64,000 nt of DNA from an uncultured Alphaproteobacteria bacterium (GTDB taxonomy: Bacteria; Pseudomonadota; Alphaproteobacteria; HIMB59; GCA-002718135): the NCBI GenBank assembly GCA_902593125.1, contig CACJGU010000006.1:3662-67661 (forward strand), read 5' to 3'. The notes beneath the pieces were generated by a model, which was given only the letters and a program-made list of their open reading frames with translations, did no database searches and had not been told where the DNA came from. Both the position numbers and the translations under genes were made by a program. Below, piece by piece: positions 1-64,000 of this stretch (position 1 is the stretch's first letter; every line of letters starts with the position of its first letter).

Positions 1-1356
1 CACCTTAAAAGCTGAACTACTCATCCAATAAAAGTATTTTTTCTTTTCTATATCTATTTCAAAATAAATAGGCTCCAATTGATATGTTTCAATTTTATTT
101 TTTATCGAACTTACTGGAGATTGAGAATGAGTTAACTTAATCCAAGTATTATTTGTTAGCGAATTAATTTCGTTATCAAAATCCTCACCAAGACCATCAG
201 AGGTACCATTAACCCAAATACCTCTTTCAGCTAAATTTTTCCATGTTCTTAAACCACTTGTCCAAATTACATTATTTGATTTAATTTTAGACTTATCTGG
301 AATTGCGCTAATACGCGAAACATAAATATTTTTGTTTTGTAAATTATTTATATCCTCAATATTTTCATTTAATTGTTTTCTAGCAAATATTTTATAATTT
401 TTTAGATCTTTAGGATAAATCTCATCTTTTATATTATTAGAAATACTTATATTTTTTGATTCAATGAAGTCCCAGCTCTCAAAATGATTTCCACTTTCAT
501 CTTCACCTCTTTTAGACACAACTAATCCTAATTTATGTGAGATGTAAGATACGCCTATTTTTTGATGACATCCTCCACCATAATTTTTTAAAATACTTCT
601 TTCTTTAATAACATTTGAATAATCTTCGGAAACATTAATATCTTTTAAAATGTCGTTTAGTTTATTATCTTGAATTCTTGTTTCAATTGCTAAAGCGCCT
701 TGTCCGGGACTACAAGGGTTTATAGACAATGGTAAAACAGACCATAGACATTCGTTAATATATTTTTTTAGAGTTGTTTTTAATTCATTGAATTCAGAAT
801 AATTATTTAAAAGTAATCTATCAATTGCTGCTTTAGCAACAACAAAACCATCACTATTAGGATTTTCAAAAAATTTTTTAAATCTAGTAGGTATGTTCCC
901 CCTTATATTTTCAAAATTAATTTCATCAAATTTTTGAGGAAGATATTTTTTAATGAAATTTTCTAAGTTATATTTTCTTCTTGGTGATGAACATAGAATA
1001 GTAATTTTTTTACTATCCATAGTTTTATTTTTTTTTAAGAATAATATATCTCGTTTATCAGCTCGTTTTAATGTTGCGGCTATTTTAGTCTTATCACCAA
1101 CTTCAATTGGAAGATCTTTCCAAGAGTGCACAATTAGATCACATTTATTATTTATTAATTCATCCCTTAAATCATTAGTAAAAACTCCTTCATTTGGCAT
1201 TTCAGAAAGAGGGGTTTTTAAATCTTTATCTCCAGAGGTACTTCTCGTTAAAAATTCTATTTCTATAAAAGGATATTTTGATTTTAGATAGTCAGAAAAT
1301 TCACGTGCTTGAATTATTGCTAAGTCACTTTTTCTCGATAAAACTCTAATTTTCAT
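1..1356 (-). CDS. hemC: Hydroxymethylbilane synthase (porphobilinogen deaminase) with long C-terminal extension; runs off the left edge; absent from ORF track
   Basis: Manual translation from ATG at 1356: MKIRVLSRKSDLAIIQA...TSGDKDL...GVFT...DLIVHSWKDLP...SSPRR...NIRGNIPTR...PGQGALAIE...GGGCHQKIG (cofactor Cys); frame stays open to position 1 (452 codons). Confidence 0.88.
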   Translation of the reverse strand, partial: MKIRVLSRKSDLAIIQAREFSDYLKSKYPFIEIEFLTRSTSGDKDLKTPLSEMPNEGVFTNDLRDELINNKCDLIVHSWKDLPIEVGDKTKIAATLKRADKRDILFLKKNKTMDSKKITILCSSPRRKYNLENFIKKYLPQKFDEINFENIRGNIPTRFKKFFENPNSDGFVVAKAAIDRLLLNNYSEFNELKTTLKKYINECLWSVLPLSINPCSPGQGALAIETRIQDNKLNDILKDINVSEDYSNVIKERSILKNYGGGCHQKIGVSYISHKLGLVVSKRGEDESGNHFESWDFIESKNISISNNIKDEIYPKDLKNYKIFARKQLNENIEDINNLQNKNIYVSRISAIPDKSKIKSNNVIWTSGLRTWKNLAERGIWVNGTSDGLGEDFDNEINSLTNNTWIKLTHSQSPVSSIKNKIETYQLEPIYFEIDIEKKKYFYWMSSSAFKV

Positions 1357-1398
1357 GGGTTATATTTATTTAAATAACACTATATAATAAAATTACTA

Positions 1399-1962
1399 AT
1401 GGTTGAATTTAAAGGTTCAAAATCTTCTTGGGGCTTGGTTGCAAAGCTTTTTCATTGGTCATTAGCTCTGTTGCTTTTTTGGCAGGTCTCAACAGGGATC
1501 AGCCTTCATAATATGGAATTTTCTCCACTTAAAATAGGTTTTATTATTACACATAAATTTTTTGGCACATTGGTTTTTAGTTTAGTTGTCCTTAGATTAA
1601 TGTGGAAGTACATATTCAATACTCATCCAAAGTATGAAAATATTCCATTATTTCATAAATTGGTTTCGAATTTAGTGCATTTTATACTTTATGGTCTAGT
1701 TATATTTATTCCTATACAAGGTACTTATATGACATGGCTTGAAGGTGGAGATGTTCATCTCTTGGGATTAATTAAAATACCACCGTTAATAGAAGAAAAC
1801 TTCATGCTATACCCTCAAGCATTAACTATACACTATTACTCAGCACTCATTTTAACTACCTTTTTTTCACTCCATATAGGAGCTGCATTGTATCATCGAT
1901 TTATGATTAAAGATAAATACGGTGTCTGGGAAAGAATGTCTTTTGGAAGAAATAAGGTGTGA
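1399..1962 (+). CDS. Cytochrome b561 family di-heme membrane protein
   Basis: Four TM helices with conserved His (FHW, THK, VHFILY, IH..HIGAALYH). Confidence 0.85.
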   Translation: MVEFKGSKSSWGLVAKLFHWSLALLLFWQVSTGISLHNMEFSPLKIGFIITHKFFGTLVFSLVVLRLMWKYIFNTHPKYENIPLFHKLVSNLVHFILYGLVIFIPIQGTYMTWLEGGDVHLLGLIKIPPLIEENFMLYPQALTIHYYSALILTTFFSLHIGAALYHRFMIKDKYGVWERMSFGRNKV

Positions 1963-1999
1963 CAATTCATTCAATTAAAGACTTACAATTACACATAGG

Positions 2000-3253
2000 G
2001 TGAGATATCAAGAAAATATGGAATATAAGAAATTCTTTAAATCTGAATTGAATAACCTTAAGGATCAGGGTCTTTACAGAGACTTTAGAAACATAGACAG
2101 ACCTATAAAAAATTTCCCAAACGCAGATGAGAGCTTCAAAAATAAAGAGAGAGAAGTTGAGGTTTGGTGCTCTAATGATTACCTGAATATGAGTCAACAT
2201 CCAGAAGTAGTTAATGAAATAGTAAAAACACTTCTTGAGTATGGGTCTGGCTCAGGTGGAACAAGAAACATTTCTGGCACGTCAAGTTATCATACTGAAC
2301 TTGAAAAGAAACTTGCAAATGTTCATAACAAAGAGGCAGCATTGGTTTTTGCTTCAGCATATACAGCAAACCAGTCAACTTTATGGACTCTTGGAAAAAA
2401 AATTAAAGATATTGAAATATTTTCTGATGAATTAAATCACGCATCTTTAATTCAAGGTATTAAAAATAGTGGAGCTAAATGTCATATTTTTAAGCATAAT
2501 GACATTGATCATCTAGAACAATTACTCAAAGATGCAGATGTAAACAATCCTAAATTAATAGTTTTTGAAAGCTTATACTCTATGGAGGGTATAAGATCTC
2601 CAATAATCAAAATAGTAGATTTAGCAAAAAAATACAATTGCATGACATATTTAGATGAAGTTCATTCAGTTGGACTTTATGGTAAAGAAGGTAAAGGTAT
2701 TGCAGTAGAAATGGGTGTTGAAAACAAAATTGATATTATTAATGGAACACTAGCTAAAGCATATGGTCAAATGGGGGGTTATATTGCAGCTAGTTCAGAA
2801 ATTATTGATTATATAAGAAGTTTTGCACCAGGTTTTATTTTTACAACATCTATTTGTCCATCAATTGCTGCAGGAGCAGCAAAAGCAATAGATATCGTTT
2901 CTTTAGCAGAACAACTAAGAATAAGAATTAAAGAGAATGCAGCTTTAATAAGAGAAAATTTGGACTCCATAGCAATTCCATATTTAGACACAAACTCTCA
3001 TATTGTAGCAGTACTAGTAAATGATCCCTTTTTATGTAAGAAAGTATCTAAAGATTTAATAGATGATCATGGTATTTATGCACAACCAATATTTTACCCA
3101 ACTGTTCCAAAAGGCTTAGAAAGACTAAGAATAACAGTTACTCCAAAACATAGAAAAGAGCATATAGAAAAAATGATTAAGGCTCTTGATAAAGTTTGGT
3201 CTAAAAATAATTTGCCAAGAAAAAATATTAATAAAATTACCGCAAATATCTAA
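2000..3253 (+). CDS. hemA: 5-aminolevulinate synthase (likely start ATG 2018)
   Basis: [47 protein letters not shown] (PLP Lys), GFIFTTS. Confidence 0.93.
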
Positions 3254-4167
3254 GTTTTAATGTTGATATCAATTTGCCTTGCAGCGAAACCATAATAAAC
3301 TACAGCCACAGTAATTATTATACCTCCAATAATTACAGTTGGACTTGGCACTTCGTTAATTCCAAAGATGGGAAGCCATACCCATAAAACTCCTCCGACT
3401 ACTTCCATAAGAGATAATAAAGCTAATTCAGCTGAAGGAAGATATTTTGCTCCTAAACTGTACAATATAAGTCCTGAAGCTACTAAAAAACCATGAAGTA
3501 AACTTAGGTAAGAGTTTATTTTTGGCATAGACGTAAAAGGTTTAACAGAAAAATCCAAAATAAAAAATGCAAATATAGCACAAAATACTCCTGCCAAAAC
3601 AACGGTTGTAAATTTAGGAGTTTCTGGTTTCCAACGAATTGTGACAGTATAAAGTGCAAAACCGGTTGCAGATATAAAGCCAATAATTGCACCAAGGGCT
3701 GTTCCAGTAATACTATCATTTATAATCATTATACAAACACCTATAAAAGCTACTATCATTGCGATTAAGGTAGATAGTTTTAATACCTCTCCAAGTACAA
3801 AATAACCAACTATTGCAGCAATAAAAGGCATAGAAGCTAACATAAAAAGAGTAACAGCTGCAGTAGTCATAGTAATTGAAAAAATAAATCCTGTAAAAGC
3901 GGTTGCCAAAAATAATCCTCCAATAACTGAAGAAGGACCAATCTTAAAAAAATTTTTATAAAAAGAAAAACCTTCAGTAATAAATAAGAAAATTAGTAAA
4001 ATAATTGATATTGAGATACCTCTATAAAATAAATATTGAAAAACATAATCATGACCGTCAACCATATATCTTACAGTTAAAGCGCCAAAACTCCAAAAAA
4101 TCCCAGCAAAAAATACAACTGTAAATGCGTAAATATATGTATTCTGACTCATATAAATTTGATACAA
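3250..4167 (-). CDS. DMT/EamA family transporter (likely start ATG 4152)
   Basis: About 10 hydrophobic helices in two EamA-like halves. Confidence 0.8.
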
Positions 4168-4324
4168 ATCATTAATTTAGTTAAAAGTAAATTGATATTT
4201 TAATTATTTAATTGAATACCTGTTTCTTTACTACCAGAAATAGTTACTTTAGTTTTGTTATAGTTTTTTTCTTTTACAGTCGAAGTAGACGACATTTTAC
4301 ATCCCAACAGAGATATAAAGATAA

Positions 4325-4828
4325 TTATTGGCAAGTACCTATAGACCCAAGCGAACATTTTTTTCCATCAACCCAAATAACATTAGATAAATTAGCTTCA
4401 TCAAATATAGCTCCTGAGATATTAGCGCCTAGTAAATTTGCCTCATATAAATTTGCACCTTTAAAAGAAACTCCAAACAAATTAGAGCCCTCAAAATTTA
4501 CTTTTGCTAAATTAGCATTTTCAAAATTAGCATTATTACAATTTGCACCCTGTAAATTAGATGCATATAAATTTGAATTACTAAAATTAGAAAAGATAAA
4601 GTTACCAATTGATAAGTTTGAATTATTTAATTGAGATTTTTCAAAATTTGAAAGAGATAAATTTACTCCTGACATTTGTGAATTTGCTAAACCAGCTCCA
4701 GATAAGTCTAAATTTTCAACAAAATTACAATTTGTCCAATCAACTTCATTAGAGGGTTGATCATCACAAGCCGCATTGGAAATAGCAGAATAAAATATTA
4801 TAAAGAAAAATAGATAAAAATATTTCAC
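4325..4828 (-). CDS. Secreted pentapeptide-repeat protein
   Basis: Signal peptide; A(N/D)LxxA-type pentapeptide repeats; terminal Cys pairs. Confidence 0.9.
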   Translation of the reverse strand: MKYFYLFFFIIFYSAISNAACDDQPSNEVDWTNCNFVENLDLSGAGLANSQMSGVNLSLSNFEKSQLNNSNLSIGNFIFSNFSNSNLYASNLQGANCNNANFENANLAKVNFEGSNLFGVSFKGANLYEANLLGANISGAIFDEANLSNVIWVDGKKCSLGSIGTCQ

Positions 4829-4868
4829 TATTAGATATTATGGCTCATTTATGTTAAATTTAAGGCAT

Positions 4869-6614
4869 TTATCTTGAGGTTAATTTTAATTCTATTCTCC
4901 TATTCTGTTGATAATCACTATCAGTATTCCCATCGCTTATAGGATAAAACTCGCCAAAACCTGCCGCTGCCAACCTATTTGGAGGAAAGCCTAATTCTAA
5001 TAATAGTTTAAGTACTGAATTAGCTCTAGCTGTAGAAAGATCCCAATTCGATGGAAATTTAGAAGTTTGAATAGGTCTTTTATCGGTATGACCTTCAACC
5101 ATTATGATCCACTCAATATTGTCTGGAATTTGGTTTGTTGTTTCTTTTAAAGTTAAACCAATTTCACTTAATTTCTTTTTTCCTAAAATTTCTAATTCTG
5201 CTGATGCTGACTCAAACAATAATTCAGTTTCAAAAATAAATCTATCTCCAACAATTTTAATATCTTCTCTATCTCCTAAAATAGATTGTAATTTTCCAAA
5301 AAATTCAGATCTATATTTTTGTAATTCAAAAACTTTCGATGTTAATGCTTTATTCAATTTTTCACCAAGAGCTTCAATTTCCAAATCTTTAATTAATTTA
5401 TCTCTTTGACTTGACTCTAAAGCGCTATTTAATATCGCAATTTCTTGCTGGAGCGTATCGATTTGACTAGAAAGTATCTCTACCTGTTCTAAAGTTTTTG
5501 ATGCTTGAAATTCCATTTTCCTAATTTCATTTAAAGATGTCTCTTTTTGATTTAAATTTTCCTGCTCAAGTAGAGTTAATTGATTTTCTAGAAGATTTAG
5601 TTTTTCTAATTGGATTTGTTCTTTTTCTACAGATAAAGATAAAATACTGTTCAATTCAGATATTTTACCTCTAAGACTAAAAATTGTACTATCTTTTTGA
5701 ATTAAATCTTTATTAAGTCTAGCTAACTCTTCATTTTTAAATCTTATTGCATCAAGTTTTTCTTTTAAAGATGCGTCTTTCAATCCAAGGCTATCATTTA
5801 TTTTTAATAAATCATTTGTTAATTCTTTGTATTGTGAAATTTGATTTTGCAACTCTTCATCTCTTAAAGAAAGTTGAATGTTAAGATTTTGTAATTCTTC
5901 ATTTTTATTTTTTATTGCTTGCAATTGTTCATCGATTCCTACATCTTCAAGACCTAAACTTTCATTGATGGCGAGTAAATTTTTATTTTTCAAATTTAGT
6001 TCTTCGATAGTTTCTTTAAGAGACTTTTCACTTTCAGATAATTTTAGATTTGCTGTATCAAGTTCTTTATTAAGTAAATTTAATTGATCAATTCTTGTCG
6101 CAAGTGCTTTATTGATTCTTTCACCTAATCCTTTTGTTTCTAGCAAAGCAATTTCTTGACCTTCATAAGTTTCGAGTGCATTTGCAACAATTCTTAATTC
6201 CTTAAGCAAATTACTAATTTGATCAGATAAAGCTAATATGTTTTGTTCTTGAACAAAAATTTCTGATCTTTTTTTGGCTATATCTTCTTGTAATTCTTCA
6301 CTATAAAGTTGTTCTGACTCCAAATTCGATTGAGTCTTATTTAATTCTTCCTGAGTTTGAGCAAGAGAGGAAAGTGCCTTATCTTTATCTTGAGTTTCAG
6401 TAACCAATATCTTTGATAATTCATTAATTTGTATTCTTAAATCCTGTAAAGCTTTATCTCTCCCTGAAATAGCATCACTTAAATATATTTGTGAGACCGT
6501 GAAAACCATTAAAACAAAAATGATAACTATTAAAAGAGTGGCTAGGACATCTACAAAACCTGGCCAGATATTAGTTGAATCAGAAAGCCTATTTCTTAAA
6601 GACCTACTCGTCAT
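4869..6614 (-). CDS. MotB/OmpA-family peptidoglycan-binding protein with long coiled coil
   Basis: N-terminal WPGFVD TM helix (conserved Asp); heptad-rich middle; C-terminal VEGHTD...NWDLSTARA...NRRIE OmpA-like domain. Confidence 0.88.
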   Translation of the reverse strand: MTSRSLRNRLSDSTNIWPGFVDVLATLLIVIIFVLMVFTVSQIYLSDAISGRDKALQDLRIQINELSKILVTETQDKDKALSSLAQTQEELNKTQSNLESEQLYSEELQEDIAKKRSEIFVQEQNILALSDQISNLLKELRIVANALETYEGQEIALLETKGLGERINKALATRIDQLNLLNKELDTANLKLSESEKSLKETIEELNLKNKNLLAINESLGLEDVGIDEQLQAIKNKNEELQNLNIQLSLRDEELQNQISQYKELTNDLLKINDSLGLKDASLKEKLDAIRFKNEELARLNKDLIQKDSTIFSLRGKISELNSILSLSVEKEQIQLEKLNLLENQLTLLEQENLNQKETSLNEIRKMEFQASKTLEQVEILSSQIDTLQQEIAILNSALESSQRDKLIKDLEIEALGEKLNKALTSKVFELQKYRSEFFGKLQSILGDREDIKIVGDRFIFETELLFESASAELEILGKKKLSEIGLTLKETTNQIPDNIEWIIMVEGHTDKRPIQTSKFPSNWDLSTARANSVLKLLLELGFPPNRLAAAGFGEFYPISDGNTDSDYQQNRRIELKLTSR

Positions 6615-6616
6615 TA

Positions 6617-7642
6617 TTATTTTTTTATTTTCTTTAAATCTTTTTCAATACTCTGAAAATATTCTTTAATTTTTTTTGCTTCCAATATTCCATTTTTACT
6701 AATTGCATCAGTTAATTGGATCAAAGAAGATTGAGTGTTTAATTGAGAAGATAAAAAATTTGATAATTGTTTATCCAAATTTGAAGAATTAAAATTAATT
6801 TTTTTCAAAACTTCATTAAATTTGTCTAAATTTTTAGAAATATTATTTTGATTTTCTGCTGATTTTTTTAAGGCAGAAACGATATTATCTAAATTGTCAT
6901 AAATTTTTTGAATTGCAATATTAGTAGGTTTATCTACCTTATCAACAAAATCTGGTGAAGAGTTAGTTGATAATGTTTTTTCAAAATATTGACTATACTT
7001 ATTTTGTGCTTGCCCAAGGTTAAGATCAAGAAGTCCAAGAATAAGAGATCCAGCTAGACCAAGTAATGAACTACTAAATGCAACGCTCATACCTTCTAAT
7101 GGAGCATTTAGACCATCTTTTAAAGAATTGAAAAAACCTGCAACGTTTGTATCATCAATACCTAAGCCATTTATAACATCACCTACAGAACCAATAGTTT
7201 TTAATAATCCCCAAAATGTTCCAAGCAATCCTAAAAATACCAGAAGTCCAACTAGGTATCGTGAAGTTTCTCTAATACTAACTAATGTCATATCAGAATT
7301 TTCGATTAATCTATCAATTGATGAGCTTTTAAATACAAATTTTTCATTTATATTTTTGAGTTCTAATGAAATATTTCGATCTTGCCCTTTAAGGTTTGCG
7401 AAGGAATCAATCGAGTTAGTGATGTTAAAATTAGAAAATGATATAAATTTATTATTTAAACTTATTAAATGATAAAAATTAAATGCAACACCAACAAATA
7501 ACCCTAAAATAATTATAAAATTTATAAATATATTTGATAAAAATGCATTTTGGAGAATTGGATATAAGAGTACAACAATTATAAAAACAAATAAGAGAAA
7601 AAATGAAGCTCTAATTATGTAGTTGTTTAAACTCTGAGACAT
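6617..7642 (-). CDS. MotA/TolQ/ExbB proton-channel family protein
   Basis: LGLLGTFWGL and GMSVAFSSSLLGL motifs; directly upstream of the MotB-like gene. Confidence 0.85.
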   Translation of the reverse strand: MSQSLNNYIIRASFFLLFVFIIVVLLYPILQNAFLSNIFINFIIILGLFVGVAFNFYHLISLNNKFISFSNFNITNSIDSFANLKGQDRNISLELKNINEKFVFKSSSIDRLIENSDMTLVSIRETSRYLVGLLVFLGLLGTFWGLLKTIGSVGDVINGLGIDDTNVAGFFNSLKDGLNAPLEGMSVAFSSSLLGLAGSLILGLLDLNLGQAQNKYSQYFEKTLSTNSSPDFVDKVDKPTNIAIQKIYDNLDNIVSALKKSAENQNNISKNLDKFNEVLKKINFNSSNLDKQLSNFLSSQLNTQSSLIQLTDAISKNGILEAKKIKEYFQSIEKDLKKIKK

Positions 7643-7694
7643 GTATTAAAAGAATTACATCAGCATTCTATTTTTTTCAATAAATATAAATTAA

Positions 7695-8879
7695 TTAGTT
7701 ATAAATATAGTTTCTGGTTAAAGGTAAACTGTTAATATTTTTAGAAATTTGTATTTGAAACACAACATTTCCCATATTAACAAAAGAATATTTGCTAGCT
7801 AATAGATAGAATTCCCACATTCTTAAGAAGCGTCTATCAAACATCTTTATTATTTTATCTTTATTTTCAATTACATTTTTATACCAATGCGAAAGTGTAT
7901 GAGCATAATGAAGTCTTAAAATTTCTATATCAGTGACATTTATATTAAGTTTTTGTGTCTCAACCATTACTTCAGATAAAGATGGAATATAACCTCCAGG
8001 AAAAATATATTTTCTAATCCAAGGACTAGTTGCTGTTGGTTTGCCTCTTTGACCAATTGTATGTAAAAGGAAAACTCCATTTTCTTTTAACAAATCATTT
8101 GCTTTTTTTAGGTAGGTTCTAAAATATTTAACACCAACATGCTCAAACATTCCAACTGATACTATTCTATCATATTGATTTTTTTCGTTTCTATAATCTT
8201 GCAGAGCAAAAGTCACCTTGTCACTTAAACCTTCTTGTTGTGCTCTTTCACTTGCCGTTTTGAATTGATTTTCAGACAAAGTAATACCTTTTACTGTTGC
8301 TCCTGTAGATTTAGCAATTTCGATAGCCATTCCTCCCCAACCACAACCTATATCTAATACATTCATGTTTTCATTAATTTGAAGTTTATTAATAATGTGT
8401 TCTTTCTTATCTTTTTGTGCTTGGTCCAAACTCATGTTTATATTATGAAAATAAGCACAGGAGTATTGCATATCCTTATCTAGAAATAGCTTGTATAAAT
8501 TTTCATCAATATCATAGTGGTGAGCTACATTTTTTTTCGAATTAACAAGCTGATTAATTTGTTGAAGGGGCATGAATATGGAAGACATATATTCATATAA
8601 TTTATAAATTTTATTGTTAGAGATAAAATCATCATAACAATTAGTTATGAGATTTATAAAATCTTCAATTGTTCCTTTTTCTATAATGAGCTCTTCATTC
8701 ATATAGGCTTCACCGATATAAAGACTTGGATTAAAAAACAGTTTTCTTTCTATTGATTTATTAGTTAGCTTAACCGCAACTACTGGGTTAGAATTTCCAA
8801 AAGAATGCACATTATCATTAGAGTCTTTAATTTCTAAAGTACCTTCAAATTTTAGTTTTTTTAAAACATTATAAAGCAT
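7695..8879 (-). CDS. cfa: Cyclopropane-fatty-acyl-phospholipid synthase family methyltransferase
   Basis: AHHYD, MQYSCAYF, VLDIGCGWGG, SVGMFEHVG, YIFPGG, RMWEFYL. Confidence 0.88.
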   Translation of the reverse strand: MLYNVLKKLKFEGTLEIKDSNDNVHSFGNSNPVVAVKLTNKSIERKLFFNPSLYIGEAYMNEELIIEKGTIEDFINLITNCYDDFISNNKIYKLYEYMSSIFMPLQQINQLVNSKKNVAHHYDIDENLYKLFLDKDMQYSCAYFHNINMSLDQAQKDKKEHIINKLQINENMNVLDIGCGWGGMAIEIAKSTGATVKGITLSENQFKTASERAQQEGLSDKVTFALQDYRNEKNQYDRIVSVGMFEHVGVKYFRTYLKKANDLLKENGVFLLHTIGQRGKPTATSPWIRKYIFPGGYIPSLSEVMVETQKLNINVTDIEILRLHYAHTLSHWYKNVIENKDKIIKMFDRRFLRMWEFYLLASKYSFVNMGNVVFQIQISKNINSLPLTRNYIYN

Positions 8880-8902
8880 ACTTTTCTATATTAAAAAAAT
8901 AG

Positions 8903-8935
8903 AAAACAATGTCAATGATTTGAAAACATTGTTTT
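8903..8935 (-). terminator. Possible hairpin/terminator downstream of gcrA-like gene
   Basis: AAAACAATGT (8903-8912) and ACATTGTTTT (8926-8935) inverted repeat; AT-rich and weak. Confidence 0.35.
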
Positions 8936-8966
8936 TTTTTGAGTATTTTAATAGGTAGATATATGC

Positions 8967-9191
8967 TTATGCAGCAATACGACGGTTTTTTTGAGCTTCT
9001 TTTTCTTTTTTAAGCTCTTTTTCGTCAATATAGGCTATGTCGCAGTGAGCTTGGCAGTAAGGCTTTCCAGTTACAGTATCTGCTTCACAAAAATGAAATT
9101 CCTTTTCCTGAGGATCACCTATCGGCCACTGACAGCTAGAAAAGCTATGCATAACACTATTTTGTTTAAAGTAGTTTTTTAGAATAGACAT
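8967..9191 (-). CDS. Short GcrA-like protein (C-terminal Cys/His domain only)
   Basis: CQWPIGDP...FHFC...GKPYCQAHCDIAY matches the GcrA C-terminal domain; no N-terminal HTH. Confidence 0.8.
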   Translation of the reverse strand: MSILKNYFKQNSVMHSFSSCQWPIGDPQEKEFHFCEADTVTGKPYCQAHCDIAYIDEKELKKEKEAQKNRRIAA

Positions 9192-9274
9192 TTTTTACCT
9201 AAATTTTAATTTCGAGATAGTTTATATTTATGAAAAAACCAGTATTCAACAGAAATTTTAAAAAAGTTGTTAAT

Positions 9275-9322
9275 TATCAATATCTTAGTACTTTTAAAAT
9301 TGAAACCTACTATATGTAGATA
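9275..9322. promoter_or_regulatory. Candidate NrdR box(es) upstream of gcrA-like gene
   Basis: CTACTATATGTAGATA (9307-9322, good match to acaCwAtATaTwGtgt) and weaker TATCAATATCTTAGTA (9275-9290), 32 bp apart. Confidence 0.4.
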
Positions 9323-9351
9323 TCTTAAATCTATATAAAACGAATCGACCA

Positions 9352-9528
9352 TTATAAAATTAAAGGAATTAATAAAATTAAAAAAAATAAATAAGAATAA
9401 ATTATTATCTTAATATTTAATTTAGATTTTGGAGGTTTTCTTATCAAAATAAATATAATTATTATTGTCCAAAAAATTAATAAAACCGCCCATCCTGTAA
9501 TAAATGCATTGATAAAATCTTCTGTCAT
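9352..9528 (-). CDS. Small two-TM membrane protein (58 aa), not in ORF track
   Basis: MTEDFINAFITGWAVLLIFWTIIIIFILIRKPPKSKLNIKIIIYSYLFFLILLIPLIL*; starts 33 bp after msrA stop, same strand. Confidence 0.55.
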   Translation of the reverse strand: MTEDFINAFITGWAVLLIFWTIIIIFILIRKPPKSKLNIKIIIYSYLFFLILLIPLIL

Positions 9529-9561
9529 ATTAAGTTTATAGTAAATTTAAATCGTTATTAA

Positions 9562-10023
9562 CTATACTGCGCAATGCAAGCCAGTTTTTTGAATATATTT
9601 TTGATGATATTCTTCTGCTTTATAGTAATCACTTAATTGACTTATTTCTGTCACAATAATTAAGTTATTTTCTTTGGCAAAATTGATTTTAGATTCAGTA
9701 GCTAATTTTTTTTGATTATCATCAAAATAAAAAATTGCTGATCTGTACTGAGTACCAATATCAGGTCCTTGTCTATTAAGCGTGGTGGGATCATGACATT
9801 TCCAAAAATGATTCAATAGTTTGTCATATGAAATTATTTTGTTATCATACTCAACTAGTACTACTTCAACATGATTAGTATCACCTTCACAGATACTCTG
9901 ATATGTGGGATTTAAAGTATGACCTCCGGTGTATCCTACTTCAGTTTTCACCACACCAGGTATTTTTCTAAAGGTTTCTTCCACACCCCAGAAACAACCT
10001 GCACCAAATAATGCTTTTTCCAT
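9562..10023 (-). CDS. msrA: Peptide-methionine (S)-S-oxide reductase
   Basis: GAGCFWG, HDPTTLNRQGPDIGTQYRS, AEEYHQKY. Confidence 0.95.
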   Translation of the reverse strand: MEKALFGAGCFWGVEETFRKIPGVVKTEVGYTGGHTLNPTYQSICEGDTNHVEVVLVEYDNKIISYDKLLNHFWKCHDPTTLNRQGPDIGTQYRSAIFYFDDNQKKLATESKINFAKENNLIIVTEISQLSDYYKAEEYHQKYIQKTGLHCAV

Positions 10024-10065
10024 ATAATTATAAATATATATCTATTTGATAATTAATCAAATCTA

Positions 10066-10647
10066 ATGAAATCAAAATTTAAAATAATAGATAAAAAAAA
10101 TTTGTATGACGGCTTCTTTAAAATGAATGAAGTTACTTTAAAATATAGAAAATATGATGGTAATTGGTCGAATAATATTAAAAGAGAATTGTTTGGAGGT
10201 GCTCAAGTTGCGGCAGTCTTACCTTATGATCCAGTGAGTAAAGAAATTATTTTAATACAGCAATTCAGACCTGGAACTATTTCAAAAGACATTGATCATT
10301 ATCTTGATGAAATTGTTGCGGGCATTATAGATGAAGGAGAAAGTCCTGAAATAGCCGCGAAAAGAGAATGCCTAGAAGAAACAGGTTGTGAAGTTAAAAA
10401 GTTAATACCAATCCAAGGTTATTTCCCTGCGCCTGGATCTTCAGAGTCTTTTTATCATCTTTTTCTTGGAGAAGTAAAATCTTTTAAAGGTTCAAAAATT
10501 CAGGGTTTAGAAAATGAAAATGAAGATATTTTTGTAAAATGTTTTAAAATTAATGAAGTTAGAAAAAAAATGGAAGATGGAAAAATATTAAATGGACTTA
10601 CATTAATTGCGCTGCAGTGGTTTTTTTTAAACTTTTATGGAGATTAA
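10066..10647 (+). CDS. nudF: ADP-ribose pyrophosphatase (Nudix)
   Basis: Nudix box AGIIDEGESPEIAAKRECLEETG; AAVLPYDP, QQFRP, PGSSE. Confidence 0.82.
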   Translation: MKSKFKIIDKKNLYDGFFKMNEVTLKYRKYDGNWSNNIKRELFGGAQVAAVLPYDPVSKEIILIQQFRPGTISKDIDHYLDEIVAGIIDEGESPEIAAKRECLEETGCEVKKLIPIQGYFPAPGSSESFYHLFLGEVKSFKGSKIQGLENENEDIFVKCFKINEVRKKMEDGKILNGLTLIALQWFFLNFYGD

Positions 10648-10979
10648 ATTCCAACACCCCTTTGATAAGGTTGTACTAATTCTTTGCAAATAAGGGTCAT
10701 GTCAAGAGTTTCAATATTTTGATCGATTGTTTGATATTCCTGACACTCAAAAAGGTCCTTTTCTTTTTGTAAAACTGTAACAAATAATAAAATTTTTACT
10801 CCATTGCCTACTTCTATATTACTTATAGAATAACTTTTTACCTGGAAACCTTCATTTATTAAGTCTTTATATGTTTTTTCACTTTCTATCCATTGATCAG
10901 TATTAGGATTTGAGTGAGATGTTATGGGAAGAAAAAAAATAAAAATAAATATTAGAAATATTAATTTGTTTGTAACCAT
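10644..10979 (-). CDS. Hypothetical exported protein
   Basis: Signal-peptide-like N-terminus; overlaps upstream peroxiredoxin gene. Confidence 0.65.
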   Translation of the reverse strand: MVTNKLIFLIFIFIFFLPITSHSNPNTDQWIESEKTYKDLINEGFQVKSYSISNIEVGNGVKILLFVTVLQKEKDLFECQEYQTIDQNIETLDMTLICKELVQPYQRGVGI

Positions 10980-11506
10980 TTCAGTACCTCACTTATATGC
11001 TTGTCTATTGAATTTATAGGATAGAAGACTTTTTTAATAGTATTATTATCAACAATTAGTGTAAATTTTTTTAAATAAACTTGTTTGTTAATTGAAAAAG
11101 TTGGTAGTTTTAAAGCTTTGATTAAGGTTAAGTCTATATCACTTAAAACATCATAATTTATCATTAAACGCGATGTCATTTCTTTAATGTATTCGATTGG
11201 TTGTGTTGATACTCCTATAGGTATTGCATTCATTTTAATTATCTTTTCATAATTATCTCTAAAAGAGCAATTTTGCAGTGTACAACCATTTGCGCCTGGA
11301 ATCTTATTCCAATTTTCTGGAAGTTTTTTTTTTGGATGCCCTGTTAAAGAATAAAAGTATATAACTAACCTAAAAGTATCAGATCTATTAAGTTTTAAAT
11401 AATGTCCATCCTGATTTGGTAAAGAAATATCTGGGAATTTTCTATTAATAAGGTGGCTACATGATCCATCATCATTTAGTTTTGATATATCAATATTTTC
11501 TTTCAT
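10961..11506 (-). CDS. Peroxiredoxin (BCP/AhpC-TSA family)
   Basis: IPGANGCTLQNCSFRD (CxxxxC), GVSTQ, KVFYP. Confidence 0.8.
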   Translation of the reverse strand: MKENIDISKLNDDGSCSHLINRKFPDISLPNQDGHYLKLNRSDTFRLVIYFYSLTGHPKKKLPENWNKIPGANGCTLQNCSFRDNYEKIIKMNAIPIGVSTQPIEYIKEMTSRLMINYDVLSDIDLTLIKALKLPTFSINKQVYLKKFTLIVDNNTIKKVFYPINSIDKHISEVLKWLQTN

Positions 11507-11559
11507 CTCATTTAAATATTACTTGTATATTTTTCATGATTATAACATAAGATCATTAT

Positions 11560-12498
11560 ATGACTAAAATTAAACCTTTATCAAGCATGTCAACACCAAG
11601 GTATGCAGATATATCTACTTTTTTTAGATTACCAATAGTTAAAGATCTATCAAAGTTAGATTATTGCTTTTGTGGTGTGCCTTGGGATGGTGGAACAACA
11701 AATAGGCCAGGTGCAAGACATGGCCCTAGAGAGGTTAGAAATGCTTCATCACTAGTAAGGCTTTATCATCCTGTTTCATTAAAGAGCCCATATGATATTT
11801 ACAATGTAGCAGATGTTGGTGATTGTCCTGTTAACCCAGCAGACCTTCAAGATTCACTTTCAAAAATAGAAATTTTTTTTAAAAATATTAGCAAAATGAA
11901 TACAATACCAATTTCAATTGGTGGAGATCATTTAATTAGCTTACCCATTTTAAGGGGCTTGAAAAAGGATAAGGCAATTGGTATTTTCCAATTTGACTCA
12001 CATTCAGATACTTGGGATAGTTATTTTGGAGGATATAAATATACTCATGGAACACCATTTAGAAGAGCAATTGAAGAAAAACTAGTTGATCCTACTAAAT
12101 ATGTAATGCTTGGCATAAGAGGATCTTTATATGATCCAAATGATTTAAAATGGGCTCAAGATCAAGGAATAACAATTATTACAATAGATGAATATTATGA
12201 AATGGGTTTAGAAAAATGTATAGAAAAGATTCTCAAAATTTTAGAGGGGTCTGATATATATTTTACACTTGATATTGATGGAATAGATCCTACCTTTGCA
12301 CCTGGTACAGGAACACCAGAGGTAGGTGGATTTAATGTAAGAGAAACTCAAGTTATAATTAGGGCTTTAAAAAACTTAAATTTTGTTGGTGGTGATGTAG
12401 TTGAGGTATCTCCTCCATTTGACATAAATAACATGACTTCACATGTTGCAGCAACTATTGCATTTGAGATGTTATGTACTTTCACAAAAACAAATTAA
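11560..12498 (+). CDS. speB: Agmatinase / ureohydrolase family
   Basis: RPGARHGP, GGDH, DSHSD, HGTPFRRA, DIDGIDP, PGTGTP, DVVEVSPPFD. Confidence 0.8.
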   Translation: MTKIKPLSSMSTPRYADISTFFRLPIVKDLSKLDYCFCGVPWDGGTTNRPGARHGPREVRNASSLVRLYHPVSLKSPYDIYNVADVGDCPVNPADLQDSLSKIEIFFKNISKMNTIPISIGGDHLISLPILRGLKKDKAIGIFQFDSHSDTWDSYFGGYKYTHGTPFRRAIEEKLVDPTKYVMLGIRGSLYDPNDLKWAQDQGITIITIDEYYEMGLEKCIEKILKILEGSDIYFTLDIDGIDPTFAPGTGTPEVGGFNVRETQVIIRALKNLNFVGGDVVEVSPPFDINNMTSHVAATIAFEMLCTFTKTN

Positions 12499-12499
12499 A

Positions 12500-13060
12500 T
12501 TAAGATTTAATTATATTTTTTTTAAAACGTTCTTTTATTTTTATTGGATTAAGGGGAATAGATTTAACTTTAATATTACCAGGTTTGACTTTAGATATTA
12601 TAACATATGATTTATTAGTACATTTGATTGCTTCTGATAGAACTTGAGGTGTTTCTATACCATCACATTCTATGACATTCTTACAACCAGCTCCCATTGC
12701 GACTTTCTTTAAAGAAGTCTTTTCATTAGTAAATGTCTTTTGATCTCCTGTGGACCCATATGAACCATTATCTATAATTAAAAGTGTGAAATTATTTGGA
12801 GATCTATTTCCAATCGTAGCTAAAGTATTCATATTCATTAATATTGATCCATCACCATCAATGCTTATTACTGGCTCATCAATACTTAAGGATAGACCCA
12901 AACCAATTGAAGAGCACAAGCCCATAGTTCCTAACATATAAAAATAATTACTCCTATCATCTAACTTAAATAATTCTTGAGAAGGGTAGCCGATATTACA
13001 AATTACATGATAATCTCTAATTTGTTTTTGTATTAATTTTAAAAGATTAAACCTATTCAT
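12500..13060 (-). CDS. comE: Sulfopyruvate decarboxylase subunit beta
   Basis: CNIGYPSQEL, FYMLGTMG, TPP motif GDGS...DNGSYGSTG. Confidence 0.87.
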   Translation of the reverse strand: MNRFNLLKLIQKQIRDYHVICNIGYPSQELFKLDDRSNYFYMLGTMGLCSSIGLGLSLSIDEPVISIDGDGSILMNMNTLATIGNRSPNNFTLLIIDNGSYGSTGDQKTFTNEKTSLKKVAMGAGCKNVIECDGIETPQVLSEAIKCTNKSYVIISKVKPGNIKVKSIPLNPIKIKERFKKNIIKS

Positions 13061-13557
13061 TGGTCAGCTTTCATTAGATTAAAATCACAAAGTATAGCAA
13101 CTGGAGTTCCAATTTTTTTTGATTTAACAACGTATTTTGATATTTTATCTAAATCACTAAATTTATTGCAGTGCAAAGTAGGAACATTCATTGTTTTAAG
13201 CAAATTTTTTGTAATAGATCCCATTTGATATTGTGCTTTGACTGTTTCACCTGGTGTTCCACGATAGCTAATAAGTAAGATTGTAGGAATTTTATAATAT
13301 TTTAATAGAGAAACTATTGCATTAACTGAGTTTCCAATACCAGTATTTTGAAGTAATAAGCATGGAAATTTATTCCCTAAATGGGCTCCTGCACAAATAC
13401 CAATACCTTCTTCTTCTCTAGGAACAGCTGAATAAATAATTTCTTTATCCTTTTCCAAAATTGAAATCATATTTGATAACAATTTACAAGGAACACTTAA
13501 AAAAAAATTTACACCATTTTTTTTTAATATCATTAAAATTTTTTTGCTTACTTTCAT
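13057..13557 (-). CDS. comD: Sulfopyruvate decarboxylase subunit alpha
   Basis: SVPCKLL, PREEEGIGICAGA, QNTGIGNSVNA, SYRG. Confidence 0.87.
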   Translation of the reverse strand: MKVSKKILMILKKNGVNFFLSVPCKLLSNMISILEKDKEIIYSAVPREEEGIGICAGAHLGNKFPCLLLQNTGIGNSVNAIVSLLKYYKIPTILLISYRGTPGETVKAQYQMGSITKNLLKTMNVPTLHCNKFSDLDKISKYVVKSKKIGTPVAILCDFNLMKADQ

Positions 13558-14456
13558 TAAATTTTTCTTTCTCTTTGTTTTTTATAATCGTTTTGTCGAA
13601 CATAAATAATAATACCTCCAATAATAATAAATAATGCACCAGGAAATAATTTATCAACTGGCCATTCTCTAAAGAAGATCCAACCTAAAATTAAAGCAAA
13701 GAAAATTTCAATATAGTCAAATGGCATAATTTTACTTAATTCTGCTCTTCTAGAACCATAAATTAATAGTAAGGTTCCTGTTCCACCTGCTAGCCCCATT
13801 ATAAGTAAAATAAAAATATCATAAGTATTTTTAAAATTTTCCCACATATCAAAAAAAATTACAATTAATAAAGAACAAACCATCGTTCCTACTTGTCCAT
13901 ATATATTGATTAAAGGTGATGGAGTATCTAGTGTAAAATTTAAAGCTGTAACTCTTGCTAGTGAATACCCAAGTGCCGCTAAAACTGGAAGTAAAATAAT
14001 TATGTTAAAATCTTCAGACCAGGGTTCCATTATTAATATAATTCCAATAAAACCAGACATAACTGCAAACAATTTATACGATCCAAATTTTTCTGCTAAT
14101 AAGGGTATTGCTAGTAATGTTACCATCATAGGCCCTGTGTATTCCATAGTAGCCACTAAAGCAAACGGGAGATAAGCATAAGAAGTGTACAAGCATAATT
14201 GTGCTAGTGCTACAAATACTCCACGAAATAATCCTAGCTTCCATTGCGTAATTTTTATTTGTCTACCATTACGATGCCAATCATTTGAAAAATATAAAGC
14301 AATAATACATGGTATCATTCCAAATAAATTTCGAAAAACTGATAATTGAGCAGCAGGATATTCATTACGCAAAAACTTTATTGCGATACCCATACAATCT
14401 AATAAGAACAAACCTGAAAGTGATAGGATAACGGCTAAAAATAAATTGTTTTTCAT
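13557..14456 (-). CDS. DMT/EamA family transporter, translationally coupled to comD
   Basis: Ten TM helices; stop codon overlaps comD start. Confidence 0.8.
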   Translation of the reverse strand: MKNNLFLAVILSLSGLFLLDCMGIAIKFLRNEYPAAQLSVFRNLFGMIPCIIALYFSNDWHRNGRQIKITQWKLGLFRGVFVALAQLCLYTSYAYLPFALVATMEYTGPMMVTLLAIPLLAEKFGSYKLFAVMSGFIGIILIMEPWSEDFNIIILLPVLAALGYSLARVTALNFTLDTPSPLINIYGQVGTMVCSLLIVIFFDMWENFKNTYDIFILLIMGLAGGTGTLLLIYGSRRAELSKIMPFDYIEIFFALILGWIFFREWPVDKLFPGALFIIIGGIIIYVRQNDYKKQRERKI

Positions 14457-14488
14457 AAATTATAATTTATTTATAAAAAAAACTTCTT

Positions 14489-15475
14489 TTATATAACACA
14501 ACACTGATCTACCCAGTGTCCTGGCTCAACTTCAGTAAGACCCATTTTAATCTCTCCACCTTTGCAATCTATTCCAGGATTAGGACATCTAGTTCTGAAC
14601 ACACATCCTGTAGGTGGATTTAATGCACTAGGAATTTCTCCTTTTAATTCAATAGCTTCAGATCTTTTTTCTGGATCAATTGAAGGAATAGAGGATAACA
14701 ATGCTTTTGTATAAGAATGTTTAGGGTTCCTAAATAATTCTCTTGAAGGACCCATTTCAACTATATGACCTAAATACATAACTGCAACAATATCACATAC
14801 ATGAGCAACAACACTTAAATCATGACTAATAAACAAATAAGTAAGGTTAAGTTCAGTTTGAAGTTGTTTTAACAGATTTAATATATCTGCTTGTATTGAT
14901 ACATCTAAAGCAGCAACACTTTCATCTGCTACAATAAATTTTGGATTACTGACTAAGGCTCTTGCAATTGATATTCTTTGTCTTTGTCCTCCAGAAAATG
15001 CATGGGGAAATCTTCTTAAATGCTCAATATTCAATCTACATTTAGCTGCAATATCTCTTACTCTTTCATCAGTCTCTTGTCTTGAGTTAGTTATTTTCAT
15101 GACTTCTAAAGGTTCTGCAATAATATCCCTAACTGTCATTCTTGGACTTAAAGCTGCGTAAGGATCTTGAAAAATTAGTTGGGCTTTTTTTCTATATTCT
15201 TTTAAATCTTGTTTGTTTATATTAGTTAAATCATAATCTTTTTCATCATCATGAAAAATAACATTTCCTGAACTAATCTTATTAGCTCCAAGTATTGCTC
15301 TACCGAGAGTCGTTTTTCCTGAACCGGATTCTCCAACTAAACCAAAAAAAGATCCTTTTTTAATTTTAATATTAATATTATTTACAGCATGTATTTTTTG
15401 TTTTTTTGAAATAAAATTTTCTTGGTAGTCAAAATTAACCGAAACATTATTTACTGAAATTAAATTATCACTCAT
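14489..15475 (-). CDS. Dipeptide/oligopeptide-type ABC ATPase (DppF/OppF); start refined to ATG 15475
   Basis: GESGSGKT, FSGGQRQR, ADESVAALDVS, C-terminal HxY...GCVFRTRC domain. Confidence 0.9.
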   Translation of the reverse strand: MSDNLISVNNVSVNFDYQENFISKKQKIHAVNNINIKIKKGSFFGLVGESGSGKTTLGRAILGANKISSGNVIFHDDEKDYDLTNINKQDLKEYRKKAQLIFQDPYAALSPRMTVRDIIAEPLEVMKITNSRQETDERVRDIAAKCRLNIEHLRRFPHAFSGGQRQRISIARALVSNPKFIVADESVAALDVSIQADILNLLKQLQTELNLTYLFISHDLSVVAHVCDIVAVMYLGHIVEMGPSRELFRNPKHSYTKALLSSIPSIDPEKRSEAIELKGEIPSALNPPTGCVFRTRCPNPGIDCKGGEIKMGLTEVEPGHWVDQCCVI

Positions 15476-16457
15476 TTTGACCACACTTAATTCCACACTG
15501 ATCAACCCAATGACCCGATTCAACTTCAATTAATTTCATTTCTATTTTACCATCTTTTCCCTCTGGATTATGATGAGGGCATCGAGTTCTAAATACGCAG
15601 CCTGTAGGCCTATCTAATGGACTAGGAATATTTCCAGGTATCGGAGATAACGGGGCGTCTAGGTTATTTATATCAGGCAAAGCTTGTAATAGACCTTTTG
15701 TATAAGGATGTTTTGGATTTTTAAGAATCTCATTTACCGGACCTTTTTCCACTACACTTCCCAAATACATTACTGCTACATGATCAGCTACTTGAGCAAT
15801 AACACCTAGATCATGAGTAATAAATATTACACCCATTTGATATTCTTTAATAATATCTTTAATTAAGTTAATCACTTGAGCTTGAATTGTTACATCTAAA
15901 GCAGTTGTTGGCTCATCTGCTAATAAAAGTTTAGGCATAGTTGATAGTGCCATAGCTATCATTGCTCTTTGACGCATTCCCCCAGACAATTCAAATGCAT
16001 ATTGATTAAACCGTTTTTCTGCATCTGCTATACCTACTCTTTTGAGCATGTTTATGGATATTGATTTTGCTTCATCTTTATTAATATTTTTATGAATTAG
16101 CAATTGCTCAACCATCTGTGCGCCAATTTTTATTGCTGGAGCAAAACTTGCCATAGGCTCTTGAAAAATCATTGATACTTTACCACCTCTAATTTTTTTT
16201 AAGTCTTGCTTAGTAGTAAATTGAAGAATGTTTTCGTTGTCTAAAATTATTTCTGCATCTTCGTTATAAGAAGTATTACCTGGGTTTAGTTTCATAATCG
16301 ATTTAGCTGTCACTGATTTACCTGATCCAGATTCACCAACTATACCAAGTACTTCGCCTTGATCTACAGAAAGAGAAATATTTTCAACTGCTGTAATTCT
16401 GCCTTCATCAGTATCAAATTTTACATCTAAATTCTTTACTTCTAGTAAATGACTCAT
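15468..16457 (-). CDS. Dipeptide/oligopeptide-type ABC ATPase (DppD/OppD)
   Basis: GESGSGKS, LSGGMRQR, ADEPTTALDVTIQAQ, HPYT. Confidence 0.9.
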   Translation of the reverse strand: MSHLLEVKNLDVKFDTDEGRITAVENISLSVDQGEVLGIVGESGSGKSVTAKSIMKLNPGNTSYNEDAEIILDNENILQFTTKQDLKKIRGGKVSMIFQEPMASFAPAIKIGAQMVEQLLIHKNINKDEAKSISINMLKRVGIADAEKRFNQYAFELSGGMRQRAMIAMALSTMPKLLLADEPTTALDVTIQAQVINLIKDIIKEYQMGVIFITHDLGVIAQVADHVAVMYLGSVVEKGPVNEILKNPKHPYTKGLLQALPDINNLDAPLSPIPGNIPSPLDRPTGCVFRTRCPHHNPEGKDGKIEMKLIEVESGHWVDQCGIKCGQNE

Positions 16458-16458
16458 A

Positions 16459-17649
16459 TTATTTTACCTTATGAGGGTCTGCTGCATCACGTAATCCATC
16501 ACCTACATATACAAATGTTAAAATTAATACGACTAAGAAAAATACAGGTATGAAATACCATTGATAGTTTAGAAGTACGTCAGCCTTTGTTGCATTTTGC
16601 AGAAGTACACCAAGGGAGTTTACCGGTTCTCTTAAACCCAGTCCTATAAAACTCAAAGCCGTTTCAGATAATAACATATATGGAAAACTAATTACTAAAT
16701 CGACAATAATATAACTTGTAAAACTTGGTAATAAGTGTCTCACAATAATGTGAGTAGAGGATGCTCCACAAAGTTTTGCAGCAAGAATATATTCTTGGCT
16801 TCTTTCACTAAGCAAATGAGTTCTTACTCTTCTTGCAAGCGTTGGCCATGAAATTAATCCAAGTAAACACGAAATAAAAAAGAAACGTAATTCAGAGCTC
16901 CATTCTAATGGAGCAAAGGCAGCAAGACACATAAATAGAGGTATTGGTGGTACCGTTCGAATTGCATCGGTAAACATTTGTAATACACTATCAATCCATC
17001 CGCCATAGTAACCTGATATCCCGCCTATAATTAGAGATAGAACAAAAGATATAAATACACCGAGTGTTCCCACAGCTAGTGAAATGTAAATAGCACTTAA
17101 TGTTCTACTAAATAAATCTTTTCCCGCCTTATCTGTTCCGAATATATGAATACCACCTTCTTCAACTCCAAATAAATGAGTATTGAATGTAAAACCTGGA
17201 ATTTTAAAATCTAAAATTTTTCCTGGAAGATTTATATTAAAATCAAAAACTTTATATTCCCATCCTTCAACAAAAAAATAAACGTATCTTCTTTTTTCAG
17301 TATCAACTTTATATACCCATCTAAAGTTAGTATCTGCTCCTCTATATTTTTCTAATGTGTGTAAAAATGGCCTAGCTGAAAAACCATTTTCATCCCAAAA
17401 CATTGGAATTTGTGGTGCTCCATTTTCGTATTCTTTGTCCCTTCCATTTATTGTTGGATCGTAGGGAGATAAGAAATCTGAAAATAAACTACAAATTATC
17501 ATAAATAGTAAAATGGAACCTGCAATCATAGCTGATCTATTGCCAAAGAAACGTGTTCTTACTAATTGCATTTGGGTAGCAGTATAATAAGCCTCTTTTT
17601 TTGCTGAACTAACCTCCACCCAAAACTCCTTTTCTAATCCTTGGATCAA
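16459..17649 (-). CDS. ABC permease (DppC/OppC-like); likely GTG start at 17619
   Basis: FGTDKAGKDLFSR, EAA loop EYILAAKLCGAS; AGGAG precedes the GTG at 17619. Confidence 0.88.
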   Translation of the reverse strand: MIQGLEKEFWVEVSSAKKEAYYTATQMQLVRTRFFGNRSAMIAGSILLFMIICSLFSDFLSPYDPTINGRDKEYENGAPQIPMFWDENGFSARPFLHTLEKYRGADTNFRWVYKVDTEKRRYVYFFVEGWEYKVFDFNINLPGKILDFKIPGFTFNTHLFGVEEGGIHIFGTDKAGKDLFSRTLSAIYISLAVGTLGVFISFVLSLIIGGISGYYGGWIDSVLQMFTDAIRTVPPIPLFMCLAAFAPLEWSSELRFFFISCLLGLISWPTLARRVRTHLLSERSQEYILAAKLCGASSTHIIVRHLLPSFTSYIIVDLVISFPYMLLSETALSFIGLGLREPVNSLGVLLQNATKADVLLNYQWYFIPVFFLVVLILTFVYVGDGLRDAADPHKVK

Positions 17650-18622
17650 TAATTGCTAAAATTATATCAGTAACAAAATTTACAAATACTATTGTAGCTG
17701 TAAGTAAAAAAATAATTGCACCAGCTAATTGTTGATCATTTGATCTTGCTAAAGCTTCAATTAACAGTGCTCCTGCTTCAGTTAATATTAAAATCAAAGC
17801 CACAATAGGTAGTGCACTAAAAATTCTATTTAAATCAAAACCAATAGAATTAATTACTGGTCCTAAAGAATGTTTAGCAGGATATCTCCATAACAAACTC
17901 ATGCCAGAAACTCCTCTTGCTCTTGCAGCCATAACGTAAAGTTTATCATTTTCATCAAGCATAAGTGCTCTGACTGTTTGTAATGCAAATGCTGTAGCAT
18001 TCCATCCTAAAACAAAAATTGGTAACCAAGCTCGACTTAGGAAATCCATTAACTTTGCTGAAGACCAAGGTTCATTTTCAAATTCTTGAGAGAATAATCC
18101 TGTCATAGTATCTCCGTAATAAACTGTCATAAATAACATGATACAAAGAGCAACTAAGAAGTTAGGTAAAGCGATTCCAAGATAACTTATAAATTTTAAT
18201 GTATTATCAAGTGTCGCGTATTTAGTCGTGGCTGATATAATTCCAACTGGAATTGCTATTAAATATGAAAATATAAGAGCCACTAAACAAATTGTTAATG
18301 ATAAAGTAAATCTTCCACTAAGAAGCTCATTAATATTCATTCTCAATATACAGCTGTTACCAAAATCTCCATTTACAACTATATTTGATACCCATTTTCC
18401 ATATCTATATAAAAAAGGTTTATCCAAACCTAAACGAATTTTTTCTTTTTCAATGTCTTCAAATGTAATTTGAGATCCTTGTGTATTTTTGAAAGCTAGA
18501 TACCTTTCTGCACAAGTACCTGGAACTAATTCCATCAGAGAAAAAACAATAAAGCAAACCAGTAGCAAAGTTATTATTGCAAGTCCTGCTCTTGTAAGTG
18601 TGAATTGTATAAAATTAATCAT
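17609..18622 (-). CDS. ABC permease (DppB/OppB-like)
   Basis: GLDKPF..RY..W, GDFGNS, YVMAARARG, DPRIR. Confidence 0.88.
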   Translation of the reverse strand: MINFIQFTLTRAGLAIITLLLVCFIVFSLMELVPGTCAERYLAFKNTQGSQITFEDIEKEKIRLGLDKPFLYRYGKWVSNIVVNGDFGNSCILRMNINELLSGRFTLSLTICLVALIFSYLIAIPVGIISATTKYATLDNTLKFISYLGIALPNFLVALCIMLFMTVYYGDTMTGLFSQEFENEPWSSAKLMDFLSRAWLPIFVLGWNATAFALQTVRALMLDENDKLYVMAARARGVSGMSLLWRYPAKHSLGPVINSIGFDLNRIFSALPIVALILILTEAGALLIEALARSNDQQLAGAIIFLLTATIVFVNFVTDIILAIIDPRIRKGVLGGG

Positions 18623-18658
18623 TTTTAATAATTAGAAACTTAGAATAGATAAAAAAAG

Positions 18659-18687
18659 AAAAGCGGCAATACATAATTGCCGCTTTT
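18659..18687 (-). terminator. Intrinsic terminator / mRNA-stabilising hairpin after the SBP gene
   Basis: AAAAGCGGCAAT-acata-ATTGCCGCTTTT perfect stem, U-tract on minus strand; flanks also pair (AAACTTAGAA/TTCTAAGTTT). Confidence 0.8.
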
Positions 18688-18707
18688 TTTCTAAGTTTTA
18701 ATTACAA

Positions 18708-20756
18708 TTACTCGTCTAACCACCATTGTGTCGCTAGATATGGGTAAGTTCTATAATACTCATAAGAAGTTGTTTTGAATTGTGTAAAATTTTTCAAAGC
18801 ATTTCTATGATATGTTGGGAAAGGTGCCTTAACCATTCCAATCAAAAGACTTTGATCTGTCAACATTTTTGTAATTTTTGCTCCCCATTCATTTGATTCA
18901 GCAGTACCTAGGGCATAAGATTGGAATTGATCAATTCCATCACTTAAGTCATAGACCCATTGAGGTGGTTCTACTCCTTCAGCACCATCACTGTCAATAT
19001 AGGCAGCCCACTCTAATCCGTTTGTATGATTAAAGTAGTTACCAAATGGTGGTTTAAATGTTTCAGGATCTCCTGCCACAATTGCTAAAGGCTGACCTTT
19101 GTCCCAAAGGTGAACGTCAAGTTGATTAGAAGCTTGAGAGCCACGATATTCATCAGGCGTAACCTCTTTGAAAGAAGTTTTTATTCCTGCTTCGTTAAAA
19201 TATCTCGCAATGAGCTCTACTTCAACTCCACCAAATCCCTGAGTCGCATAATCAAGATTAATAGCTAAAGGCGCTCCACTTGGAAGTTCTCTAAAACCAT
19301 CACCATCAGTATCTTTCAATCCTACTTCGTCAAGTAGAGCACTTGCACCATCTGGATCGTACTGTGTCATATACATTTTAACATCTTCAGGAACAAAGTC
19401 AGGTGCTGGTGAAATACCAACAAATTGCTCGACTTTACCTAGACCATAATATGCAACATCATTAATTTCATCTCTATTGATTGAAATAGACATTGCTTGA
19501 CGGAAACGAATATCACCGAACACAGAACGTTTTTCTGGATCTGCATGATTTACGTTAAAGCTTAATATATTTGATCCACATCCTGGATTAATCTGAAGAC
19601 TATATCCTCCCGAGTCAGCACCATCTAGTAACTGAGGTGCAGATTCAAGTTGTACAGACTGAGATTTATAATCTACTTCTCCATTTACAAGTTTTAACAA
19701 TCTTATCTCATTCTCATTGATATATCGTTCATTCTGATAATCAATATATGGAAGTTGATTTCCAGCTGTATCAACTTGGAAGAAGTAAGGATTAGCTGCA
19801 TACACTCTTCCTTCAGTGGTATCTTCAATAGTCATGTAAGCTTCTAAAGAAGGATAAGCAGCATAAGGTAGTCCGTCTACTAATTCTGGATTTCTTAGTA
19901 AAGGAGTTGGAGTATCAGTCCAACCTGAGTTACCGTAATAAGCAGCTAATGCATCCCAACCATCTGCAAATCCTAAAGCTTGTGCATTAGCATCTGCGTT
20001 TGAATCAATTTCTGGATGAAATTGTTCTAGGAAATGAGAAGGCATGAAAAACTGGTTGTATGACCATGCAATAGTAGCAGTTAAACCTGGAAAAGGTGAT
20101 GGTAAATTGAATCTTACTGTTTGATCATCAATTACATCAACTGTCATTGGTTCACCACCAACTAATAGGTATGGATATGGTTTTTCACGAATTTTTGGAT
20201 TCATCATTAAATCTTCGTACCAAAACTCTACATCTCTAGCAACAAATGGCTCTCCGTTAGACCACTTATGACCTTTTCGTAACATAAAAGTTAAAGTTGT
20301 AAAATCATCATTCCATTGAAAATCTTTTGCAACGTTTGGAACAATCGTTGATAAGTCATCAGCAAAACGAAGTAAGTTTACATGTCTTGTTGAAAGCATA
20401 TCAGAAGTTCCAGCTTCTGTTGCATTTGAAAGGAAATTAATTGTTCCACCATATTCACCAATTGATTCATATGGTACAATTACTAAAGGCTCATCAGGTA
20501 ATCTATCCGCTACTGGTGGCAAACTTGGATTACCCTGTATTGTTGCATTTATACTCTCAACGTTGGGATTATCATGGAAATGCATACTGCAGTCAGCCGC
20601 ACTTTCATATTCAGATAATTCATATTGTTGAGGATATTTTCCTCCCGTCATTCCATCACTCATAGTAGAGCCAGAACAATCTCCTGCAAAAGAGATTCCG
20701 CTCCATGCAAAAGTTGAGAAAGAAAATACTAATGCTATGAATAGTTTTTTAAACAT
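18708..20756 (-). CDS. ABC substrate-binding protein, family 5 (extended type, often non-peptide ligands)
   Basis: Signal peptide; LPPVADRLPDEP, LRKGHKWSNG, NPYFFQVDTAGNQLPYID, FRQAMSISINR. Confidence 0.88.
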   Translation of the reverse strand: MFKKLFIALVFSFSTFAWSGISFAGDCSGSTMSDGMTGGKYPQQYELSEYESAADCSMHFHDNPNVESINATIQGNPSLPPVADRLPDEPLVIVPYESIGEYGGTINFLSNATEAGTSDMLSTRHVNLLRFADDLSTIVPNVAKDFQWNDDFTTLTFMLRKGHKWSNGEPFVARDVEFWYEDLMMNPKIREKPYPYLLVGGEPMTVDVIDDQTVRFNLPSPFPGLTATIAWSYNQFFMPSHFLEQFHPEIDSNADANAQALGFADGWDALAAYYGNSGWTDTPTPLLRNPELVDGLPYAAYPSLEAYMTIEDTTEGRVYAANPYFFQVDTAGNQLPYIDYQNERYINENEIRLLKLVNGEVDYKSQSVQLESAPQLLDGADSGGYSLQINPGCGSNILSFNVNHADPEKRSVFGDIRFRQAMSISINRDEINDVAYYGLGKVEQFVGISPAPDFVPEDVKMYMTQYDPDGASALLDEVGLKDTDGDGFRELPSGAPLAINLDYATQGFGGVEVELIARYFNEAGIKTSFKEVTPDEYRGSQASNQLDVHLWDKGQPLAIVAGDPETFKPPFGNYFNHTNGLEWAAYIDSDGAEGVEPPQWVYDLSDGIDQFQSYALGTAESNEWGAKITKMLTDQSLLIGMVKAPFPTYHRNALKNFTQFKTTSYEYYRTYPYLATQWWLDE

Positions 20757-20875
20757 ATATTTTCTCCTATAAAAATAAATTTATCGTATACTTTTTTTGT
20801 ATACAAATTTGAGTTTTTAGCAAAAATTATTGACAAATATATTACGTTTTTTTTAAAAAAATTGTGTATTTCTTT

Positions 20876-21784
20876 TTATAACCAAACTGGATTTAACCAA
20901 GCAAAACGGCCAAAATTGTCTATTATACTAATTCTAAACCAGTTTGTATCAAGTTGATTTAAATCAAAAATTGCCTCTGTAATATTATTACCATTTACAC
21001 TTAAAGATCTAGATCCTCTACCTACTAAAGTAATATTTTCCGCAGGAGATGTTTGTACCTTAACTAAGTTATTATCCATTTCACATTTTATAATTTCAAC
21101 GCCAGTGGAAGAATAATATTTACCTGCTTTCAAAGAATCTAAAATGGAATTTTCATTTAAATTTTCAGATGCAACCATAACCCATCCACCTCCTCCATCA
21201 GGCATTCTAAAATGAGAGTCATCAGTGGCAGTTAAATATATTTTCTTATCTTCTTGAAGAAGATAATCTACTGTTGCTGTTCCAAATCCCCTTGCAGCCT
21301 CTATATGGCAAGAGTGATTGTATATCTCTACACCATGTGCATGACTTACTGACATACATTCATCAAAAGTTAACATATACCATTCTGGATGTGCAATTGT
21401 AACAAACGCACCAGTATCAATTGCTCTTTGTATTAAGTCGTGTGCAGTTTCTTTATCGTCAGCACATTTAAAATCTACTGGTAATCCATTAGCAACAATA
21501 TGCCAAAGTTCATTCTTAACATATTTTTTTCCTTTACAATGAAGCTCAGCGGATGGAATAACAATAAAATCATTCTCATTTAAATGAGTTGTATCTAAAA
21601 CTAATTCATTAGCAAATTTTTCACCTTTCCACAGATGTTCTGAAAGGCATATAAAATCATATCCCAAATTTTTATATTCTGTTACGACTTCATTTGGTTT
21701 TAGTGCTCCATCAGAATGATTAGAATGTCCATGTAAGTTTCCTTTGAAGTAATTAGTTGAATTTTTTGAAGGTAATAAATCCAT
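20876..21784 (-). CDS. PHP-domain metallohydrolase (CehA/McbA-like phosphoesterase)
   Basis: GNLHGHSNHSDG, SEH, IAHP, EIYN, TDDSH. Confidence 0.82.
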   Translation of the reverse strand: MDLLPSKNSTNYFKGNLHGHSNHSDGALKPNEVVTEYKNLGYDFICLSEHLWKGEKFANELVLDTTHLNENDFIVIPSAELHCKGKKYVKNELWHIVANGLPVDFKCADDKETAHDLIQRAIDTGAFVTIAHPEWYMLTFDECMSVSHAHGVEIYNHSCHIEAARGFGTATVDYLLQEDKKIYLTATDDSHFRMPDGGGGWVMVASENLNENSILDSLKAGKYYSSTGVEIIKCEMDNNLVKVQTSPAENITLVGRGSRSLSVNGNNITEAIFDLNQLDTNWFRISIIDNFGRFAWLNPVWL

Positions 21785-21844
21785 ATAATTTATTTAATTA
21801 ATATTATTTATATTTTATAAAAATAAAATCTATATAAAAAACTT

Positions 21845-22894
21845 ATGTTAACTACAGTAATAGGTGCCTATCCAAAACCCAATTATATAAAAATTACTGA
21901 TTGGTTTAATGCAGCAGGTGGAACAGATACGGAGCACCCAACAAAATTTTACGATAGTGAAATAAAAAAAATGGGTAGTGAAGTTTATGAATTATTTAAA
22001 ACTGCAACAAAAGAAATTATTAAAGATCAAGAAGAGTGTGGTATTGATATTTTAACAGATGGTGAAGTTAGAAGAGAAAATTATATTCATTATCATTGCA
22101 GACATCTTGATGGTATAAATTTTGATAAGCTAACTGAAAAAGTTGCAAGAACAGGTAACTATAAATGTTGGCTGCCAACAATAACTGGAAGGGTTAGAGC
22201 TAATGCATCTTTTTTAGTTGATGAATGGAAAAATAATCAACAACTTACTTCAAAACATCTCAAGATTACAATTCCTGGACCTATGACTATAACAGACACC
22301 ATCGCTAATACTTATTACAAGTCTGATGAAGAAATGGGAGTAGATTTAGCAGATGCAATAAATGTTGAAATTAAGAGACTGGTTGATGCTGGTTGCAAGT
22401 ACATACAAGTTGATGAACCATTGTTTGCAAGAAAACCAGAGAATGCTCTAAATTTTGGAATTAAAAATTTAGAAAGGTGTTTTAAAGATATAAATAATAA
22501 AAATGTTGAAAAAATAACTCACATTTGTTGCGGTTATCCAGATAAGTTAGACGCAATTAATTATCCGAAGGCACCTCTAAATTCTTATAGTAAAATTAGT
22601 AAAGAGCTAGATAAATCAATTATTGATACAGTTTCTATTGAAGATGCACATAGATATAATAACCTTGAATTTTTAAAAGATTTTAACAATACAAAAGTTA
22701 TTTTTGGATTAATAAAAATTGCAAGTTCTCAAATAGAAACTAAAGAGGAAATAGTTAGCAGAATAAAAGAAGTAATTAAATTTATAGATAAGAAACAACT
22801 AATAGTAGCTCCTGATTGTGGATTAGGACATTTGCCAAGAGATTTAGCAAAGAATAAGCTTAAAATTATGGTTGAAGCTGCAAAAAGTTTTTAA
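21845..22894 (+). CDS. Cobalamin-independent methionine synthase II family (catalytic domain only)
   Basis: TTVIGAYPKP, TDGEVRR, PGPMT, IQVDEP, HICCGY, PDCG (Zn ligands). Confidence 0.85.
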   Translation: MLTTVIGAYPKPNYIKITDWFNAAGGTDTEHPTKFYDSEIKKMGSEVYELFKTATKEIIKDQEECGIDILTDGEVRRENYIHYHCRHLDGINFDKLTEKVARTGNYKCWLPTITGRVRANASFLVDEWKNNQQLTSKHLKITIPGPMTITDTIANTYYKSDEEMGVDLADAINVEIKRLVDAGCKYIQVDEPLFARKPENALNFGIKNLERCFKDINNKNVEKITHICCGYPDKLDAINYPKAPLNSYSKISKELDKSIIDTVSIEDAHRYNNLEFLKDFNNTKVIFGLIKIASSQIETKEEIVSRIKEVIKFIDKKQLIVAPDCGLGHLPRDLAKNKLKIMVEAAKSF

Positions 22895-24006
22895 TGAATT
22901 AAAGTTTCTGGATCAACATACTCATAATTAAGATCATCAGCAATAGCTTTATATGTAACTAGGCCTTTATAAACATTTAGACCATTCATAAAGTGTTTGT
23001 CATTTTTTAACGCTTCATTAAAACCATTTCTAGCTAAGTTTTGAATAAAAGATAAAGTTACTGAATTTAAAGCTAAGGTTGAGGTTTTAGGTACACCTCC
23101 TGGCATGTTTGCAACACAATAATGAACGATATCGTCAACAACATAAGTTGGGTTAGCGTGAGTTGTTGGTTTGCTTGTCTCAACACATCCTCCTTGATCG
23201 ATTGCAACATCAACAATTACAGATCCACTTTTCATTTCTTTGATCATTTCTTTAGTTATAATTTTTGGTGCATTAGAGCCTGGCACTAAGACTCCCCCTA
23301 TTAATAAATCACATTCAGAAATATAATCTTGTATATTTATTTTATCGCTATGAAGAGGTTCAATTTTATCTCCAAATTTTTCTTGTAATTCTTCCAAACG
23401 TTTTTCAGATTTGTCAGTGATGAAAACTTTTGCCTGCATTCCTGTTGCAATTATGGCTGCATTTTCTCCAACAACGCCTCCTCCTAAAATTAAAACTTTA
23501 GCTGGTAAGACTCCAGGAGCACCACCTAGTAGCAAACCACTTCCACCTTTGTGTTTTTCAAGTGAATATGCTCCAGCTTGAATTGACATCCTACCAGCGA
23601 CTGCACTCATGGGTGCTAAAAGTGGTAATTTATTATTTTGATCAGTTACAGTCTCATAAGCAATACAAATTGATTTTGAATCAATTAAACCCTTTGTTAA
23701 CTGTGGAGCAGCTGAGAGATGTAAATAAGTAAATAGTATCTGATTTTCTTTTAACATTTCTACTTCATTCATTTGTGGCTCTTTAACCTTGATGATCATT
23801 TCAGAGTCATTGAATATATCCTCTGCTGAATTTACAATTTTTGCGCCAGAAATTTCATAATCATTATTTGAGAATCCTGCTCCAATTCCAGCATTATTTT
23901 GAATCAAAACAGTATGATTATCTTTAACTAATTCTTTTACACTTTGAGGGGTAAGACCAACTCTAGATTCTTGCGCTTTTATTTCAGAGGGTACTCCAAT
24001 TTTCAT
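22891..24006 (-). CDS. ald: Alanine dehydrogenase
   Basis: MKIGVPSEIK..ESRVG, KVKEP, PMSAVAGRMS, GGGVVG, DVAIDQGGC, HYCVANMPG. Confidence 0.95.
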   Translation of the reverse strand: MKIGVPSEIKAQESRVGLTPQSVKELVKDNHTVLIQNNAGIGAGFSNNDYEISGAKIVNSAEDIFNDSEMIIKVKEPQMNEVEMLKENQILFTYLHLSAAPQLTKGLIDSKSICIAYETVTDQNNKLPLLAPMSAVAGRMSIQAGAYSLEKHKGGSGLLLGGAPGVLPAKVLILGGGVVGENAAIIATGMQAKVFITDKSEKRLEELQEKFGDKIEPLHSDKINIQDYISECDLLIGGVLVPGSNAPKIITKEMIKEMKSGSVIVDVAIDQGGCVETSKPTTHANPTYVVDDIVHYCVANMPGGVPKTSTLALNSVTLSFIQNLARNGFNEALKNDKHFMNGLNVYKGLVTYKAIADDLNYEYVDPETLIH

Positions 24007-25346
24007 TATCTATCACGCATATAATTTGAGATACCAGTTCTTAACTTGTCAATAATCTCATCTATATGTTTTTTTTCGCAAATAAATGGTGGAGCAACAA
24101 TTAAACAGTCTCCAGTTGCTTTAAGACTTAAACCAGCATCAAATAACTTTTTGAAACAAGCATAACCTGCTTTGCCTAAACGCTCGTCCATTTTAATATC
24201 AATACCACCCATCATTCCATAACCTCTAATATCAGTAATAATATCAAGGTCCTTCAAAGAAAATAATCCATCTAAGAAATATGGTGACATATCTTTTGCT
24301 CTACCAAAAAGATTTTCCTTTTCTATAATATCCTGCATTGCAAGACCAGCCGCCATTGATACAGGGATTGCTGAATAAGTATAGCCATGAAAGAACTCAA
24401 TTGCACCAGTTGGTGACGCATCAACAATGGTATCATATATATGATCTCTAGAAGCTACAGCACCCAGAGGCACAACCCCGTTTGTTATTGCTTTTGCCAT
24501 AGTAATAATATCAGGACATACATCAAATGCTTGTGCTCCAAATGGAGCTCCCATTCTACCCCAACCAGTTATAACTTCATCAAAGATTAAAAGTATGCCA
24601 TGCTTGTCACAAATTTCTCTAAGACGTTTTAGATATCCTTTTGGTGGAACAAGAGTTCCGGTAGAACCTGCAACTGGCTCAACAATGCAAGCTGCAATAT
24701 TTTCAGCTCCAATGTTACCGGCTATTCTCTCCAAATCATCAGCAAGATTAGCTCCTGTTTCTGGTTCACCTTTTACAAAAAGATTTTCAGGTAAATGAGT
24801 ATGTCTTAAATGATGAACATTAGGCATCAAAATATTTGAGAAAGTTTTTCTATTTGCAATCATTCCTCCAACAGAAATCCCGCCTATATTCATGCCGTGA
24901 TATCCACGCTCTCTCCCAACAATATGAGATCTATGTCCTTCTCCTTTAGCTTTAAAATATGCAATTGCAGTTTTGATTGCTGTTTCTACAGCTGATGAAC
25001 CACAAATTGTAAAAAAAATTTTATTTAAATCTTCTGGTGTATGTTTTGAAACTTTTCGTGCTAAATCAAATGAGCCACCAAATCCTTGTTGAAATGGTTG
25101 AACATAATCTAGTTGTTCTAATTGATTAGAAACTGCTTCTCTTATTTCTGGTCTTGAATGACCTGCTGGACTACAAAATAAACCTGAACTTGCATCAATT
25201 AATTTATTTCCATAATGATCTGTATAGTAAACTCCTTCTGCTTTGACCATCAATCTTGGACTATTTTTATAGTCTCTGTTTGAAGTGAAGGGCATCCAAT
25301 GTTCTTCTAGAGAATTTGGTATTTCAGTTCTTTTTTCTAAATCCAT
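24006..25346 (-). CDS. Class III aminotransferase (omega-amino acid:pyruvate type)
   Basis: HWMPFT, GYHG, IVEPVAGSTG, FDEVITGWGR, MAKAITNG, FFHGYTYS. Confidence 0.88.
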   Translation of the reverse strand: MDLEKRTEIPNSLEEHWMPFTSNRDYKNSPRLMVKAEGVYYTDHYGNKLIDASSGLFCSPAGHSRPEIREAVSNQLEQLDYVQPFQQGFGGSFDLARKVSKHTPEDLNKIFFTICGSSAVETAIKTAIAYFKAKGEGHRSHIVGRERGYHGMNIGGISVGGMIANRKTFSNILMPNVHHLRHTHLPENLFVKGEPETGANLADDLERIAGNIGAENIAACIVEPVAGSTGTLVPPKGYLKRLREICDKHGILLIFDEVITGWGRMGAPFGAQAFDVCPDIITMAKAITNGVVPLGAVASRDHIYDTIVDASPTGAIEFFHGYTYSAIPVSMAAGLAMQDIIEKENLFGRAKDMSPYFLDGLFSLKDLDIITDIRGYGMMGGIDIKMDERLGKAGYACFKKLFDAGLSLKATGDCLIVAPPFICEKKHIDEIIDKLRTGISNYMRDR

Positions 25347-25460
25347 TTTTTCCTTTTTTTTTATTGAGTATACGAAAATTGACCTGAATTAAAGAGTATT
25401 TGTATATATTAAGAGAAATATAATAGGAAAAAATGTAGCAGTAGTATAGAGAGTGAAATT

Positions 25461-26360
25461 ATGACTGCTATTCCAGAAGATCTTAAAAACATAGCATTGA
25501 GAACTCCTAATATTCCTGCAGCAGTTGTATGTCCTGATCAAGAAAGTGTTTTATTGGCTATTAATGAAGCAAATAAAATTGGTTTACTTGATCCAATATT
25601 AGTTGGTAATAAAAAATCAATTGAGCAAGTAGCTTCTAAAATAGATTTAAATATTCAAGATTATAATATTGTTGAAACTAGTAATGAACAAGAAAGTGCC
25701 TCAGTAGCTTGTCAAATGGCAAATGAAGGCAGAAGTAAAATTATAGTCAAAGGAAATTTACATACAGATATATTAATGCGATTTTACCTAAAAAAAGAAT
25801 TTAATTTACTTCAAGGTAAAAGACTAAGTCATATATGGCATATGACAGCATCTCAATTAAAAAAACCGATTTATATTACAGATGGTGCGCTTAATGTATT
25901 GCCTAGAGTTGAGATAAAATTACAAATATTAAAAAATGCAGTAGAATTTTATAATAAAGTAAATTCAAACAAGCCTAATGTCGCGATCTTGTCAGGTACT
26001 GAGGACCCAATTGAAAGTATGCCAAGCTCAGTAGATGCAAAAAAAGTCATGGAACTATCTAAAGAGGAAAATATTAATGCTTTTATTCATGGCCCTTTGG
26101 CATTTGATAATGCTGTATCTAAAAAAGCAGCAGAAATAAAAAATATTGAAAATGAAGTAGCTGGAAATGCTGATATACTATTAGTACCTAATCTAGAAAC
26201 TGGTAATTCTTTATCTAAGATGATGGTATATTTCATGAATGCATGTGCTGCTGGAATTGTTATTGGTGGCAAAACACCTATTGTAGTTCCAAGTAGAGCA
26301 GATAGTATGAATTCGAAATTAGCATCAATTATGGCTGCAATAGTAGCCTCTGAGAATTAA
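25461..26360 (+). CDS. pta: Phosphate acetyl/butyryltransferase
   Basis: VKGNLHTD, ITDGALN, GPLAFDNAVS, VAGNADILLVPNLETGN, PSRAD. Confidence 0.82.
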   Translation: MTAIPEDLKNIALRTPNIPAAVVCPDQESVLLAINEANKIGLLDPILVGNKKSIEQVASKIDLNIQDYNIVETSNEQESASVACQMANEGRSKIIVKGNLHTDILMRFYLKKEFNLLQGKRLSHIWHMTASQLKKPIYITDGALNVLPRVEIKLQILKNAVEFYNKVNSNKPNVAILSGTEDPIESMPSSVDAKKVMELSKEENINAFIHGPLAFDNAVSKKAAEIKNIENEVAGNADILLVPNLETGNSLSKMMVYFMNACAAGIVIGGKTPIVVPSRADSMNSKLASIMAAIVASEN

Positions 26361-27307
26361 TTATTATCTAAATTATTTATATTAGTTAGATATATACTAT
26401 CTTTTAAATCAGGACATTCACTAATATTATGGTCATAATAATCATCGTTATTGTAATCTAAATATTTTGAACCTGAAAATTTAAATAAGATATCATCTCT
26501 TGAGTCATTTACATGGAAAATATCATCGGTATCTTTATTTTTTGAACAGCTGTTAGGAAAACCAATAAGATGTAACAATTCATGTAATACAGTTTGTTCT
26601 TCACTATTTAGTTCATCATTAGAAGTTTGAATTATATCTACACATGTATCTTTATTTTTAAAATCTGAATTAGTGTATATAATAGAAACCTTTCCTCCAA
26701 ATCTAGCACGTCCGCATGTTGTATGAAAAAAACTTTTTCTTTTTTCCCAGCCTTCAAAAAAAACTATAAACTTTTTTGTTTCAAAGTTATTGAATAAATT
26801 CTTGTTTGAAAGAATAATTTTTTCAACCTTAGAAGAATTGTCATCAGAACTATTTTGTTTTGAATTATACAAATTAAACCATTTTAATGTTTTGTTCACT
26901 CTCATAAAGGTAATATCAAGTGAATTTATTCCATAATCAAATTTAATTTTCTGTTTATTACTTTTTTCTGAAAACCATTTATTAATATTTCTTATAGTTT
27001 TAACTATTCTATTGTTTATATCTAAATCTCTACTTATTTGATCACATGGAACAAAATAAATTAAATGAATTAAATTCTCATCTTGATCTTTTTTATCAAG
27101 AAAACTTCTATTATCTGATTTATCTTGTTGTAATCTTATTATATTTTTTTTAATTTTTTTTTCATTATCATTACAATACTCTGGAATAATTTTATCTTGA
27201 GGTTTAAAAAAATATTTCCATTCGTCATCGTAAAACTGAAAATACAAAACTAATAAAATTATTAAGATAAAAAAAATCGATACTGGTAAAATAAAGTATC
27301 GATGCAT
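26357..27307 (-). CDS. Membrane-anchored hypothetical protein with HEXXH zinc-metallopeptidase motif
   Basis: N-terminal TM helix; VLHELLHLIGF. Confidence 0.65.
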   Translation of the reverse strand: MHRYFILPVSIFFILIILLVLYFQFYDDEWKYFFKPQDKIIPEYCNDNEKKIKKNIIRLQQDKSDNRSFLDKKDQDENLIHLIYFVPCDQISRDLDINNRIVKTIRNINKWFSEKSNKQKIKFDYGINSLDITFMRVNKTLKWFNLYNSKQNSSDDNSSKVEKIILSNKNLFNNFETKKFIVFFEGWEKRKSFFHTTCGRARFGGKVSIIYTNSDFKNKDTCVDIIQTSNDELNSEEQTVLHELLHLIGFPNSCSKNKDTDDIFHVNDSRDDILFKFSGSKYLDYNNDDYYDHNISECPDLKDSIYLTNINNLDNN

Positions 27308-27317
27308 TAGTTAAAGA

Positions 27318-28085
27318 TTATTTTGCTGTCCATCCACCATCTATCACAACAGAAGATCCTGTCATCATTGAAGAAGCATCTGATGCTAAATATACAACTG
27401 CAGTAGCAATGTCAGCTTCAGTTGCTACTTTTCCTAAAGGTATGTTTTCAATTACAGATTTTTTAAAATTTTTATCTTTAAAAAATTTTTTTACCATCGG
27501 TGTTTCAACAAAAGTTGGGCAAACAGAATTCACTCTAATGTTGTATTTAGCTAGATCAACAGCCATGCCTTTTGTCAATCCTTCCATTCCAAATTTTGTC
27601 ATATTGTAAACACTTCTTAGAGGTGCGCCTACTTTACCTAATTGTGATGATATATTAATTATCGATCCGCCAATTTTTTTTCGATTTTTTGATTTAAGCA
27701 TAACTTTTGTTGCCAATTGTGCAATATCAAATGATGCTTTAATATTAAGATCAACAACCTCACTCATATCTTTTCTTTTAATTTTGGTAAAATATTCAGG
27801 TCTATTTGTGCCAGCATTATTTACTAATATGTCTAATTTGTTGATTTCAGAAAATATTTTTTTAATTTCTTTTACATTTGTTACATCACACACATAATAA
27901 TTACATTTCTTTTTGAGTTTTTTAATTTTGTTTTGAACAATTAAGAGATCTTTCTCTGTTCGACTCAGAATAATTACATTTGCACCTGCTTCTGCTAATG
28001 CTATCGCACATGCTTTACCTATACCTTTTCCTGATCCTGTAACAAGAGCGGTTTTGTTATTTATATTAAAATTTTTAAGAAACAT
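27318..28085 (-). CDS. Short-chain dehydrogenase/reductase
   Basis: TGSGKGIG, NNAG, ISSQ, YNMTK, CPTFVETP, DGGW. Confidence 0.9.
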   Translation of the reverse strand: MFLKNFNINNKTALVTGSGKGIGKACAIALAEAGANVIILSRTEKDLLIVQNKIKKLKKKCNYYVCDVTNVKEIKKIFSEINKLDILVNNAGTNRPEYFTKIKRKDMSEVVDLNIKASFDIAQLATKVMLKSKNRKKIGGSIINISSQLGKVGAPLRSVYNMTKFGMEGLTKGMAVDLAKYNIRVNSVCPTFVETPMVKKFFKDKNFKKSVIENIPLGKVATEADIATAVVYLASDASSMMTGSSVVIDGGWTAK

Positions 28086-28098
28086 TTATTCTGATTAT

Positions 28099-28758
28099 TT
28101 ACAATGAAAAGATAGATTGATCTAATAAATTCATTTTTTTGATGCACATTTGAAAATTATCTTCTTGGTGGTAGTCACCCGGAAATCCGATGCACTTAAT
28201 TCCTGCACTCACAGCAGAATTACTACTTTCTTCAGTATCCTCTATTGCAAGACAATCTTCTGCTTGTAAATTAAGTTTATCTAAAGTGACTTTGTAAATT
28301 TCTGGATGTGGTTTTTCCTTTTTAACAAACGATTTATTGCCAATAAAGTCAAAATCTTCTTTAGAAATTTGACCAGAAAGACTTTCGAATACTGCATCGA
28401 CATTATTTAAAGTTGTAGAAGTTGAGAAAGCAAGTTTAAAATTATTATCTTTTGAATACTTAATTATTTCATCAACACTTTTTCTTAATTTTTGTTTGTT
28501 TTTAATAATGAATGAACTGAAGATTTCTGTTTTTCTATTTCTAATTTGTGATGCATTTACATTAGTATTATTTTTCTCAGCAAAATCTTCTACTCTTTTT
28601 GTCCCACCAGATTTTTTTAACAAAATTTTATAATCTTGCTCATCCCAATACCAATCTAGACCAGCTTCTTTGAAAGCTGTATTAAATGAATTACGTTGAA
28701 TATTAGAAGATTCGATAAGGGTTCCAATCGATCCGAACAGCAGAGCTTTGTATTTCAT
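28099..28758 (-). CDS. HAD-fold CbbY-like protein (motif I Asp residues absent)
   Basis: LLFGSIGTL, QRNSFN.AF...GLDWYW, KPHPEIY, AIEDT. Confidence 0.8.
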   Translation of the reverse strand: MKYKALLFGSIGTLIESSNIQRNSFNTAFKEAGLDWYWDEQDYKILLKKSGGTKRVEDFAEKNNTNVNASQIRNRKTEIFSSFIIKNKQKLRKSVDEIIKYSKDNNFKLAFSTSTTLNNVDAVFESLSGQISKEDFDFIGNKSFVKKEKPHPEIYKVTLDKLNLQAEDCLAIEDTEESSNSAVSAGIKCIGFPGDYHQEDNFQMCIKKMNLLDQSIFSL

Positions 28759-28788
28759 AATAAAACCTATATTTAACTAATATGTTTT

Positions 28789-29670
28789 TTAACCCTTTAC
28801 TGCACCTGCAGTTAAACCACTAATTAATTGTCGCTGAAAAAACATTACGATCATAAATAATGGTGCTGTTGCAGAAACAACACTAGCTACCGCCCACATG
28901 TAATTACCTCCGTACTCTACTGTTCCAAGATATGCATTGATTTTTGGAACCATAGTGTAGTTTTCTTGATTAAGTAACAAAGCAGTTACTGTAAAATCAT
29001 TATATGCTAACATTAAACTAAATAAGCCAGCTGTTATAACTCCTGGCCACATAACAGGCATAATTATAAAACGAAATGCTTGAAAATATGAACAGCCGTC
29101 AATTAAAGCACTTTCATCCAATTCTTTAGGCACTGTTTTAAAAAATGAATATAATAACCACAAAGTAAATGGTTGGTTAATTGCTACCAACACAATTATC
29201 GTAGTTGGTAAAATACCCCAAACTCCAAATTGAAAAAAAGGAAATAAATAACCTGACACCAAAGTGATGTGCGGCATTGCTCTAAAAATTAATGCTGCAA
29301 TTAAAATCCAAAAGGTATACTTATAGGTTGATCTTGATAGAGCATAAGCACCAAGTGTTCCTAAAAATAAAGAAATAGATACGACAGATATTGTGACTAT
29401 AATTGTATTTAAAGCAGCTCTTCCAAATTCACCTTCAGTCCAAGATTCTATATAACCATTTAATGTAAAATTTCTTCCAGTTTCAATTAGGGTATTAAAG
29501 CCAGAAATAGCATAATACCAGTCAGCTCTTGAAAAAAAGTCTGCTTTGACCTTTAATGATCCCCACAGTGTCCAGAGAAAAGGAAAAACGGAGATGGTCA
29601 ACCAAAAAATAATAAAAATTGAATTTATAATTATTAATTGTTTAGAATATTTATTAACTTTTGATTCCAT
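28789..29670 (-). CDS. Carbohydrate (CUT1) ABC permease, MalG-like
   Basis: EAA loop VPKELDESALIDGCS; six TM helices. Confidence 0.9.
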   Translation of the reverse strand: MESKVNKYSKQLIIINSIFIIFWLTISVFPFLWTLWGSLKVKADFFSRADWYYAISGFNTLIETGRNFTLNGYIESWTEGEFGRAALNTIIVTISVVSISLFLGTLGAYALSRSTYKYTFWILIAALIFRAMPHITLVSGYLFPFFQFGVWGILPTTIIVLVAINQPFTLWLLYSFFKTVPKELDESALIDGCSYFQAFRFIIMPVMWPGVITAGLFSLMLAYNDFTVTALLLNQENYTMVPKINAYLGTVEYGGNYMWAVASVVSATAPLFMIVMFFQRQLISGLTAGAVKG

Positions 29671-30699
29671 TTATCTCTCAGTTTTAAATTCTTTCCATGT
29701 TCTAATAAGAACTGGAGTTAGAAGGATTCCTACTCCCAAAATTGTTAGCATTGACGTTGCTCCTGCCGATCCAAATAACATTAATGTTTCATTTCTAAGA
29801 TCTTTGTAAATCATCCATGATAAAGATTGCGCTACTCCTTCAGCACTAAAACCTATAATCGGTTCAAAAACTCTAAAGTTATCCATTAAACATATTAAAG
29901 CAATAAAGGTTGCGACTGGATATAAATGAGGAAGAACAATATGCCTTACTCTTTGAGATCGTGAAGCTCCATCGATTACAGCTGCCTCCATTGGATCTTG
30001 AGGTACTGTTTGAAGTCCAGCGTAAAAAACAACAAAAGCAAAAGGTGTATTGTGCCAAATTCCATATATTATTAATGTAATCCAAGTTAATTTTTTTGAT
30101 GATTTTAAAGATAAATTTGGATCATCAAAAATAATTTGAATAGTTGCGCCTAATATACCTTGAGAGTCTATCATCCAAAATAATACTAAAGAGCCTATTA
30201 AAGGAGTCACAATCATTGGGAGTATAGTTCCAAAAATTACCATTCCTTTTATACTTTTAGCTAAAACATTTACAGAAAGAGCAACGATAAATCCTAAAAC
30301 AATTACACACGGGGTAACACTAAAACAAAAAGTGAGAGTGAAAAGTAAACTCTTATAAAAAGGAAGATTTAAAACTTTTTTCATAAAATCTGAGAAATTA
30401 TTTGTACTGACCCATGCCTCTTTAACTTCTCCAAAAGCTAAATGATTTCTATCTTTGTATGTTTCTAATCCATTAAATCTACCTAGAGGATTTTCCGCCC
30501 TTGCTAGAGCTGTAGCTTCCTGATCAACTTGTACTTCTGTTTCACAGCCGAAAGGATCACATGTTTCCACCTCTATTAGTATTTGTTCAGGCTCAATATG
30601 AAGTGATTGAAAAAAACTTGAAAATATAGGAAGCCCTATAAATAGAACCATTGCCAATCCACTTGGAAAAAAGAACCAGAAAAAAGTTTTATGAGGCAT
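29671..30699 (-). CDS. Carbohydrate (CUT1) ABC permease, MalF-like
   Basis: WHNTPF..YAGLQTVP...EAAVIDGAS, DNFRVFE. Confidence 0.9.
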   Translation of the reverse strand: MPHKTFFWFFFPSGLAMVLFIGLPIFSSFFQSLHIEPEQILIEVETCDPFGCETEVQVDQEATALARAENPLGRFNGLETYKDRNHLAFGEVKEAWVSTNNFSDFMKKVLNLPFYKSLLFTLTFCFSVTPCVIVLGFIVALSVNVLAKSIKGMVIFGTILPMIVTPLIGSLVLFWMIDSQGILGATIQIIFDDPNLSLKSSKKLTWITLIIYGIWHNTPFAFVVFYAGLQTVPQDPMEAAVIDGASRSQRVRHIVLPHLYPVATFIALICLMDNFRVFEPIIGFSAEGVAQSLSWMIYKDLRNETLMLFGSAGATSMLTILGVGILLTPVLIRTWKEFKTER

Positions 30700-30741
30700 T
30701 ACTCATACTTTTATATTTTTATTGTTAAGATGTAACAAAAA

Positions 30742-30770
30742 TGAGAGTGGAACATATTGTTCCACTCTCA
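30742..30770 (-). terminator. Intrinsic terminator / hairpin between SBP and permease genes
   Basis: TGAGAGTGGAACA-tat-TGTTCCACTCTCA perfect 13-bp stem followed by U-run on minus strand. Confidence 0.8.
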
Positions 30771-30783
30771 ATATTTATTTAGT

Positions 30784-32019
30784 TTACAGGAAACCCTGTT
30801 CTTTGGCTTTAGCTATGTAAGCAGCTTCAATGTCTTCAAGTGCTTTTTCAGCTGATTCATTACCTTGTAAGAATTCAACCATTTCATCACTCATTGCTCC
30901 ATGGAGTAAACCCATTTGAGGAATACTTGGATATGGAGTTGCTCCCATTTTAGCAGCAGCTAAAACACCGACTGCAGCATCACCAGGAGTATATCCGTTG
31001 ATTAACCATACAGCAGCGTTTGGATTGTTATTAGCCATTTCTGTTGAAGATGCAGCACCAACTAAAGCTCTAAAAGAAGCTTCGGCGTTTTCATCAGATG
31101 TATTTTTTGCAATTGCTAAACCATCCCACCAAAGAGTTGTAGCAGCAGCACTTCCTCCGCCAACTGTAGGCGGTGCAGCTAATCTTGTATCTGCTTTGAT
31201 AGCTTGATCACCTTCATCATCTAAAAGTGACGCAGCACCTGATCCCCAGATATGCATGATTGCAACATTACCAGACTCCCACTCCTCTTTAACTGCATTT
31301 GTATCTTGCGTTAAGAAGTCAGGGTTACTTAGTTCAGTTAATTTTTTTATTACATTAAGTGCAGCTACACCTTTAGCATTGTTAATGCTTGGTTCTGCAG
31401 TCCCTGGTTTAAAAAATTCACCACCATGACCTAAGTACATGTTTACAAATTCTTGAGAAAGATTCCATCCTGCTTTAAATGCACCAGCATATGGATTATC
31501 CATTTTTCCCGAAGCTTTAATTTTTTCAGCGGCGGCAATTACTTCTTCATAAGTTGTTGGTACAGCTATTCCTAGTTCATTAAAGATGCTTTCTCTATAC
31601 CAAAGATGTTGAGCGTTAGCCATGAAAGCAACAGCATAAACTTTACCATCAAAAGTTATTAATTGACTTTTATTTAAGTTAGCACCGTATTTTTCAACTA
31701 AATCATCCAATGGACGAAGAAGGCCTTTGCTCATCAAAGGTGTGATTGAACCGTTAGTTACAATCTTAGCTGTAAATTCAGCTGGATTTGCTTCTAAAGC
31801 AGGTCCTTGTAATTTTTGGTGATCAACTGAATGAGTAACACTAAAATCAGCATCAGATCCAGCACATTTTTCTGCTTCTTCCATTACGATTCTGAGAGTT
31901 GTAAACTCGTTAGCTAATACATTAATTGTCCCATTTGTTACTCCACAAGGTGAGTGCCCGCCAGCATATGCACCTGTACTAACAAATGTAAACAACAGAG
32001 CTATTAATAGTTTTTTCAT
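30784..32019 (-). CDS. Carbohydrate-type ABC substrate-binding protein (family 1)
   Basis: Signal peptide; LRPLDDLV, LWYRESIF..LGIAVPTTYEEVI. Confidence 0.88.
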   Translation of the reverse strand: MKKLLIALLFTFVSTGAYAGGHSPCGVTNGTINVLANEFTTLRIVMEEAEKCAGSDADFSVTHSVDHQKLQGPALEANPAEFTAKIVTNGSITPLMSKGLLRPLDDLVEKYGANLNKSQLITFDGKVYAVAFMANAQHLWYRESIFNELGIAVPTTYEEVIAAAEKIKASGKMDNPYAGAFKAGWNLSQEFVNMYLGHGGEFFKPGTAEPSINNAKGVAALNVIKKLTELSNPDFLTQDTNAVKEEWESGNVAIMHIWGSGAASLLDDEGDQAIKADTRLAAPPTVGGGSAAATTLWWDGLAIAKNTSDENAEASFRALVGAASSTEMANNNPNAAVWLINGYTPGDAAVGVLAAAKMGATPYPSIPQMGLLHGAMSDEMVEFLQGNESAEKALEDIEAAYIAKAKEQGFL

Positions 32020-32110
32020 ATATTTCCCCTTATTAATAAAGTGTGAAATTCACATTTAAGTATAATTCCTTTATATTAGTATTAGAAAATAATGCAATAA
32101 TATGAATTGA

Positions 32111-32128
32111 TATTCAATGTTTTGAATA
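32111..32128. promoter_or_regulatory. Operator-like palindrome TATTCA-N6-TGAATA (copy 1)
   Basis: TATTCA ATGTTT TGAATA between divergent SBP and LacI genes. Confidence 0.7.
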
Positions 32129-32149
32129 TTGAAATTGAGGGGATAATTC

Positions 32150-33148
32150 ATGAGTTTTAAAAAGACTGCGACATCACAGGACGTAGCAAAACTGGCAGGC
32201 GTATCCCAATCCGCAGTTTCAAGATGCTTTACTAAAGGCGCCAGCATTTCTAGTAGAACAAAGTTAAGAGTTTTAGAAGCTGCCAAGAAATTAAAATATA
32301 AAGCGCCTAATATATCTTCTAATTCTACACCTAATGATGATAGCGGATTAGTAGCTATCATTTTACCTTATGTTACTAGCAGATATTATCCTGAAGTTTT
32401 AATAGAGTTACATGAAGCACTTAGAAATGGAGGTTTTAGGATTTTATTAATTACGACTGATGACGGGGAAGAATTAGATGAAAAATTAATACAGCCATAC
32501 TTAAAAGAAAAACTCATTGCAATAATATCAGCAACAAAACCTACTGATAAATTTGTTGAAGATTGCAATCAAAAAAGAATTCAATTTATTGCTTATAATA
32601 GGAGTTGGAATATACCAACGATAAGTTCTGTTGCATGTGATCATCGTAATGGAGGAGAATTAGTTGCAGAATATTTTACCAAAAAAAATCATAAAAATAT
32701 TGGACTAATTGAAGGACCAAAAGGATCTTATGTTAGTGATGAACGATGCAAAGGTTTTAAAAATTATCTTAAAAATAATAAAAAAATTAAATTAAAGATT
32801 GAAAAAGGTTTTTTTACTTATGAAGGTGGATATCAAGCAACTGAAAAAATTTTTAATAAAAACATAAGTGCAATATTTTGCGCTGATGACACAATGGCAT
32901 TTGGATGTTTAGATTATATTAAAAAAAATACTTCATTAAAAACACCTTTTCACTTAGAAATTATTGGTTATGACGATATATCTATGTCAGCTTGGGAATC
33001 ATATAACCTGACAACTGTTAGACAGCCTATTAGACAAATGTCAAAACTAGCAACTCAATTAATAAATGAATTTATTAAGGATCCAGATTTTGAACCTATA
33101 AATCATATTGTACAGGGAAGACTTATAAAAAGAAAAACTACAAAATAA
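32150..33148 (+). CDS. LacI family transcriptional regulator
   Basis: TSQDVAKLAGVSQSAVSR HTH; YKAPN hinge; IIGYDDI, LTTVRQP. Confidence 0.93.
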   Translation: MSFKKTATSQDVAKLAGVSQSAVSRCFTKGASISSRTKLRVLEAAKKLKYKAPNISSNSTPNDDSGLVAIILPYVTSRYYPEVLIELHEALRNGGFRILLITTDDGEELDEKLIQPYLKEKLIAIISATKPTDKFVEDCNQKRIQFIAYNRSWNIPTISSVACDHRNGGELVAEYFTKKNHKNIGLIEGPKGSYVSDERCKGFKNYLKNNKKIKLKIEKGFFTYEGGYQATEKIFNKNISAIFCADDTMAFGCLDYIKKNTSLKTPFHLEIIGYDDISMSAWESYNLTTVRQPIRQMSKLATQLINEFIKDPDFEPINHIVQGRLIKRKTTK

Positions 33149-33149
33149 T

Positions 33150-33569
33150 TTATTTAAATTTTAATCCCATCTGTTCGAAAACACCATGATTATCTACCAT
33201 AACGTAGTTATCTAAAAACTTTCCGTCTTTAATGGTCCAAAAATCTGAAAATTGCATTTTGATTGATTTGCCTGTTGGCTCTACTCCAAGATATGTTCCG
33301 CTATGTGTGCCTGTTAAAAATCCCGTTGCACTAATCCACTCACCTTCTGCAACCACAATATCGTTTTTTACATGATAATCTGGAAATGCTTCATAAAAAG
33401 GTTTTAGCACTTTATATTTAAAATTTTCTATACCATGGATATCACCAAAACCTGGAGGACCATGCCAGACCATATCATCATGCCAGTACTTGTGTTGTGC
33501 TTCTAAATCTTGAGCATTAAGTGCATCATACATATCAGCTAATAATTTTTTACTTTCATCTAAAGTCAT
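33150..33569 (-). CDS. SnoaL-like ester cyclase (single NTF2 domain)
   Basis: DMVWHGPPG, FYEAFPD, GTHSGTYLGVEPTGK, DFW..KDGKF.DNYV. Confidence 0.85.
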   Translation of the reverse strand: MTLDESKKLLADMYDALNAQDLEAQHKYWHDDMVWHGPPGFGDIHGIENFKYKVLKPFYEAFPDYHVKNDIVVAEGEWISATGFLTGTHSGTYLGVEPTGKSIKMQFSDFWTIKDGKFLDNYVMVDNHGVFEQMGLKFK

Positions 33570-34705
33570 TTTTTATCTCCTAAAATTTGCATTAGAATTG
33601 CAAGCTCATTAAAGCCAGTCCACTCTTTAATAATTTTATTATTTTTAATTTCCCATTGAGTAATTCCCCACAAATACACTTCTCTATTTGTTGGTTGGCC
33701 AAATGAGCCATTACCTTTATGAGTTCCTACTGCACCCCAACGAACTGATACTAAGTAACCATCTTTTGTATTTCCCATCCAATATAAATCTTCAATACTT
33801 AGTGCAAGATCAGGAAATGATGCCAAAAGTGATATTATAAATTTTCTTAATTGCAAAACTCCTTTAAATTTACGACCAGTTGAACCTTCAAATTCTAAAT
33901 TACTAGAGTATGCTTTATTTATTGCAGAAAAGTTTCGTCTATTCCAAATTGTATCATAAACTGCATGCACAAACTCTCTTACATTTTTGATTTTATCTGG
34001 AATATCAAAACTAATTGGTCTTAATTTAATAATATTTCTTGTTGGTTTAGAGTTTTTAAAATGAGGAGCATAAGGCCCTGCAATTCCTTCATCGACAAGT
34101 TGCTTAGCAACTTGATTTAAATCTAATCCAAGTTGTTTAATTAAGCCTGCAGTGTCGTAAACAACATTTTCGTAATAAATTTTATTATTTTTTGCTACAC
34201 AATTTGCAATACAAAATAATCTTACTTTTTTACCAGTTGGTTTAGAAAATTTACTAAATCCCGTATTTGTTCCAGTAATAATTGTTCTATGTGAAGTATG
34301 AAAACTTGCATTTTCATCCCCTGCCCAAATAACTTCATCTGCAAATAATCGAATATCTGGAAAGGCGTTGTTTGTGTGTACAGTATCAGCTACTATTTTT
34401 TCAGATCCAGATTGTAAACCAAATTCATCCCAAACTCTGCAGTCTTTACTGTAGGTGTCATAGATATAACCAATATTTTTTTCTTCCCATATTTGATACG
34501 TAATCCTTACAATATAATCAATTATATTTTTATACTGATCCTCAAACCCCTTCATTGATTGATGTTTAAGTTTTTTTGGTTTTGGATTTAATGATTTAGC
34601 TGTTCCACCACCCCCATATGCTTTTAATGAAATATCATAACTCTTAGGCATATGATGATCTTGAAGGGCTTCTGGTCTTTTATCTGTAATTTTATTAAAC
34701 TTCAT
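33566..34705 (-). CDS. SnoaL-like ester cyclase (two NTF2 domains), type A
   Basis: AFPD/SFPD twice, GTNTG..PTGK, GTHKG..PTNREV; DYIVRITYQIWEE. Confidence 0.8.
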   Translation of the reverse strand: MKFNKITDKRPEALQDHHMPKSYDISLKAYGGGGTAKSLNPKPKKLKHQSMKGFEDQYKNIIDYIVRITYQIWEEKNIGYIYDTYSKDCRVWDEFGLQSGSEKIVADTVHTNNAFPDIRLFADEVIWAGDENASFHTSHRTIITGTNTGFSKFSKPTGKKVRLFCIANCVAKNNKIYYENVVYDTAGLIKQLGLDLNQVAKQLVDEGIAGPYAPHFKNSKPTRNIIKLRPISFDIPDKIKNVREFVHAVYDTIWNRRNFSAINKAYSSNLEFEGSTGRKFKGVLQLRKFIISLLASFPDLALSIEDLYWMGNTKDGYLVSVRWGAVGTHKGNGSFGQPTNREVYLWGITQWEIKNNKIIKEWTGFNELAILMQILGDKK

Positions 34706-34758
34706 AATTTGTATTTGTAATGAGATACATTTAAAAATATTTCAAAGCAATAAAATTT

Positions 34759-34776
34759 TATTCAAAAAAATGAATA
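34759..34776. promoter_or_regulatory. Operator-like palindrome TATTCA-N6-TGAATA (copy 2)
   Basis: TATTCA AAAAAA TGAATA between divergent ester cyclase genes. Confidence 0.7.
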
Positions 34777-34812
34777 TTGTCTTTTTTAGTTTATTAATAT
34801 AATCAAAATGAA

Positions 34813-35817
34813 ATGACTGATCTTCAATTAGAAAAAAAATTAGTATTAGATTATTTCAATGAAATAGATAGTTGCAACATTGATTCATTATCTGAAGTTA
34901 TATCTAAGTACACATCAGAAGATTTTAATATGAAGTGCACACATCCATTCAACGAACTAAGTAGTATCGATCTTGTTGCTAATAATCTTTGGAAACCAAT
35001 TAAAGATTCATTTTCACCTATACAACGTCGATTAGATATATTTTATGCTGGAATAAATTCACTAGATAAAAATAAAGGGAAATGGATCTCAAGTATGGGT
35101 CATTTCATGGGTGTTTTCAATAAATCGTTTGTAGGCCTTAAACCAAATTATAAATCTATTTTGTTAAGATTTGCTGAATTTTATAAAGTGGAGAATAATA
35201 AAATTACTGAAGGAGCGATTTTTTTAGATGTAATGAATTTAATGCAGCAACTAGGTCTTTCTATAATTCCTGAATCTACTGGTCTGGTTTGTGTAACACC
35301 AGGACCAATGAATCATAAAGGTTTAAAATTTGATATTTCTAATGAAAGTGAAAGTCAAAAAACATTAGATTTAATTCATAGAATGCGCGATCGACTTGTT
35401 AAGGAATCCAAAATGCAATCATATAAAGAGGAATTAGAATTAGATTGGCATAATGATATGATTTGGTGGGGACCAGGCGGTATAGGAGCTTCATATACTA
35501 TTGATGGTTATAAAAAAGGTCACACAAAACCATTTCAGGATGGTTTAGAGTTTGTGCGTTTCAATGGACACATACTTAGTAGTTCAGAAGATGATCTAGG
35601 TGGTTGGTTTGGTTGGCCAAATTTAATTATGAAACCTAAAGGAGAATATTTAGGTTTAACAAATGCTAGTGATATTGAATCAGAAATGAGAGTTGTTGAT
35701 TTATATCGAAGAGATGGAGATAAATTGGCTGAAAATTGGATCTTTATTGATCATTTACATTTTTTAAAAAAACTGGGAGTGGATCTTTTAGAAAGAGCAA
35801 AATTTTTAAATCAGTAA
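34813..35817 (+). CDS. SnoaL-like ester cyclase (two NTF2 domains), type B
   Basis: HPFNEL, DMIWWGPGGIG, RVVDLYRRDGDKLAENWIFID. Confidence 0.78.
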   Translation: MTDLQLEKKLVLDYFNEIDSCNIDSLSEVISKYTSEDFNMKCTHPFNELSSIDLVANNLWKPIKDSFSPIQRRLDIFYAGINSLDKNKGKWISSMGHFMGVFNKSFVGLKPNYKSILLRFAEFYKVENNKITEGAIFLDVMNLMQQLGLSIIPESTGLVCVTPGPMNHKGLKFDISNESESQKTLDLIHRMRDRLVKESKMQSYKEELELDWHNDMIWWGPGGIGASYTIDGYKKGHTKPFQDGLEFVRFNGHILSSSEDDLGGWFGWPNLIMKPKGEYLGLTNASDIESEMRVVDLYRRDGDKLAENWIFIDHLHFLKKLGVDLLERAKFLNQ

Positions 35818-36945
35818 TTAGATTACTTTCGAGGCAAGTTTAGTACCTTCAACTAATGCATGAAGCTTTTCATAACAAATTTTTTCATCAATTTTTCCAA
35901 AGCCAGCAAATGTACTAAAACCACAATCTGTCCCTGCCATTAATTGATCTTTCGGAATTACTGTAGAAAACTGAATTAATCTATCTGCAACAACTTCTGG
36001 ATGTTCAACAAAATTAGAGGTTGAGTCGATTACGCCAGGTACTAGGACTTTATCTTTTGGTAACTTTATATCTTGAAAAACTTTCCATTCATGAGCGTGT
36101 CTAGGATTAGAAGATTCAATTAGAAAGTATTTTATCTTTGATTTCAAAATTATAGGTAATATTTTCTCTAAAGCAATATCGTGTGTATGTGGCCCTTCAT
36201 AATTTCCCCAACATATATGCATTCTAGTTTGTTCAATATTAACATTGGATAATGCTGAGTTGAGGCATTCAATTTGTAGTTCTGCACGTTTAATAAATTC
36301 ATCCTCAGATAAATTTTTAAAATTCATGTGTCTTGCTAAAGCAAGGTCGGGGCAATCTAGCTGAACTTGGATATCTGATTTTGTTATAACTTCATATTCT
36401 TTAGCCATAATATTAGATAATTTATCCAAATATTCATCTTCACTACTATAAAACTTATTTGGCATAAAAACATTTATGACTCCAGGTGAAGCTGAATTCA
36501 TAAATGCATGTCGATGATTTAGTTTATCAAGTGAATTTTTAAAATTATTAATATCTTTTATAAGAGACGTTTCATCTTTTACTTTTAATTCGTTTGTACA
36601 ACATGGTCTGGTATAAGTTGGTGTGCCACCACTTTTAGCAATCTTTTCTTTATATTCAGGAAAATCATCAAGGTCAGCGGGTGCTCTTCTTTCACTTTCA
36701 CCTGAGAACCCCTCTATTCTGTCTTTAATATAAGTAGCATAACTAATTTTACTCATCTCCCCATCACTGACAAAGTCAATTCCAACATTAAGTTGTTTCT
36801 TCACAACACTTTCGACATTATTTTTTAACACTTCATCAAAACTACTTTTACTGAATTTTTCACCTTTATCTTTAGCAAATAAAAATTCTGAAAGTTCTTT
36901 TGACCTCGGAAGACTTCCAACATGTGTTGTCAAAATATTAGACAT
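35818..36945 (-). CDS. Cobalamin-independent methionine synthase II family protein (epoxyalkane:CoM transferase-like)
   Basis: TTHVGSLPR, SDGEMSK, QLDCPDL, HICWGNYEGPH, GTDCGF. Confidence 0.85.
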   Translation of the reverse strand: MSNILTTHVGSLPRSKELSEFLFAKDKGEKFSKSSFDEVLKNNVESVVKKQLNVGIDFVSDGEMSKISYATYIKDRIEGFSGESERRAPADLDDFPEYKEKIAKSGGTPTYTRPCCTNELKVKDETSLIKDINNFKNSLDKLNHRHAFMNSASPGVINVFMPNKFYSSEDEYLDKLSNIMAKEYEVITKSDIQVQLDCPDLALARHMNFKNLSEDEFIKRAELQIECLNSALSNVNIEQTRMHICWGNYEGPHTHDIALEKILPIILKSKIKYFLIESSNPRHAHEWKVFQDIKLPKDKVLVPGVIDSTSNFVEHPEVVADRLIQFSTVIPKDQLMAGTDCGFSTFAGFGKIDEKICYEKLHALVEGTKLASKVI

Positions 36946-36949
36946 TAAA

Positions 36950-37942
36950 TTAACCCGTTTTTAATAATATCTGTTTCCAGATCATAGTTTCATCATAGAG
37001 AACCCATTCATTTTTGATACCTCTTTCTCCATATTCAACATGATTGATACCCATTATATAAATTTTTGCATTAGTAGCTCTTCCAAATAAACCATCTCCT
37101 TCATGTTTTCCTACTATAGACCATCGTACTGAAGCTTTTTTAGGTTCATGTTTTTCTTCAGTAAAAGCAATGTGCTCTACTGAAAATAATCCATTGGGGA
37201 AAGCATCTCTTAATTCTTTCCAAAATTTTATTGCCTCATCTCTTCCATGGCTAGTTTTCCCTCCTGGTTGAAATTGTTGTATAGCTCTATCATAACTATC
37301 ATTTATTGTTTTCTCTAAGTTAATGTTCATGATGGAGGTTAATATATTTGCATATAGCTCTCCAATATTACCAGAAGCTAATATCGGAGATTTATAAATC
37401 GATTCTACAGGTGTATTTTCATCAAAAGGTTTGCTAGTTTTTTCAGGACCACCTTCATCTTTAATGAGATTGCTAGCAAATTTTTTCGGATCTATTCCAA
37501 TTTGTCTCACGATTGCTCCTTGATCTCTTACAAGCCACTCATCATAAACCTGATTATTCATACATGCACAGTCAGCAATGGTTCGGTAATAAAGTTTTTT
37601 TCCTGTCGCTTTCCCGTACATACCATCAACAGAATGAGTTGAAGTTGATAAAATACGGTGTGATGAAAAATATCCCTCATCATCATTGCCTGTCCAAATT
37701 ATATCTTCACCTAAAAGTGTTCTATCGGGGAATAGTTTTTTACTAGCATATGTACTTTGTATTACTGGATCTGCACCATAAATTACTCCAGATGGAGATC
37801 TTGTAGGTGTTGGAAGACTTACATTTGGGGTATCAGCATAATACTGTCTTATTGCTTCAACATCATTGTTTTCCCAAATCTGATATGTAATTTTTAAAAT
37901 ATAGTCAGGTAAGTCTTTAAACTGTTTATCAAAACCTTTCAT
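36950..37942 (-). CDS. SnoaL-like ester cyclase (two NTF2 domains), type A
   Basis: DYILKITYQIWE, FPDR...IIW.G....SSHR, DEWLVRD, AFPN, NEWVLYD. Confidence 0.8.
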   Translation of the reverse strand: MKGFDKQFKDLPDYILKITYQIWENNDVEAIRQYYADTPNVSLPTPTRSPSGVIYGADPVIQSTYASKKLFPDRTLLGEDIIWTGNDDEGYFSSHRILSTSTHSVDGMYGKATGKKLYYRTIADCACMNNQVYDEWLVRDQGAIVRQIGIDPKKFASNLIKDEGGPEKTSKPFDENTPVESIYKSPILASGNIGELYANILTSIMNINLEKTINDSYDRAIQQFQPGGKTSHGRDEAIKFWKELRDAFPNGLFSVEHIAFTEEKHEPKKASVRWSIVGKHEGDGLFGRATNAKIYIMGINHVEYGERGIKNEWVLYDETMIWKQILLKTG

Positions 37943-37955
37943 AGTAAAATAATAT

Positions 37956-38927
37956 TTAATTAGTTTGACGTATTATAAATAAATTCCCCTCATCATTACT
38001 TATCTGTCTAACGGAGCGTAATGAGTTTTTTGGAACAGAAAATGTATCTTTCTCGTTGATTACAAGTGTGTTTCCATCACACTCAATTTCCCATTTACCA
38101 GATAAGCAATGATAAACTTCTGATTTCTCTAGTGCATATTCATGTATATGTGCATTTTTTCCATTGAGTAGTGAAAGGCTAAAACCTGTTGTATGAGGTA
38201 TCTTCGGTTCAAATGATTTGTTGTGAATATTAAAATGATCAAGATAGTTGATAATTTTATTTGATTTGTAGTGTTCATCATCAACAAAATATTTATCTTT
38301 TTTATCAAATCGAATAACAAACTTTTCAATATCTTCTGAAGAATAATGGTCGAAACTTTCTAATTCATGATCTTTTAATGGTTGAATAACTTTAGTTTCA
38401 TCTGTTATTTTTTGTTTCTCTGTATCAATTAAAGAATTATCATCCATTAAAACCATACCAGATTCTTTTGCATCTTTTAAAAGTTTTGGTGTCCAAGTGA
38501 TTACACCAGGATCATTTTCACCTAATACTACAAACATTAAAGCTTCTTCATCACTTACATTTTGAAAACCTCTGAACATATTTGTAGGAAAAGAAGCTAT
38601 ATCACCTTTCTTTAAAATCACTTCACCTTCATTACCGTCAACCCCCCAATAGAAACGCCATGCACCAGAATGAATAATAAAAACTTCAGCTGTTGTATGA
38701 CTATGTAATCCAGATCCATTCATAGGTGCGGCACTTACAGCACCGATATTAAAACCATGTTCTTCAGCTATTTTGACATTTTGTTTTGCATCTTCACTTA
38801 CTCCAGGCCCTATAACTGAATAATTTTTTCTGTCTTGATGGCCTTTTAATTTACCCTCAACAAAAGGTATGTTACTTGGTATAAGTTCATCAAATTTTGC
38901 TAATCTTGATGTAATATTCATTGACAT
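37956..38927 (-). CDS. Bicupin protein
   Basis: GSGLHSHTTAEVFIIHSG.W, GDIASFP..MFRGF; second cupin SEVY..LSG.W...DTFSVP. Confidence 0.8.
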   Translation of the reverse strand: MSMNITSRLAKFDELIPSNIPFVEGKLKGHQDRKNYSVIGPGVSEDAKQNVKIAEEHGFNIGAVSAAPMNGSGLHSHTTAEVFIIHSGAWRFYWGVDGNEGEVILKKGDIASFPTNMFRGFQNVSDEEALMFVVLGENDPGVITWTPKLLKDAKESGMVLMDDNSLIDTEKQKITDETKVIQPLKDHELESFDHYSSEDIEKFVIRFDKKDKYFVDDEHYKSNKIINYLDHFNIHNKSFEPKIPHTTGFSLSLLNGKNAHIHEYALEKSEVYHCLSGKWEIECDGNTLVINEKDTFSVPKNSLRSVRQISNDEGNLFIIRQTN

Positions 38928-38962
38928 ATTATTGTGATATTTTATTCATTTTTTTTGAATAT

Positions 38963-38980
38963 TATTCAAATTAATGAATA
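38963..38980. promoter_or_regulatory. Operator-like palindrome TATTCA-N6-TGAATA (copy 3), with an adjacent N7 variant at 38943-38961
   Basis: TATTCA AATTAA TGAATA between divergent cupin and ester cyclase/dehydrogenase operons. Confidence 0.7.
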
Positions 38981-39018
38981 AATCAATTATTATTTATTTT
39001 TACTGTTAATAAATCGAT

Positions 39019-40116
39019 ATGACAAATGAAATTAAAACTTTTGATACTGGTGAAAAAGATAGGTCAAATTTTATACACGTAGATTTAAATCCAAAAAAAA
39101 ATATTGAGAATAAAAAAAATTTTAAAAATTTATTTAATAAAATTGCTGAGTGTCCAATAGATGATTTAGATGAATATTTAAAATTAACTTATCATGAAGA
39201 AGTAGAATTAAATGCCTTTCATCCAATAAATGAAATTAAGGGAATTGATGATGTAAAAAATAAATTATGGAGACCAATTAAAAATGCATTGCCTGACTTA
39301 GAAAGAAGAAACAATCTTGTTATAGGTGGAGCATTTAGAGACAAGGTTTTTGTTTCATTTATTAGCCATCTTACTGGTACATTTGTAAATGAGTGGCTAG
39401 GCATTCCACCAACAAACAAAACGATATTTTTGAGAACATGTGAAGCTCATCAAATAACAAATAATAAAATAATTAAATCTTATACACTAATTGATACTGT
39501 TGATTTTATTCGCCAAGCTGGACACTGGCCAATAAATAAATCACTTGGTTCAGAGGGTATGTGGCCAAGTCCCATAACTGGAGATGGTGAAAATAATGAG
39601 AATTTGGATAATGATTTATCGTTAAGATCCCTCAACCAAGATTTGACTATGCAACGAAGCCTCAATATCAAACCCGAAACAGAGCCTGAACTAAATATAA
39701 ATGAAATCAGAGAAAAATTAATCAATCATCCTCAAAAAAATTACTGGCATCCCAAAATGATGTGGTACGGACCATCAGGCATAGGAACAGCAAGAGGGCT
39801 AAAAGGGTTTGTTGATCATCATCAACTTCCTTTTCGATTAACATTTAAAGAGAGAGATTATTGGAAAATTGGACACTATATTGAAATTGGTGATGGAAAT
39901 TATTCTATGACAGGTGGTTGGCACAGTATTGAATGTGTACATGGATCAAATGAATGGCTTGGGTATAAAGCAACAAATAAAAAAGTAACAATGAGAGTTA
40001 TGGACTTTTATTTACATCATGAAGGTTTGATTAGGGAAAATTGGGTACCAATTGATATTGCTCACATTTTAAATCAAATAGGGATTGATATATTCAAATT
40101 AATTCATAAAAAATAG
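39019..40116 (+). CDS. SnoaL-like ester cyclase (two NTF2 domains), type B
   Basis: HPINEI, ALPDLERR, WLGIPPTNK, MMWYGPSGIG, RVMDFY...IRENWVPID. Confidence 0.8.
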   Translation: MTNEIKTFDTGEKDRSNFIHVDLNPKKNIENKKNFKNLFNKIAECPIDDLDEYLKLTYHEEVELNAFHPINEIKGIDDVKNKLWRPIKNALPDLERRNNLVIGGAFRDKVFVSFISHLTGTFVNEWLGIPPTNKTIFLRTCEAHQITNNKIIKSYTLIDTVDFIRQAGHWPINKSLGSEGMWPSPITGDGENNENLDNDLSLRSLNQDLTMQRSLNIKPETEPELNINEIREKLINHPQKNYWHPKMMWYGPSGIGTARGLKGFVDHHQLPFRLTFKERDYWKIGHYIEIGDGNYSMTGGWHSIECVHGSNEWLGYKATNKKVTMRVMDFYLHHEGLIRENWVPIDIAHILNQIGIDIFKLIHKK

Positions 40117-40118
40117 TT

Positions 40119-41438
40119 ATGGCTATAGAATATATCAAAAAGGGAATAGATGAGAAACAACGAATAGAAGATAATGAAAAAGTAAAAAAAATTGTTGAAG
40201 AGACACTTAGTAAAATTGAAGATGAAGGTGATAAATATATTAGAGAATTGTCTAAAAAATTTGATAATTATTCTCCCCCAAGCTTTAAATTAAGTGAAAA
40301 TCAAATTACTGACTTAATGGATGAAGTATCTAATGAGGACAAAGAAGATATAAAATTTGCTCAAAAACAAGTTAGATCTTTTGCTGAAGCTCAGCTTAAA
40401 ACTTTAAATGAACTGGAGGTTGAAACACATCCAGGAGTAATTCTTGGACATAAAAATATCCCTGTGCAAGCTGTGGGCTGTTATGTACCTGCTGGAAAAT
40501 TTCCCATGGTAGCTTCAGCACATATGTCAGTTGTTACTGCATCAGTTGCTGGAGTGCCAAGAATAGTAGCAACTACACCACCTTTTCAGGGTAAACCAAA
40601 TCCAGCTGTTATTACAGCAATGAAAATGGGTGGTGCACATGAAATTTTTGTTTTAGGAGGTATGCAAGGAGTTGGGGCAATGGCAATAGGAACAGAAACA
40701 ATTAAGCCAGTTGATATGCTCGTTGGTCCTGGAAATGCCTTTGTTGCTGAAGCAAAACGACAGCTGTATGGAAAGGTAGGTATAGATTTATTTGCAGGCC
40801 CTACTGAAACAATGGTGATTGCAGACGATACTGTTGACGGAGAAATTTGTGCAACTGATTTATTAGGACAAGCAGAACATGGTTATAATTCACCAGCAGT
40901 AATGATAACTAATTCAAAAAAACTCGCTGAAGATACATTAATTGAAATTGATAGATTATTAAAAATACTTCCTACAAAAGATACCGCAAGTGCAAGTTGG
41001 CGAGACTATGGAGAAATAATTCTATGCGAAAATTATGATGAAATGCTCATAAAAGCAAATGAGATCGCTTCAGAGCATGTTCAAGTAATGACAGATCGAG
41101 ATGATTGGTTTTTAGAAAAAATGACTTCTTATGGTGCGTTGTTTTTAGGACCTAGGACTAACGTTGCAAATGGTGATAAAGTTATTGGGACTAATCATAC
41201 TCTTCCTACAAAAAAAGCAGGTCGATATACTGGAGGATTATGGGTAGGTAAGTTTATTAAAACTCATACCTATCAAAAGATTGTAACTGATGAAGCAGCA
41301 ACACTAATTGGAGAATATGGTTCAAGACTCTCTCACCTAGAGGGTTTTATTGGTCATGCAGAACAATGCAATGTCAGGGTTAGACGTTATGGAAAAAAAA
41401 ATGTGGCCTACGGTAAACCAGCTGGAGAAAAAATTTAA
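40119..41438 (+). CDS. Histidinol-dehydrogenase-family protein (HpsN-like; probably not biosynthetic HisD)
   Basis: GCYVPAGK, VGPGNAFVAEAKR, IDLFAGPTE, QAEHG, SEH, GDKVIGTNHTLPT; catabolic context. Confidence 0.85.
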   Translation: MAIEYIKKGIDEKQRIEDNEKVKKIVEETLSKIEDEGDKYIRELSKKFDNYSPPSFKLSENQITDLMDEVSNEDKEDIKFAQKQVRSFAEAQLKTLNELEVETHPGVILGHKNIPVQAVGCYVPAGKFPMVASAHMSVVTASVAGVPRIVATTPPFQGKPNPAVITAMKMGGAHEIFVLGGMQGVGAMAIGTETIKPVDMLVGPGNAFVAEAKRQLYGKVGIDLFAGPTETMVIADDTVDGEICATDLLGQAEHGYNSPAVMITNSKKLAEDTLIEIDRLLKILPTKDTASASWRDYGEIILCENYDEMLIKANEIASEHVQVMTDRDDWFLEKMTSYGALFLGPRTNVANGDKVIGTNHTLPTKKAGRYTGGLWVGKFIKTHTYQKIVTDEAATLIGEYGSRLSHLEGFIGHAEQCNVRVRRYGKKNVAYGKPAGEKI

Positions 41439-41439
41439 A

Positions 41440-41835
41440 TTATTTTAATTCTCCTTTAATTCTCATTTCATTTCTTATTTTAGTTGCAGATATATCATGT
41501 ATTTCTTTACCTAAATCATGTTCTGTGAAAGAATACCCAACACCTCTACCATAGGATATATCTATAATGTTAGGAACCTTAACAACTACATATTCATTTC
41601 CTTCAGAATAACCATGCTTACTTAAGCCTTCATTGATTTTATTTTTTACTTCTTCAAATTGAAATGGATTATCAGCCTGACCTTCTACGCCTGCATCTAC
41701 TCCTCCCACATCTCTATACATAATACAAACTTGACCAGTTTTGCTGAGTGCTCTCTTAAATAATTCCGTATGACCATCATGCCAAGGTTGCCATCTTCCT
41801 AACATTTGTACTGTTGGTTTTTTCCAATCAAACAT
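41440..41835 (-). CDS. Small HIGH-superfamily (cytidyltransferase-like) nucleotidyltransferase
   Basis: GRWQPWHDGH, YGRGVGY, ISATKIR. Confidence 0.78.
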   Translation of the reverse strand: MFDWKKPTVQMLGRWQPWHDGHTELFKRALSKTGQVCIMYRDVGGVDAGVEGQADNPFQFEEVKNKINEGLSKHGYSEGNEYVVVKVPNIIDISYGRGVGYSFTEHDLGKEIHDISATKIRNEMRIKGELK

Positions 41836-42241
41836 TATTAATCTCCTTTGCTAAATTTTCTATTTCTTTATCAGATAAAAAATTTGTTATTTTAATATCT
41901 GTTTTACTTGGTTGCTCGAACATTTTATTAGTATCTTCAAATCTACCTTCTTTTATTGTGTCTAACCAAATGACAAAGTCAGGATTAAATGCTTCTCTTG
42001 CTTTTTCAGTAGGAGCAACAAAATCACATATTACCCATCGACCATTTTGTTTTTCAAAATCTGCAAAAGTTTTCATTCTGTTTGCTTGTCTAATACGCCC
42101 TTCCATTGAAAAATCCCAATCATTAGCAGATTTTCTTACTATATCTGCATTATACCAAGCACAATTTTCAATAACTTTTATAAGTCTCTCTGCAAGCCAT
42201 GTTTTTCCAGAACCAGGAAGTCCACAAATAAGTATTTTCAT
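41828..42241 (-). CDS. Adenylyl-sulfate kinase-like P-loop kinase (short)
   Basis: GLPGSGKT, NADIVR, DFSMEGRIRQA, CDFVAP, FEQP. Confidence 0.75.
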   Translation of the reverse strand: MKILICGLPGSGKTWLAERLIKVIENCAWYNADIVRKSANDWDFSMEGRIRQANRMKTFADFEKQNGRWVICDFVAPTEKAREAFNPDFVIWLDTIKEGRFEDTNKMFEQPSKTDIKITNFLSDKEIENLAKEINNV

Positions 42242-42255
42242 TTTTGTATTATGAG

Positions 42256-43041
42256 TTAATTTTTTGCAATAAAATAAGGGTTAATAACACTTTCTTTTGT
42301 GTTGTATAGTATTTTATTTTTATCTAGATTACTAATTGATCCTCCTGCTTCCTCCAAAATAATATGTCCTGCTGCAATGTCCCATTCTGATGTTGGTCCT
42401 AACCTTGGATAAATATCTGCATCTCCTTCAGCAATAAGACAAAATTTTAATGAACTACCGGCTTTAATTAATTCATAGTTATTTAAATTTTTTTTTAGCC
42501 AATTTGTAAATTCAATATTTGAATGTGATCGACTACCTATAACCTTAATAGGATCACTTTGCTTCTTGTTACTTTTAATAATTTTAAATTGATCAAAATT
42601 GTTAATTTTTAAGCTAGTATTAGTTTTAAAAGCACCATTATTTTTAATTGCATAATAGAGAAGAGATTTTGCTGGTGCATAAATTACTCCAAAGATAGGA
42701 TAATTTTTTTCTATAAGAGCAATATTGACTGTAAACTCACCATTTCTATTTATAAATTCTTTTGTTCCATCAAGAGGATCTATTAACCAATATTTTTTCC
42801 AGCTTTTTCTTTCACTCCAATTTACTAAACTTTCTTCACTTAAAATTGGAATACTTGTATCAACATTTTTTAATTTATTAATTATAATGTTATTTGAATT
42901 AATATCAGCAATTGTTAAAGGTGAGTTATCTTCTTTAGACTTTACAATAATATTTTTATTATAAACTTTTAAAATTTCTTTACCTGCTTCTATAGCAATA
43001 TTTAATATCTCCAAAATAGTATTTGGCTTATTTAAATCCAT
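42256..43041 (-). CDS. cysQ: 3'(2'),5'-bisphosphate nucleotidase
   Basis: SPLTIAD, LSEE, IDPLDGTKEFI..NGEFTVNIAL, SRSH, GSSLK, YPRLGPTSEWD. Confidence 0.92.
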   Translation of the reverse strand: MDLNKPNTILEILNIAIEAGKEILKVYNKNIIVKSKEDNSPLTIADINSNNIIINKLKNVDTSIPILSEESLVNWSERKSWKKYWLIDPLDGTKEFINRNGEFTVNIALIEKNYPIFGVIYAPAKSLLYYAIKNNGAFKTNTSLKINNFDQFKIIKSNKKQSDPIKVIGSRSHSNIEFTNWLKKNLNNYELIKAGSSLKFCLIAEGDADIYPRLGPTSEWDIAAGHIILEEAGGSISNLDKNKILYNTKESVINPYFIAKN

Positions 43042-43046
43042 AGTAA

Positions 43047-43958
43047 CTAAATAAAAATAAAATAAATATAACTAAAATAGAAAGATAAACCTAAAATACC
43101 AAAAGTTCTTCCTAGTTTTTTAAATAAGTACATAAATATAAGCACAATAAAGGTTATAAAAAGCATAAATAATAAATCCTGTGATACTAAAACGTCAGGC
43201 ATTGTAAATTTATTAAAGAAAGAACTAATTCCTAAAACACCTAACACATTATAGATATTTGAACCTAAAATGTTACCAAGAGCAAAATCAACTTTTCTTT
43301 TTATTGCAGACATAATGCCTACTACTAATTCGGGAAGAGATGTTCCAAAGGCAATTAATGATAATCCAATTACAGCTTCTGAAATATTGAATTTATTTGC
43401 AAAATTTATTGCTGAACTTACAAAAAGTTCTGATCCATAAATTAAAAATACTACACCAATTATAATTAAAATAATTGAAATTAATGCTGAGTAATCGCCT
43501 TTATTAATTTCATCTATCATCAACGATCCTCTACTTATCTGAAGATACATTATTAATGCCAGTAAAATTATGGATATTATTCCAAATATAAAATTAAAAT
43601 AAAAATAACTCATAAAAATTAGAAATATTCCTAATACTATATTAATCCAAGCTTGGTTAATTTGGTTTTTATTGATGTTTGTAATTGGGAAAATAATTGT
43701 TGTTGCTGCCATAACTAAAATTAAATTTGCAATATTGCTCCCTAGAACTGCACCAAGTGCAAGATCCGCGTGATTAGTAACTACAGCATTAATACTACTT
43801 GCTAATTCAGGAAGAGAGGTGCCTCCTGCTACTATAACAACACCAATTGCAAAAAGGGAAATATTTAATTTTTTTCCTAAACTTACTGAGCCTCTAATAA
43901 CAATTTCAGCACCAGTAACTAATATAACTAGTCCAGCAATTAAATAAAAAAGATCCAC
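43047..43958 (-). CDS. Ca2+/Na+ antiporter (YrbG family)
   Basis: Duplicated GTSLPEL ... GSNI.N motifs. Confidence 0.9.
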   Translation of the reverse strand: MDLFYLIAGLVILVTGAEIVIRGSVSLGKKLNISLFAIGVVIVAGGTSLPELASSINAVVTNHADLALGAVLGSNIANLILVMAATTIIFPITNINKNQINQAWINIVLGIFLIFMSYFYFNFIFGIISIILLALIMYLQISRGSLMIDEINKGDYSALISIILIIIGVVFLIYGSELFVSSAINFANKFNISEAVIGLSLIAFGTSLPELVVGIMSAIKRKVDFALGNILGSNIYNVLGVLGISSFFNKFTMPDVLVSQDLLFMLFITFIVLIFMYLFKKLGRTFGILGLSFYFSYIYFIFI

Positions 43959-43966
43959 TAAATATA

Positions 43967-45736
43967 TTACTGAATAACCGTATCTTTAGGATCTATACCT
44001 GCAATTTCAACAGGGGCTTTCATAGCATCTCTTCTAAATGGTTCTCCAAGTTCTTGATTAAGCATAACTTCTATAAATGTCGTTATGCCTTCCATTTGTT
44101 CTTTACAAGAAAGTTTTAGAGCTTCAGTCAATTCTTCTTGGGTATTAACTTTAATACCTTTAAAACCACAGGCATCAGCAATTTTTGCATAGCTTAATTT
44201 AGGATCAAGTTCAGTCCCAATAAAATTATTATTGTACCAAAGTGTGGTATTTCTTTTTTCTGCTCCCCACTGATAATTTCTAAAAATAATCATTGTTATA
44301 TTTGGCCATCCTTCCCTATTGCAAGAGGTCATTTCACTCATACTAATCCCGAAAGCTCCATCACCAGCAAAACCTACTACTGGTGTTTTAGGGCAGCCAA
44401 TTTTAGCGCCAATAACAGAGGGAAAGCCATAACCACAAGGGCCAAACAAACCAGGAGCTAAATACTTTCTTCCATTCTCAAAAGTAGGGTAAGCATTTCC
44501 AATTGCGCAATTGTTACCAATGTCACTAGAAATAATTGCATCTTCTGGCAATCCTGCTTGAATTGCTCTCCATGCCATTCTTGGAGACATTTTTTCAGGT
44601 TCTCTCTCTCTTGAGTCCTTGTTCCAAGATGTTCCAGGATCATCTTCTTCATGATCAAGACCAGTAAGAGTTTGCAGCCATGATGATTTTGTCTGATGAA
44701 TTAATTCTTCTCGTTGTTTTCTATTATGATCTCCAGCAGTTGAAGATAGATTATCCAAAATCTGTTTAGCAACGAGTTTTGCATCACCACAAATACCAAC
44801 GCTAATTCTTTTTGTTAAACCAATTCTATCTGAGTTTATGTCAACTTGAATTATATCAGCATCTTTTGGCCAATAATCAATACCATATCCAGGGAGAGTA
44901 GAAAAGGGATTAAGCCTTGTACCAAGTGCGAGAACCACATCAGCTTTCGAAATAATTTGCATTGCTGCTTTTGATCCATTGTAACCTAGAGGTCCAACAG
45001 CTAATTGATGTTTTCCTGGAAAACTATCGTTGTGTTGATAACCACAAGCGACTGGGGCACTTAGTTTTTCAGCTAATTTTTTGCAATCGTCTATTGCGTC
45101 TGCTAAAATTACACCTGCACCTGATAAAATAACTGGGAATTTTGCATTAGATAATAATTCTGCAGCTTTATTAATTGCTTCTGATCCTCCTGAAGGTCTT
45201 TCAAAGTTTATAATTGCTGGTAATTCTATATCAACTACTTGTGTCCAAAAATCTCTTGGAATATTTAATTGTGCTGGTGCAGAACCTTTTATAGCTTTAG
45301 ATATAACACGATTTAATACTTCAGCTACTCTAGAAGGATCTCTTACTTCTTCTTGATAACAAACCATATCTTTAAACAAATTCATTTGTTCAACTTCTTG
45401 AAATCCACCTTGACCCATTGTTTTGTTTGCAGCTTGTGGAGTTACAAGTAACATTGGAGTATGATTCCAATATGCTGTTTTAATTGGAGTAACTAATCCA
45501 GTAATACCTGGACCATTTTGTGCAATACACATGGCAATTTTTCCGGTTGACCTAGTATAGCCATCAGCCATAATGCCACCATTTGATTCATGAGCAACAT
45601 CCCAAAAGGTAATTCCAGCTTTTGGAAATAGGTCGGATATAGGCATAAATGCTGACCCAATAATACCAAAAGCATGTTGTATCCCATGTTTTTGTAAAAC
45701 TTTTACAAAAGCCTCTTCAGTTGTCATTTTAGCCAT
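43967..45736 (-). CDS. xsc: Sulfoacetaldehyde acetyltransferase
   Basis: MTTEEAFVKVL, FGIIGSAF, AYWNHTP, DIGNNC, GDGAFG, NYQWGAEKRN, LGEPFRRDAM. Confidence 0.95.
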   Translation of the reverse strand: MAKMTTEEAFVKVLQKHGIQHAFGIIGSAFMPISDLFPKAGITFWDVAHESNGGIMADGYTRSTGKIAMCIAQNGPGITGLVTPIKTAYWNHTPMLLVTPQAANKTMGQGGFQEVEQMNLFKDMVCYQEEVRDPSRVAEVLNRVISKAIKGSAPAQLNIPRDFWTQVVDIELPAIINFERPSGGSEAINKAAELLSNAKFPVILSGAGVILADAIDDCKKLAEKLSAPVACGYQHNDSFPGKHQLAVGPLGYNGSKAAMQIISKADVVLALGTRLNPFSTLPGYGIDYWPKDADIIQVDINSDRIGLTKRISVGICGDAKLVAKQILDNLSSTAGDHNRKQREELIHQTKSSWLQTLTGLDHEEDDPGTSWNKDSREREPEKMSPRMAWRAIQAGLPEDAIISSDIGNNCAIGNAYPTFENGRKYLAPGLFGPCGYGFPSVIGAKIGCPKTPVVGFAGDGAFGISMSEMTSCNREGWPNITMIIFRNYQWGAEKRNTTLWYNNNFIGTELDPKLSYAKIADACGFKGIKVNTQEELTEALKLSCKEQMEGITTFIEVMLNQELGEPFRRDAMKAPVEIAGIDPKDTVIQ

Positions 45737-45872
45737 ATTTGCTCCGTCAAAATATTTAATTATCCCTACATTAAATTAACACATAAATGAACTATAATAA
45801 TTTAATTTTAGTTAATACTTTATTATATAAATTTATAATTAGATAATTATTAATATATTTACGAATGTTAAA

Positions 45873-47705
45873 ATGACGCTTCAAGGACTAGAAATTATAA
45901 AGGCAACCTCTAAAACATTACCAAATCAACCTGGAGTATACCAAATGGAGGATGATAAAGGTAATATATTATATATAGGTAAAGCAAAAAATTTATCTAA
46001 TAGAGTTAAAAACTATTTGTCTCTTAATAATCTCACAAGAAGAATTCAACGAATGGTTTGTCTTACAAACTCAATGAGTTTTTTTGTCACTAATACTGAG
46101 TTAGAGGCTATAATTTTAGAGTGCAATCTAATTAAAAAACATAAACCAAGATTTAATGTTTTATTAAGAGATGATAAGTCATTTCCATATATTTTTATTT
46201 CTTCAGAACATGATTTTCCAAGGATAGAAAAACACAGAGGTGCAAAAAATAAACCAGGAAGATACTATGGTCCATTTGCAAGTCCTGATGCAGTTAATAG
46301 AACAATAAATACAATACAAAGAATATTTTTGATCAGATCTTGTACAGATAAGGAAGTATCAGCAGGAAATAAATTATGTTTTAACTATTATTTGAAACGT
46401 TGCTCTGGACCATGTGGTCAAAAAATATCCAAAGTTGCTTATGCTAAACTAATAGAAGCAGCTGATGATTTTTTAAGTAGTGGCAACTCAAAAAAAGTGC
46501 ATAAAAATTTTTCTAATCAAATGTACAAAGCATCAAAAGAAAAAAATTTTGAGCTAGCAGCTTCTTTAAGAGATAGAATAAAAGCACTAGAACACATTGC
46601 CCAAAATAATTCTATAAAAATAAAAGATTTTAAAGATGCTGATATTTTTGCAATAAGTACAAAAGATGGGAGAAGCTGTATTTATGGAAGTTTTTTTCGG
46701 AACAATACTTCATATGGAGGAAAAGCATTTTATCCTGATCATGATAAATTATCAGATGAGAATGAAATAATGCTTGGTTTTTTAAATATTTTTTATGCTG
46801 AAAAAGAAATTCCTAAAATAATAATTACTAATATAAATATAAACAAAGTTGATCGATTAAGTTATTTAGGTAAAAATTTTGAAAATATTAAAATTTTAAA
46901 ACCTTTGAAAGGTCCAAAAAAAAATTTATTAAAATTTGCAGAAAAAAATTCGAGTATTAATCTTGAATTAAAATTAAACAAATTAAAATCATTTGATAGT
47001 TTTACTTACGAAATAAAAAAATTATTCAAAATTGATAAAGATATCAATAAAATTGAAGCCTATGATAATAGTCATACTTTTGGCAAATACCCTGTTGGTG
47101 TTATGGTTGCTTACAATAATAATGGTTTCATGAAATCAAATTATAGAAAATTTAATATTAAATTTAATATGGAAGAAAATAAAAATAAAGTTGATGATTA
47201 TTATATGATGAAAGAAATTTTAATAAGACGTTTTAAAAATATTCAATTTAAAACAGATTTTGATTTACCTGACCTATTATTAATTGATGGAGGTAAAGGA
47301 CAATACAATTCTGCACTAGATGTGCTGAGTAATCTTAAGATTGACATTCCAATAATAGCAATGGCAAAAGGTGTTGAAAGAGATTCTGGAAAGGAAATCC
47401 TAATTCACAATAAATTTACTTATAGATTGAGTGAAAATAATACTCTACTTCATTTTTTGCAAAATATCAGAGATGAGGTTCATAGATTTGCTATTACAAC
47501 TCATAGAAACAAAAGATCTAAAATGAGTATAAAGTCTGTTTACGATGATTTAAAAGGAATAGGACCAGAAAGAAAAAAGATATTAAAGAAACATTTTGGA
47601 TCTATTGAAAGTCTCAAATTAGCTAGTTTAGAGGAGCTTAAAAAAATCAAATCAATACCAGATAATATATTAGAAAAAATTTATGAATATTTTCATAGCG
47701 TTTAA
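45873..47705 (+). CDS. uvrC: Excinuclease ABC subunit C
   Basis: PGVY..YIGKAKNL..RV GIY-YIG domain, RDDKSFPY, YDNSH, IDGGKGQ, RDEVHRFAI, HhH. Confidence 0.95.
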   Translation: MTLQGLEIIKATSKTLPNQPGVYQMEDDKGNILYIGKAKNLSNRVKNYLSLNNLTRRIQRMVCLTNSMSFFVTNTELEAIILECNLIKKHKPRFNVLLRDDKSFPYIFISSEHDFPRIEKHRGAKNKPGRYYGPFASPDAVNRTINTIQRIFLIRSCTDKEVSAGNKLCFNYYLKRCSGPCGQKISKVAYAKLIEAADDFLSSGNSKKVHKNFSNQMYKASKEKNFELAASLRDRIKALEHIAQNNSIKIKDFKDADIFAISTKDGRSCIYGSFFRNNTSYGGKAFYPDHDKLSDENEIMLGFLNIFYAEKEIPKIIITNININKVDRLSYLGKNFENIKILKPLKGPKKNLLKFAEKNSSINLELKLNKLKSFDSFTYEIKKLFKIDKDINKIEAYDNSHTFGKYPVGVMVAYNNNGFMKSNYRKFNIKFNMEENKNKVDDYYMMKEILIRRFKNIQFKTDFDLPDLLLIDGGKGQYNSALDVLSNLKIDIPIIAMAKGVERDSGKEILIHNKFTYRLSENNTLLHFLQNIRDEVHRFAITTHRNKRSKMSIKSVYDDLKGIGPERKKILKKHFGSIESLKLASLEELKKIKSIPDNILEKIYEYFHSV

Positions 47706-47734
47706 AAAATACATAATTTAAAACTAAAATTATA

Positions 47735-48278
47735 ATGAACTTATCTAATTTTCTAACAATAACAAGAATAGTAGTAATTCCAATAATTGTAATTTGTATT
47801 TATTTAAAAAGTCCAATTTTTGGATGGACAGCTTTTGTTTTATTTTGTTTAGCAAGCATAACTGATTATTTTGATGGTTATTTAGCAAGAATAAGAGATG
47901 AAGTTACTAATTTTGGAACCTTTTTAGATCCAATAGCTGATAAATTATTAGTGGCTGCAGTTCTGCTGATTTTAACATCTAAAGGTGTAATAGCAGACTG
48001 GGATACCATACCTGCGCTCATAATTTTATTAAGAGAGATTACAGTATCAGGATTACGGGAATATTTAGCTGGAATTAAAATAAGTGTACCTGTTTCAAGA
48101 ATTGCAAAATTAAAAAACTTTATTACAATTATGTGCTTTAGCGTTATTAATATTGTCTGAGGCTATTTATAATGCTTATATGATAGTGTATTTTGGTAAA
48201 GTATTTTTATGGATTGCAGGTTTATTAACTCTATACACTGCCTACGATTATGTAAAAGCTTCAATAAAACATTTCTAA
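47735..48278 (+). CDS. pgsA: CDP-diacylglycerol--glycerol-3-phosphate 3-phosphatidyltransferase, frameshifted in an A6 run at 48112-48117
   Basis: TDYFDGYLAR, FLDPIADK, REITVSGLRE; removing one A restores KLKTLLQLCALALLIL...YDYVKASIKHF* ending at 48278. Confidence 0.9.
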
Positions 48279-48279
48279 A

Positions 48280-48525
48280 ATGAAAATTAAATATTTTGCT
48301 TGGATAAAAGATATTACAAATAAAGAATTTGAAATAATTGCCAGAAACCATCCAAAAAATATCGAAGAATTAAAAATTGTACTGAAAAAAAATTATCCAG
48401 ATTTAGAAAAACATTTAGATCAAGATGTACTAAGATTTGCAATTAATTTAGAATATACTTTTGAAAATCAAAATTTAAATTCTAATGATGAAATAGCAAT
48501 ATTCCCTCCTGTTAGTGGGGGTTGA
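48280..48525 (+). CDS. moaD: Molybdopterin synthase sulfur carrier subunit
   Basis: KIKYFA, DEIAIFPPVSGG C-terminus. Confidence 0.93.
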   Translation: MKIKYFAWIKDITNKEFEIIARNHPKNIEELKIVLKKNYPDLEKHLDQDVLRFAINLEYTFENQNLNSNDEIAIFPPVSGG

Positions 48526-48941
48526 TGATTAAAATTCAAAAAAAAGATTTTAATATAGAGCAAGAAATTAAATTATTAAAAGATAAGTATTCAAATGTTG
48601 GTGCAGTGATTTCGTTTATTGGATTTGTAAGAGATATAAATAATAAAAAAGATGTTAAATATATTGAGTTAGAGGTCTATGAGAAGATGGCAATTAAAGA
48701 ATTATCTAAAATTAAAGATAATGCTATTAAAAAATTTGATTTAGTAGACTGTTTAATTGTTCATAGATACGGCAGGTTAGATGTAAACGATAGAATAGTT
48801 TTAGTTGTTTGTTTTTCAGAACATAGGAACAATAGTTTTGAGGCATGTAAGTTTATTATGGATTATCTTAAAAAAGACGTTCCGTTTTGGAAAAAAGAAA
48901 TTTATTTTAAAGGATCCGACTGGCTAGAAAATACTAATTAG
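48522..48941 (+). CDS. moaE: Molybdopterin synthase catalytic subunit
   Basis: GAVISFIGFVR, HRYGRL, HR, MDYLK..PFWKKE. Confidence 0.93.
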   Translation: MMIKIQKKDFNIEQEIKLLKDKYSNVGAVISFIGFVRDINNKKDVKYIELEVYEKMAIKELSKIKDNAIKKFDLVDCLIVHRYGRLDVNDRIVLVVCFSEHRNNSFEACKFIMDYLKKDVPFWKKEIYFKGSDWLENTN

Positions 48942-49818
48942 AATTTGTTACTAAACTTCTATAATCTTTCATAAATTGAAAGGTTATTGATTTCTCACCT
49001 GTTTTAAATTTTTGAGAATCAATTGATTTTACAGGAGTTATTTCTGCTGCAGTCCCAGTTAAAAAAACTTCATCAAAATCCTTTAATTCATGTGGTTTTA
49101 TATATCGTTCAATTAAATCAAAACCTTTATCCTTAACCATTTTAATAACTGTTTGACGTGTAATGCCATTTAAGAAACAATCAGGTATTGGAGTGTGAAT
49201 TTCCTTATCTTTAACTAAAAAAATATTTGAGCTTGTTGCCTCAGCAATATAACCTCTGTAATCTAGCATTAAAGCTTCATTGTATCCTTTTTCTTCAGCA
49301 AATGATTTTGAAAGTGTACAGATTAAATATGGGCCAGAAGCTTTAGCTTCGAATGGTATTGAGTCTGGAGGAGGTCTTTTCCATGGTGAAGTTATTAAAC
49401 TTAGTCCTTCTTTCATGTCCTCAAAATTATAATATGTAGTCCAGTCATCCCAGACAGCAATTGAAACATGAACGTTTGAACTTTTTGTTGATAAACCCAT
49501 TAAATTACTTCCTCTCCAAGCAAATGGTCTTACGTAACAATCTTGATATTTCATTTTCTTGATAAGCTCATCTTTAGCTTTATTAATCTCACCTTCAGTG
49601 TATGGTATTTTGATTCCTACTGTTTCAGCTGATTTAAAAAATCTCTTAGTATGTTCCTCACTTTTGAAAATTTTACCATTGTATGCTCTTTCACCTTCAA
49701 AAACTGCACTTGCATAGTGTAAGCCTTGCGATATCACATGAGTTTTAGCTTTGCTCCAATCTACAAAGTCCCCATCATACCAGATCCAACCTTCTCTATT
49801 TTCAAACGATTTCAACAT
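48934..49818 (-). CDS. ilvE: Branched-chain amino acid aminotransferase
   Basis: GLHYASAVFEG, YVRP, AKASGPY, LNGITR, FLTGTAAE. Confidence 0.92.
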   Translation of the reverse strand: MLKSFENREGWIWYDGDFVDWSKAKTHVISQGLHYASAVFEGERAYNGKIFKSEEHTKRFFKSAETVGIKIPYTEGEINKAKDELIKKMKYQDCYVRPFAWRGSNLMGLSTKSSNVHVSIAVWDDWTTYYNFEDMKEGLSLITSPWKRPPPDSIPFEAKASGPYLICTLSKSFAEEKGYNEALMLDYRGYIAEATSSNIFLVKDKEIHTPIPDCFLNGITRQTVIKMVKDKGFDLIERYIKPHELKDFDEVFLTGTAAEITPVKSIDSQKFKTGEKSITFQFMKDYRSLVTNSN

Positions 49819-49880
49819 AAATAAAATATATTTATTTTTTAAATGACAATTGACTATCAGTGATGCATAATTAAGTCAAT

Positions 49881-50363
49881 ATGGCTGACCTAAATAATTT
49901 GTTAACTCCATTATTCCTAAATGAAAAGGAAATTAGGAAAATAATAGAATTAATGTTCTTTTCTTACAGAGATTTTACTTCTGGGCCTGATAAAATACTT
50001 GAAAAACTAAATTTTGGAAGGGCTCACCATAGGGTAATTTACTTTGTTGGGAAAAAGAATAATTTGACGATAAAAGAACTTCTTTCAATATTAAAAATCA
50101 CAAAACAAAGTCTGTCTAGAGTATTAAATCAGTTAGTTAAAGAAAAATATATAATTTTGTCTACAGGTGAAGATAAAAGAACAAAAAAACTCTCACTTTC
50201 AAAAAAAGGGCAGGATTTAGAAAAAAAATTATCTGATATACAAATAGCTAAAATTTATAATGTTATAAAAAAATTTGAAGAAATTGATATAAATGGTTTT
50301 AAAAAAGTATTGTTTGAAATGATAGATCATGACAATCAAAAAAAATTTGATGAAATAAACTAA
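49881..50363 (+). CDS. MarR family regulator (PetP-like)
   Basis: FFSYRDFT..PD, GRAHHR, ILKITKQSLSRVL. Confidence 0.85.
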   Translation: MADLNNLLTPLFLNEKEIRKIIELMFFSYRDFTSGPDKILEKLNFGRAHHRVIYFVGKKNNLTIKELLSILKITKQSLSRVLNQLVKEKYIILSTGEDKRTKKLSLSKKGQDLEKKLSDIQIAKIYNVIKKFEEIDINGFKKVLFEMIDHDNQKKFDEIN

Positions 50364-50367
50364 GAAT

Positions 50368-51048
50368 ATGAAAAAAAGTATACTCATCGTTGATGATGAT
50401 AAAAGATTGAGAGAACTTTTAAAAGATTATTTGACGGAAAAAAAATTTGAAGTCTATAGCTCTGAAGATTTTTTAGAGGCAAAAGAAATAATTTCCCTTA
50501 TTATATTTGATTTGGTTATTTTAGATAGGATGATGCCATCTGGAGACGGTATTGATTTAGTTGAATTCATAAAAGAAAAGTCAAATTCTCCAATCATTAT
50601 GTTAACAGCGATGAGTGAAGACCAAAATAAAATTGATGGACTAAAGATTGGAGCAGATGATTATTTAGCTAAACCGTTTGAACCTGAGGAACTCTATTTA
50701 AGAATAAAAAAACTTTTGAATTTATATAATAATAAGTCAAAAAAAGATTTAAAAATATCATTTGGTGAATTTATATTTGATATGAATTCATTAGAGTTAA
50801 AAATAAATAATAAAACTGTTTATCTTACTGAAGGTGAAAATAATTTATTATTAAAATTAATTTACAAAAGAAATGATATTGTTTTGAGAGAAGAATTAGC
50901 AGATCAAGAATTTGATGAATCTGAGTTACGTAAAGTAGATGTACGAATAACTAGATTGAGACAAAAATTAGAAAAAAATGCAAAACAACCTCAATTTGTT
51001 AAAACAATTAGAGGTAAGGGATATAAATTAATTTGTGATGAAATTTAA
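50368..51048 (+). CDS. OmpR-family response regulator (PetR-like)
   Basis: VDDD, LDRMMP, GADDYLAKPF, RLRQKLE, TIRGKGY. Confidence 0.9.
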   Translation: MKKSILIVDDDKRLRELLKDYLTEKKFEVYSSEDFLEAKEIISLIIFDLVILDRMMPSGDGIDLVEFIKEKSNSPIIMLTAMSEDQNKIDGLKIGADDYLAKPFEPEELYLRIKKLLNLYNNKSKKDLKISFGEFIFDMNSLELKINNKTVYLTEGENNLLLKLIYKRNDIVLREELADQEFDESELRKVDVRITRLRQKLEKNAKQPQFVKTIRGKGYKLICDEI

Positions 51049-52340
51049 TGATTAAAAAATTTATACCATCTACTTTAATTGGTCGTTCAATAATAATAAT
51101 ATTTGTACCTATTATCATATTAGTTCTATTAACTTCATTAGTTTTTTATCAAACATCTTGGAGTATAATATCTAAAAGATTAACTGAATCAGTTGTGGCA
51201 GATATTAATGTGCTAGTAAAGTTGATTGATGTAAATTTAGAAAATTATGCATTAGAGATTGCTAACAAAGATTTTAAAATGGATATAAAGATTATAGATG
51301 GCGAAGTAATTGATCCTCTATCAATAAATCTCAACAGGGGCATTTTATCTAGAAGACTTGAACAATCTTTATCAAATCTAAAAAAACCGTTTGTATATGA
51401 TTTAAGTAATTTAGAAAATGGTGCTTTAATAAAAATACAGTTAAATAATAAATTATTAATAATCAATGTAGATAAGGATAGAGTATATAGTCAAACGGCA
51501 TTTGTTTTTTTACTGTGGATGATTTTTGCTTCATTAATTTTACTATTCTTGTCTTATTTTTTGATGAACAAACAATTAAAACCTCTTAAGAGATTAGCCA
51601 TAATTGCTGAAACATTTGGAAGGGGATTAGATGCACCAGAATTAAAAAGTGTGGGAGCTTATGAAATAAGACAAACTTCTCAGGCTTTTAATCAAATGAG
51701 AACAAGAATTAATAGATTTTTAAAACAAAGAACAGATATGTTAGCTGGTGTTAGTCATGACTTGAGAACTCCTTTAACCAGAATGAAGCTTCAAGTATCA
51801 CTTATAAAAGACAAAAAAGCAAAATCTGAGTTAGAGCTTGATATTAATGAAATGACTGCAATGCTAGATAGTTATGTAAGTTTTGTAAAAACTGAATCTC
51901 CAGAAACAATAGAAAACATAGTAATCAATGATTTAATAAAAGACTGTGCAAAAAATTTTGATAGGAGTAAATATAAGATACAAATAAATGAAAAAAATAC
52001 TATCCAAACCTCTGGAAGACCTATTCAATTAAAAAGAGCATTTCAAAATATAATTAACAATTCAAAAAGATATGGAGATAAAATTATTATAAATATTTAT
52101 CTTAATGCTGATGGATGTAACATAGAAATAAATGATAATGGACCAGGTATTCCAAAAGAGAGTTTTGAGGACGTTTTTAAACCTTTTTTTACTCTTGATC
52201 CTTCAAGAAATAAACTTAAAGGGGAGAGTGGTCTTGGATTAACAATTACTAGAGATATAATTAGATCTCATGGAGGAGAAATTAAGCTTGGAAAATCACA
52301 ATTAGGTGGATTAAAATTATCTGTTCTGTTGCCAATATAA
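51048..52340 (+). CDS. EnvZ-like sensor histidine kinase
   Basis: Two TM helices, HAMP, SHDLRTPLTR, DNGPGI, GLGL. Confidence 0.9.
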   Translation: MIKKFIPSTLIGRSIIIIFVPIIILVLLTSLVFYQTSWSIISKRLTESVVADINVLVKLIDVNLENYALEIANKDFKMDIKIIDGEVIDPLSINLNRGILSRRLEQSLSNLKKPFVYDLSNLENGALIKIQLNNKLLIINVDKDRVYSQTAFVFLLWMIFASLILLFLSYFLMNKQLKPLKRLAIIAETFGRGLDAPELKSVGAYEIRQTSQAFNQMRTRINRFLKQRTDMLAGVSHDLRTPLTRMKLQVSLIKDKKAKSELELDINEMTAMLDSYVSFVKTESPETIENIVINDLIKDCAKNFDRSKYKIQINEKNTIQTSGRPIQLKRAFQNIINNSKRYGDKIIINIYLNADGCNIEINDNGPGIPKESFEDVFKPFFTLDPSRNKLKGESGLGLTITRDIIRSHGGEIKLGKSQLGGLKLSVLLPI

Positions 52341-52342
52341 AT

Positions 52343-52687
52343 TTAGTATAGCCTAACTCCATTCAATAATTTTTTAGAGGGTAAAACTAGTATTGGCTCA
52401 TTATTATCATCTGGTAAAGCTAGAACTAATACTTCAGAAATAATTTTACCAATTTGCTTTGGTGCAAAATTAACTACGGCAATAACTTGCTTGTTTATTA
52501 ATTGATTTGGATTATAATTTTTTCTTAGTTGAGCTGAACTTTTTTTTATACCAATTCCTTCACCAAAATTAATTTTAAGTATTATTGAAGGTTTTTTTAA
52601 CTGATTATATTCTTCTGCCTCAATAATTGTTCCGAGTCTAATATCTACTTTTTTAAAATCGAGGTATTGTATAGTTTTGTCTTCCAT
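52343..52687 (-). CDS. csaA: tRNA-binding protein / CsaA chaperone
   Basis: DIRLGTI, KKSSAQ, VVNFAPKQIG..SEVLVL. Confidence 0.85.
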   Translation of the reverse strand: MEDKTIQYLDFKKVDIRLGTIIEAEEYNQLKKPSIILKINFGEGIGIKKSSAQLRKNYNPNQLINKQVIAVVNFAPKQIGKIISEVLVLALPDDNNEPILVLPSKKLLNGVRLY

Positions 52688-53223
52688 TAGAATATTTTTA
52701 AATATTTATCTAAATTGTTTAAATATTTATCAAGGGCTGTCATAGTTTTTTCTAGAGATTCAGTTTCATCATTAGTCCAAGAATAAATCGTTAATATATA
52801 TAAAGCAAAAATAACTTTCAATTTAGGTAATCCTTTTAATCCATCAATATTTATATTCGATAAAGTTGACATTAAAACTATGCTCTCAACGAATGATGGA
52901 GTAATAAAAAATAACTCATTAGGGTTTTTTAAAAAAAATTTAATTAATTTTTTAATTGATTTTCTATATTCATTAAGAATATCGAGCCTTGCCATAAAAA
53001 CTTCAAATAACATGTCCTTTTTTGATGACTCCTCTAAAGAAGAAAGGTTTTTTTTAAGTAAGAAATCAAAATATGTATTTAAATTTTTTAGCAAATCCCT
53101 TTTATCTTTAAAAAAACTATCTTCTCTTACCTTCAAGACTTTTAATAAAGTAATTTTTTCCCACGAATTATTTTCTAATAATTGTAATGTTTTTTTTGCA
53201 ATTAAGATCTTATTTTTTTGCAT
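52687..53223 (-). CDS. Conserved alphaproteobacterial TetR-like helical protein
   Basis: KDMLFEVFMARLDIL, W..DE...LEKTM.ALD; HTH degenerate. Confidence 0.6.
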   Translation of the reverse strand: MQKNKILIAKKTLQLLENNSWEKITLLKVLKVREDSFFKDKRDLLKNLNTYFDFLLKKNLSSLEESSKKDMLFEVFMARLDILNEYRKSIKKLIKFFLKNPNELFFITPSFVESIVLMSTLSNINIDGLKGLPKLKVIFALYILTIYSWTNDETESLEKTMTALDKYLNNLDKYLKIF

Positions 53224-53224
53224 T

Positions 53225-54034
53225 TTATTTACTTTGATCTTTAGCTCTTTTAAAGGCCTCTGAGGTCAATTGAAAAAATAATTTGTGTAAATTTTTTTTA
53301 TTCATTACTTTAAGACCTGCTTCGGTTGTTCCTCCTTTAGTGGCAACACTTTTAACTAAATCTTTAGCAGACTTTTTATTTTCTTGTATTAAATTAACTG
53401 ATCCTTTAAAAGTTTGTAAAACAAGTGTTCTAGCAATATTTGTATTAAAACCTAATCCAATTGCTGCTTTTTCCATTGCATCAATTAAATTGAAAACAAA
53501 ACCAGGGCCACTACCTGAAATAGCCGTAGCCATATCAATTTCATTTTCATCTTTCAAATATATAGACCTTCCAGAATAATTAAAAATCTTCAGAACCTGA
53601 TTCTTCCTAAATTTACTCATATTTTTATTTGCAGTTATACAATTCATACTTTCTCCAATAGAAGCTGGTAAATTAGGCATAACTCTAAAAAAATATTTTA
53701 TTTTTTTTAATCTATTTTTAAACTCTTTGATTTTCTTACCCGCAATTATACTAATAACGATACATGTTTTTTTAAATTCAACTTCAGAAAACTCATCTAA
53801 TACATTCTTTAAATCAAATGGTTTGACAGCAAAAATTATAAAATCTGTATCAAAATGTTTATCTATTTTAGAAACAGATTTAAAGATTTGAATTTTCTTA
53901 TTTTTATAATTGTTTTTAAGATAATTGTATTTAATTGGATCGATAACAGTTACATAATAATTATTTGATTTGAGCCACGAGGTTAGTAAAGCTTCTCCCA
54001 TATGCCCACATCCAACAAGTAAAATTTTTTTCAT
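53225..54034 (-). CDS. proC: Pyrroline-5-carboxylate reductase (start refined to ATG 54034)
   Basis: GCGHMG, AVKP, RVMPN, TAISGSGP, VATKGGTT. Confidence 0.93.
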   Translation of the reverse strand: MKKILLVGCGHMGEALLTSWLKSNNYYVTVIDPIKYNYLKNNYKNKKIQIFKSVSKIDKHFDTDFIIFAVKPFDLKNVLDEFSEVEFKKTCIVISIIAGKKIKEFKNRLKKIKYFFRVMPNLPASIGESMNCITANKNMSKFRKNQVLKIFNYSGRSIYLKDENEIDMATAISGSGPGFVFNLIDAMEKAAIGLGFNTNIARTLVLQTFKGSVNLIQENKKSAKDLVKSVATKGGTTEAGLKVMNKKNLHKLFFQLTSEAFKRAKDQSK

Positions 54035-54069
54035 GTATATTAAAATATATATTAACAATAATATATATT

Positions 54070-54558
54070 TTAAGCTCTGCCAATTATTTCAAAGTTTGAG
54101 AATTTAATTGCTTCTCTTGGGGTTATTTCATCAAATAAAACTTGTTGAAAGCTAGGATAGAACTTTTCACACTCATATATCCCTATATCAACTAGATCTT
54201 CAAATTTTTTATGAAGAACTTCTGTTTCTGTATTTGATAAAATTGTATGTCTAAATGCAGGTATCCCGTTTCTGCTTGTTATATCAAAATGACCTATCCA
54301 TAAATTTTCATTAATTAAACCAAGCAATTCATAGGCTTTATTTAGTTTTATTTCAGGAAATCTAATATCAAAGGTAATTGATAGACTAAGTGCATTGATA
54401 TTTTCTGACCATGTAAAATAAAGTCTGTAAGCACACCATTGAGAAGAAATTTCGGCTACAAGTTCATGATCATCAGCTCTACTAAAGTTCCATTTTTTTT
54501 GATGAATTACATCTTCAACTATATCTATTGGATTTAATAACATATTATCATTTTCCAT
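54070..54558 (-). CDS. YbjN-domain protein
   Basis: NPIDIVE, INENLWIGHFD, ECEKFYPSFQ, GRA C-terminus; upstream of proC. Confidence 0.8.
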   Translation of the reverse strand: MENDNMLLNPIDIVEDVIHQKKWNFSRADDHELVAEISSQWCAYRLYFTWSENINALSLSITFDIRFPEIKLNKAYELLGLINENLWIGHFDITSRNGIPAFRHTILSNTETEVLHKKFEDLVDIGIYECEKFYPSFQQVLFDEITPREAIKFSNFEIIGRA

Positions 54559-54603
54559 ACATTATGTAGTACATATTTAAAAAGTAAGTACTAGATATGG
54601 ATT
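54557..54603. promoter_or_regulatory. Tandem NrdR boxes
   Basis: ATACATTATGTAGTAC (54557-54572) and GTACTAGATATGGATT (54588-54603), 31 bp apart, matching acaCwAtATaTwGtgt. Confidence 0.65.
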
Positions 54604-54672
54604 ACTAAAAATTTACGATGTTTTGCAAGATTATTTATTAAAAAACTAGAATAAATGTGAATAATTAAGGAT

Positions 54673-54969
54673 TTACTTCGTTTTTTTGCGTTTCTTATTG
54701 GAATTAGACCTTTTTATTGTTGTTTTTTTCTTCTTTTTAACTCTTCTTTTTGGGGTTTTTTTTAAATTTTCATTATCATCAATTAATTTTTGCACCATTT
54801 TTTTTAATACTTCAAATTCATCTTTTTTGACTAAATTCATTTTTTTTATGACTTTATTAACTCTTAAAGAAACTATTGTCTCAATTTCCTCTTTTATTCC
54901 AGAAAATGTGCTCATTGCGTCTACTGCAAATTTTGATAAATCTGATAAGATTTTGTTTTTATTAACCAT
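54673..54969 (-). CDS. Accessory factor UbiK (BMFP) family protein with basic tail
   Basis: ILSDLSK...KEEIET...MNLVKKDEFEVLK; divergent from lgt. Confidence 0.75.
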   Translation of the reverse strand: MVNKNKILSDLSKFAVDAMSTFSGIKEEIETIVSLRVNKVIKKMNLVKKDEFEVLKKMVQKLIDDNENLKKTPKRRVKKKKKTTIKRSNSNKKRKKTK

Positions 54970-54992
54970 TTTTTTAATAATAATATAACTAT

Positions 54993-55787
54993 ATGAATTT
55001 TATTCAACCTTCAATAGATCCAGTGATTATATCATTCGGTTTTGTTGATATTCGATGGTACAGCTTAGCATATATACTAGGATTAATTATTGGTTTAGTC
55101 ATAATGAAAAGGCTAAATAAATTTAGTAATAATTTTATAGACCCAAAACATTTAGATAATTTTTTTGTTTGGGCTGTTATAGGTATTATCATTGGGGGTA
55201 GAATAGGTTACGTTTTATTTTATCAATTTAATTTATTTATTACAAATCCTCTCTATATTATTGAGATTTGGAATGGTGGAATGTCGTTTCATGGTGGTCT
55301 TATAGGTATAATTGTAAGTATTTACTTATTTTCTAAAATTAATAGGATAAATTTTTTTTATCTTTCTGATTTAGTTTCAATTGTCGCGCCAATTGGAATA
55401 TTTTTTGGGAGAATCGCAAACTTTATAAATACTGAGTTAATTGGAAAACCAACTGATTTTTATATATCAGTTATTTATCCATCAATAGATGATATTCCCA
55501 GACACCCCTCTCAACTTTATGAAGCAATGTTTGAAGGTTTAATTTTATTCATTTTTTTGATTACATTTTTTTATAAAACAAAAGATTTTTTAAAACATGG
55601 CATCATAAGTGGTCTTTTTTTATGCTGTTATTCTTTTTTTAGATTTATTATTGAATTTATAAGAGAGCCGGACATACAAATAGGATTATTATTTAATTTT
55701 ATTTCAATGGGTCAATTATTATGTGTTCCAGTATTTATAATTGGCTTTATAATTATTCAATATCATGCAAGTAGAAAAAATAATTAA
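54993..55787 (+). CDS. lgt: Prolipoprotein diacylglyceryl transferase
   Basis: IRWYSLAY, GGRIGYVLFY, GGMSFHGG, GRIANFINTE, RHPSQLYE, EFIREPD. Confidence 0.95.
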   Translation: MNFIQPSIDPVIISFGFVDIRWYSLAYILGLIIGLVIMKRLNKFSNNFIDPKHLDNFFVWAVIGIIIGGRIGYVLFYQFNLFITNPLYIIEIWNGGMSFHGGLIGIIVSIYLFSKINRINFFYLSDLVSIVAPIGIFFGRIANFINTELIGKPTDFYISVIYPSIDDIPRHPSQLYEAMFEGLILFIFLITFFYKTKDFLKHGIISGLFLCCYSFFRFIIEFIREPDIQIGLLFNFISMGQLLCVPVFIIGFIIIQYHASRKNN

Positions 55788-56799
55788 GTCTGAAATAATT
55801 ACAAAAAAAAGAGGTATGCGTTTAGATATTTTTTTAAAAAAAGCGCTTTTTAGTAAAGATGGATATTATAGTAAAAGAAATCCAATAGGTAAAATAAAAG
55901 ATTTTGTAACTGCTCCAGAAATTTCACAAATTTTTGGAGAAATAGTTGGCATGTATCTATATTATTTTTGGAAAACAAAAATAAATTCAAAATATAATTT
56001 AATAGAATTAGGTCCAGGCAAAGCTACTTTATTTATGGATATTGCAAATAGTGTTTCAAAATTACCAGGCTTTTTAGAAAAATCAGAAATTTCATTTATT
56101 GAAATTAATCAAAAGTTAATAAAGTTACAAAAGAAAAATACCAAAACATTATTAAAAAATATAAAATGGAAAAAAAAAATCAATTTTAATTCTCATTTAC
56201 CCTCAATTATATACTCAAATGAGTTTTTTGATTGCTTCCCAGTAAGACAGTTTACTTATAAAAATGTCTGGTTTGAGAAATATGTTAATTTTAATAGAAA
56301 AAATAATAGTTTTTATCTTGAAAATAAACAAGTAAATAACAAAAAATTACTTACCCAATTAAACTTTCATAAAAAAAATAATTTATTAGAAATTTCATTT
56401 GAAAGAAATAAATATTTTGAAAATATTTGTAAATTTATAAAAAAAAATAGAGGTATTTTTCTTACTGTAGACTATGGATATTTAAATAATAATAAAAATT
56501 TTACATTACAGGCAATACAAAATCATAAATTCTCTCATGTATTAGAAAATATTGGTGAAAAGGATATTTCAAGTCATGTAAATTTTGAAGATTTAATTAA
56601 TATTGCTAAGCAAAATAATTTAAAAATTGAAGAATATACTTCTCAAAGGGAATTTTTATTAAAATTTGGAATTTTAGAGAGAATAAAAACTTTTAATAAA
56701 TCCAGATACAAAAATAAAATTAATATTGGAATAGACAGATTAATTAATAATAATGAAATGGGAAATTTATTTAAATTTTTAATAGTTTCAAATTTATGA
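55765..56799 (+). CDS. SAM-dependent methyltransferase, MidA/NDUFAF7 family
   Basis: GYY, DFVTAPEISQIFGE, ELGPG, NEFFDCFP, DYG, DISSHVNF. Confidence 0.88.
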   Translation: MQVEKIIKSEIITKKRGMRLDIFLKKALFSKDGYYSKRNPIGKIKDFVTAPEISQIFGEIVGMYLYYFWKTKINSKYNLIELGPGKATLFMDIANSVSKLPGFLEKSEISFIEINQKLIKLQKKNTKTLLKNIKWKKKINFNSHLPSIIYSNEFFDCFPVRQFTYKNVWFEKYVNFNRKNNSFYLENKQVNNKKLLTQLNFHKKNNLLEISFERNKYFENICKFIKKNRGIFLTVDYGYLNNNKNFTLQAIQNHKFSHVLENIGEKDISSHVNFEDLINIAKQNNLKIEEYTSQREFLLKFGILERIKTFNKSRYKNKINIGIDRLINNNEMGNLFKFLIVSNL

Positions 56800-57566
56800 A
56801 TCAAAGTATTTACTATAATATAAAAAAATTTCGTAAAATTGTCACTTGTGGTTTTTTTACATCAAAAGGAGGAACCTCTAAAGGAAATTTTCATTCTTTA
56901 AATTGTAGTAAAAGTAATAAGGATAATAAAATTAATGTTTCTAGAAACATAAAAATTGCTCTAAAAAATTTAAATATTGATAACAAAAAACTTAAACTAA
57001 TAAATCAAATACATTCAAATAAAACTTATATTATAAATGATAATAACTTTAATAAAAAACTTTATGGAGACGGACTAATATCAAAGAGCAAAAACATTGC
57101 TTTAGGTGTTTTAACAGCAGATTGTGCTCCTATTTTTTTGTTTGATAATAAAAAAAGAATAATTTGTTGCCTACATTCAGGCTGGAGGGGAACTTTATTA
57201 AATATAATTAAAGAAGGTATAAAAAAAATTGAAAACAGCAAAATTAATAGAAAAGATATAATTGCTATTGTGGGCCCTTGTATAGCCTTTAAAAATTATG
57301 AGGTTGATAAAAAATTTAAATCTAAATTTATAAAAAAAAATATTCGATATTCTCAATTTTTTAAACCAAAGAACAATACAAAAGATTTATTTAATTTACG
57401 TGGTTTAATAAATTATCAATTAAAAAGGGAGAGAATTTCAAATATATTCAATATAAAAAAAGATACCTATAAAAACAATCAGATTTTTTTCAGTCATAGG
57501 AGAATGAGTCATCAAAATCGTAGCTCAGAAGGAAGAATGATAAATATCATCTGTTTAAAAGATTAA
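56796..57566 (+). CDS. pgeF: YfiH/PgeF family (laccase-domain) protein
   Basis: GFFT..GG.S....SLN, QIHS, TADCAP, HSGWRG, GPCI, FFSHRR. Confidence 0.88.
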   Translation: MNQSIYYNIKKFRKIVTCGFFTSKGGTSKGNFHSLNCSKSNKDNKINVSRNIKIALKNLNIDNKKLKLINQIHSNKTYIINDNNFNKKLYGDGLISKSKNIALGVLTADCAPIFLFDNKKRIICCLHSGWRGTLLNIIKEGIKKIENSKINRKDIIAIVGPCIAFKNYEVDKKFKSKFIKKNIRYSQFFKPKNNTKDLFNLRGLINYQLKRERISNIFNIKKDTYKNNQIFFSHRRMSHQNRSSEGRMINIICLKD

Positions 57567-57613
57567 TTTCTATTGAACTATTTTCTATCTGATATAGTAG
57601 TGAATTCTGTTTA

Positions 57614-58549
57614 ATGAAAATCATCGCTTGTAATAGCAGTAAATCTCTTTCAGAAAAAATCTCAGAACATATTGGAACGCCATTAGCTGATGCGTCTCTA
57701 AGAACTTTTAACGATAGAGAAATCTTTGTAGAAATAAATGAAAACATTAGAGGTGAAGATGTTTTTATAATTCAATCAACCTCTCATCCTGCTAACGATC
57801 ATTTAATGGAACTATTGATAACAATTGATGCAGCACGAAGAGGATCTGCAAAAAGAATTACAGCAGTAATTCCTTATTATGGATATGCTAGGCAAGACCG
57901 TAAAACAGGACCACGTACACCCATAACCGCAAAATTAGTTGCAAACTTAGTTACATCAGCAGGAGCCCACCGGGTATTAACAATGGATTTACATGCAGGG
58001 CAAATTCAAGGCTTTTTTGACATACCTCTTGATAATATTTTTTCTGCCCCACCTATTCTTAAGGATATTAAAGAAAAGTTTGCAGGAAACAAAGATATAG
58101 TTGTTGCATCTCCTGATGTAGGAGGTGTTGTAAGAGCCAGAGCTTTTGCAAAAAGATTAGACGCTGGTCTAGCTATAGCAGACAAAAGAAGAGAAAAAGC
58201 AGGCGAGTCAGAAGTAATGAATATAATTGGAGATGTTAAAAATAAAACGTGTATTTTACTTGATGATATTGCTGACTCAGCAGGTACTTTATGTAATGCA
58301 GCTGAAGCTCTTAAAAATAATGGAGCTAAAGAAATTTACTCTTACATTGTACACGGAGTATTATCAGGTAAAGCGTTAGAAAGAATATCAAACTCTGCAA
58401 TAAAAGAATTAGTTTTGACTGATACTATTGAGCCAACAAAAGAGGTAAAAAATACAAAAAACATTAGACATATTAGTATTGCTCCTTTAATGGGTGAGGC
58501 GATTAAAAGGATTAGTAGTGACGCATCTGTCTCTGCGCTTTTTGATTAA
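57614..58549 (+). CDS. prs: Ribose-phosphate pyrophosphokinase
   Basis: [40 protein letters not shown]. Confidence 0.96.
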
Positions 58550-58560
58550 TTTTTAAGATT

Positions 58561-59238
58561 ATGGAAAATTATAAAGCATTAGATAGAAACAAAGAAGCAG
58601 GTTCAATTCATAGCCTTCTTACCAAGGGTATGGTGCCTGGTATAATTTATGGAAAAGGATCTGAACCAACTAAAATCGCTTTAGAAGATAAAATTTTAAT
58701 GAAACTTATGAATAGTGGCTCATTTTATTCAACAATTATTGACATTGATGTAAATGGGAAAGTTGAAAAAATCCTTCCAAAGCAACTACAATATCATCCA
58801 GTAAGCGATAAGCTTATTCATTTTGATTTTTTAAGAGTTCAAGAAAATACAAAAGTTAACGTAGAGATTCCAATCGAATTTTTAAATCAAGATAAATGTC
58901 CAGGTCTAAAAAAAGGTGGTGTACTTAATACAGTTAGAAGACTGATTGAACTTACATGTAATGCAAATAATATTCCTAGTAAACTTGAGTTTGATTTAAT
59001 TGAAAGTGAAATAGGTGATGCTGTTAAGATTAGTAATATAAAACTTCCAGAAGGTGTTGCTCCTACTATAGCAGATAGAGATTTTGTAATAGCTACTTTA
59101 GTTCCACCAACTGTAGAAGTCGAAACAAAAACTGAAGAAGCTTCAGAAGAAGCTGCCTCAGAAGGTGCCGAAGAAAAATCAGAAGAAAAGAAAGAAGATA
59201 CTTCTGATAAAAAAGAAGAAAATAAAGAATCTAAATAA
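58561..59238 (+). CDS. rplY: 50S ribosomal protein L25/Ctc
   Basis: VPGIIYG, QYHPV...HFDF, PGLKKGG; prs-rplY-pth synteny. Confidence 0.93.
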   Translation: MENYKALDRNKEAGSIHSLLTKGMVPGIIYGKGSEPTKIALEDKILMKLMNSGSFYSTIIDIDVNGKVEKILPKQLQYHPVSDKLIHFDFLRVQENTKVNVEIPIEFLNQDKCPGLKKGGVLNTVRRLIELTCNANNIPSKLEFDLIESEIGDAVKISNIKLPEGVAPTIADRDFVIATLVPPTVEVETKTEEASEEAASEGAEEKSEEKKEDTSDKKEENKESK

Positions 59239-59259
59239 ATTTACTTTATATTCCATCAT

Positions 59260-59820
59260 ATGTTTTTAATTTGTGGACTTGGGAACCCAGGTGTAAGTTA
59301 CAAAAATACCAGACATAATGTTGGTTTTCATTTAGCAGATAATATAATTTCTCATTTAAATTTAGATAAAATTAAAGAAGATAAAATAAAAGAATTGTAT
59401 TCAGGCTTAATTAATAACCAAAAACTTTTTGTATTAAAACCACTTACATTCATGAATTTATCTGGAAAAGCAGTTTCTCAGATTGTCAATTTTTATAAAA
59501 TAAAGTTAGAAAATACTTTTGTTATCCATGATGATCTTGACTTAGAATTATCGAAAGTAAAAATAAAGCAAGGTGGAGGAAATGGTGGTCATAATGGATT
59601 AGAAAGTATTGACCAATATGTAGGAGAAAACTATTTTAGAATACGTATTGGAATTGATCATCCAGGACATAAAGATCTGGTTTCAAGTTATGTTTTAAAT
59701 AAATTTTTAAAAAAAGAAGAGCAAATAATTAATAAAAAAATCGACAAGATGGTAAATAATATAGAATTAATATTTTCCGATATTCCTCTATTCTTAACAA
59801 AAATAAGCGAACAAAGTTAA
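59260..59820 (+). CDS. pth: Peptidyl-tRNA hydrolase
   Basis: GLGNPG, TRHNVGF, KPLTFMNLSG, HDDLD, GGHNGL. Confidence 0.95.
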   Translation: MFLICGLGNPGVSYKNTRHNVGFHLADNIISHLNLDKIKEDKIKELYSGLINNQKLFVLKPLTFMNLSGKAVSQIVNFYKIKLENTFVIHDDLDLELSKVKIKQGGGNGGHNGLESIDQYVGENYFRIRIGIDHPGHKDLVSSYVLNKFLKKEEQIINKKIDKMVNNIELIFSDIPLFLTKISEQS

Positions 59821-59821
59821 T

Positions 59822-60922
59822 ATGGGATTTAAATGTGGAATAGTTGGATTGCCTAATGTTGGAAAATCAACGTTATTTAATGCTCTAACGCAGTCAAGTA
59901 ATGCAGAGGCAGCAAATTATCCATTTGCTACTATTGAACCAAATATAGGAAGAGTTGCAGTACCTGATGATAGATTAGATAAACTAGCAATAATTGGAAA
60001 AAGTGAAAAAATTATTCCATCCTTTATGGATTTTGTTGATATTGCAGGATTAGTAAAAGGAGCCTCACAGGGTGAGGGGTTAGGAAATAAATTTTTAGGA
60101 CATGTAAGAGAAGTTGATGCAATTGCTCATGTTGTTAGATGTTTTGAAGATACTAATATTACCCATGTATCATCTAAAATTGATCCAATAGATGACATTG
60201 AAACAGTAAATTTGGAATTACAGTTGGCTGATCTTGAAAGTTTAAATAATAAAAAAACAAGTTTAGAAAAAAAATTAAAAGCAAACGATAAAGAATCAAA
60301 AAATCAATTTGAAATTATAAATAAAATCTTAAAGACTCTAGATAATAACAATGTTTTAGAAATGAATGAGTTTGCTAGTAACGAAATAGAATTTGTAAAT
60401 AGCCTTAACTTAATTAGTCTAAAGCCTACAATGTATGTATGTAATGTAGATGAAGAGTCTATTCATAATGGAAACGAATTATCAAAAAATGTTATCGAGT
60501 TTGCCAAAAAAAATAATCATTCTGTAGTTTTAATCTCTGCATCAATAGAAGCACAAATAGCGGAATTAGATAATGAGGGAGAAAAACTTGAATTTCTAAA
60601 AGAACTTAATTTAGATGAAACAACATTGAATAAAGTTATAAAATCAGGATATGAACTTTTAGATTTGATTAACTATTTTACATGTGGTCCAAAAGAAACA
60701 AGATCATGGACGATAAAAAAAGAAACTCTTGCACCACAAGCTGCTGGAAAAATTCACACTGATTTTGAAAAAGGATTTATTAGAGCAGAGACTGTCTCTT
60801 ATGAAGACTATATAGAAAATAATGGTGATGCTGGAAGTAGAGATTCAGGAAAGCTTAGACAAGAAGGTAAAGATTATATCGTTAAAGATGGTGATGTAAT
60901 GAACTTTTTATTTAATGTCTAA
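59822..60922 (+). CDS. ychF: Redox-regulated ATPase YchF
   Basis: GIVGLPNVGKST, NYPFATIEPN, DIAGLV, IHTDFEKGFIRAE. Confidence 0.96.
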   Translation: MGFKCGIVGLPNVGKSTLFNALTQSSNAEAANYPFATIEPNIGRVAVPDDRLDKLAIIGKSEKIIPSFMDFVDIAGLVKGASQGEGLGNKFLGHVREVDAIAHVVRCFEDTNITHVSSKIDPIDDIETVNLELQLADLESLNNKKTSLEKKLKANDKESKNQFEIINKILKTLDNNNVLEMNEFASNEIEFVNSLNLISLKPTMYVCNVDEESIHNGNELSKNVIEFAKKNNHSVVLISASIEAQIAELDNEGEKLEFLKELNLDETTLNKVIKSGYELLDLINYFTCGPKETRSWTIKKETLAPQAAGKIHTDFEKGFIRAETVSYEDYIENNGDAGSRDSGKLRQEGKDYIVKDGDVMNFLFNV

Positions 60923-61668
60923 GTAACGTCACGCCAGAGTCTATTCTTTGCTAAATAAACAATTGTTCCAAGTATAATAAAAAATAAAATTACTTTAATT
61001 CCTAAATTTTTTCTTTCTTCCATTTCTGGTTCAGCAGCCCAGTGAAGAAAATGTGTTACATCAGCCGATAACTGTTCTGCATTATTATCAGTGCCATCAT
61101 CATAATCTACACTTCCATCGGCTATAGGTGCTGGCATAGCTATTTGATTTCCAGCCATCCATTTATTGTACCACATTCCATTACCAACCTCCATTCCCTT
61201 TGGAGGTTCAACATAACCTAGAAGAAGGTTATAAATATAATCAACCCCATATTTTCTAGCTTTTGTAATTACACTCAAATCTGGAGGATAAGCTCCATTA
61301 TTATTTGCTCTTGCCTCGTTATCATTAGTATATGGATTGACAAATCTGTCTGCTGGTCTGGCCGGTCTTTCAAACATTTCACCATCATCATTTGGACCAT
61401 CTAATACAGTATATTCAGAAGCAATTACTTTTACTTGAGCCTCGGAAAAACCAACATCAATAAGATCTCTGTAATACAGAAGTTTCATTGAATGACATCC
61501 TGCACATACTTCTCTATAAACTTTATAGCCCCTTTGAATTGCAGCTCTATCAAAAGTTCCCGTTACACCTTTAAAAGACCAATCATGTTTTGGCATTTTT
61601 TCGGTACTCATTTCTGCAGCAAATAAATTTGAAGAGAATAATAAAAAAATAATAAGTAATAGGCGCAT
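60919..61668 (-). CDS. petC: Cytochrome c1
   Basis: QRGYKVYREVCAGCH, PPDLS, IAMP, WAAEP. Confidence 0.95.
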   Translation of the reverse strand: MRLLLIIFLLFSSNLFAAEMSTEKMPKHDWSFKGVTGTFDRAAIQRGYKVYREVCAGCHSMKLLYYRDLIDVGFSEAQVKVIASEYTVLDGPNDDGEMFERPARPADRFVNPYTNDNEARANNNGAYPPDLSVITKARKYGVDYIYNLLLGYVEPPKGMEVGNGMWYNKWMAGNQIAMPAPIADGSVDYDDGTDNNAEQLSADVTHFLHWAAEPEMEERKNLGIKVILFFIILGTIVYLAKNRLWRDVT

Positions 61669-62960
61669 TATAGATTTGTATCTTTTTGCATTGCTGGTGA
61701 AGGAATTCCTTTTTCTCCTCCACCAATATTAGGAGCTATATTTTTAGCATAAACATCACTAATACTGAGCGGTAGCTTACTTGGCTTCTCTATCCAACCA
61801 ACAAAAGGTGTAATGATAAAGAAAAAACCAAAGTAGTAAAGTAAACCTACTCTAGCAATTAAAAGATATAAACCTTCGGCAGGAAGCATACCAACGTATC
61901 CTAATGCAAAGAAGTTAACAAAAAAGCCCATCATAAACCACTTATATATTGGTCTATAATTACAGCTTCTCACTTTCGATCTATCAAGCCAAGGTAGAAC
62001 AAAAAGAATTACTATCGCACCAAACATTAGAAGAACCCCTCCTAATTTATCAGGTACTGCTCTTAAAATTGCATAAAAAGGTGCAAGATACCAGTTTGGA
62101 ACAATGTGAGCTGGAGTAACAAGTGGATCTGCTGGAATATAATTATCAACTTCAGCCATAAGATTTGGTCCGAAGAATATTACTGCAGAAATAGCAACAC
62201 CAAAAGCACACATAGCTACTGTATCTTTAATTAACATATATGGAAAAAAGTTTACTGAGTCATTTTTAGTTTTAATATCAATCCCATCAGGATTATTTGA
62301 ACCATGGACATGAACTGCAGCAACATGTAATCCTACAACACCAAAAATAACAAATGGTAAAACATAATGAAGAGCAAAGAAACGGTTTAAAGTAGCATTT
62401 CCAACATTGTAATCACCAAGGAGCCATGTCTTTAATCCCTCACCAATAAATGGAATTGCACTAAATAAATTTGTTATAACTGTAGCTCCCCAATAAGACA
62501 TTTGTCCCCACGGTAATGTGTAACCAAGAAAAGAAGTTGCCATCATTAATAAAAATATGAATACACCTAAGATCCAATTAAGTTCTCTTGGATATTTGTA
62601 AGAACCAAAATACATTGCTCTTACTATATGAATGTAAACTATGATGAAGAAAAAGGCTGCACCATTGGAATGGATGTATCGCATTAACCAACCGTAATTG
62701 ACGTCTCGCATTATTCTTTCAACACTATCAAATGCCATATCAGTATGTGGTGTGTAATTCATTGCAAGAAAAATTCCACTTACTATCATTGTAACAAGCG
62801 TAATTGTTGCTAATGCACCAAAACTCCAAAAATAATTACAATTTTTAGGCATTGGATAATCACCGTATTCTTTTTTGAAGTAAGAGATTATTGGTAAACG
62901 AAACTCTATCCAATTAAGGACAGGATTTTTAAACTGATGTATTTTTCTATTCTTATCCAT
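61668..62960 (-). CDS. petB: Cytochrome b
   Basis: GWLMRYIHSNGA, PWGQMSYWG, RFFALHY, HIVPNWY (PEWY variant). Confidence 0.96.
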   Translation of the reverse strand: MDKNRKIHQFKNPVLNWIEFRLPIISYFKKEYGDYPMPKNCNYFWSFGALATITLVTMIVSGIFLAMNYTPHTDMAFDSVERIMRDVNYGWLMRYIHSNGAAFFFIIVYIHIVRAMYFGSYKYPRELNWILGVFIFLLMMATSFLGYTLPWGQMSYWGATVITNLFSAIPFIGEGLKTWLLGDYNVGNATLNRFFALHYVLPFVIFGVVGLHVAAVHVHGSNNPDGIDIKTKNDSVNFFPYMLIKDTVAMCAFGVAISAVIFFGPNLMAEVDNYIPADPLVTPAHIVPNWYLAPFYAILRAVPDKLGGVLLMFGAIVILFVLPWLDRSKVRSCNYRPIYKWFMMGFFVNFFALGYVGMLPAEGLYLLIARVGLLYYFGFFFIITPFVGWIEKPSKLPLSISDVYAKNIAPNIGGGEKGIPSPAMQKDTNL

Positions 62961-62961
62961 C

Positions 62962-63489
62962 TTATCCTATCTTTATAGTATTATCATTTAAAAAGGTATA
63001 GGGCGGAACGTCCAAGTTTTTTGGAGCTGGTCCCTTTCTTATCCTACCTGATGTATCGTAATGTGAACCATGACATGGGCAGTACCAACCATCGTACTCA
63101 CCTTTCATATCAGAAACCTTCTGACCAAGTGGAACACAACCTAAGTGTGTACATACTCCCACTAAAACTAACCATTCTTCTTTTTGTACTCTATCTGCAT
63201 CATCTTGTGGATCTCTTAAGTCAGAGGCTTGAACCATTTTAGCTGCATCAATCTCATCTTTTGTTCTTTTTTTAATGAAAACAGGTTTTCCACGCCACTT
63301 TATTGTTATACTTTGACCTTCTTCAATAGCACTAATATCTACTTCGGTTGATCCTGCAGCTAATGTGTCTTCTGCTGGACTCATACTTTTTAGAAAAGGC
63401 CATATAAAAGCAGCTGTTCCAACAGCACCAAGCGTTACAGTGCTAAGTTGTAGGAAATCTCTTCTCTTATTTTTGGGTTTTTTAGCCAT
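62962..63489 (-). CDS. petA: Rieske iron-sulfur subunit
   Basis: Tat RRDFL, CTHLGC, CPCHGS. Confidence 0.96.
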
Positions 63490-63539
63490 TTATAATGAAT
63501 TCTTATATCTTAATTAATCAAAAAAATACTTTATAAATA

Positions 63540-63556
63540 TGTGCCAGCATGACGCA
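63540..63556 (-). promoter_or_regulatory. Candidate RegA/PrrA (RegR) box upstream of petABC
   Basis: Minus strand TGCGTC-ATGCT-GGCACA resembles TGCGRC-N5-GNCGCA; the only GC-rich patch in an AT-rich spacer. Confidence 0.55.
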
Positions 63557-63583
63557 AGTAATAAAATAATATAATAAAAAACT

Positions 63584-64000
63584 GTGAGAATAGCACTCTT
63601 TGAACCTGATATACCACAAAATACTGGAAACATATTTAGACTAGGTGCCTGTCTTGGAATACCAGTAGATATAATAGAGCCAGCTGGCTTTGTGATTGAT
63701 GATAAGAGACTAAAAAGAGCATCAATGGATTACTATGATTATCTAGAATTAAAAAAACATTTAAGTTGGGAAAAATTTTATGAGTGGTCAAAAGATAATT
63801 CATATCGACTCGTTCTTCTAACAACAAAAAGTAAAAAAAGTTATTTCGATTATAAATTTCAATCAAATGATATTATTTTATTTGGCAGAGAAAGTGCGGG
63901 GGCACCTAATTACGTCCATAGCTCCGTCGACGAAAGATTAACAATACCAATGATAAAAGGGCCTAGATCGATTAATCTTAGTAGTTCAGTTGCAATAGTA
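63584..64000 (+). CDS. trmL: tRNA (cytidine(34)-2'-O)-methyltransferase, truncated by window end; absent from ORF track
   Basis: GTG 63584: MRIALFEPDIPQNTGNIFRL...KRASMDY...LLFGRESAG...IPM..GPRSINLS. Confidence 0.92.
   Translation, partial: MRIALFEPDIPQNTGNIFRLGACLGIPVDIIEPAGFVIDDKRLKRASMDYYDYLELKKHLSWEKFYEWSKDNSYRLVLLTTKSKKSYFDYKFQSNDIILFGRESAGAPNYVHSSVDERLTIPMIKGPRSINLSSSVAIV

What the first reader, a model, noticed from the sequence alone, without database searches (positions are those of the whole stretch)
27318..41438. Candidate undescribed catabolic system: five SnoaL/NTF2 proteins with bicupin, MetE-like thiol transferase, HisD-family dehydrogenase, SDR, pseudo-HAD, ABC importer and LacI
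Seen: 14 tightly packed genes in six alternating transcription units driven from three divergent promoter regions that share one palindrome. Five are SnoaL-like proteins (nine NTF2 domains), with no PKS, NRPS or ACP nearby, so polyketide cyclisation is implausible. Known: NTF2-fold enzymes do cofactor-free chemistry (epoxide hydrolysis, dehydration, isomerisation, aldol cyclisation); HisD/HpsN enzymes oxidise primary alcohols to acids; MetE-core enzymes alkylate thiols. Inference: an inducible import-and-degrade pathway for an unidentified, probably cyclic or polyol-like marine metabolite. Its position among pta, xsc and comDE suggests an organosulfur compound. I know no characterised pathway with this gene set, and 14 kb is a large investment for a streamlined genome.
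Basis: partly seen in the sequence, partly recalled or inferred. Interest (0 to 1): 0.9.

Follow-up and report, generated by a model that had tools for sequence, protein, structure and literature searches.

The report
Conserved unknown marine nutrient-breakdown gene cluster
A tightly packed set of 14 genes in an abundant ocean bacterium looks like an uptake-and-breakdown pathway for a still unidentified small molecule, and the same gene set recurs in many other bacteria without appearing in any paper I could find.

Summary
Window 27318-41438 carries 14 close-packed genes in six alternating transcription units. They encode a sugar-type ABC importer (no ATPase), a LacI repressor, five SnoaL/NTF2 proteins (four tandem and one single, so nine domains), a bicupin, a 375-aa MetE-like zinc enzyme, a HisD-family dehydrogenase, an SDR and a HAD protein lacking both catalytic Asp.

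The set is conserved as a unit. A core (importer, two tandem NTF2 proteins, bicupin, MetE-like) is syntenic in HIMB59-like single-cell genomes and in Pelagibacter isolates. Fuller versions occur in Ruegeria, Marinovum, Ensifer, Martelella, Deinococcus and Priestia and in 18 sampled alphaproteobacterial genomes of 31-65% GC.

The dehydrogenase is not HpsN. It belongs to a sister group that is 71-77% identical across orders and travels with this cluster.

Seven full-text searches found no description.

The function is inferred: an inducible import and oxidative ring-cleavage pathway. My best, untested candidate substrate is the mycosporine-like amino acid / 4-deoxygadusol family. The organosulfur idea rests only on neighbours in streamlined genomes.

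The parts
27318..28085 (-). SDR oxidoreductase (255 aa), last gene of the importer unit
   Evidence: PF13561 1.6e-59. It reaches no NCBIfam equivalog cut-off. Best solved relative is a FabG at 2e-41, with no HpsO hit. An SDR sits in the cluster in 14 of 18 other alphaproteobacterial loci.
28099..28758 (-). HAD-fold protein of the beta-phosphoglucomutase family without the catalytic Asp pair (pseudo-HAD)
   Evidence: PF13419 3e-18. Motif I is FGSIGT in 5 of 5 orthologues, while motifs II-IV are kept. Present in 32 of 46 HIMB59-like and 27 of 34 Pelagibacter-labelled loci, but in only 1 of 18 other loci.
28789..30699 (-). Two ABC permeases (293 and 342 aa), CUT1 type
   Evidence: PF00528 in both. 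76-89% (perm2) and 66-82% (perm1) identical in most HIMB59-like and Pelagibacter-labelled relatives; 28-70% in divergent HIMB59-like variants.
30742..30770 (-). 13-bp G+C-rich hairpin followed by a T-run, between the binding-protein and permease genes
   Evidence: Terminator-like site. RNA-library contig depth is far higher over the SBP gene than over the permease genes, but contig depth cannot rank genes.
30784..32019 (-). Periplasmic solute-binding protein (411 aa) with a signal peptide
   Evidence: PF01547 1.9e-22. Best solved relative is the trehalose/maltose-binding protein 1eu8 at only 8.7e-13. The SAR11 glucose binder 8HQQ is not among the hits, and the SQGro binder SmoF scores 6e-6.
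32020..32149 (.). Divergent control region SBP/LacI with palindrome TGAATTGATATTCA at 32103
32150..33148 (+). LacI-family repressor (332 aa)
   Evidence: PF00356 plus periplasmic-binding-protein domains. Present in 34 of 46 HIMB59-like, 0 of 34 Pelagibacter-labelled and 11 of 18 other loci.
33150..33569 (-). Single-domain SnoaL/NTF2 protein (139 aa)
   Evidence: PF07366 3.8e-25. A counterpart is present in 10 of 18 other loci.
33566..34705 (-). Tandem NTF2 protein, family A paralogue (379 aa), accessory
   Evidence: PF07366, 2 stretches. 30-32% identical to SnoaL330 over its full length.
34706..34812 (.). Divergent control region with half-sites ATATTCA-N7-TGAATAA
34813..35817 (+). Tandem NTF2 protein, family B paralogue (334 aa), accessory
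   Evidence: PF07366. Aligns end to end with SnoaL365 at 27% identity.
35818..36945 (-). MetE-like zinc (beta/alpha)8 enzyme (375 aa), catalytic barrel only
   Evidence: PF01717 at 50 bits. NCBIfam methionine-synthase models are far below cut-off, 106.6 vs 406. H243, C245, E277, C341, D61-G62-E63 and D197 are invariant in 14 orthologues. More than 8000 metagenomic relatives.
36950..37942 (-). Tandem NTF2 protein, family A (330 aa), core
   Evidence: AF2 pLDDT 95.8, two NTF2 domains. Foldseek gives Lsd19/MonB tandem NTF2 at only TM 0.34-0.41 and single-domain cyclases at 0.7-0.8 per domain. 942 representative clusters in 1.84 billion proteins.
37956..38927 (-). Bicupin (323 aa); N-terminal barrel carries the conserved metal motif
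   Evidence: PF07883. H75, H77, E81, R119, W90 and W94 are invariant and the motif-2 His is absent. AF2 pLDDT 75.7. Foldseek gives only generic bicupins at TM 0.46-0.58.
38928..39018 (.). Divergent control region with perfect palindrome TTGAATATTATTCAA at 38956
   Evidence: Conserved in diverged relatives L035, L036, L038 and L044.
39019..40116 (+). Tandem NTF2 protein, family B (365 aa), core
   Evidence: PF07366, 2 stretches. 53-82% identical in 76 of 80 loci.
40119..41438 (+). HisD-family NAD-dependent alcohol-to-acid dehydrogenase (439 aa), cluster-specific sister group of HpsN
   Evidence: PF00815 at 437.8 bits. 390 bits to HpsN 8v35 vs 258 to HisD. 72-74% identical to the cluster-linked copies of Ruegeria, Marinovum and Martelella; 46-47% to true HpsN; 33% to the genome's own HisD. 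61-77% in the other alphaproteobacterial loci. The pocket loop reads GKFP vs GRY(A/N) in HpsN.

Best explanation
What it is. One LacI-controlled catabolic locus that imports a polar, uncharged or zwitterionic small metabolite through a CUT1-type ABC system. It then degrades the compound by cofactor-light chemistry followed by oxidative ring cleavage.

Shown: the parts, their conservation as a unit, the intact zinc site of the MetE-like enzyme, the intact metal motif of the bicupin, the distinct dehydrogenase subfamily, and the palindromes.

Inferred mechanism.
(1) Without inducer, LacI sits on the TGAAT-N3/4-ATTCA palindromes in the divergent regions.
(2) The binding protein captures the substrate. 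It is made in excess because of the hairpin behind its gene.
(3) The tandem NTF2 proteins (an A and a B type, duplicated in this genome, plus a single-domain one) do hydrolytic, dehydrating or isomerising steps directly on the imported molecule.
(4) The HpsN-sister dehydrogenase oxidises a -CH2OH next to a carbinol carbon to -COOH.
(5) The MetE-like enzyme uses its zinc-activated thiolate, most likely homocysteine, to remove a methyl group from the substrate. This would yield methionine.
(6) The bicupin cleaves the resulting enediol, aci-reductone or catechol-type ring with O2.
(7) In larger-genome relatives a PcaD-like lactonase and an RraA- or HpcH-type aldolase finish the job, giving pyruvate plus a C4 acid.

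Best single candidate substrate: mycosporine-like amino acids and their core, 4-deoxygadusol or gadusol. NTF2 enzymes would hydrolyse the imine and enaminone C-N bonds and release Gly, Ser or Thr. For the core, oxidising CH2OH to COOH takes 4-deoxygadusol (C8H12O5) to C8H10O6, and loss of water then gives C8H8O5, which is 4-O-methylgallate. Demethylation at the enol-ether or aryl-ether stage gives a gallate or aci-reductone that suits a cupin dioxygenase.

My odds: about 0.8 that this is a single catabolic system of this general shape, and about 0.25 that the substrate is of the MAA/gadusol family.
For: Unit and conservation. The core is syntenic in 80 loci (Sno330 78, bicupin 78, Sno365 76 of 80). 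Full sets occur in Ruegeria conchae and Marinovum algicola plasmids. In 18 alphaproteobacterial genomes of 31-65% GC the counts are Sno330 16, bicupin 16, type-1 HisD 13, SDR 14, SBP 14, MetE-like 10, alpha/beta hydrolase 11 and RraA-like 6. The flanks of 17 of these clusters show no further recurrent family, at most 3 of 51 ORFs.

Abundance. 83 of 116 family genomes and 24 of 401 sampled class genomes carry a homologue. The MetE-like protein has more than 8000 metagenomic relatives.

Catabolic direction. A binding-protein importer plus LacI. Accessory genes nearest to 3-oxoadipate enol-lactonase, lactonases and HpaI/LigK-type aldolases, all below curated cut-offs.

Minimal form. Vibrio pelagius keeps only the importer plus four tandem NTF2 genes, which argues that the NTF2 proteins act first.

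Enzyme states. The Zn ligands and the DGE and D..P motifs are invariant in 14 MetE-like orthologues. The bicupin HxH...E motif is invariant. The dehydrogenase is a conserved sister of an enzyme that oxidises a vicinal-diol primary alcohol.

Regulation. Palindromes.

RNA libraries. 4 of 4 laid marine runs hold contigs at 92% identity or more over the SBP, NTF2, MetE-like, bicupin and HisD-like genes.

Candidate substrate. A review (PMC3083659, passages read) reports bacterial (Vibrio harveyi) hydrolysis of shinorine and porphyra-334 to mycosporine-glycine and 4-deoxygadusol, names no genes for it, and reports MAAs in the dissolved pool of seawater. The mass balance is my own arithmetic. Second hisD copies and amidases in Martelella, Deinococcus and Priestia clusters would fit amino-alcohol or amide side chains such as glutaminol. 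That these occur in fungal mycosporines is recalled, not from a call.
Against: No tool result touches the substrate, so the chemistry is inference from families.

The MetE-like gene was not found in 8 of 18 other loci, nor in the Ensifer, Martelella, Deinococcus, Priestia and Vibrio clusters. Yet all mycosporines carry the methoxy group (recalled).

The window's own cluster lacks the lactonase and aldolase. The only RraA-like and Amidohydro_2 genes of the assembly lie on another contig, in what looks like an unrelated sugar-acid cluster.

The RraA-like protein scores only 28.5 bits against the LigK model, whose cut-off is 304.5.

Known gallate dioxygenases are not cupins (recalled).

The SDR and the pseudo-HAD have no assigned step.

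CUT1 binding proteins usually take sugars or polyols. The nearest solved relatives are sugar binders, though only at E 1e-12.

In the two streamlined lineages the cluster sits beside sulfonate genes (pta, hpsN, xsc), which the MAA reading does not explain.

RNA-library contigs may include DNA carry-over and cannot show induction.
Confidence: 0.45

Rival explanations
1. An organosulfonate pathway. The importer takes a sulfonated sugar or polyol, such as sulfoquinovose, sulfoquinovosyl-glycerol or a DHPS-related compound. The cluster converts it to sulfolactaldehyde or sulfolactate, with the HpsN-like enzyme making the acid. That product then flows through ComDE, Xsc and Pta, which are encoded nearby.
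For: The window holds comDE (12500-13557), a tpa-like aminotransferase, ald, pta and xsc, and the cluster lies between pta and xsc. pta is within 10 kb in 20 of 46 HIMB59-like and 30 of 34 Pelagibacter-labelled loci, and a true hpsN (527 bits to 8v35) adjoins the Pelagibacter cluster. The dehydrogenase's closest characterised relatives are HpsN enzymes. In 4 HIMB59-like loci an HpsN-like copy (46-47% identical to the window's enzyme, the same range as the Pelagibacter hpsN) occupies the same slot; only L038 was compared directly with that hpsN (70% identical). The SBP has a weak hit to the SQGro binder SmoF (6e-6).
Against: Outside the two streamlined lineages the link disappears: pta 0 of 18, true hpsN 0 of 18, and xsc only one 25% TPP-enzyme hit. 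The cluster's own dehydrogenase differs from HpsN in the pocket loop, GKFP vs GRY(A/N); Liu et al. name R124-Y125-S126. No sulfoquinovosidase, SQ isomerase, kinase, aldolase or TauD-type enzyme is present. A 2026 review of aquatic SQ cycling has no occurrence of 'cupin' or 'SAR11' (passages). Second hisD copies and amidases in other clusters point to nitrogen, not sulfur.
Confidence: 0.15
2. Non-phosphorylative oxidative catabolism of an unusual sugar or polyol, for instance an O-methylated or deoxy sugar. The route would be SDR, then lactone, then lactonase, then sugar acid, then dehydration, then aldolase. The NTF2 proteins would serve as mutarotases or dehydratases, the MetE-like enzyme as demethylase and the cupin as isomerase.
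For: CUT1 importer, LacI regulator and an SDR nearest to glucose 1-dehydrogenase and KduD models. Lactonase-like and HpaI- or RraA-type aldolase genes occur in relatives. Cupin sugar isomerases exist (recalled). Pangenome work on AEGEAN-169 reads that group's ABC systems as sugar transporters (PMC10308909, passages).
Against: The cluster holds no kinase, glycoside hydrolase, enolase- or IlvD-type dehydratase. Three to five NTF2 proteins have no precedent in sugar-acid routes (my knowledge). HisD-family enzymes are not known from sugar pathways. The SBP is far from any characterised sugar binder.
Confidence: 0.18
3. Catabolism of a hydroxymethyl-bearing N-heterocycle or aromatic compound, of the vitamin-B6 or hydroxymethyl-pyridine, -pyrimidine or -pyranone type. 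Steps would be hydroxymethyl to carboxyl, ring cleavage by the cupin, hydrolase, and amidase.
For: Two hisD copies, amidase or C-N hydrolase, alpha/beta hydrolase and cupin occur together in the Martelella, Deinococcus and Priestia clusters.
Against: The marine core has no amidase or deaminase. A sugar-type importer would be unusual. Nothing points to a specific compound.
Confidence: 0.07
4. A biosynthetic cluster in which SnoaL-type cyclases build a polyketide-like product.
For: Pfam names the domains 'polyketide cyclase'. The nearest single-domain folds are IdmH, AclR, SnoaL2 and AknH.
Against: No PKS, NRPS, ACP or tailoring set appeared in any scanned gene. An importer with a periplasmic binding protein and a LacI repressor is present. 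NCBIfam's SnoaL methyl-ester cyclase model scores 32 vs a cut-off of 200. The cluster occurs in 1.3-1.6-Mb streamlined genomes.
Confidence: 0.02

Closest known systems
HpsN, (R)-2,3-dihydroxypropanesulfonate 3-dehydrogenase (PDB 8v35, 8wwe)
   Same: HisD fold, with the catalytic and Zn-binding residues of the family. It is the closest characterised relative of the cluster's dehydrogenase (390 and 352 bits). The probable chemistry is the same: a primary alcohol beside a carbinol carbon oxidised to the acid.
   Different: Only 46-47% identical to HpsN-type proteins, against 71-77% to cluster-linked copies in other orders. The pocket loop is GKFP instead of GRY(A/N). It is genomically tied to NTF2, cupin and MetE-like genes, not to hpsOP or hpsKLM.
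Core-type (single-barrel) cobalamin-independent methionine synthases and zinc thiol alkyltransferases of the MetE / URO-D clan
   Same: PF01717 barrel, His-x-Cys...Glu...Cys zinc site, and the DGE and D..P motifs that in MetE contact homocysteine (that role is recalled)..
   Different: 23% identical to the genome's own 349-aa core MetE. Far below every NCBIfam methionine-synthase cut-off. Always embedded in a catabolic cluster next to a bicupin, so the alkyl donor is probably the pathway substrate, not a folate or corrinoid.
Lsd19 / MonBI-MonBII tandem NTF2 epoxide-opening enzymes, and SnoaL, AknH, IdmH and limonene-epoxide-hydrolase single-domain enzymes
   Same: NTF2 cone fold, two domains in one chain or complex, cofactor-free catalysis.
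   Different: Whole-chain TM is only 0.34-0.41 with rmsd 16-18 A, so the domain arrangement differs. Sequence identity is 8-20%. There is no polyether or polyketide context. The conserved residues (W23, S94-H95-R96, D124, E135-W136, D140, R273-W274, H280, D317) are not the published catalytic sets that I recall for these enzymes.
Protocatechuate 4,5-cleavage, gallate and beta-ketoadipate lower pathways (ring-cleaving dioxygenase, lactone hydrolase, RraA-type CHA aldolase)
   Same: Relatives' clusters carry a cupin, a PcaD-like alpha/beta hydrolase, an Amidohydro_2 lactonase-like protein and an RraA- or HpcH-type aldolase in a row.
   Different: None reaches an equivalog cut-off (for example LigK 28.5 vs 304.5). 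The dioxygenase is a bicupin, not LigAB or GalA. The window's own cluster lacks the hydrolase and the aldolase.
Known sulfoquinovose and DHPS pathways (sulfo-EMP, -ED, -TAL, -TK, -SMO; HpsNOP)
   Same: Binding-protein ABC import (as in sulfo-SMO), an HpsN-like dehydrogenase, and neighbours xsc, pta and comDE in this genome.
   Different: None of their signature enzymes is present. The association with sulfonate genes is confined to HIMB59-like and Pelagibacter genomes.

Membership tests
HpsN (sulfopropanediol 3-dehydrogenase) | HisD-family fold and closer to solved HpsN than to HisD | tested here: met
   PF00815 at 437.8 bits. 390.2 bits to 8v35 vs 257.7 to HisD 4g07.
HpsN (sulfopropanediol 3-dehydrogenase) | Orthology with characterised HpsN | tested here: not met
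   46-47% identity to the Pelagibacter and L038 HpsN-type proteins, which themselves score 527 bits to 8v35. 72-74% identity to cluster-linked copies in Ruegeria, Marinovum and Martelella.
HpsN (sulfopropanediol 3-dehydrogenase) | Pocket triad Arg-Tyr-Ser named for RpHpsN (Liu et al. 2024, passages) | tested here: not met
   The window has Lys-Phe-Pro at the aligned loop. HpsN-type sequences have Arg-Tyr-Ala/Asn. I placed the loop by alignment, not on a structure.
HpsN (sulfopropanediol 3-dehydrogenase) | Activity on (R)-DHPS | not testable with these tools
   Needs an enzyme assay.
Cobalamin-independent methionine synthase (MetE) | Catalytic barrel with His-x-Cys / Glu / Cys zinc site | tested here: met
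   PF01717 at 50.2 bits, above the cut-off of 21. H243, C245, E277 and C341 are invariant in 14 orthologues.
Cobalamin-independent methionine synthase (MetE) | N-terminal folate-binding barrel (Meth_synt_1) and full-length equivalog score | tested here: not met
   375 aa with no PF08267 hit. Best NCBIfam methionine-synthase model scores 106.6 vs a cut-off of 406.
SnoaL-type polyketide cyclases | NTF2/SnoaL fold | tested here: met
   PF07366 in all five proteins. AF2 and Foldseek.
SnoaL-type polyketide cyclases | Curated family score and aromatic-polyketide gene context | tested here: not met
   NF033407 at 32.2 vs a cut-off of 200. No PKS or ACP in scanned genes.
Lsd19/MonB tandem NTF2 epoxide hydrolases | Superposable two-domain architecture | tested here: not met
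   TM 0.34-0.41, rmsd 15.8-17.6 A.
LacI-family repressor | N-terminal LacI HTH plus periplasmic-binding-protein-like effector domain | tested here: met
   PF00356 at 6.6e-11 plus PF13407, PF00532 and PF13377. The operator assignment is inferred from the palindromes.
CUT1 carbohydrate ABC importer | SBP_bac_1 binding protein plus two BPD_transp_1 permeases | tested here: met
CUT1 carbohydrate ABC importer | Dedicated ATPase in the locus | tested here: not met
   There is none between 26357 and 43958. One is present in the Pelagibacter locus (L067 5904-6959) and in 13 of 18 other loci. This assembly is 69% complete.
HAD phosphatase / beta-phosphoglucomutase | DxD nucleophile and general-acid motif I | tested here: not met
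   FGSIGT in 5 of 5 orthologues. The fold and motifs II-IV are present.
Bicupin dioxygenases (quercetinase, gentisate/salicylate dioxygenase) | Two cupin barrels | tested here: met
   AF2 model and Foldseek at E 1e-14, TM 0.46-0.58.
Bicupin dioxygenases (quercetinase, gentisate/salicylate dioxygenase) | Full metal-ligand set (three His, or three His plus Glu) and specific sequence kinship | tested here: inconclusive
   The N-terminal barrel keeps HxH...E but lacks the motif-2 His, and the C-terminal motif is not conserved. A profile search of PDB gives no hit better than 7e-5, and that hit is a kinetochore cupin.
Known sulfoquinovose catabolic pathways | Signature enzymes (sulfoquinovosidase; SQ isomerase, kinase and aldolase; SQ dehydrogenase and dehydratase; SQ mono- or dioxygenase) | tested here: not met
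   No such domains in the 14 genes.

The most novel reading that the evidence does not exclude
The cluster is the missing bacterial pathway for mycosporine-like amino acids and gadusols, the main small-molecule sunscreens of phytoplankton, corals and fish eggs. Tandem NTF2 proteins would be a new class of cofactor-free C-N hydrolases and dehydratases that strip the amino acids and aromatise the ring. A sister of HpsN would make the ring carboxylate. The MetE-like enzyme would move the sunscreen's O-methyl group directly onto homocysteine, so that sulfur-limited SAR11 and HIMB59 cells gain methionine, amino acids and carbon from one molecule. A bicupin would open the ring.
Probability: 0.22. 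Interest if true: 0.9.

Novelty: new variant of a known kind. Interest (0 to 1): 0.78.

Why it matters
HIMB59/AEGEAN-169 and SAR11 are among the most numerous cells in the surface ocean, and what they eat sets the fate of labile dissolved organic carbon. This gene set is carried by about 7 in 10 species genomes of the window's family and by cultured Pelagibacter strains. Fuller versions occur on plasmids of Ruegeria conchae, Marinovum algicola and Ensifer adhaerens.

It is built from enzyme families with no assigned role in catabolism: tandem NTF2 proteins, an HpsN sister group and a single-barrel MetE-like enzyme. I found it in no paper.

Identifying the substrate would add a new route to the marine carbon cycle, and possibly to the sulfur, methionine or nitrogen cycles. 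It would also give functions to several large 'ester cyclase' and 'methionine synthase II' annotation families.

In addition, it warns that the 'hpsN' and 'sugar ABC transporter' calls used in marine meta-omics can merge two different enzyme groups or mis-name this importer.

Tried and rejected

ESM Atlas returned only 'SnoaL-like' and 'methionine synthase II' clusters, with no functional lead.

Sequence searches of solved structures were uninformative: SnoaL365 gave nothing, SnoaL330 only IdmH at 1.9e-4, and the bicupin only YxaG at 0.0075. A bicupin profile did no better.

Foldseek gave generic bicupin and NTF2 neighbours only.

Complex prediction for a family A (SnoaL330) and family B (SnoaL365) heteromer returned 'no answer', score 0.01. 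I draw nothing from it, and the idea of A/B heteromers stays an untested thought prompted by their co-occurrence.

Rfam found no riboswitch or other RNA family in the window. The sigma-70-like promoter scan gave fewer hits than shuffles (63 vs 78), so it is uninformative in this AT-rich DNA.

I looked for a gallate or protocatechuate-type lower pathway elsewhere in the genome. The only RraA-like and Amidohydro_2 genes lie on contig C9 among an IclR regulator, two SDRs, a mannonate-dehydratase-like gene and a Gfo/Idh/MocA gene. That looks like a separate sugar-acid cluster with no shown link.

I looked for further recurrent neighbours around 17 clusters and found none.

The glucose-transporter reading is rejected. 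The SAR11 glucose binder SAR11_0769 (PDB 8HQQ; Clifton et al. 2024, passages) is not among the SBP's PDB hits.

The trehalose/maltose reading is rejected as unsupported: no hydrolase or phosphorylase is present, and the beta-PGM-family protein lacks its nucleophile.

RNA runs: parts of the stretch without contig cover, and the relative depths of genes, are not interpreted.

Literature. Searches returned nothing relevant (looked for an HpsN structure paper). One search found no MAA catabolic genes. Three sets of supplements could bear on whether this cluster was ever tabulated: Supplementary Data 2-4 of Liu et al. 2024 (which SAR11 genes were counted as hpsN), the supplementary tables of Clifton et al. 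2024, and the AEGEAN-169 pangenome tables.

Full report
WHAT IS THERE

The window is about 30% G+C. It comes from a 1.26-Mb, 69%-complete assembly. Its nearest relatives are single-cell genomes labelled 'uncultured Alphaproteobacteria AG-…' and a 'MarineAlpha5' bin; Pelagibacter genomes are the next tier. I read this as the HIMB59/AEGEAN-169 lineage. That name is my inference from the record titles and base composition, not a tool result.

Between 27318 and 41438 lie 14 ORFs with gaps from a 4-base overlap to 130 bases. Pfam and NCBIfam give the following:
- an SDR;
- a HAD-fold protein of the beta-phosphoglucomutase family;
- two CUT1-type permeases;
- an SBP_bac_1 binding protein with a signal peptide;
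- a LacI repressor;
- five SnoaL/NTF2 proteins;
- a 375-aa protein with only the catalytic barrel of cobalamin-independent methionine synthase;
- a bicupin;
- a HisD-family dehydrogenase.

All eight SnoaL-domain matches in the whole assembly fall inside this cluster. The long NTF2 proteins are two paralogue pairs: family A (330 and 379 aa) and family B (365 and 334 aa). Each has two NTF2 domains. With the 139-aa protein this makes nine domains. The HAD protein has FGSIGT where DxDGT should be, and this holds in 5 of 5 orthologues. No ABC ATPase is encoded between 26357 and 43958.

CONTROL ELEMENTS

A perfect TGAAT-N3/4-ATTCA palindrome occurs three times in 64 kb. Two copies are in divergent regions of the cluster (32103 and 38956) and one is elsewhere (54994). 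The third divergent region has the half-sites in the opposite order.

The 38956 palindrome, TTGAATA(A/T)TATTCAA, survives in relatives whose surrounding intergenic sequence has diverged (L035, L036, L038, L044). This is what one expects of a LacI operator. Binding itself is inferred.

A 13-bp hairpin with a T-run lies between the binding-protein gene and the permease genes. No Rfam family matches anywhere in the window.

IS IT A UNIT?

Yes. A search with the MetE-like protein found more than 8000 metagenomic relatives and 526 genomic places, of which 80 were fetched with 10-kb flanks.

In those 80 loci (46 HIMB59-like, 34 Pelagibacter-labelled; many cut by contig ends, so these are lower bounds) the counts at 40% identity or more are:
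- SnoaL330: 78
- bicupin: 78
- SnoaL365: 76
- perm1: 73
- SBP: 66

The order is fixed: SnoaL365 diverging from bicupin, SnoaL330, MetE-like, then SBP, permease, permease, HAD.

LacI, the SDR and the extra NTF2 trio (139, 379, 334) were found only in HIMB59-like loci: 34, 37 and 26-30 of 46, against 0 of 34. In Pelagibacter HTCC8051 the ATPase gene sits next to SnoaL365 and an alpha/beta hydrolase follows the HAD gene.

A tblastn of plasmid records with SnoaL330 found 54 records. The Ruegeria conchae and Marinovum algicola plasmids carry the whole set, plus an ATPase, an alpha/beta hydrolase and an RraA-family gene, with an amidohydrolase at the edge of the R. conchae locus only. Ensifer, Martelella, Deinococcus and Priestia carry variants with a second hisD, an amidase or C-N hydrolase and an HpcH-type aldolase. 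Vibrio pelagius keeps only the importer and four tandem NTF2 genes, next to sarcosine oxidase.

I sampled the class evenly. 24 of 401 genomes have a SnoaL330 homologue at E 1e-30 or better, against 83 of 116 in the window's own family (79 of 104 in its genus; 6 of 11 among genomes at least 90% complete).

I fetched 18 of those class-level places, with GC from 31 to 65%. The recurring order is ATPase, SBP, permease, permease, small NTF2, HisD-like, NTF2-B, SDR, LacI, NTF2-A, bicupin, (MetE-like), (alpha/beta hydrolase), (RraA-like). The counts of 18 are:
- SnoaL330: 16
- bicupin: 16
- NTF2-B: 16
- SDR: 14
- SBP: 14
- HisD-like: 13
- alpha/beta hydrolase: 11
- MetE-like: 10
- RraA-like: 6

The ORFs next to 17 of these clusters that my queries did not match share no recurrent Pfam family, at most 3 of 51.

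THE DEHYDROGENASE

Its best solved relatives are HpsN enzymes: 390 bits to 8v35 and 352 to 8wwe, against 258 to a true HisD. The genome has a separate, better-scoring hisD on another contig.

But the HisD-family gene next to the Pelagibacter cluster scores 527 bits to HpsN and is only 47% identical to the window's protein. The window's protein is 72-74% identical to the cluster-linked copies of Ruegeria, Marinovum and Martelella, 71% to Ensifer and 56% to Deinococcus. It is 61-77% identical in the 12 other-family genomes, of the 18 fetched places, that carry it.

At the loop where Liu et al. (PMC11131964, passages read) name Arg124-Tyr125-Ser126 as HpsN-specific, the cluster type has Lys-Phe-Pro. 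The HpsN type has Arg-Tyr-Ala/Asn.

So this is a separate, strongly conserved subfamily whose substrate is probably not DHPS. Four HIMB59-like loci have an HpsN-like copy (46-47% identical to the window's enzyme) in the same slot instead. The same paper reports a Km near 106 mM for DHPS for the SAR11 'HpsN' it tested. That is a reminder that calls in this family are uncertain.

THE OTHER ENZYMES

MetE-like protein. It keeps His243, Cys245, Glu277 and Cys341, as well as Asp61-Gly62-Glu63 and Asp197, in all 14 orthologues compared. It is only 23% identical to the genome's own 349-aa core MetE and is far below all curated methionine-synthase cut-offs. I infer a zinc-thiolate alkyl transfer. That the conserved acidic residues bind homocysteine's amino group is recalled from MetE structures, not tested here.

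Bicupin. The N-terminal barrel has invariant His75, His77, Glu81 and Arg119 (Arg91 is kept in at least 90% of the wider set), with no motif-2 His. The C-terminal motif is not conserved. The model (pLDDT 75.7) matches only generic bicupins at TM 0.46-0.58: oxalate decarboxylase, quercetinase, salicylate/gentisate dioxygenase, AerE and BacB.

SnoaL330. The model is confident (pLDDT 95.8). The only two-domain NTF2 precedents, Lsd19 and MonBI/II, superpose poorly (TM 0.34-0.41). Single domains resemble IdmH, AclR, SnoaL2 and limonene epoxide hydrolase. The family has 942 representative clusters among 1.84 billion proteins.

Accessory enzymes of relatives. They are nearest to 3-oxoadipate enol-lactonase, L-fucono-lactonase-type amidohydrolases, HpaI aldolase, LigK-type RraA proteins and AtzE-type amidases. 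All are below the curated cut-offs.

EXPRESSION

Contigs from 4 of 4 marine RNA libraries (four studies, coded X1, X2, X5, X6) lie on the cluster at 92% identity or more. They cover the SBP, LacI, NTF2, MetE-like, bicupin, SnoaL365 and HisD-like genes. One 601-base contig over the HisD-like gene has no differences. This shows presence in RNA libraries. It shows neither induction nor relative levels, and DNA carry-over cannot be excluded.

HOW IT MOST LIKELY WORKS

The importer, the repressor and the lactonase/aldolase tail in relatives point to catabolism. The Vibrio minimal form suggests that the NTF2 proteins act first on the imported molecule.

The remaining conserved chemistry has three parts: a primary alcohol oxidised to an acid, a zinc-thiolate dealkylation, and a metal-dependent cupin. 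In relatives these are followed by lactone hydrolysis and aldol cleavage. This fits a substituted six-membered ring that carries a hydroxymethyl and a methoxy group.

Mycosporine-like amino acids and their core, 4-deoxygadusol or gadusol, fit that description. They have two hydrolysable C-N bonds that would release Gly, Ser or Thr. They have a tertiary-carbinol CH2OH, analogous to the vicinal diol of DHPS. They have a vinylogous methyl ester, a chemically reasonable methyl donor.

Simple bookkeeping leads from 4-deoxygadusol (C8H12O5) through a C8H10O6 acid to 4-O-methylgallate (C8H8O5) by one four-electron oxidation and one dehydration. Demethylation then gives a gallate or aci-reductone ring of the kind that cupin dioxygenases cleave. 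I recall quercetinase and acireductone dioxygenase as precedents.

A review (PMC3083659, passages) reports that bacteria (Vibrio harveyi) hydrolyse shinorine and porphyra-334 to mycosporine-glycine and 4-deoxygadusol. It also reports that MAAs occur in the dissolved pool. My last search found no paper giving genes for this.

All of this is inference. Weak points are set out in the Against line:
- MetE-like is missing from many clusters.
- The window's cluster has no lactonase or aldolase.
- The SDR and pseudo-HAD are unexplained.
- The binding protein is of a sugar-type family.
- The sulfonate neighbours are not explained.

RIVALS

The organosulfur reading has real but local support. comDE, a tpa-like aminotransferase, ald, pta and xsc are all in the window. 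pta and a true hpsN adjoin the Pelagibacter cluster. But none of the 18 other alphaproteobacterial loci has pta or hpsN nearby. No signature enzyme of a known sulfoquinovose or DHPS route is present either.

A non-phosphorylative route for an odd sugar is the other serious rival. A heterocycle route and a biosynthetic reading are minor.

COMPARISON AND NOVELTY

Each part belongs to a known superfamily. None passes a membership test for a characterised enzyme (see Membership tests). The combination appears in none of the papers reachable here.

The AEGEAN-169 pangenome paper (passages) has no occurrence of 'cyclase', 'NTF2', 'cupin' or 'sulfo' and lists only sugar ABC transporters. The SAR11 'unknome' paper (passages) has none of my terms outside its reference list. 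Supplements were closed.

I therefore rate this as an undescribed pathway of a familiar kind (a repressor-controlled import-and-degrade locus) built from unusual enzyme families. It is widespread and abundant, and directly testable in cultured carriers.

VERDICT

- Observation: confirmed.
- Interpretation: partly supported. The undescribed catabolic system is supported; the sulfur link is not.
- Substrate: unknown, with MAAs/gadusol as my leading, unproven candidate.

Noticed in passing
window 41440-43041 (-): A 131-aa cytidylyltransferase-like protein with a WHDGH motif, a 137-aa P-loop kinase weakly like APS kinase, and CysQ (3'(2'),5'-bisphosphate nucleotidase, above cut-off) lie directly after the cluster. 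The first two overlap by 8 bases. They recur next to the HisD-like gene in 12 of 46 HIMB59-like loci and in the MarineAlpha5 locus L035. They could form a miniature nucleotide-activation or sulfation module. Its relation to the cluster is unknown.
   Followed up: partly
window 26357-27307 (-): A 316-aa ORF with no Pfam or NCBIfam match, an N-terminal hydrophobic segment and a HELLH zincin-like motif sits 10 bases from the SDR gene. A homologue was found in only 1 of 80 related loci.
   Followed up: partly
window 20876-22894: A 349-aa single-barrel ('core') MetE (PF01717 5e-42, below NCBIfam methionine-synthase cut-offs) is divergently placed next to a PHP/CehA-McbA-type metallohydrolase. It lies just upstream of ald and a tpa-like aminotransferase. 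So the genome carries two different short MetE-family proteins within 15 kb.
   Followed up: no
window 12500-20756: Sulfopyruvate decarboxylase comDE (alpha subunit above cut-off; beta at 217.8 vs 221.5), a DMT-family transporter, and an Opp/Dpp-type ABC system with an unusually long 682-aa binding protein.
   Followed up: no
G000 contig C9, locus L121 2501-11082: A separate cluster elsewhere in the same genome: RraA-like protein, IclR regulator, mannonate-dehydratase-like protein, two SDRs, an L-fucono-lactonase-like amidohydrolase and a Gfo/Idh/MocA oxidoreductase. It probably encodes a sugar-acid route.
   Followed up: partly
L094 (Vibrio pelagius plasmid pATCC25916) 4505-14143: A minimal form of the system: ABC importer plus four tandem NTF2 genes, without dehydrogenase, cupin or MetE-like gene. 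It is adjacent to a sarcosine oxidase operon.
   Followed up: partly
G039:C8:10374-11364: In one genome of the same genus the SnoaL330 orthologue is interrupted by two stop codons (1 TGA, 1 TAA), which suggests a pseudogene or an assembly error.
   Followed up: no
window 27165 / 41109: One low-depth RNA-library contig (run X5, depth 2.4, only 21 bases on the shorter side, 8 other letters between) joins 27165 to 41109 and so skips 13,943 bases, nearly the whole cluster. The tool warns that such short-sided joints often come from other organisms or repeats. It could also hint at strains without the cluster.
   Followed up: no
L038, L011, L041, L044 (HIMB59-like loci): In these four loci the slot after SnoaL365 is occupied by an HpsN-like dehydrogenase (46-47% identical to the window's enzyme). 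Only L038 was compared directly with the Pelagibacter hpsN (70% identical). This is a swap between two sister subfamilies at one position.
   Followed up: partly
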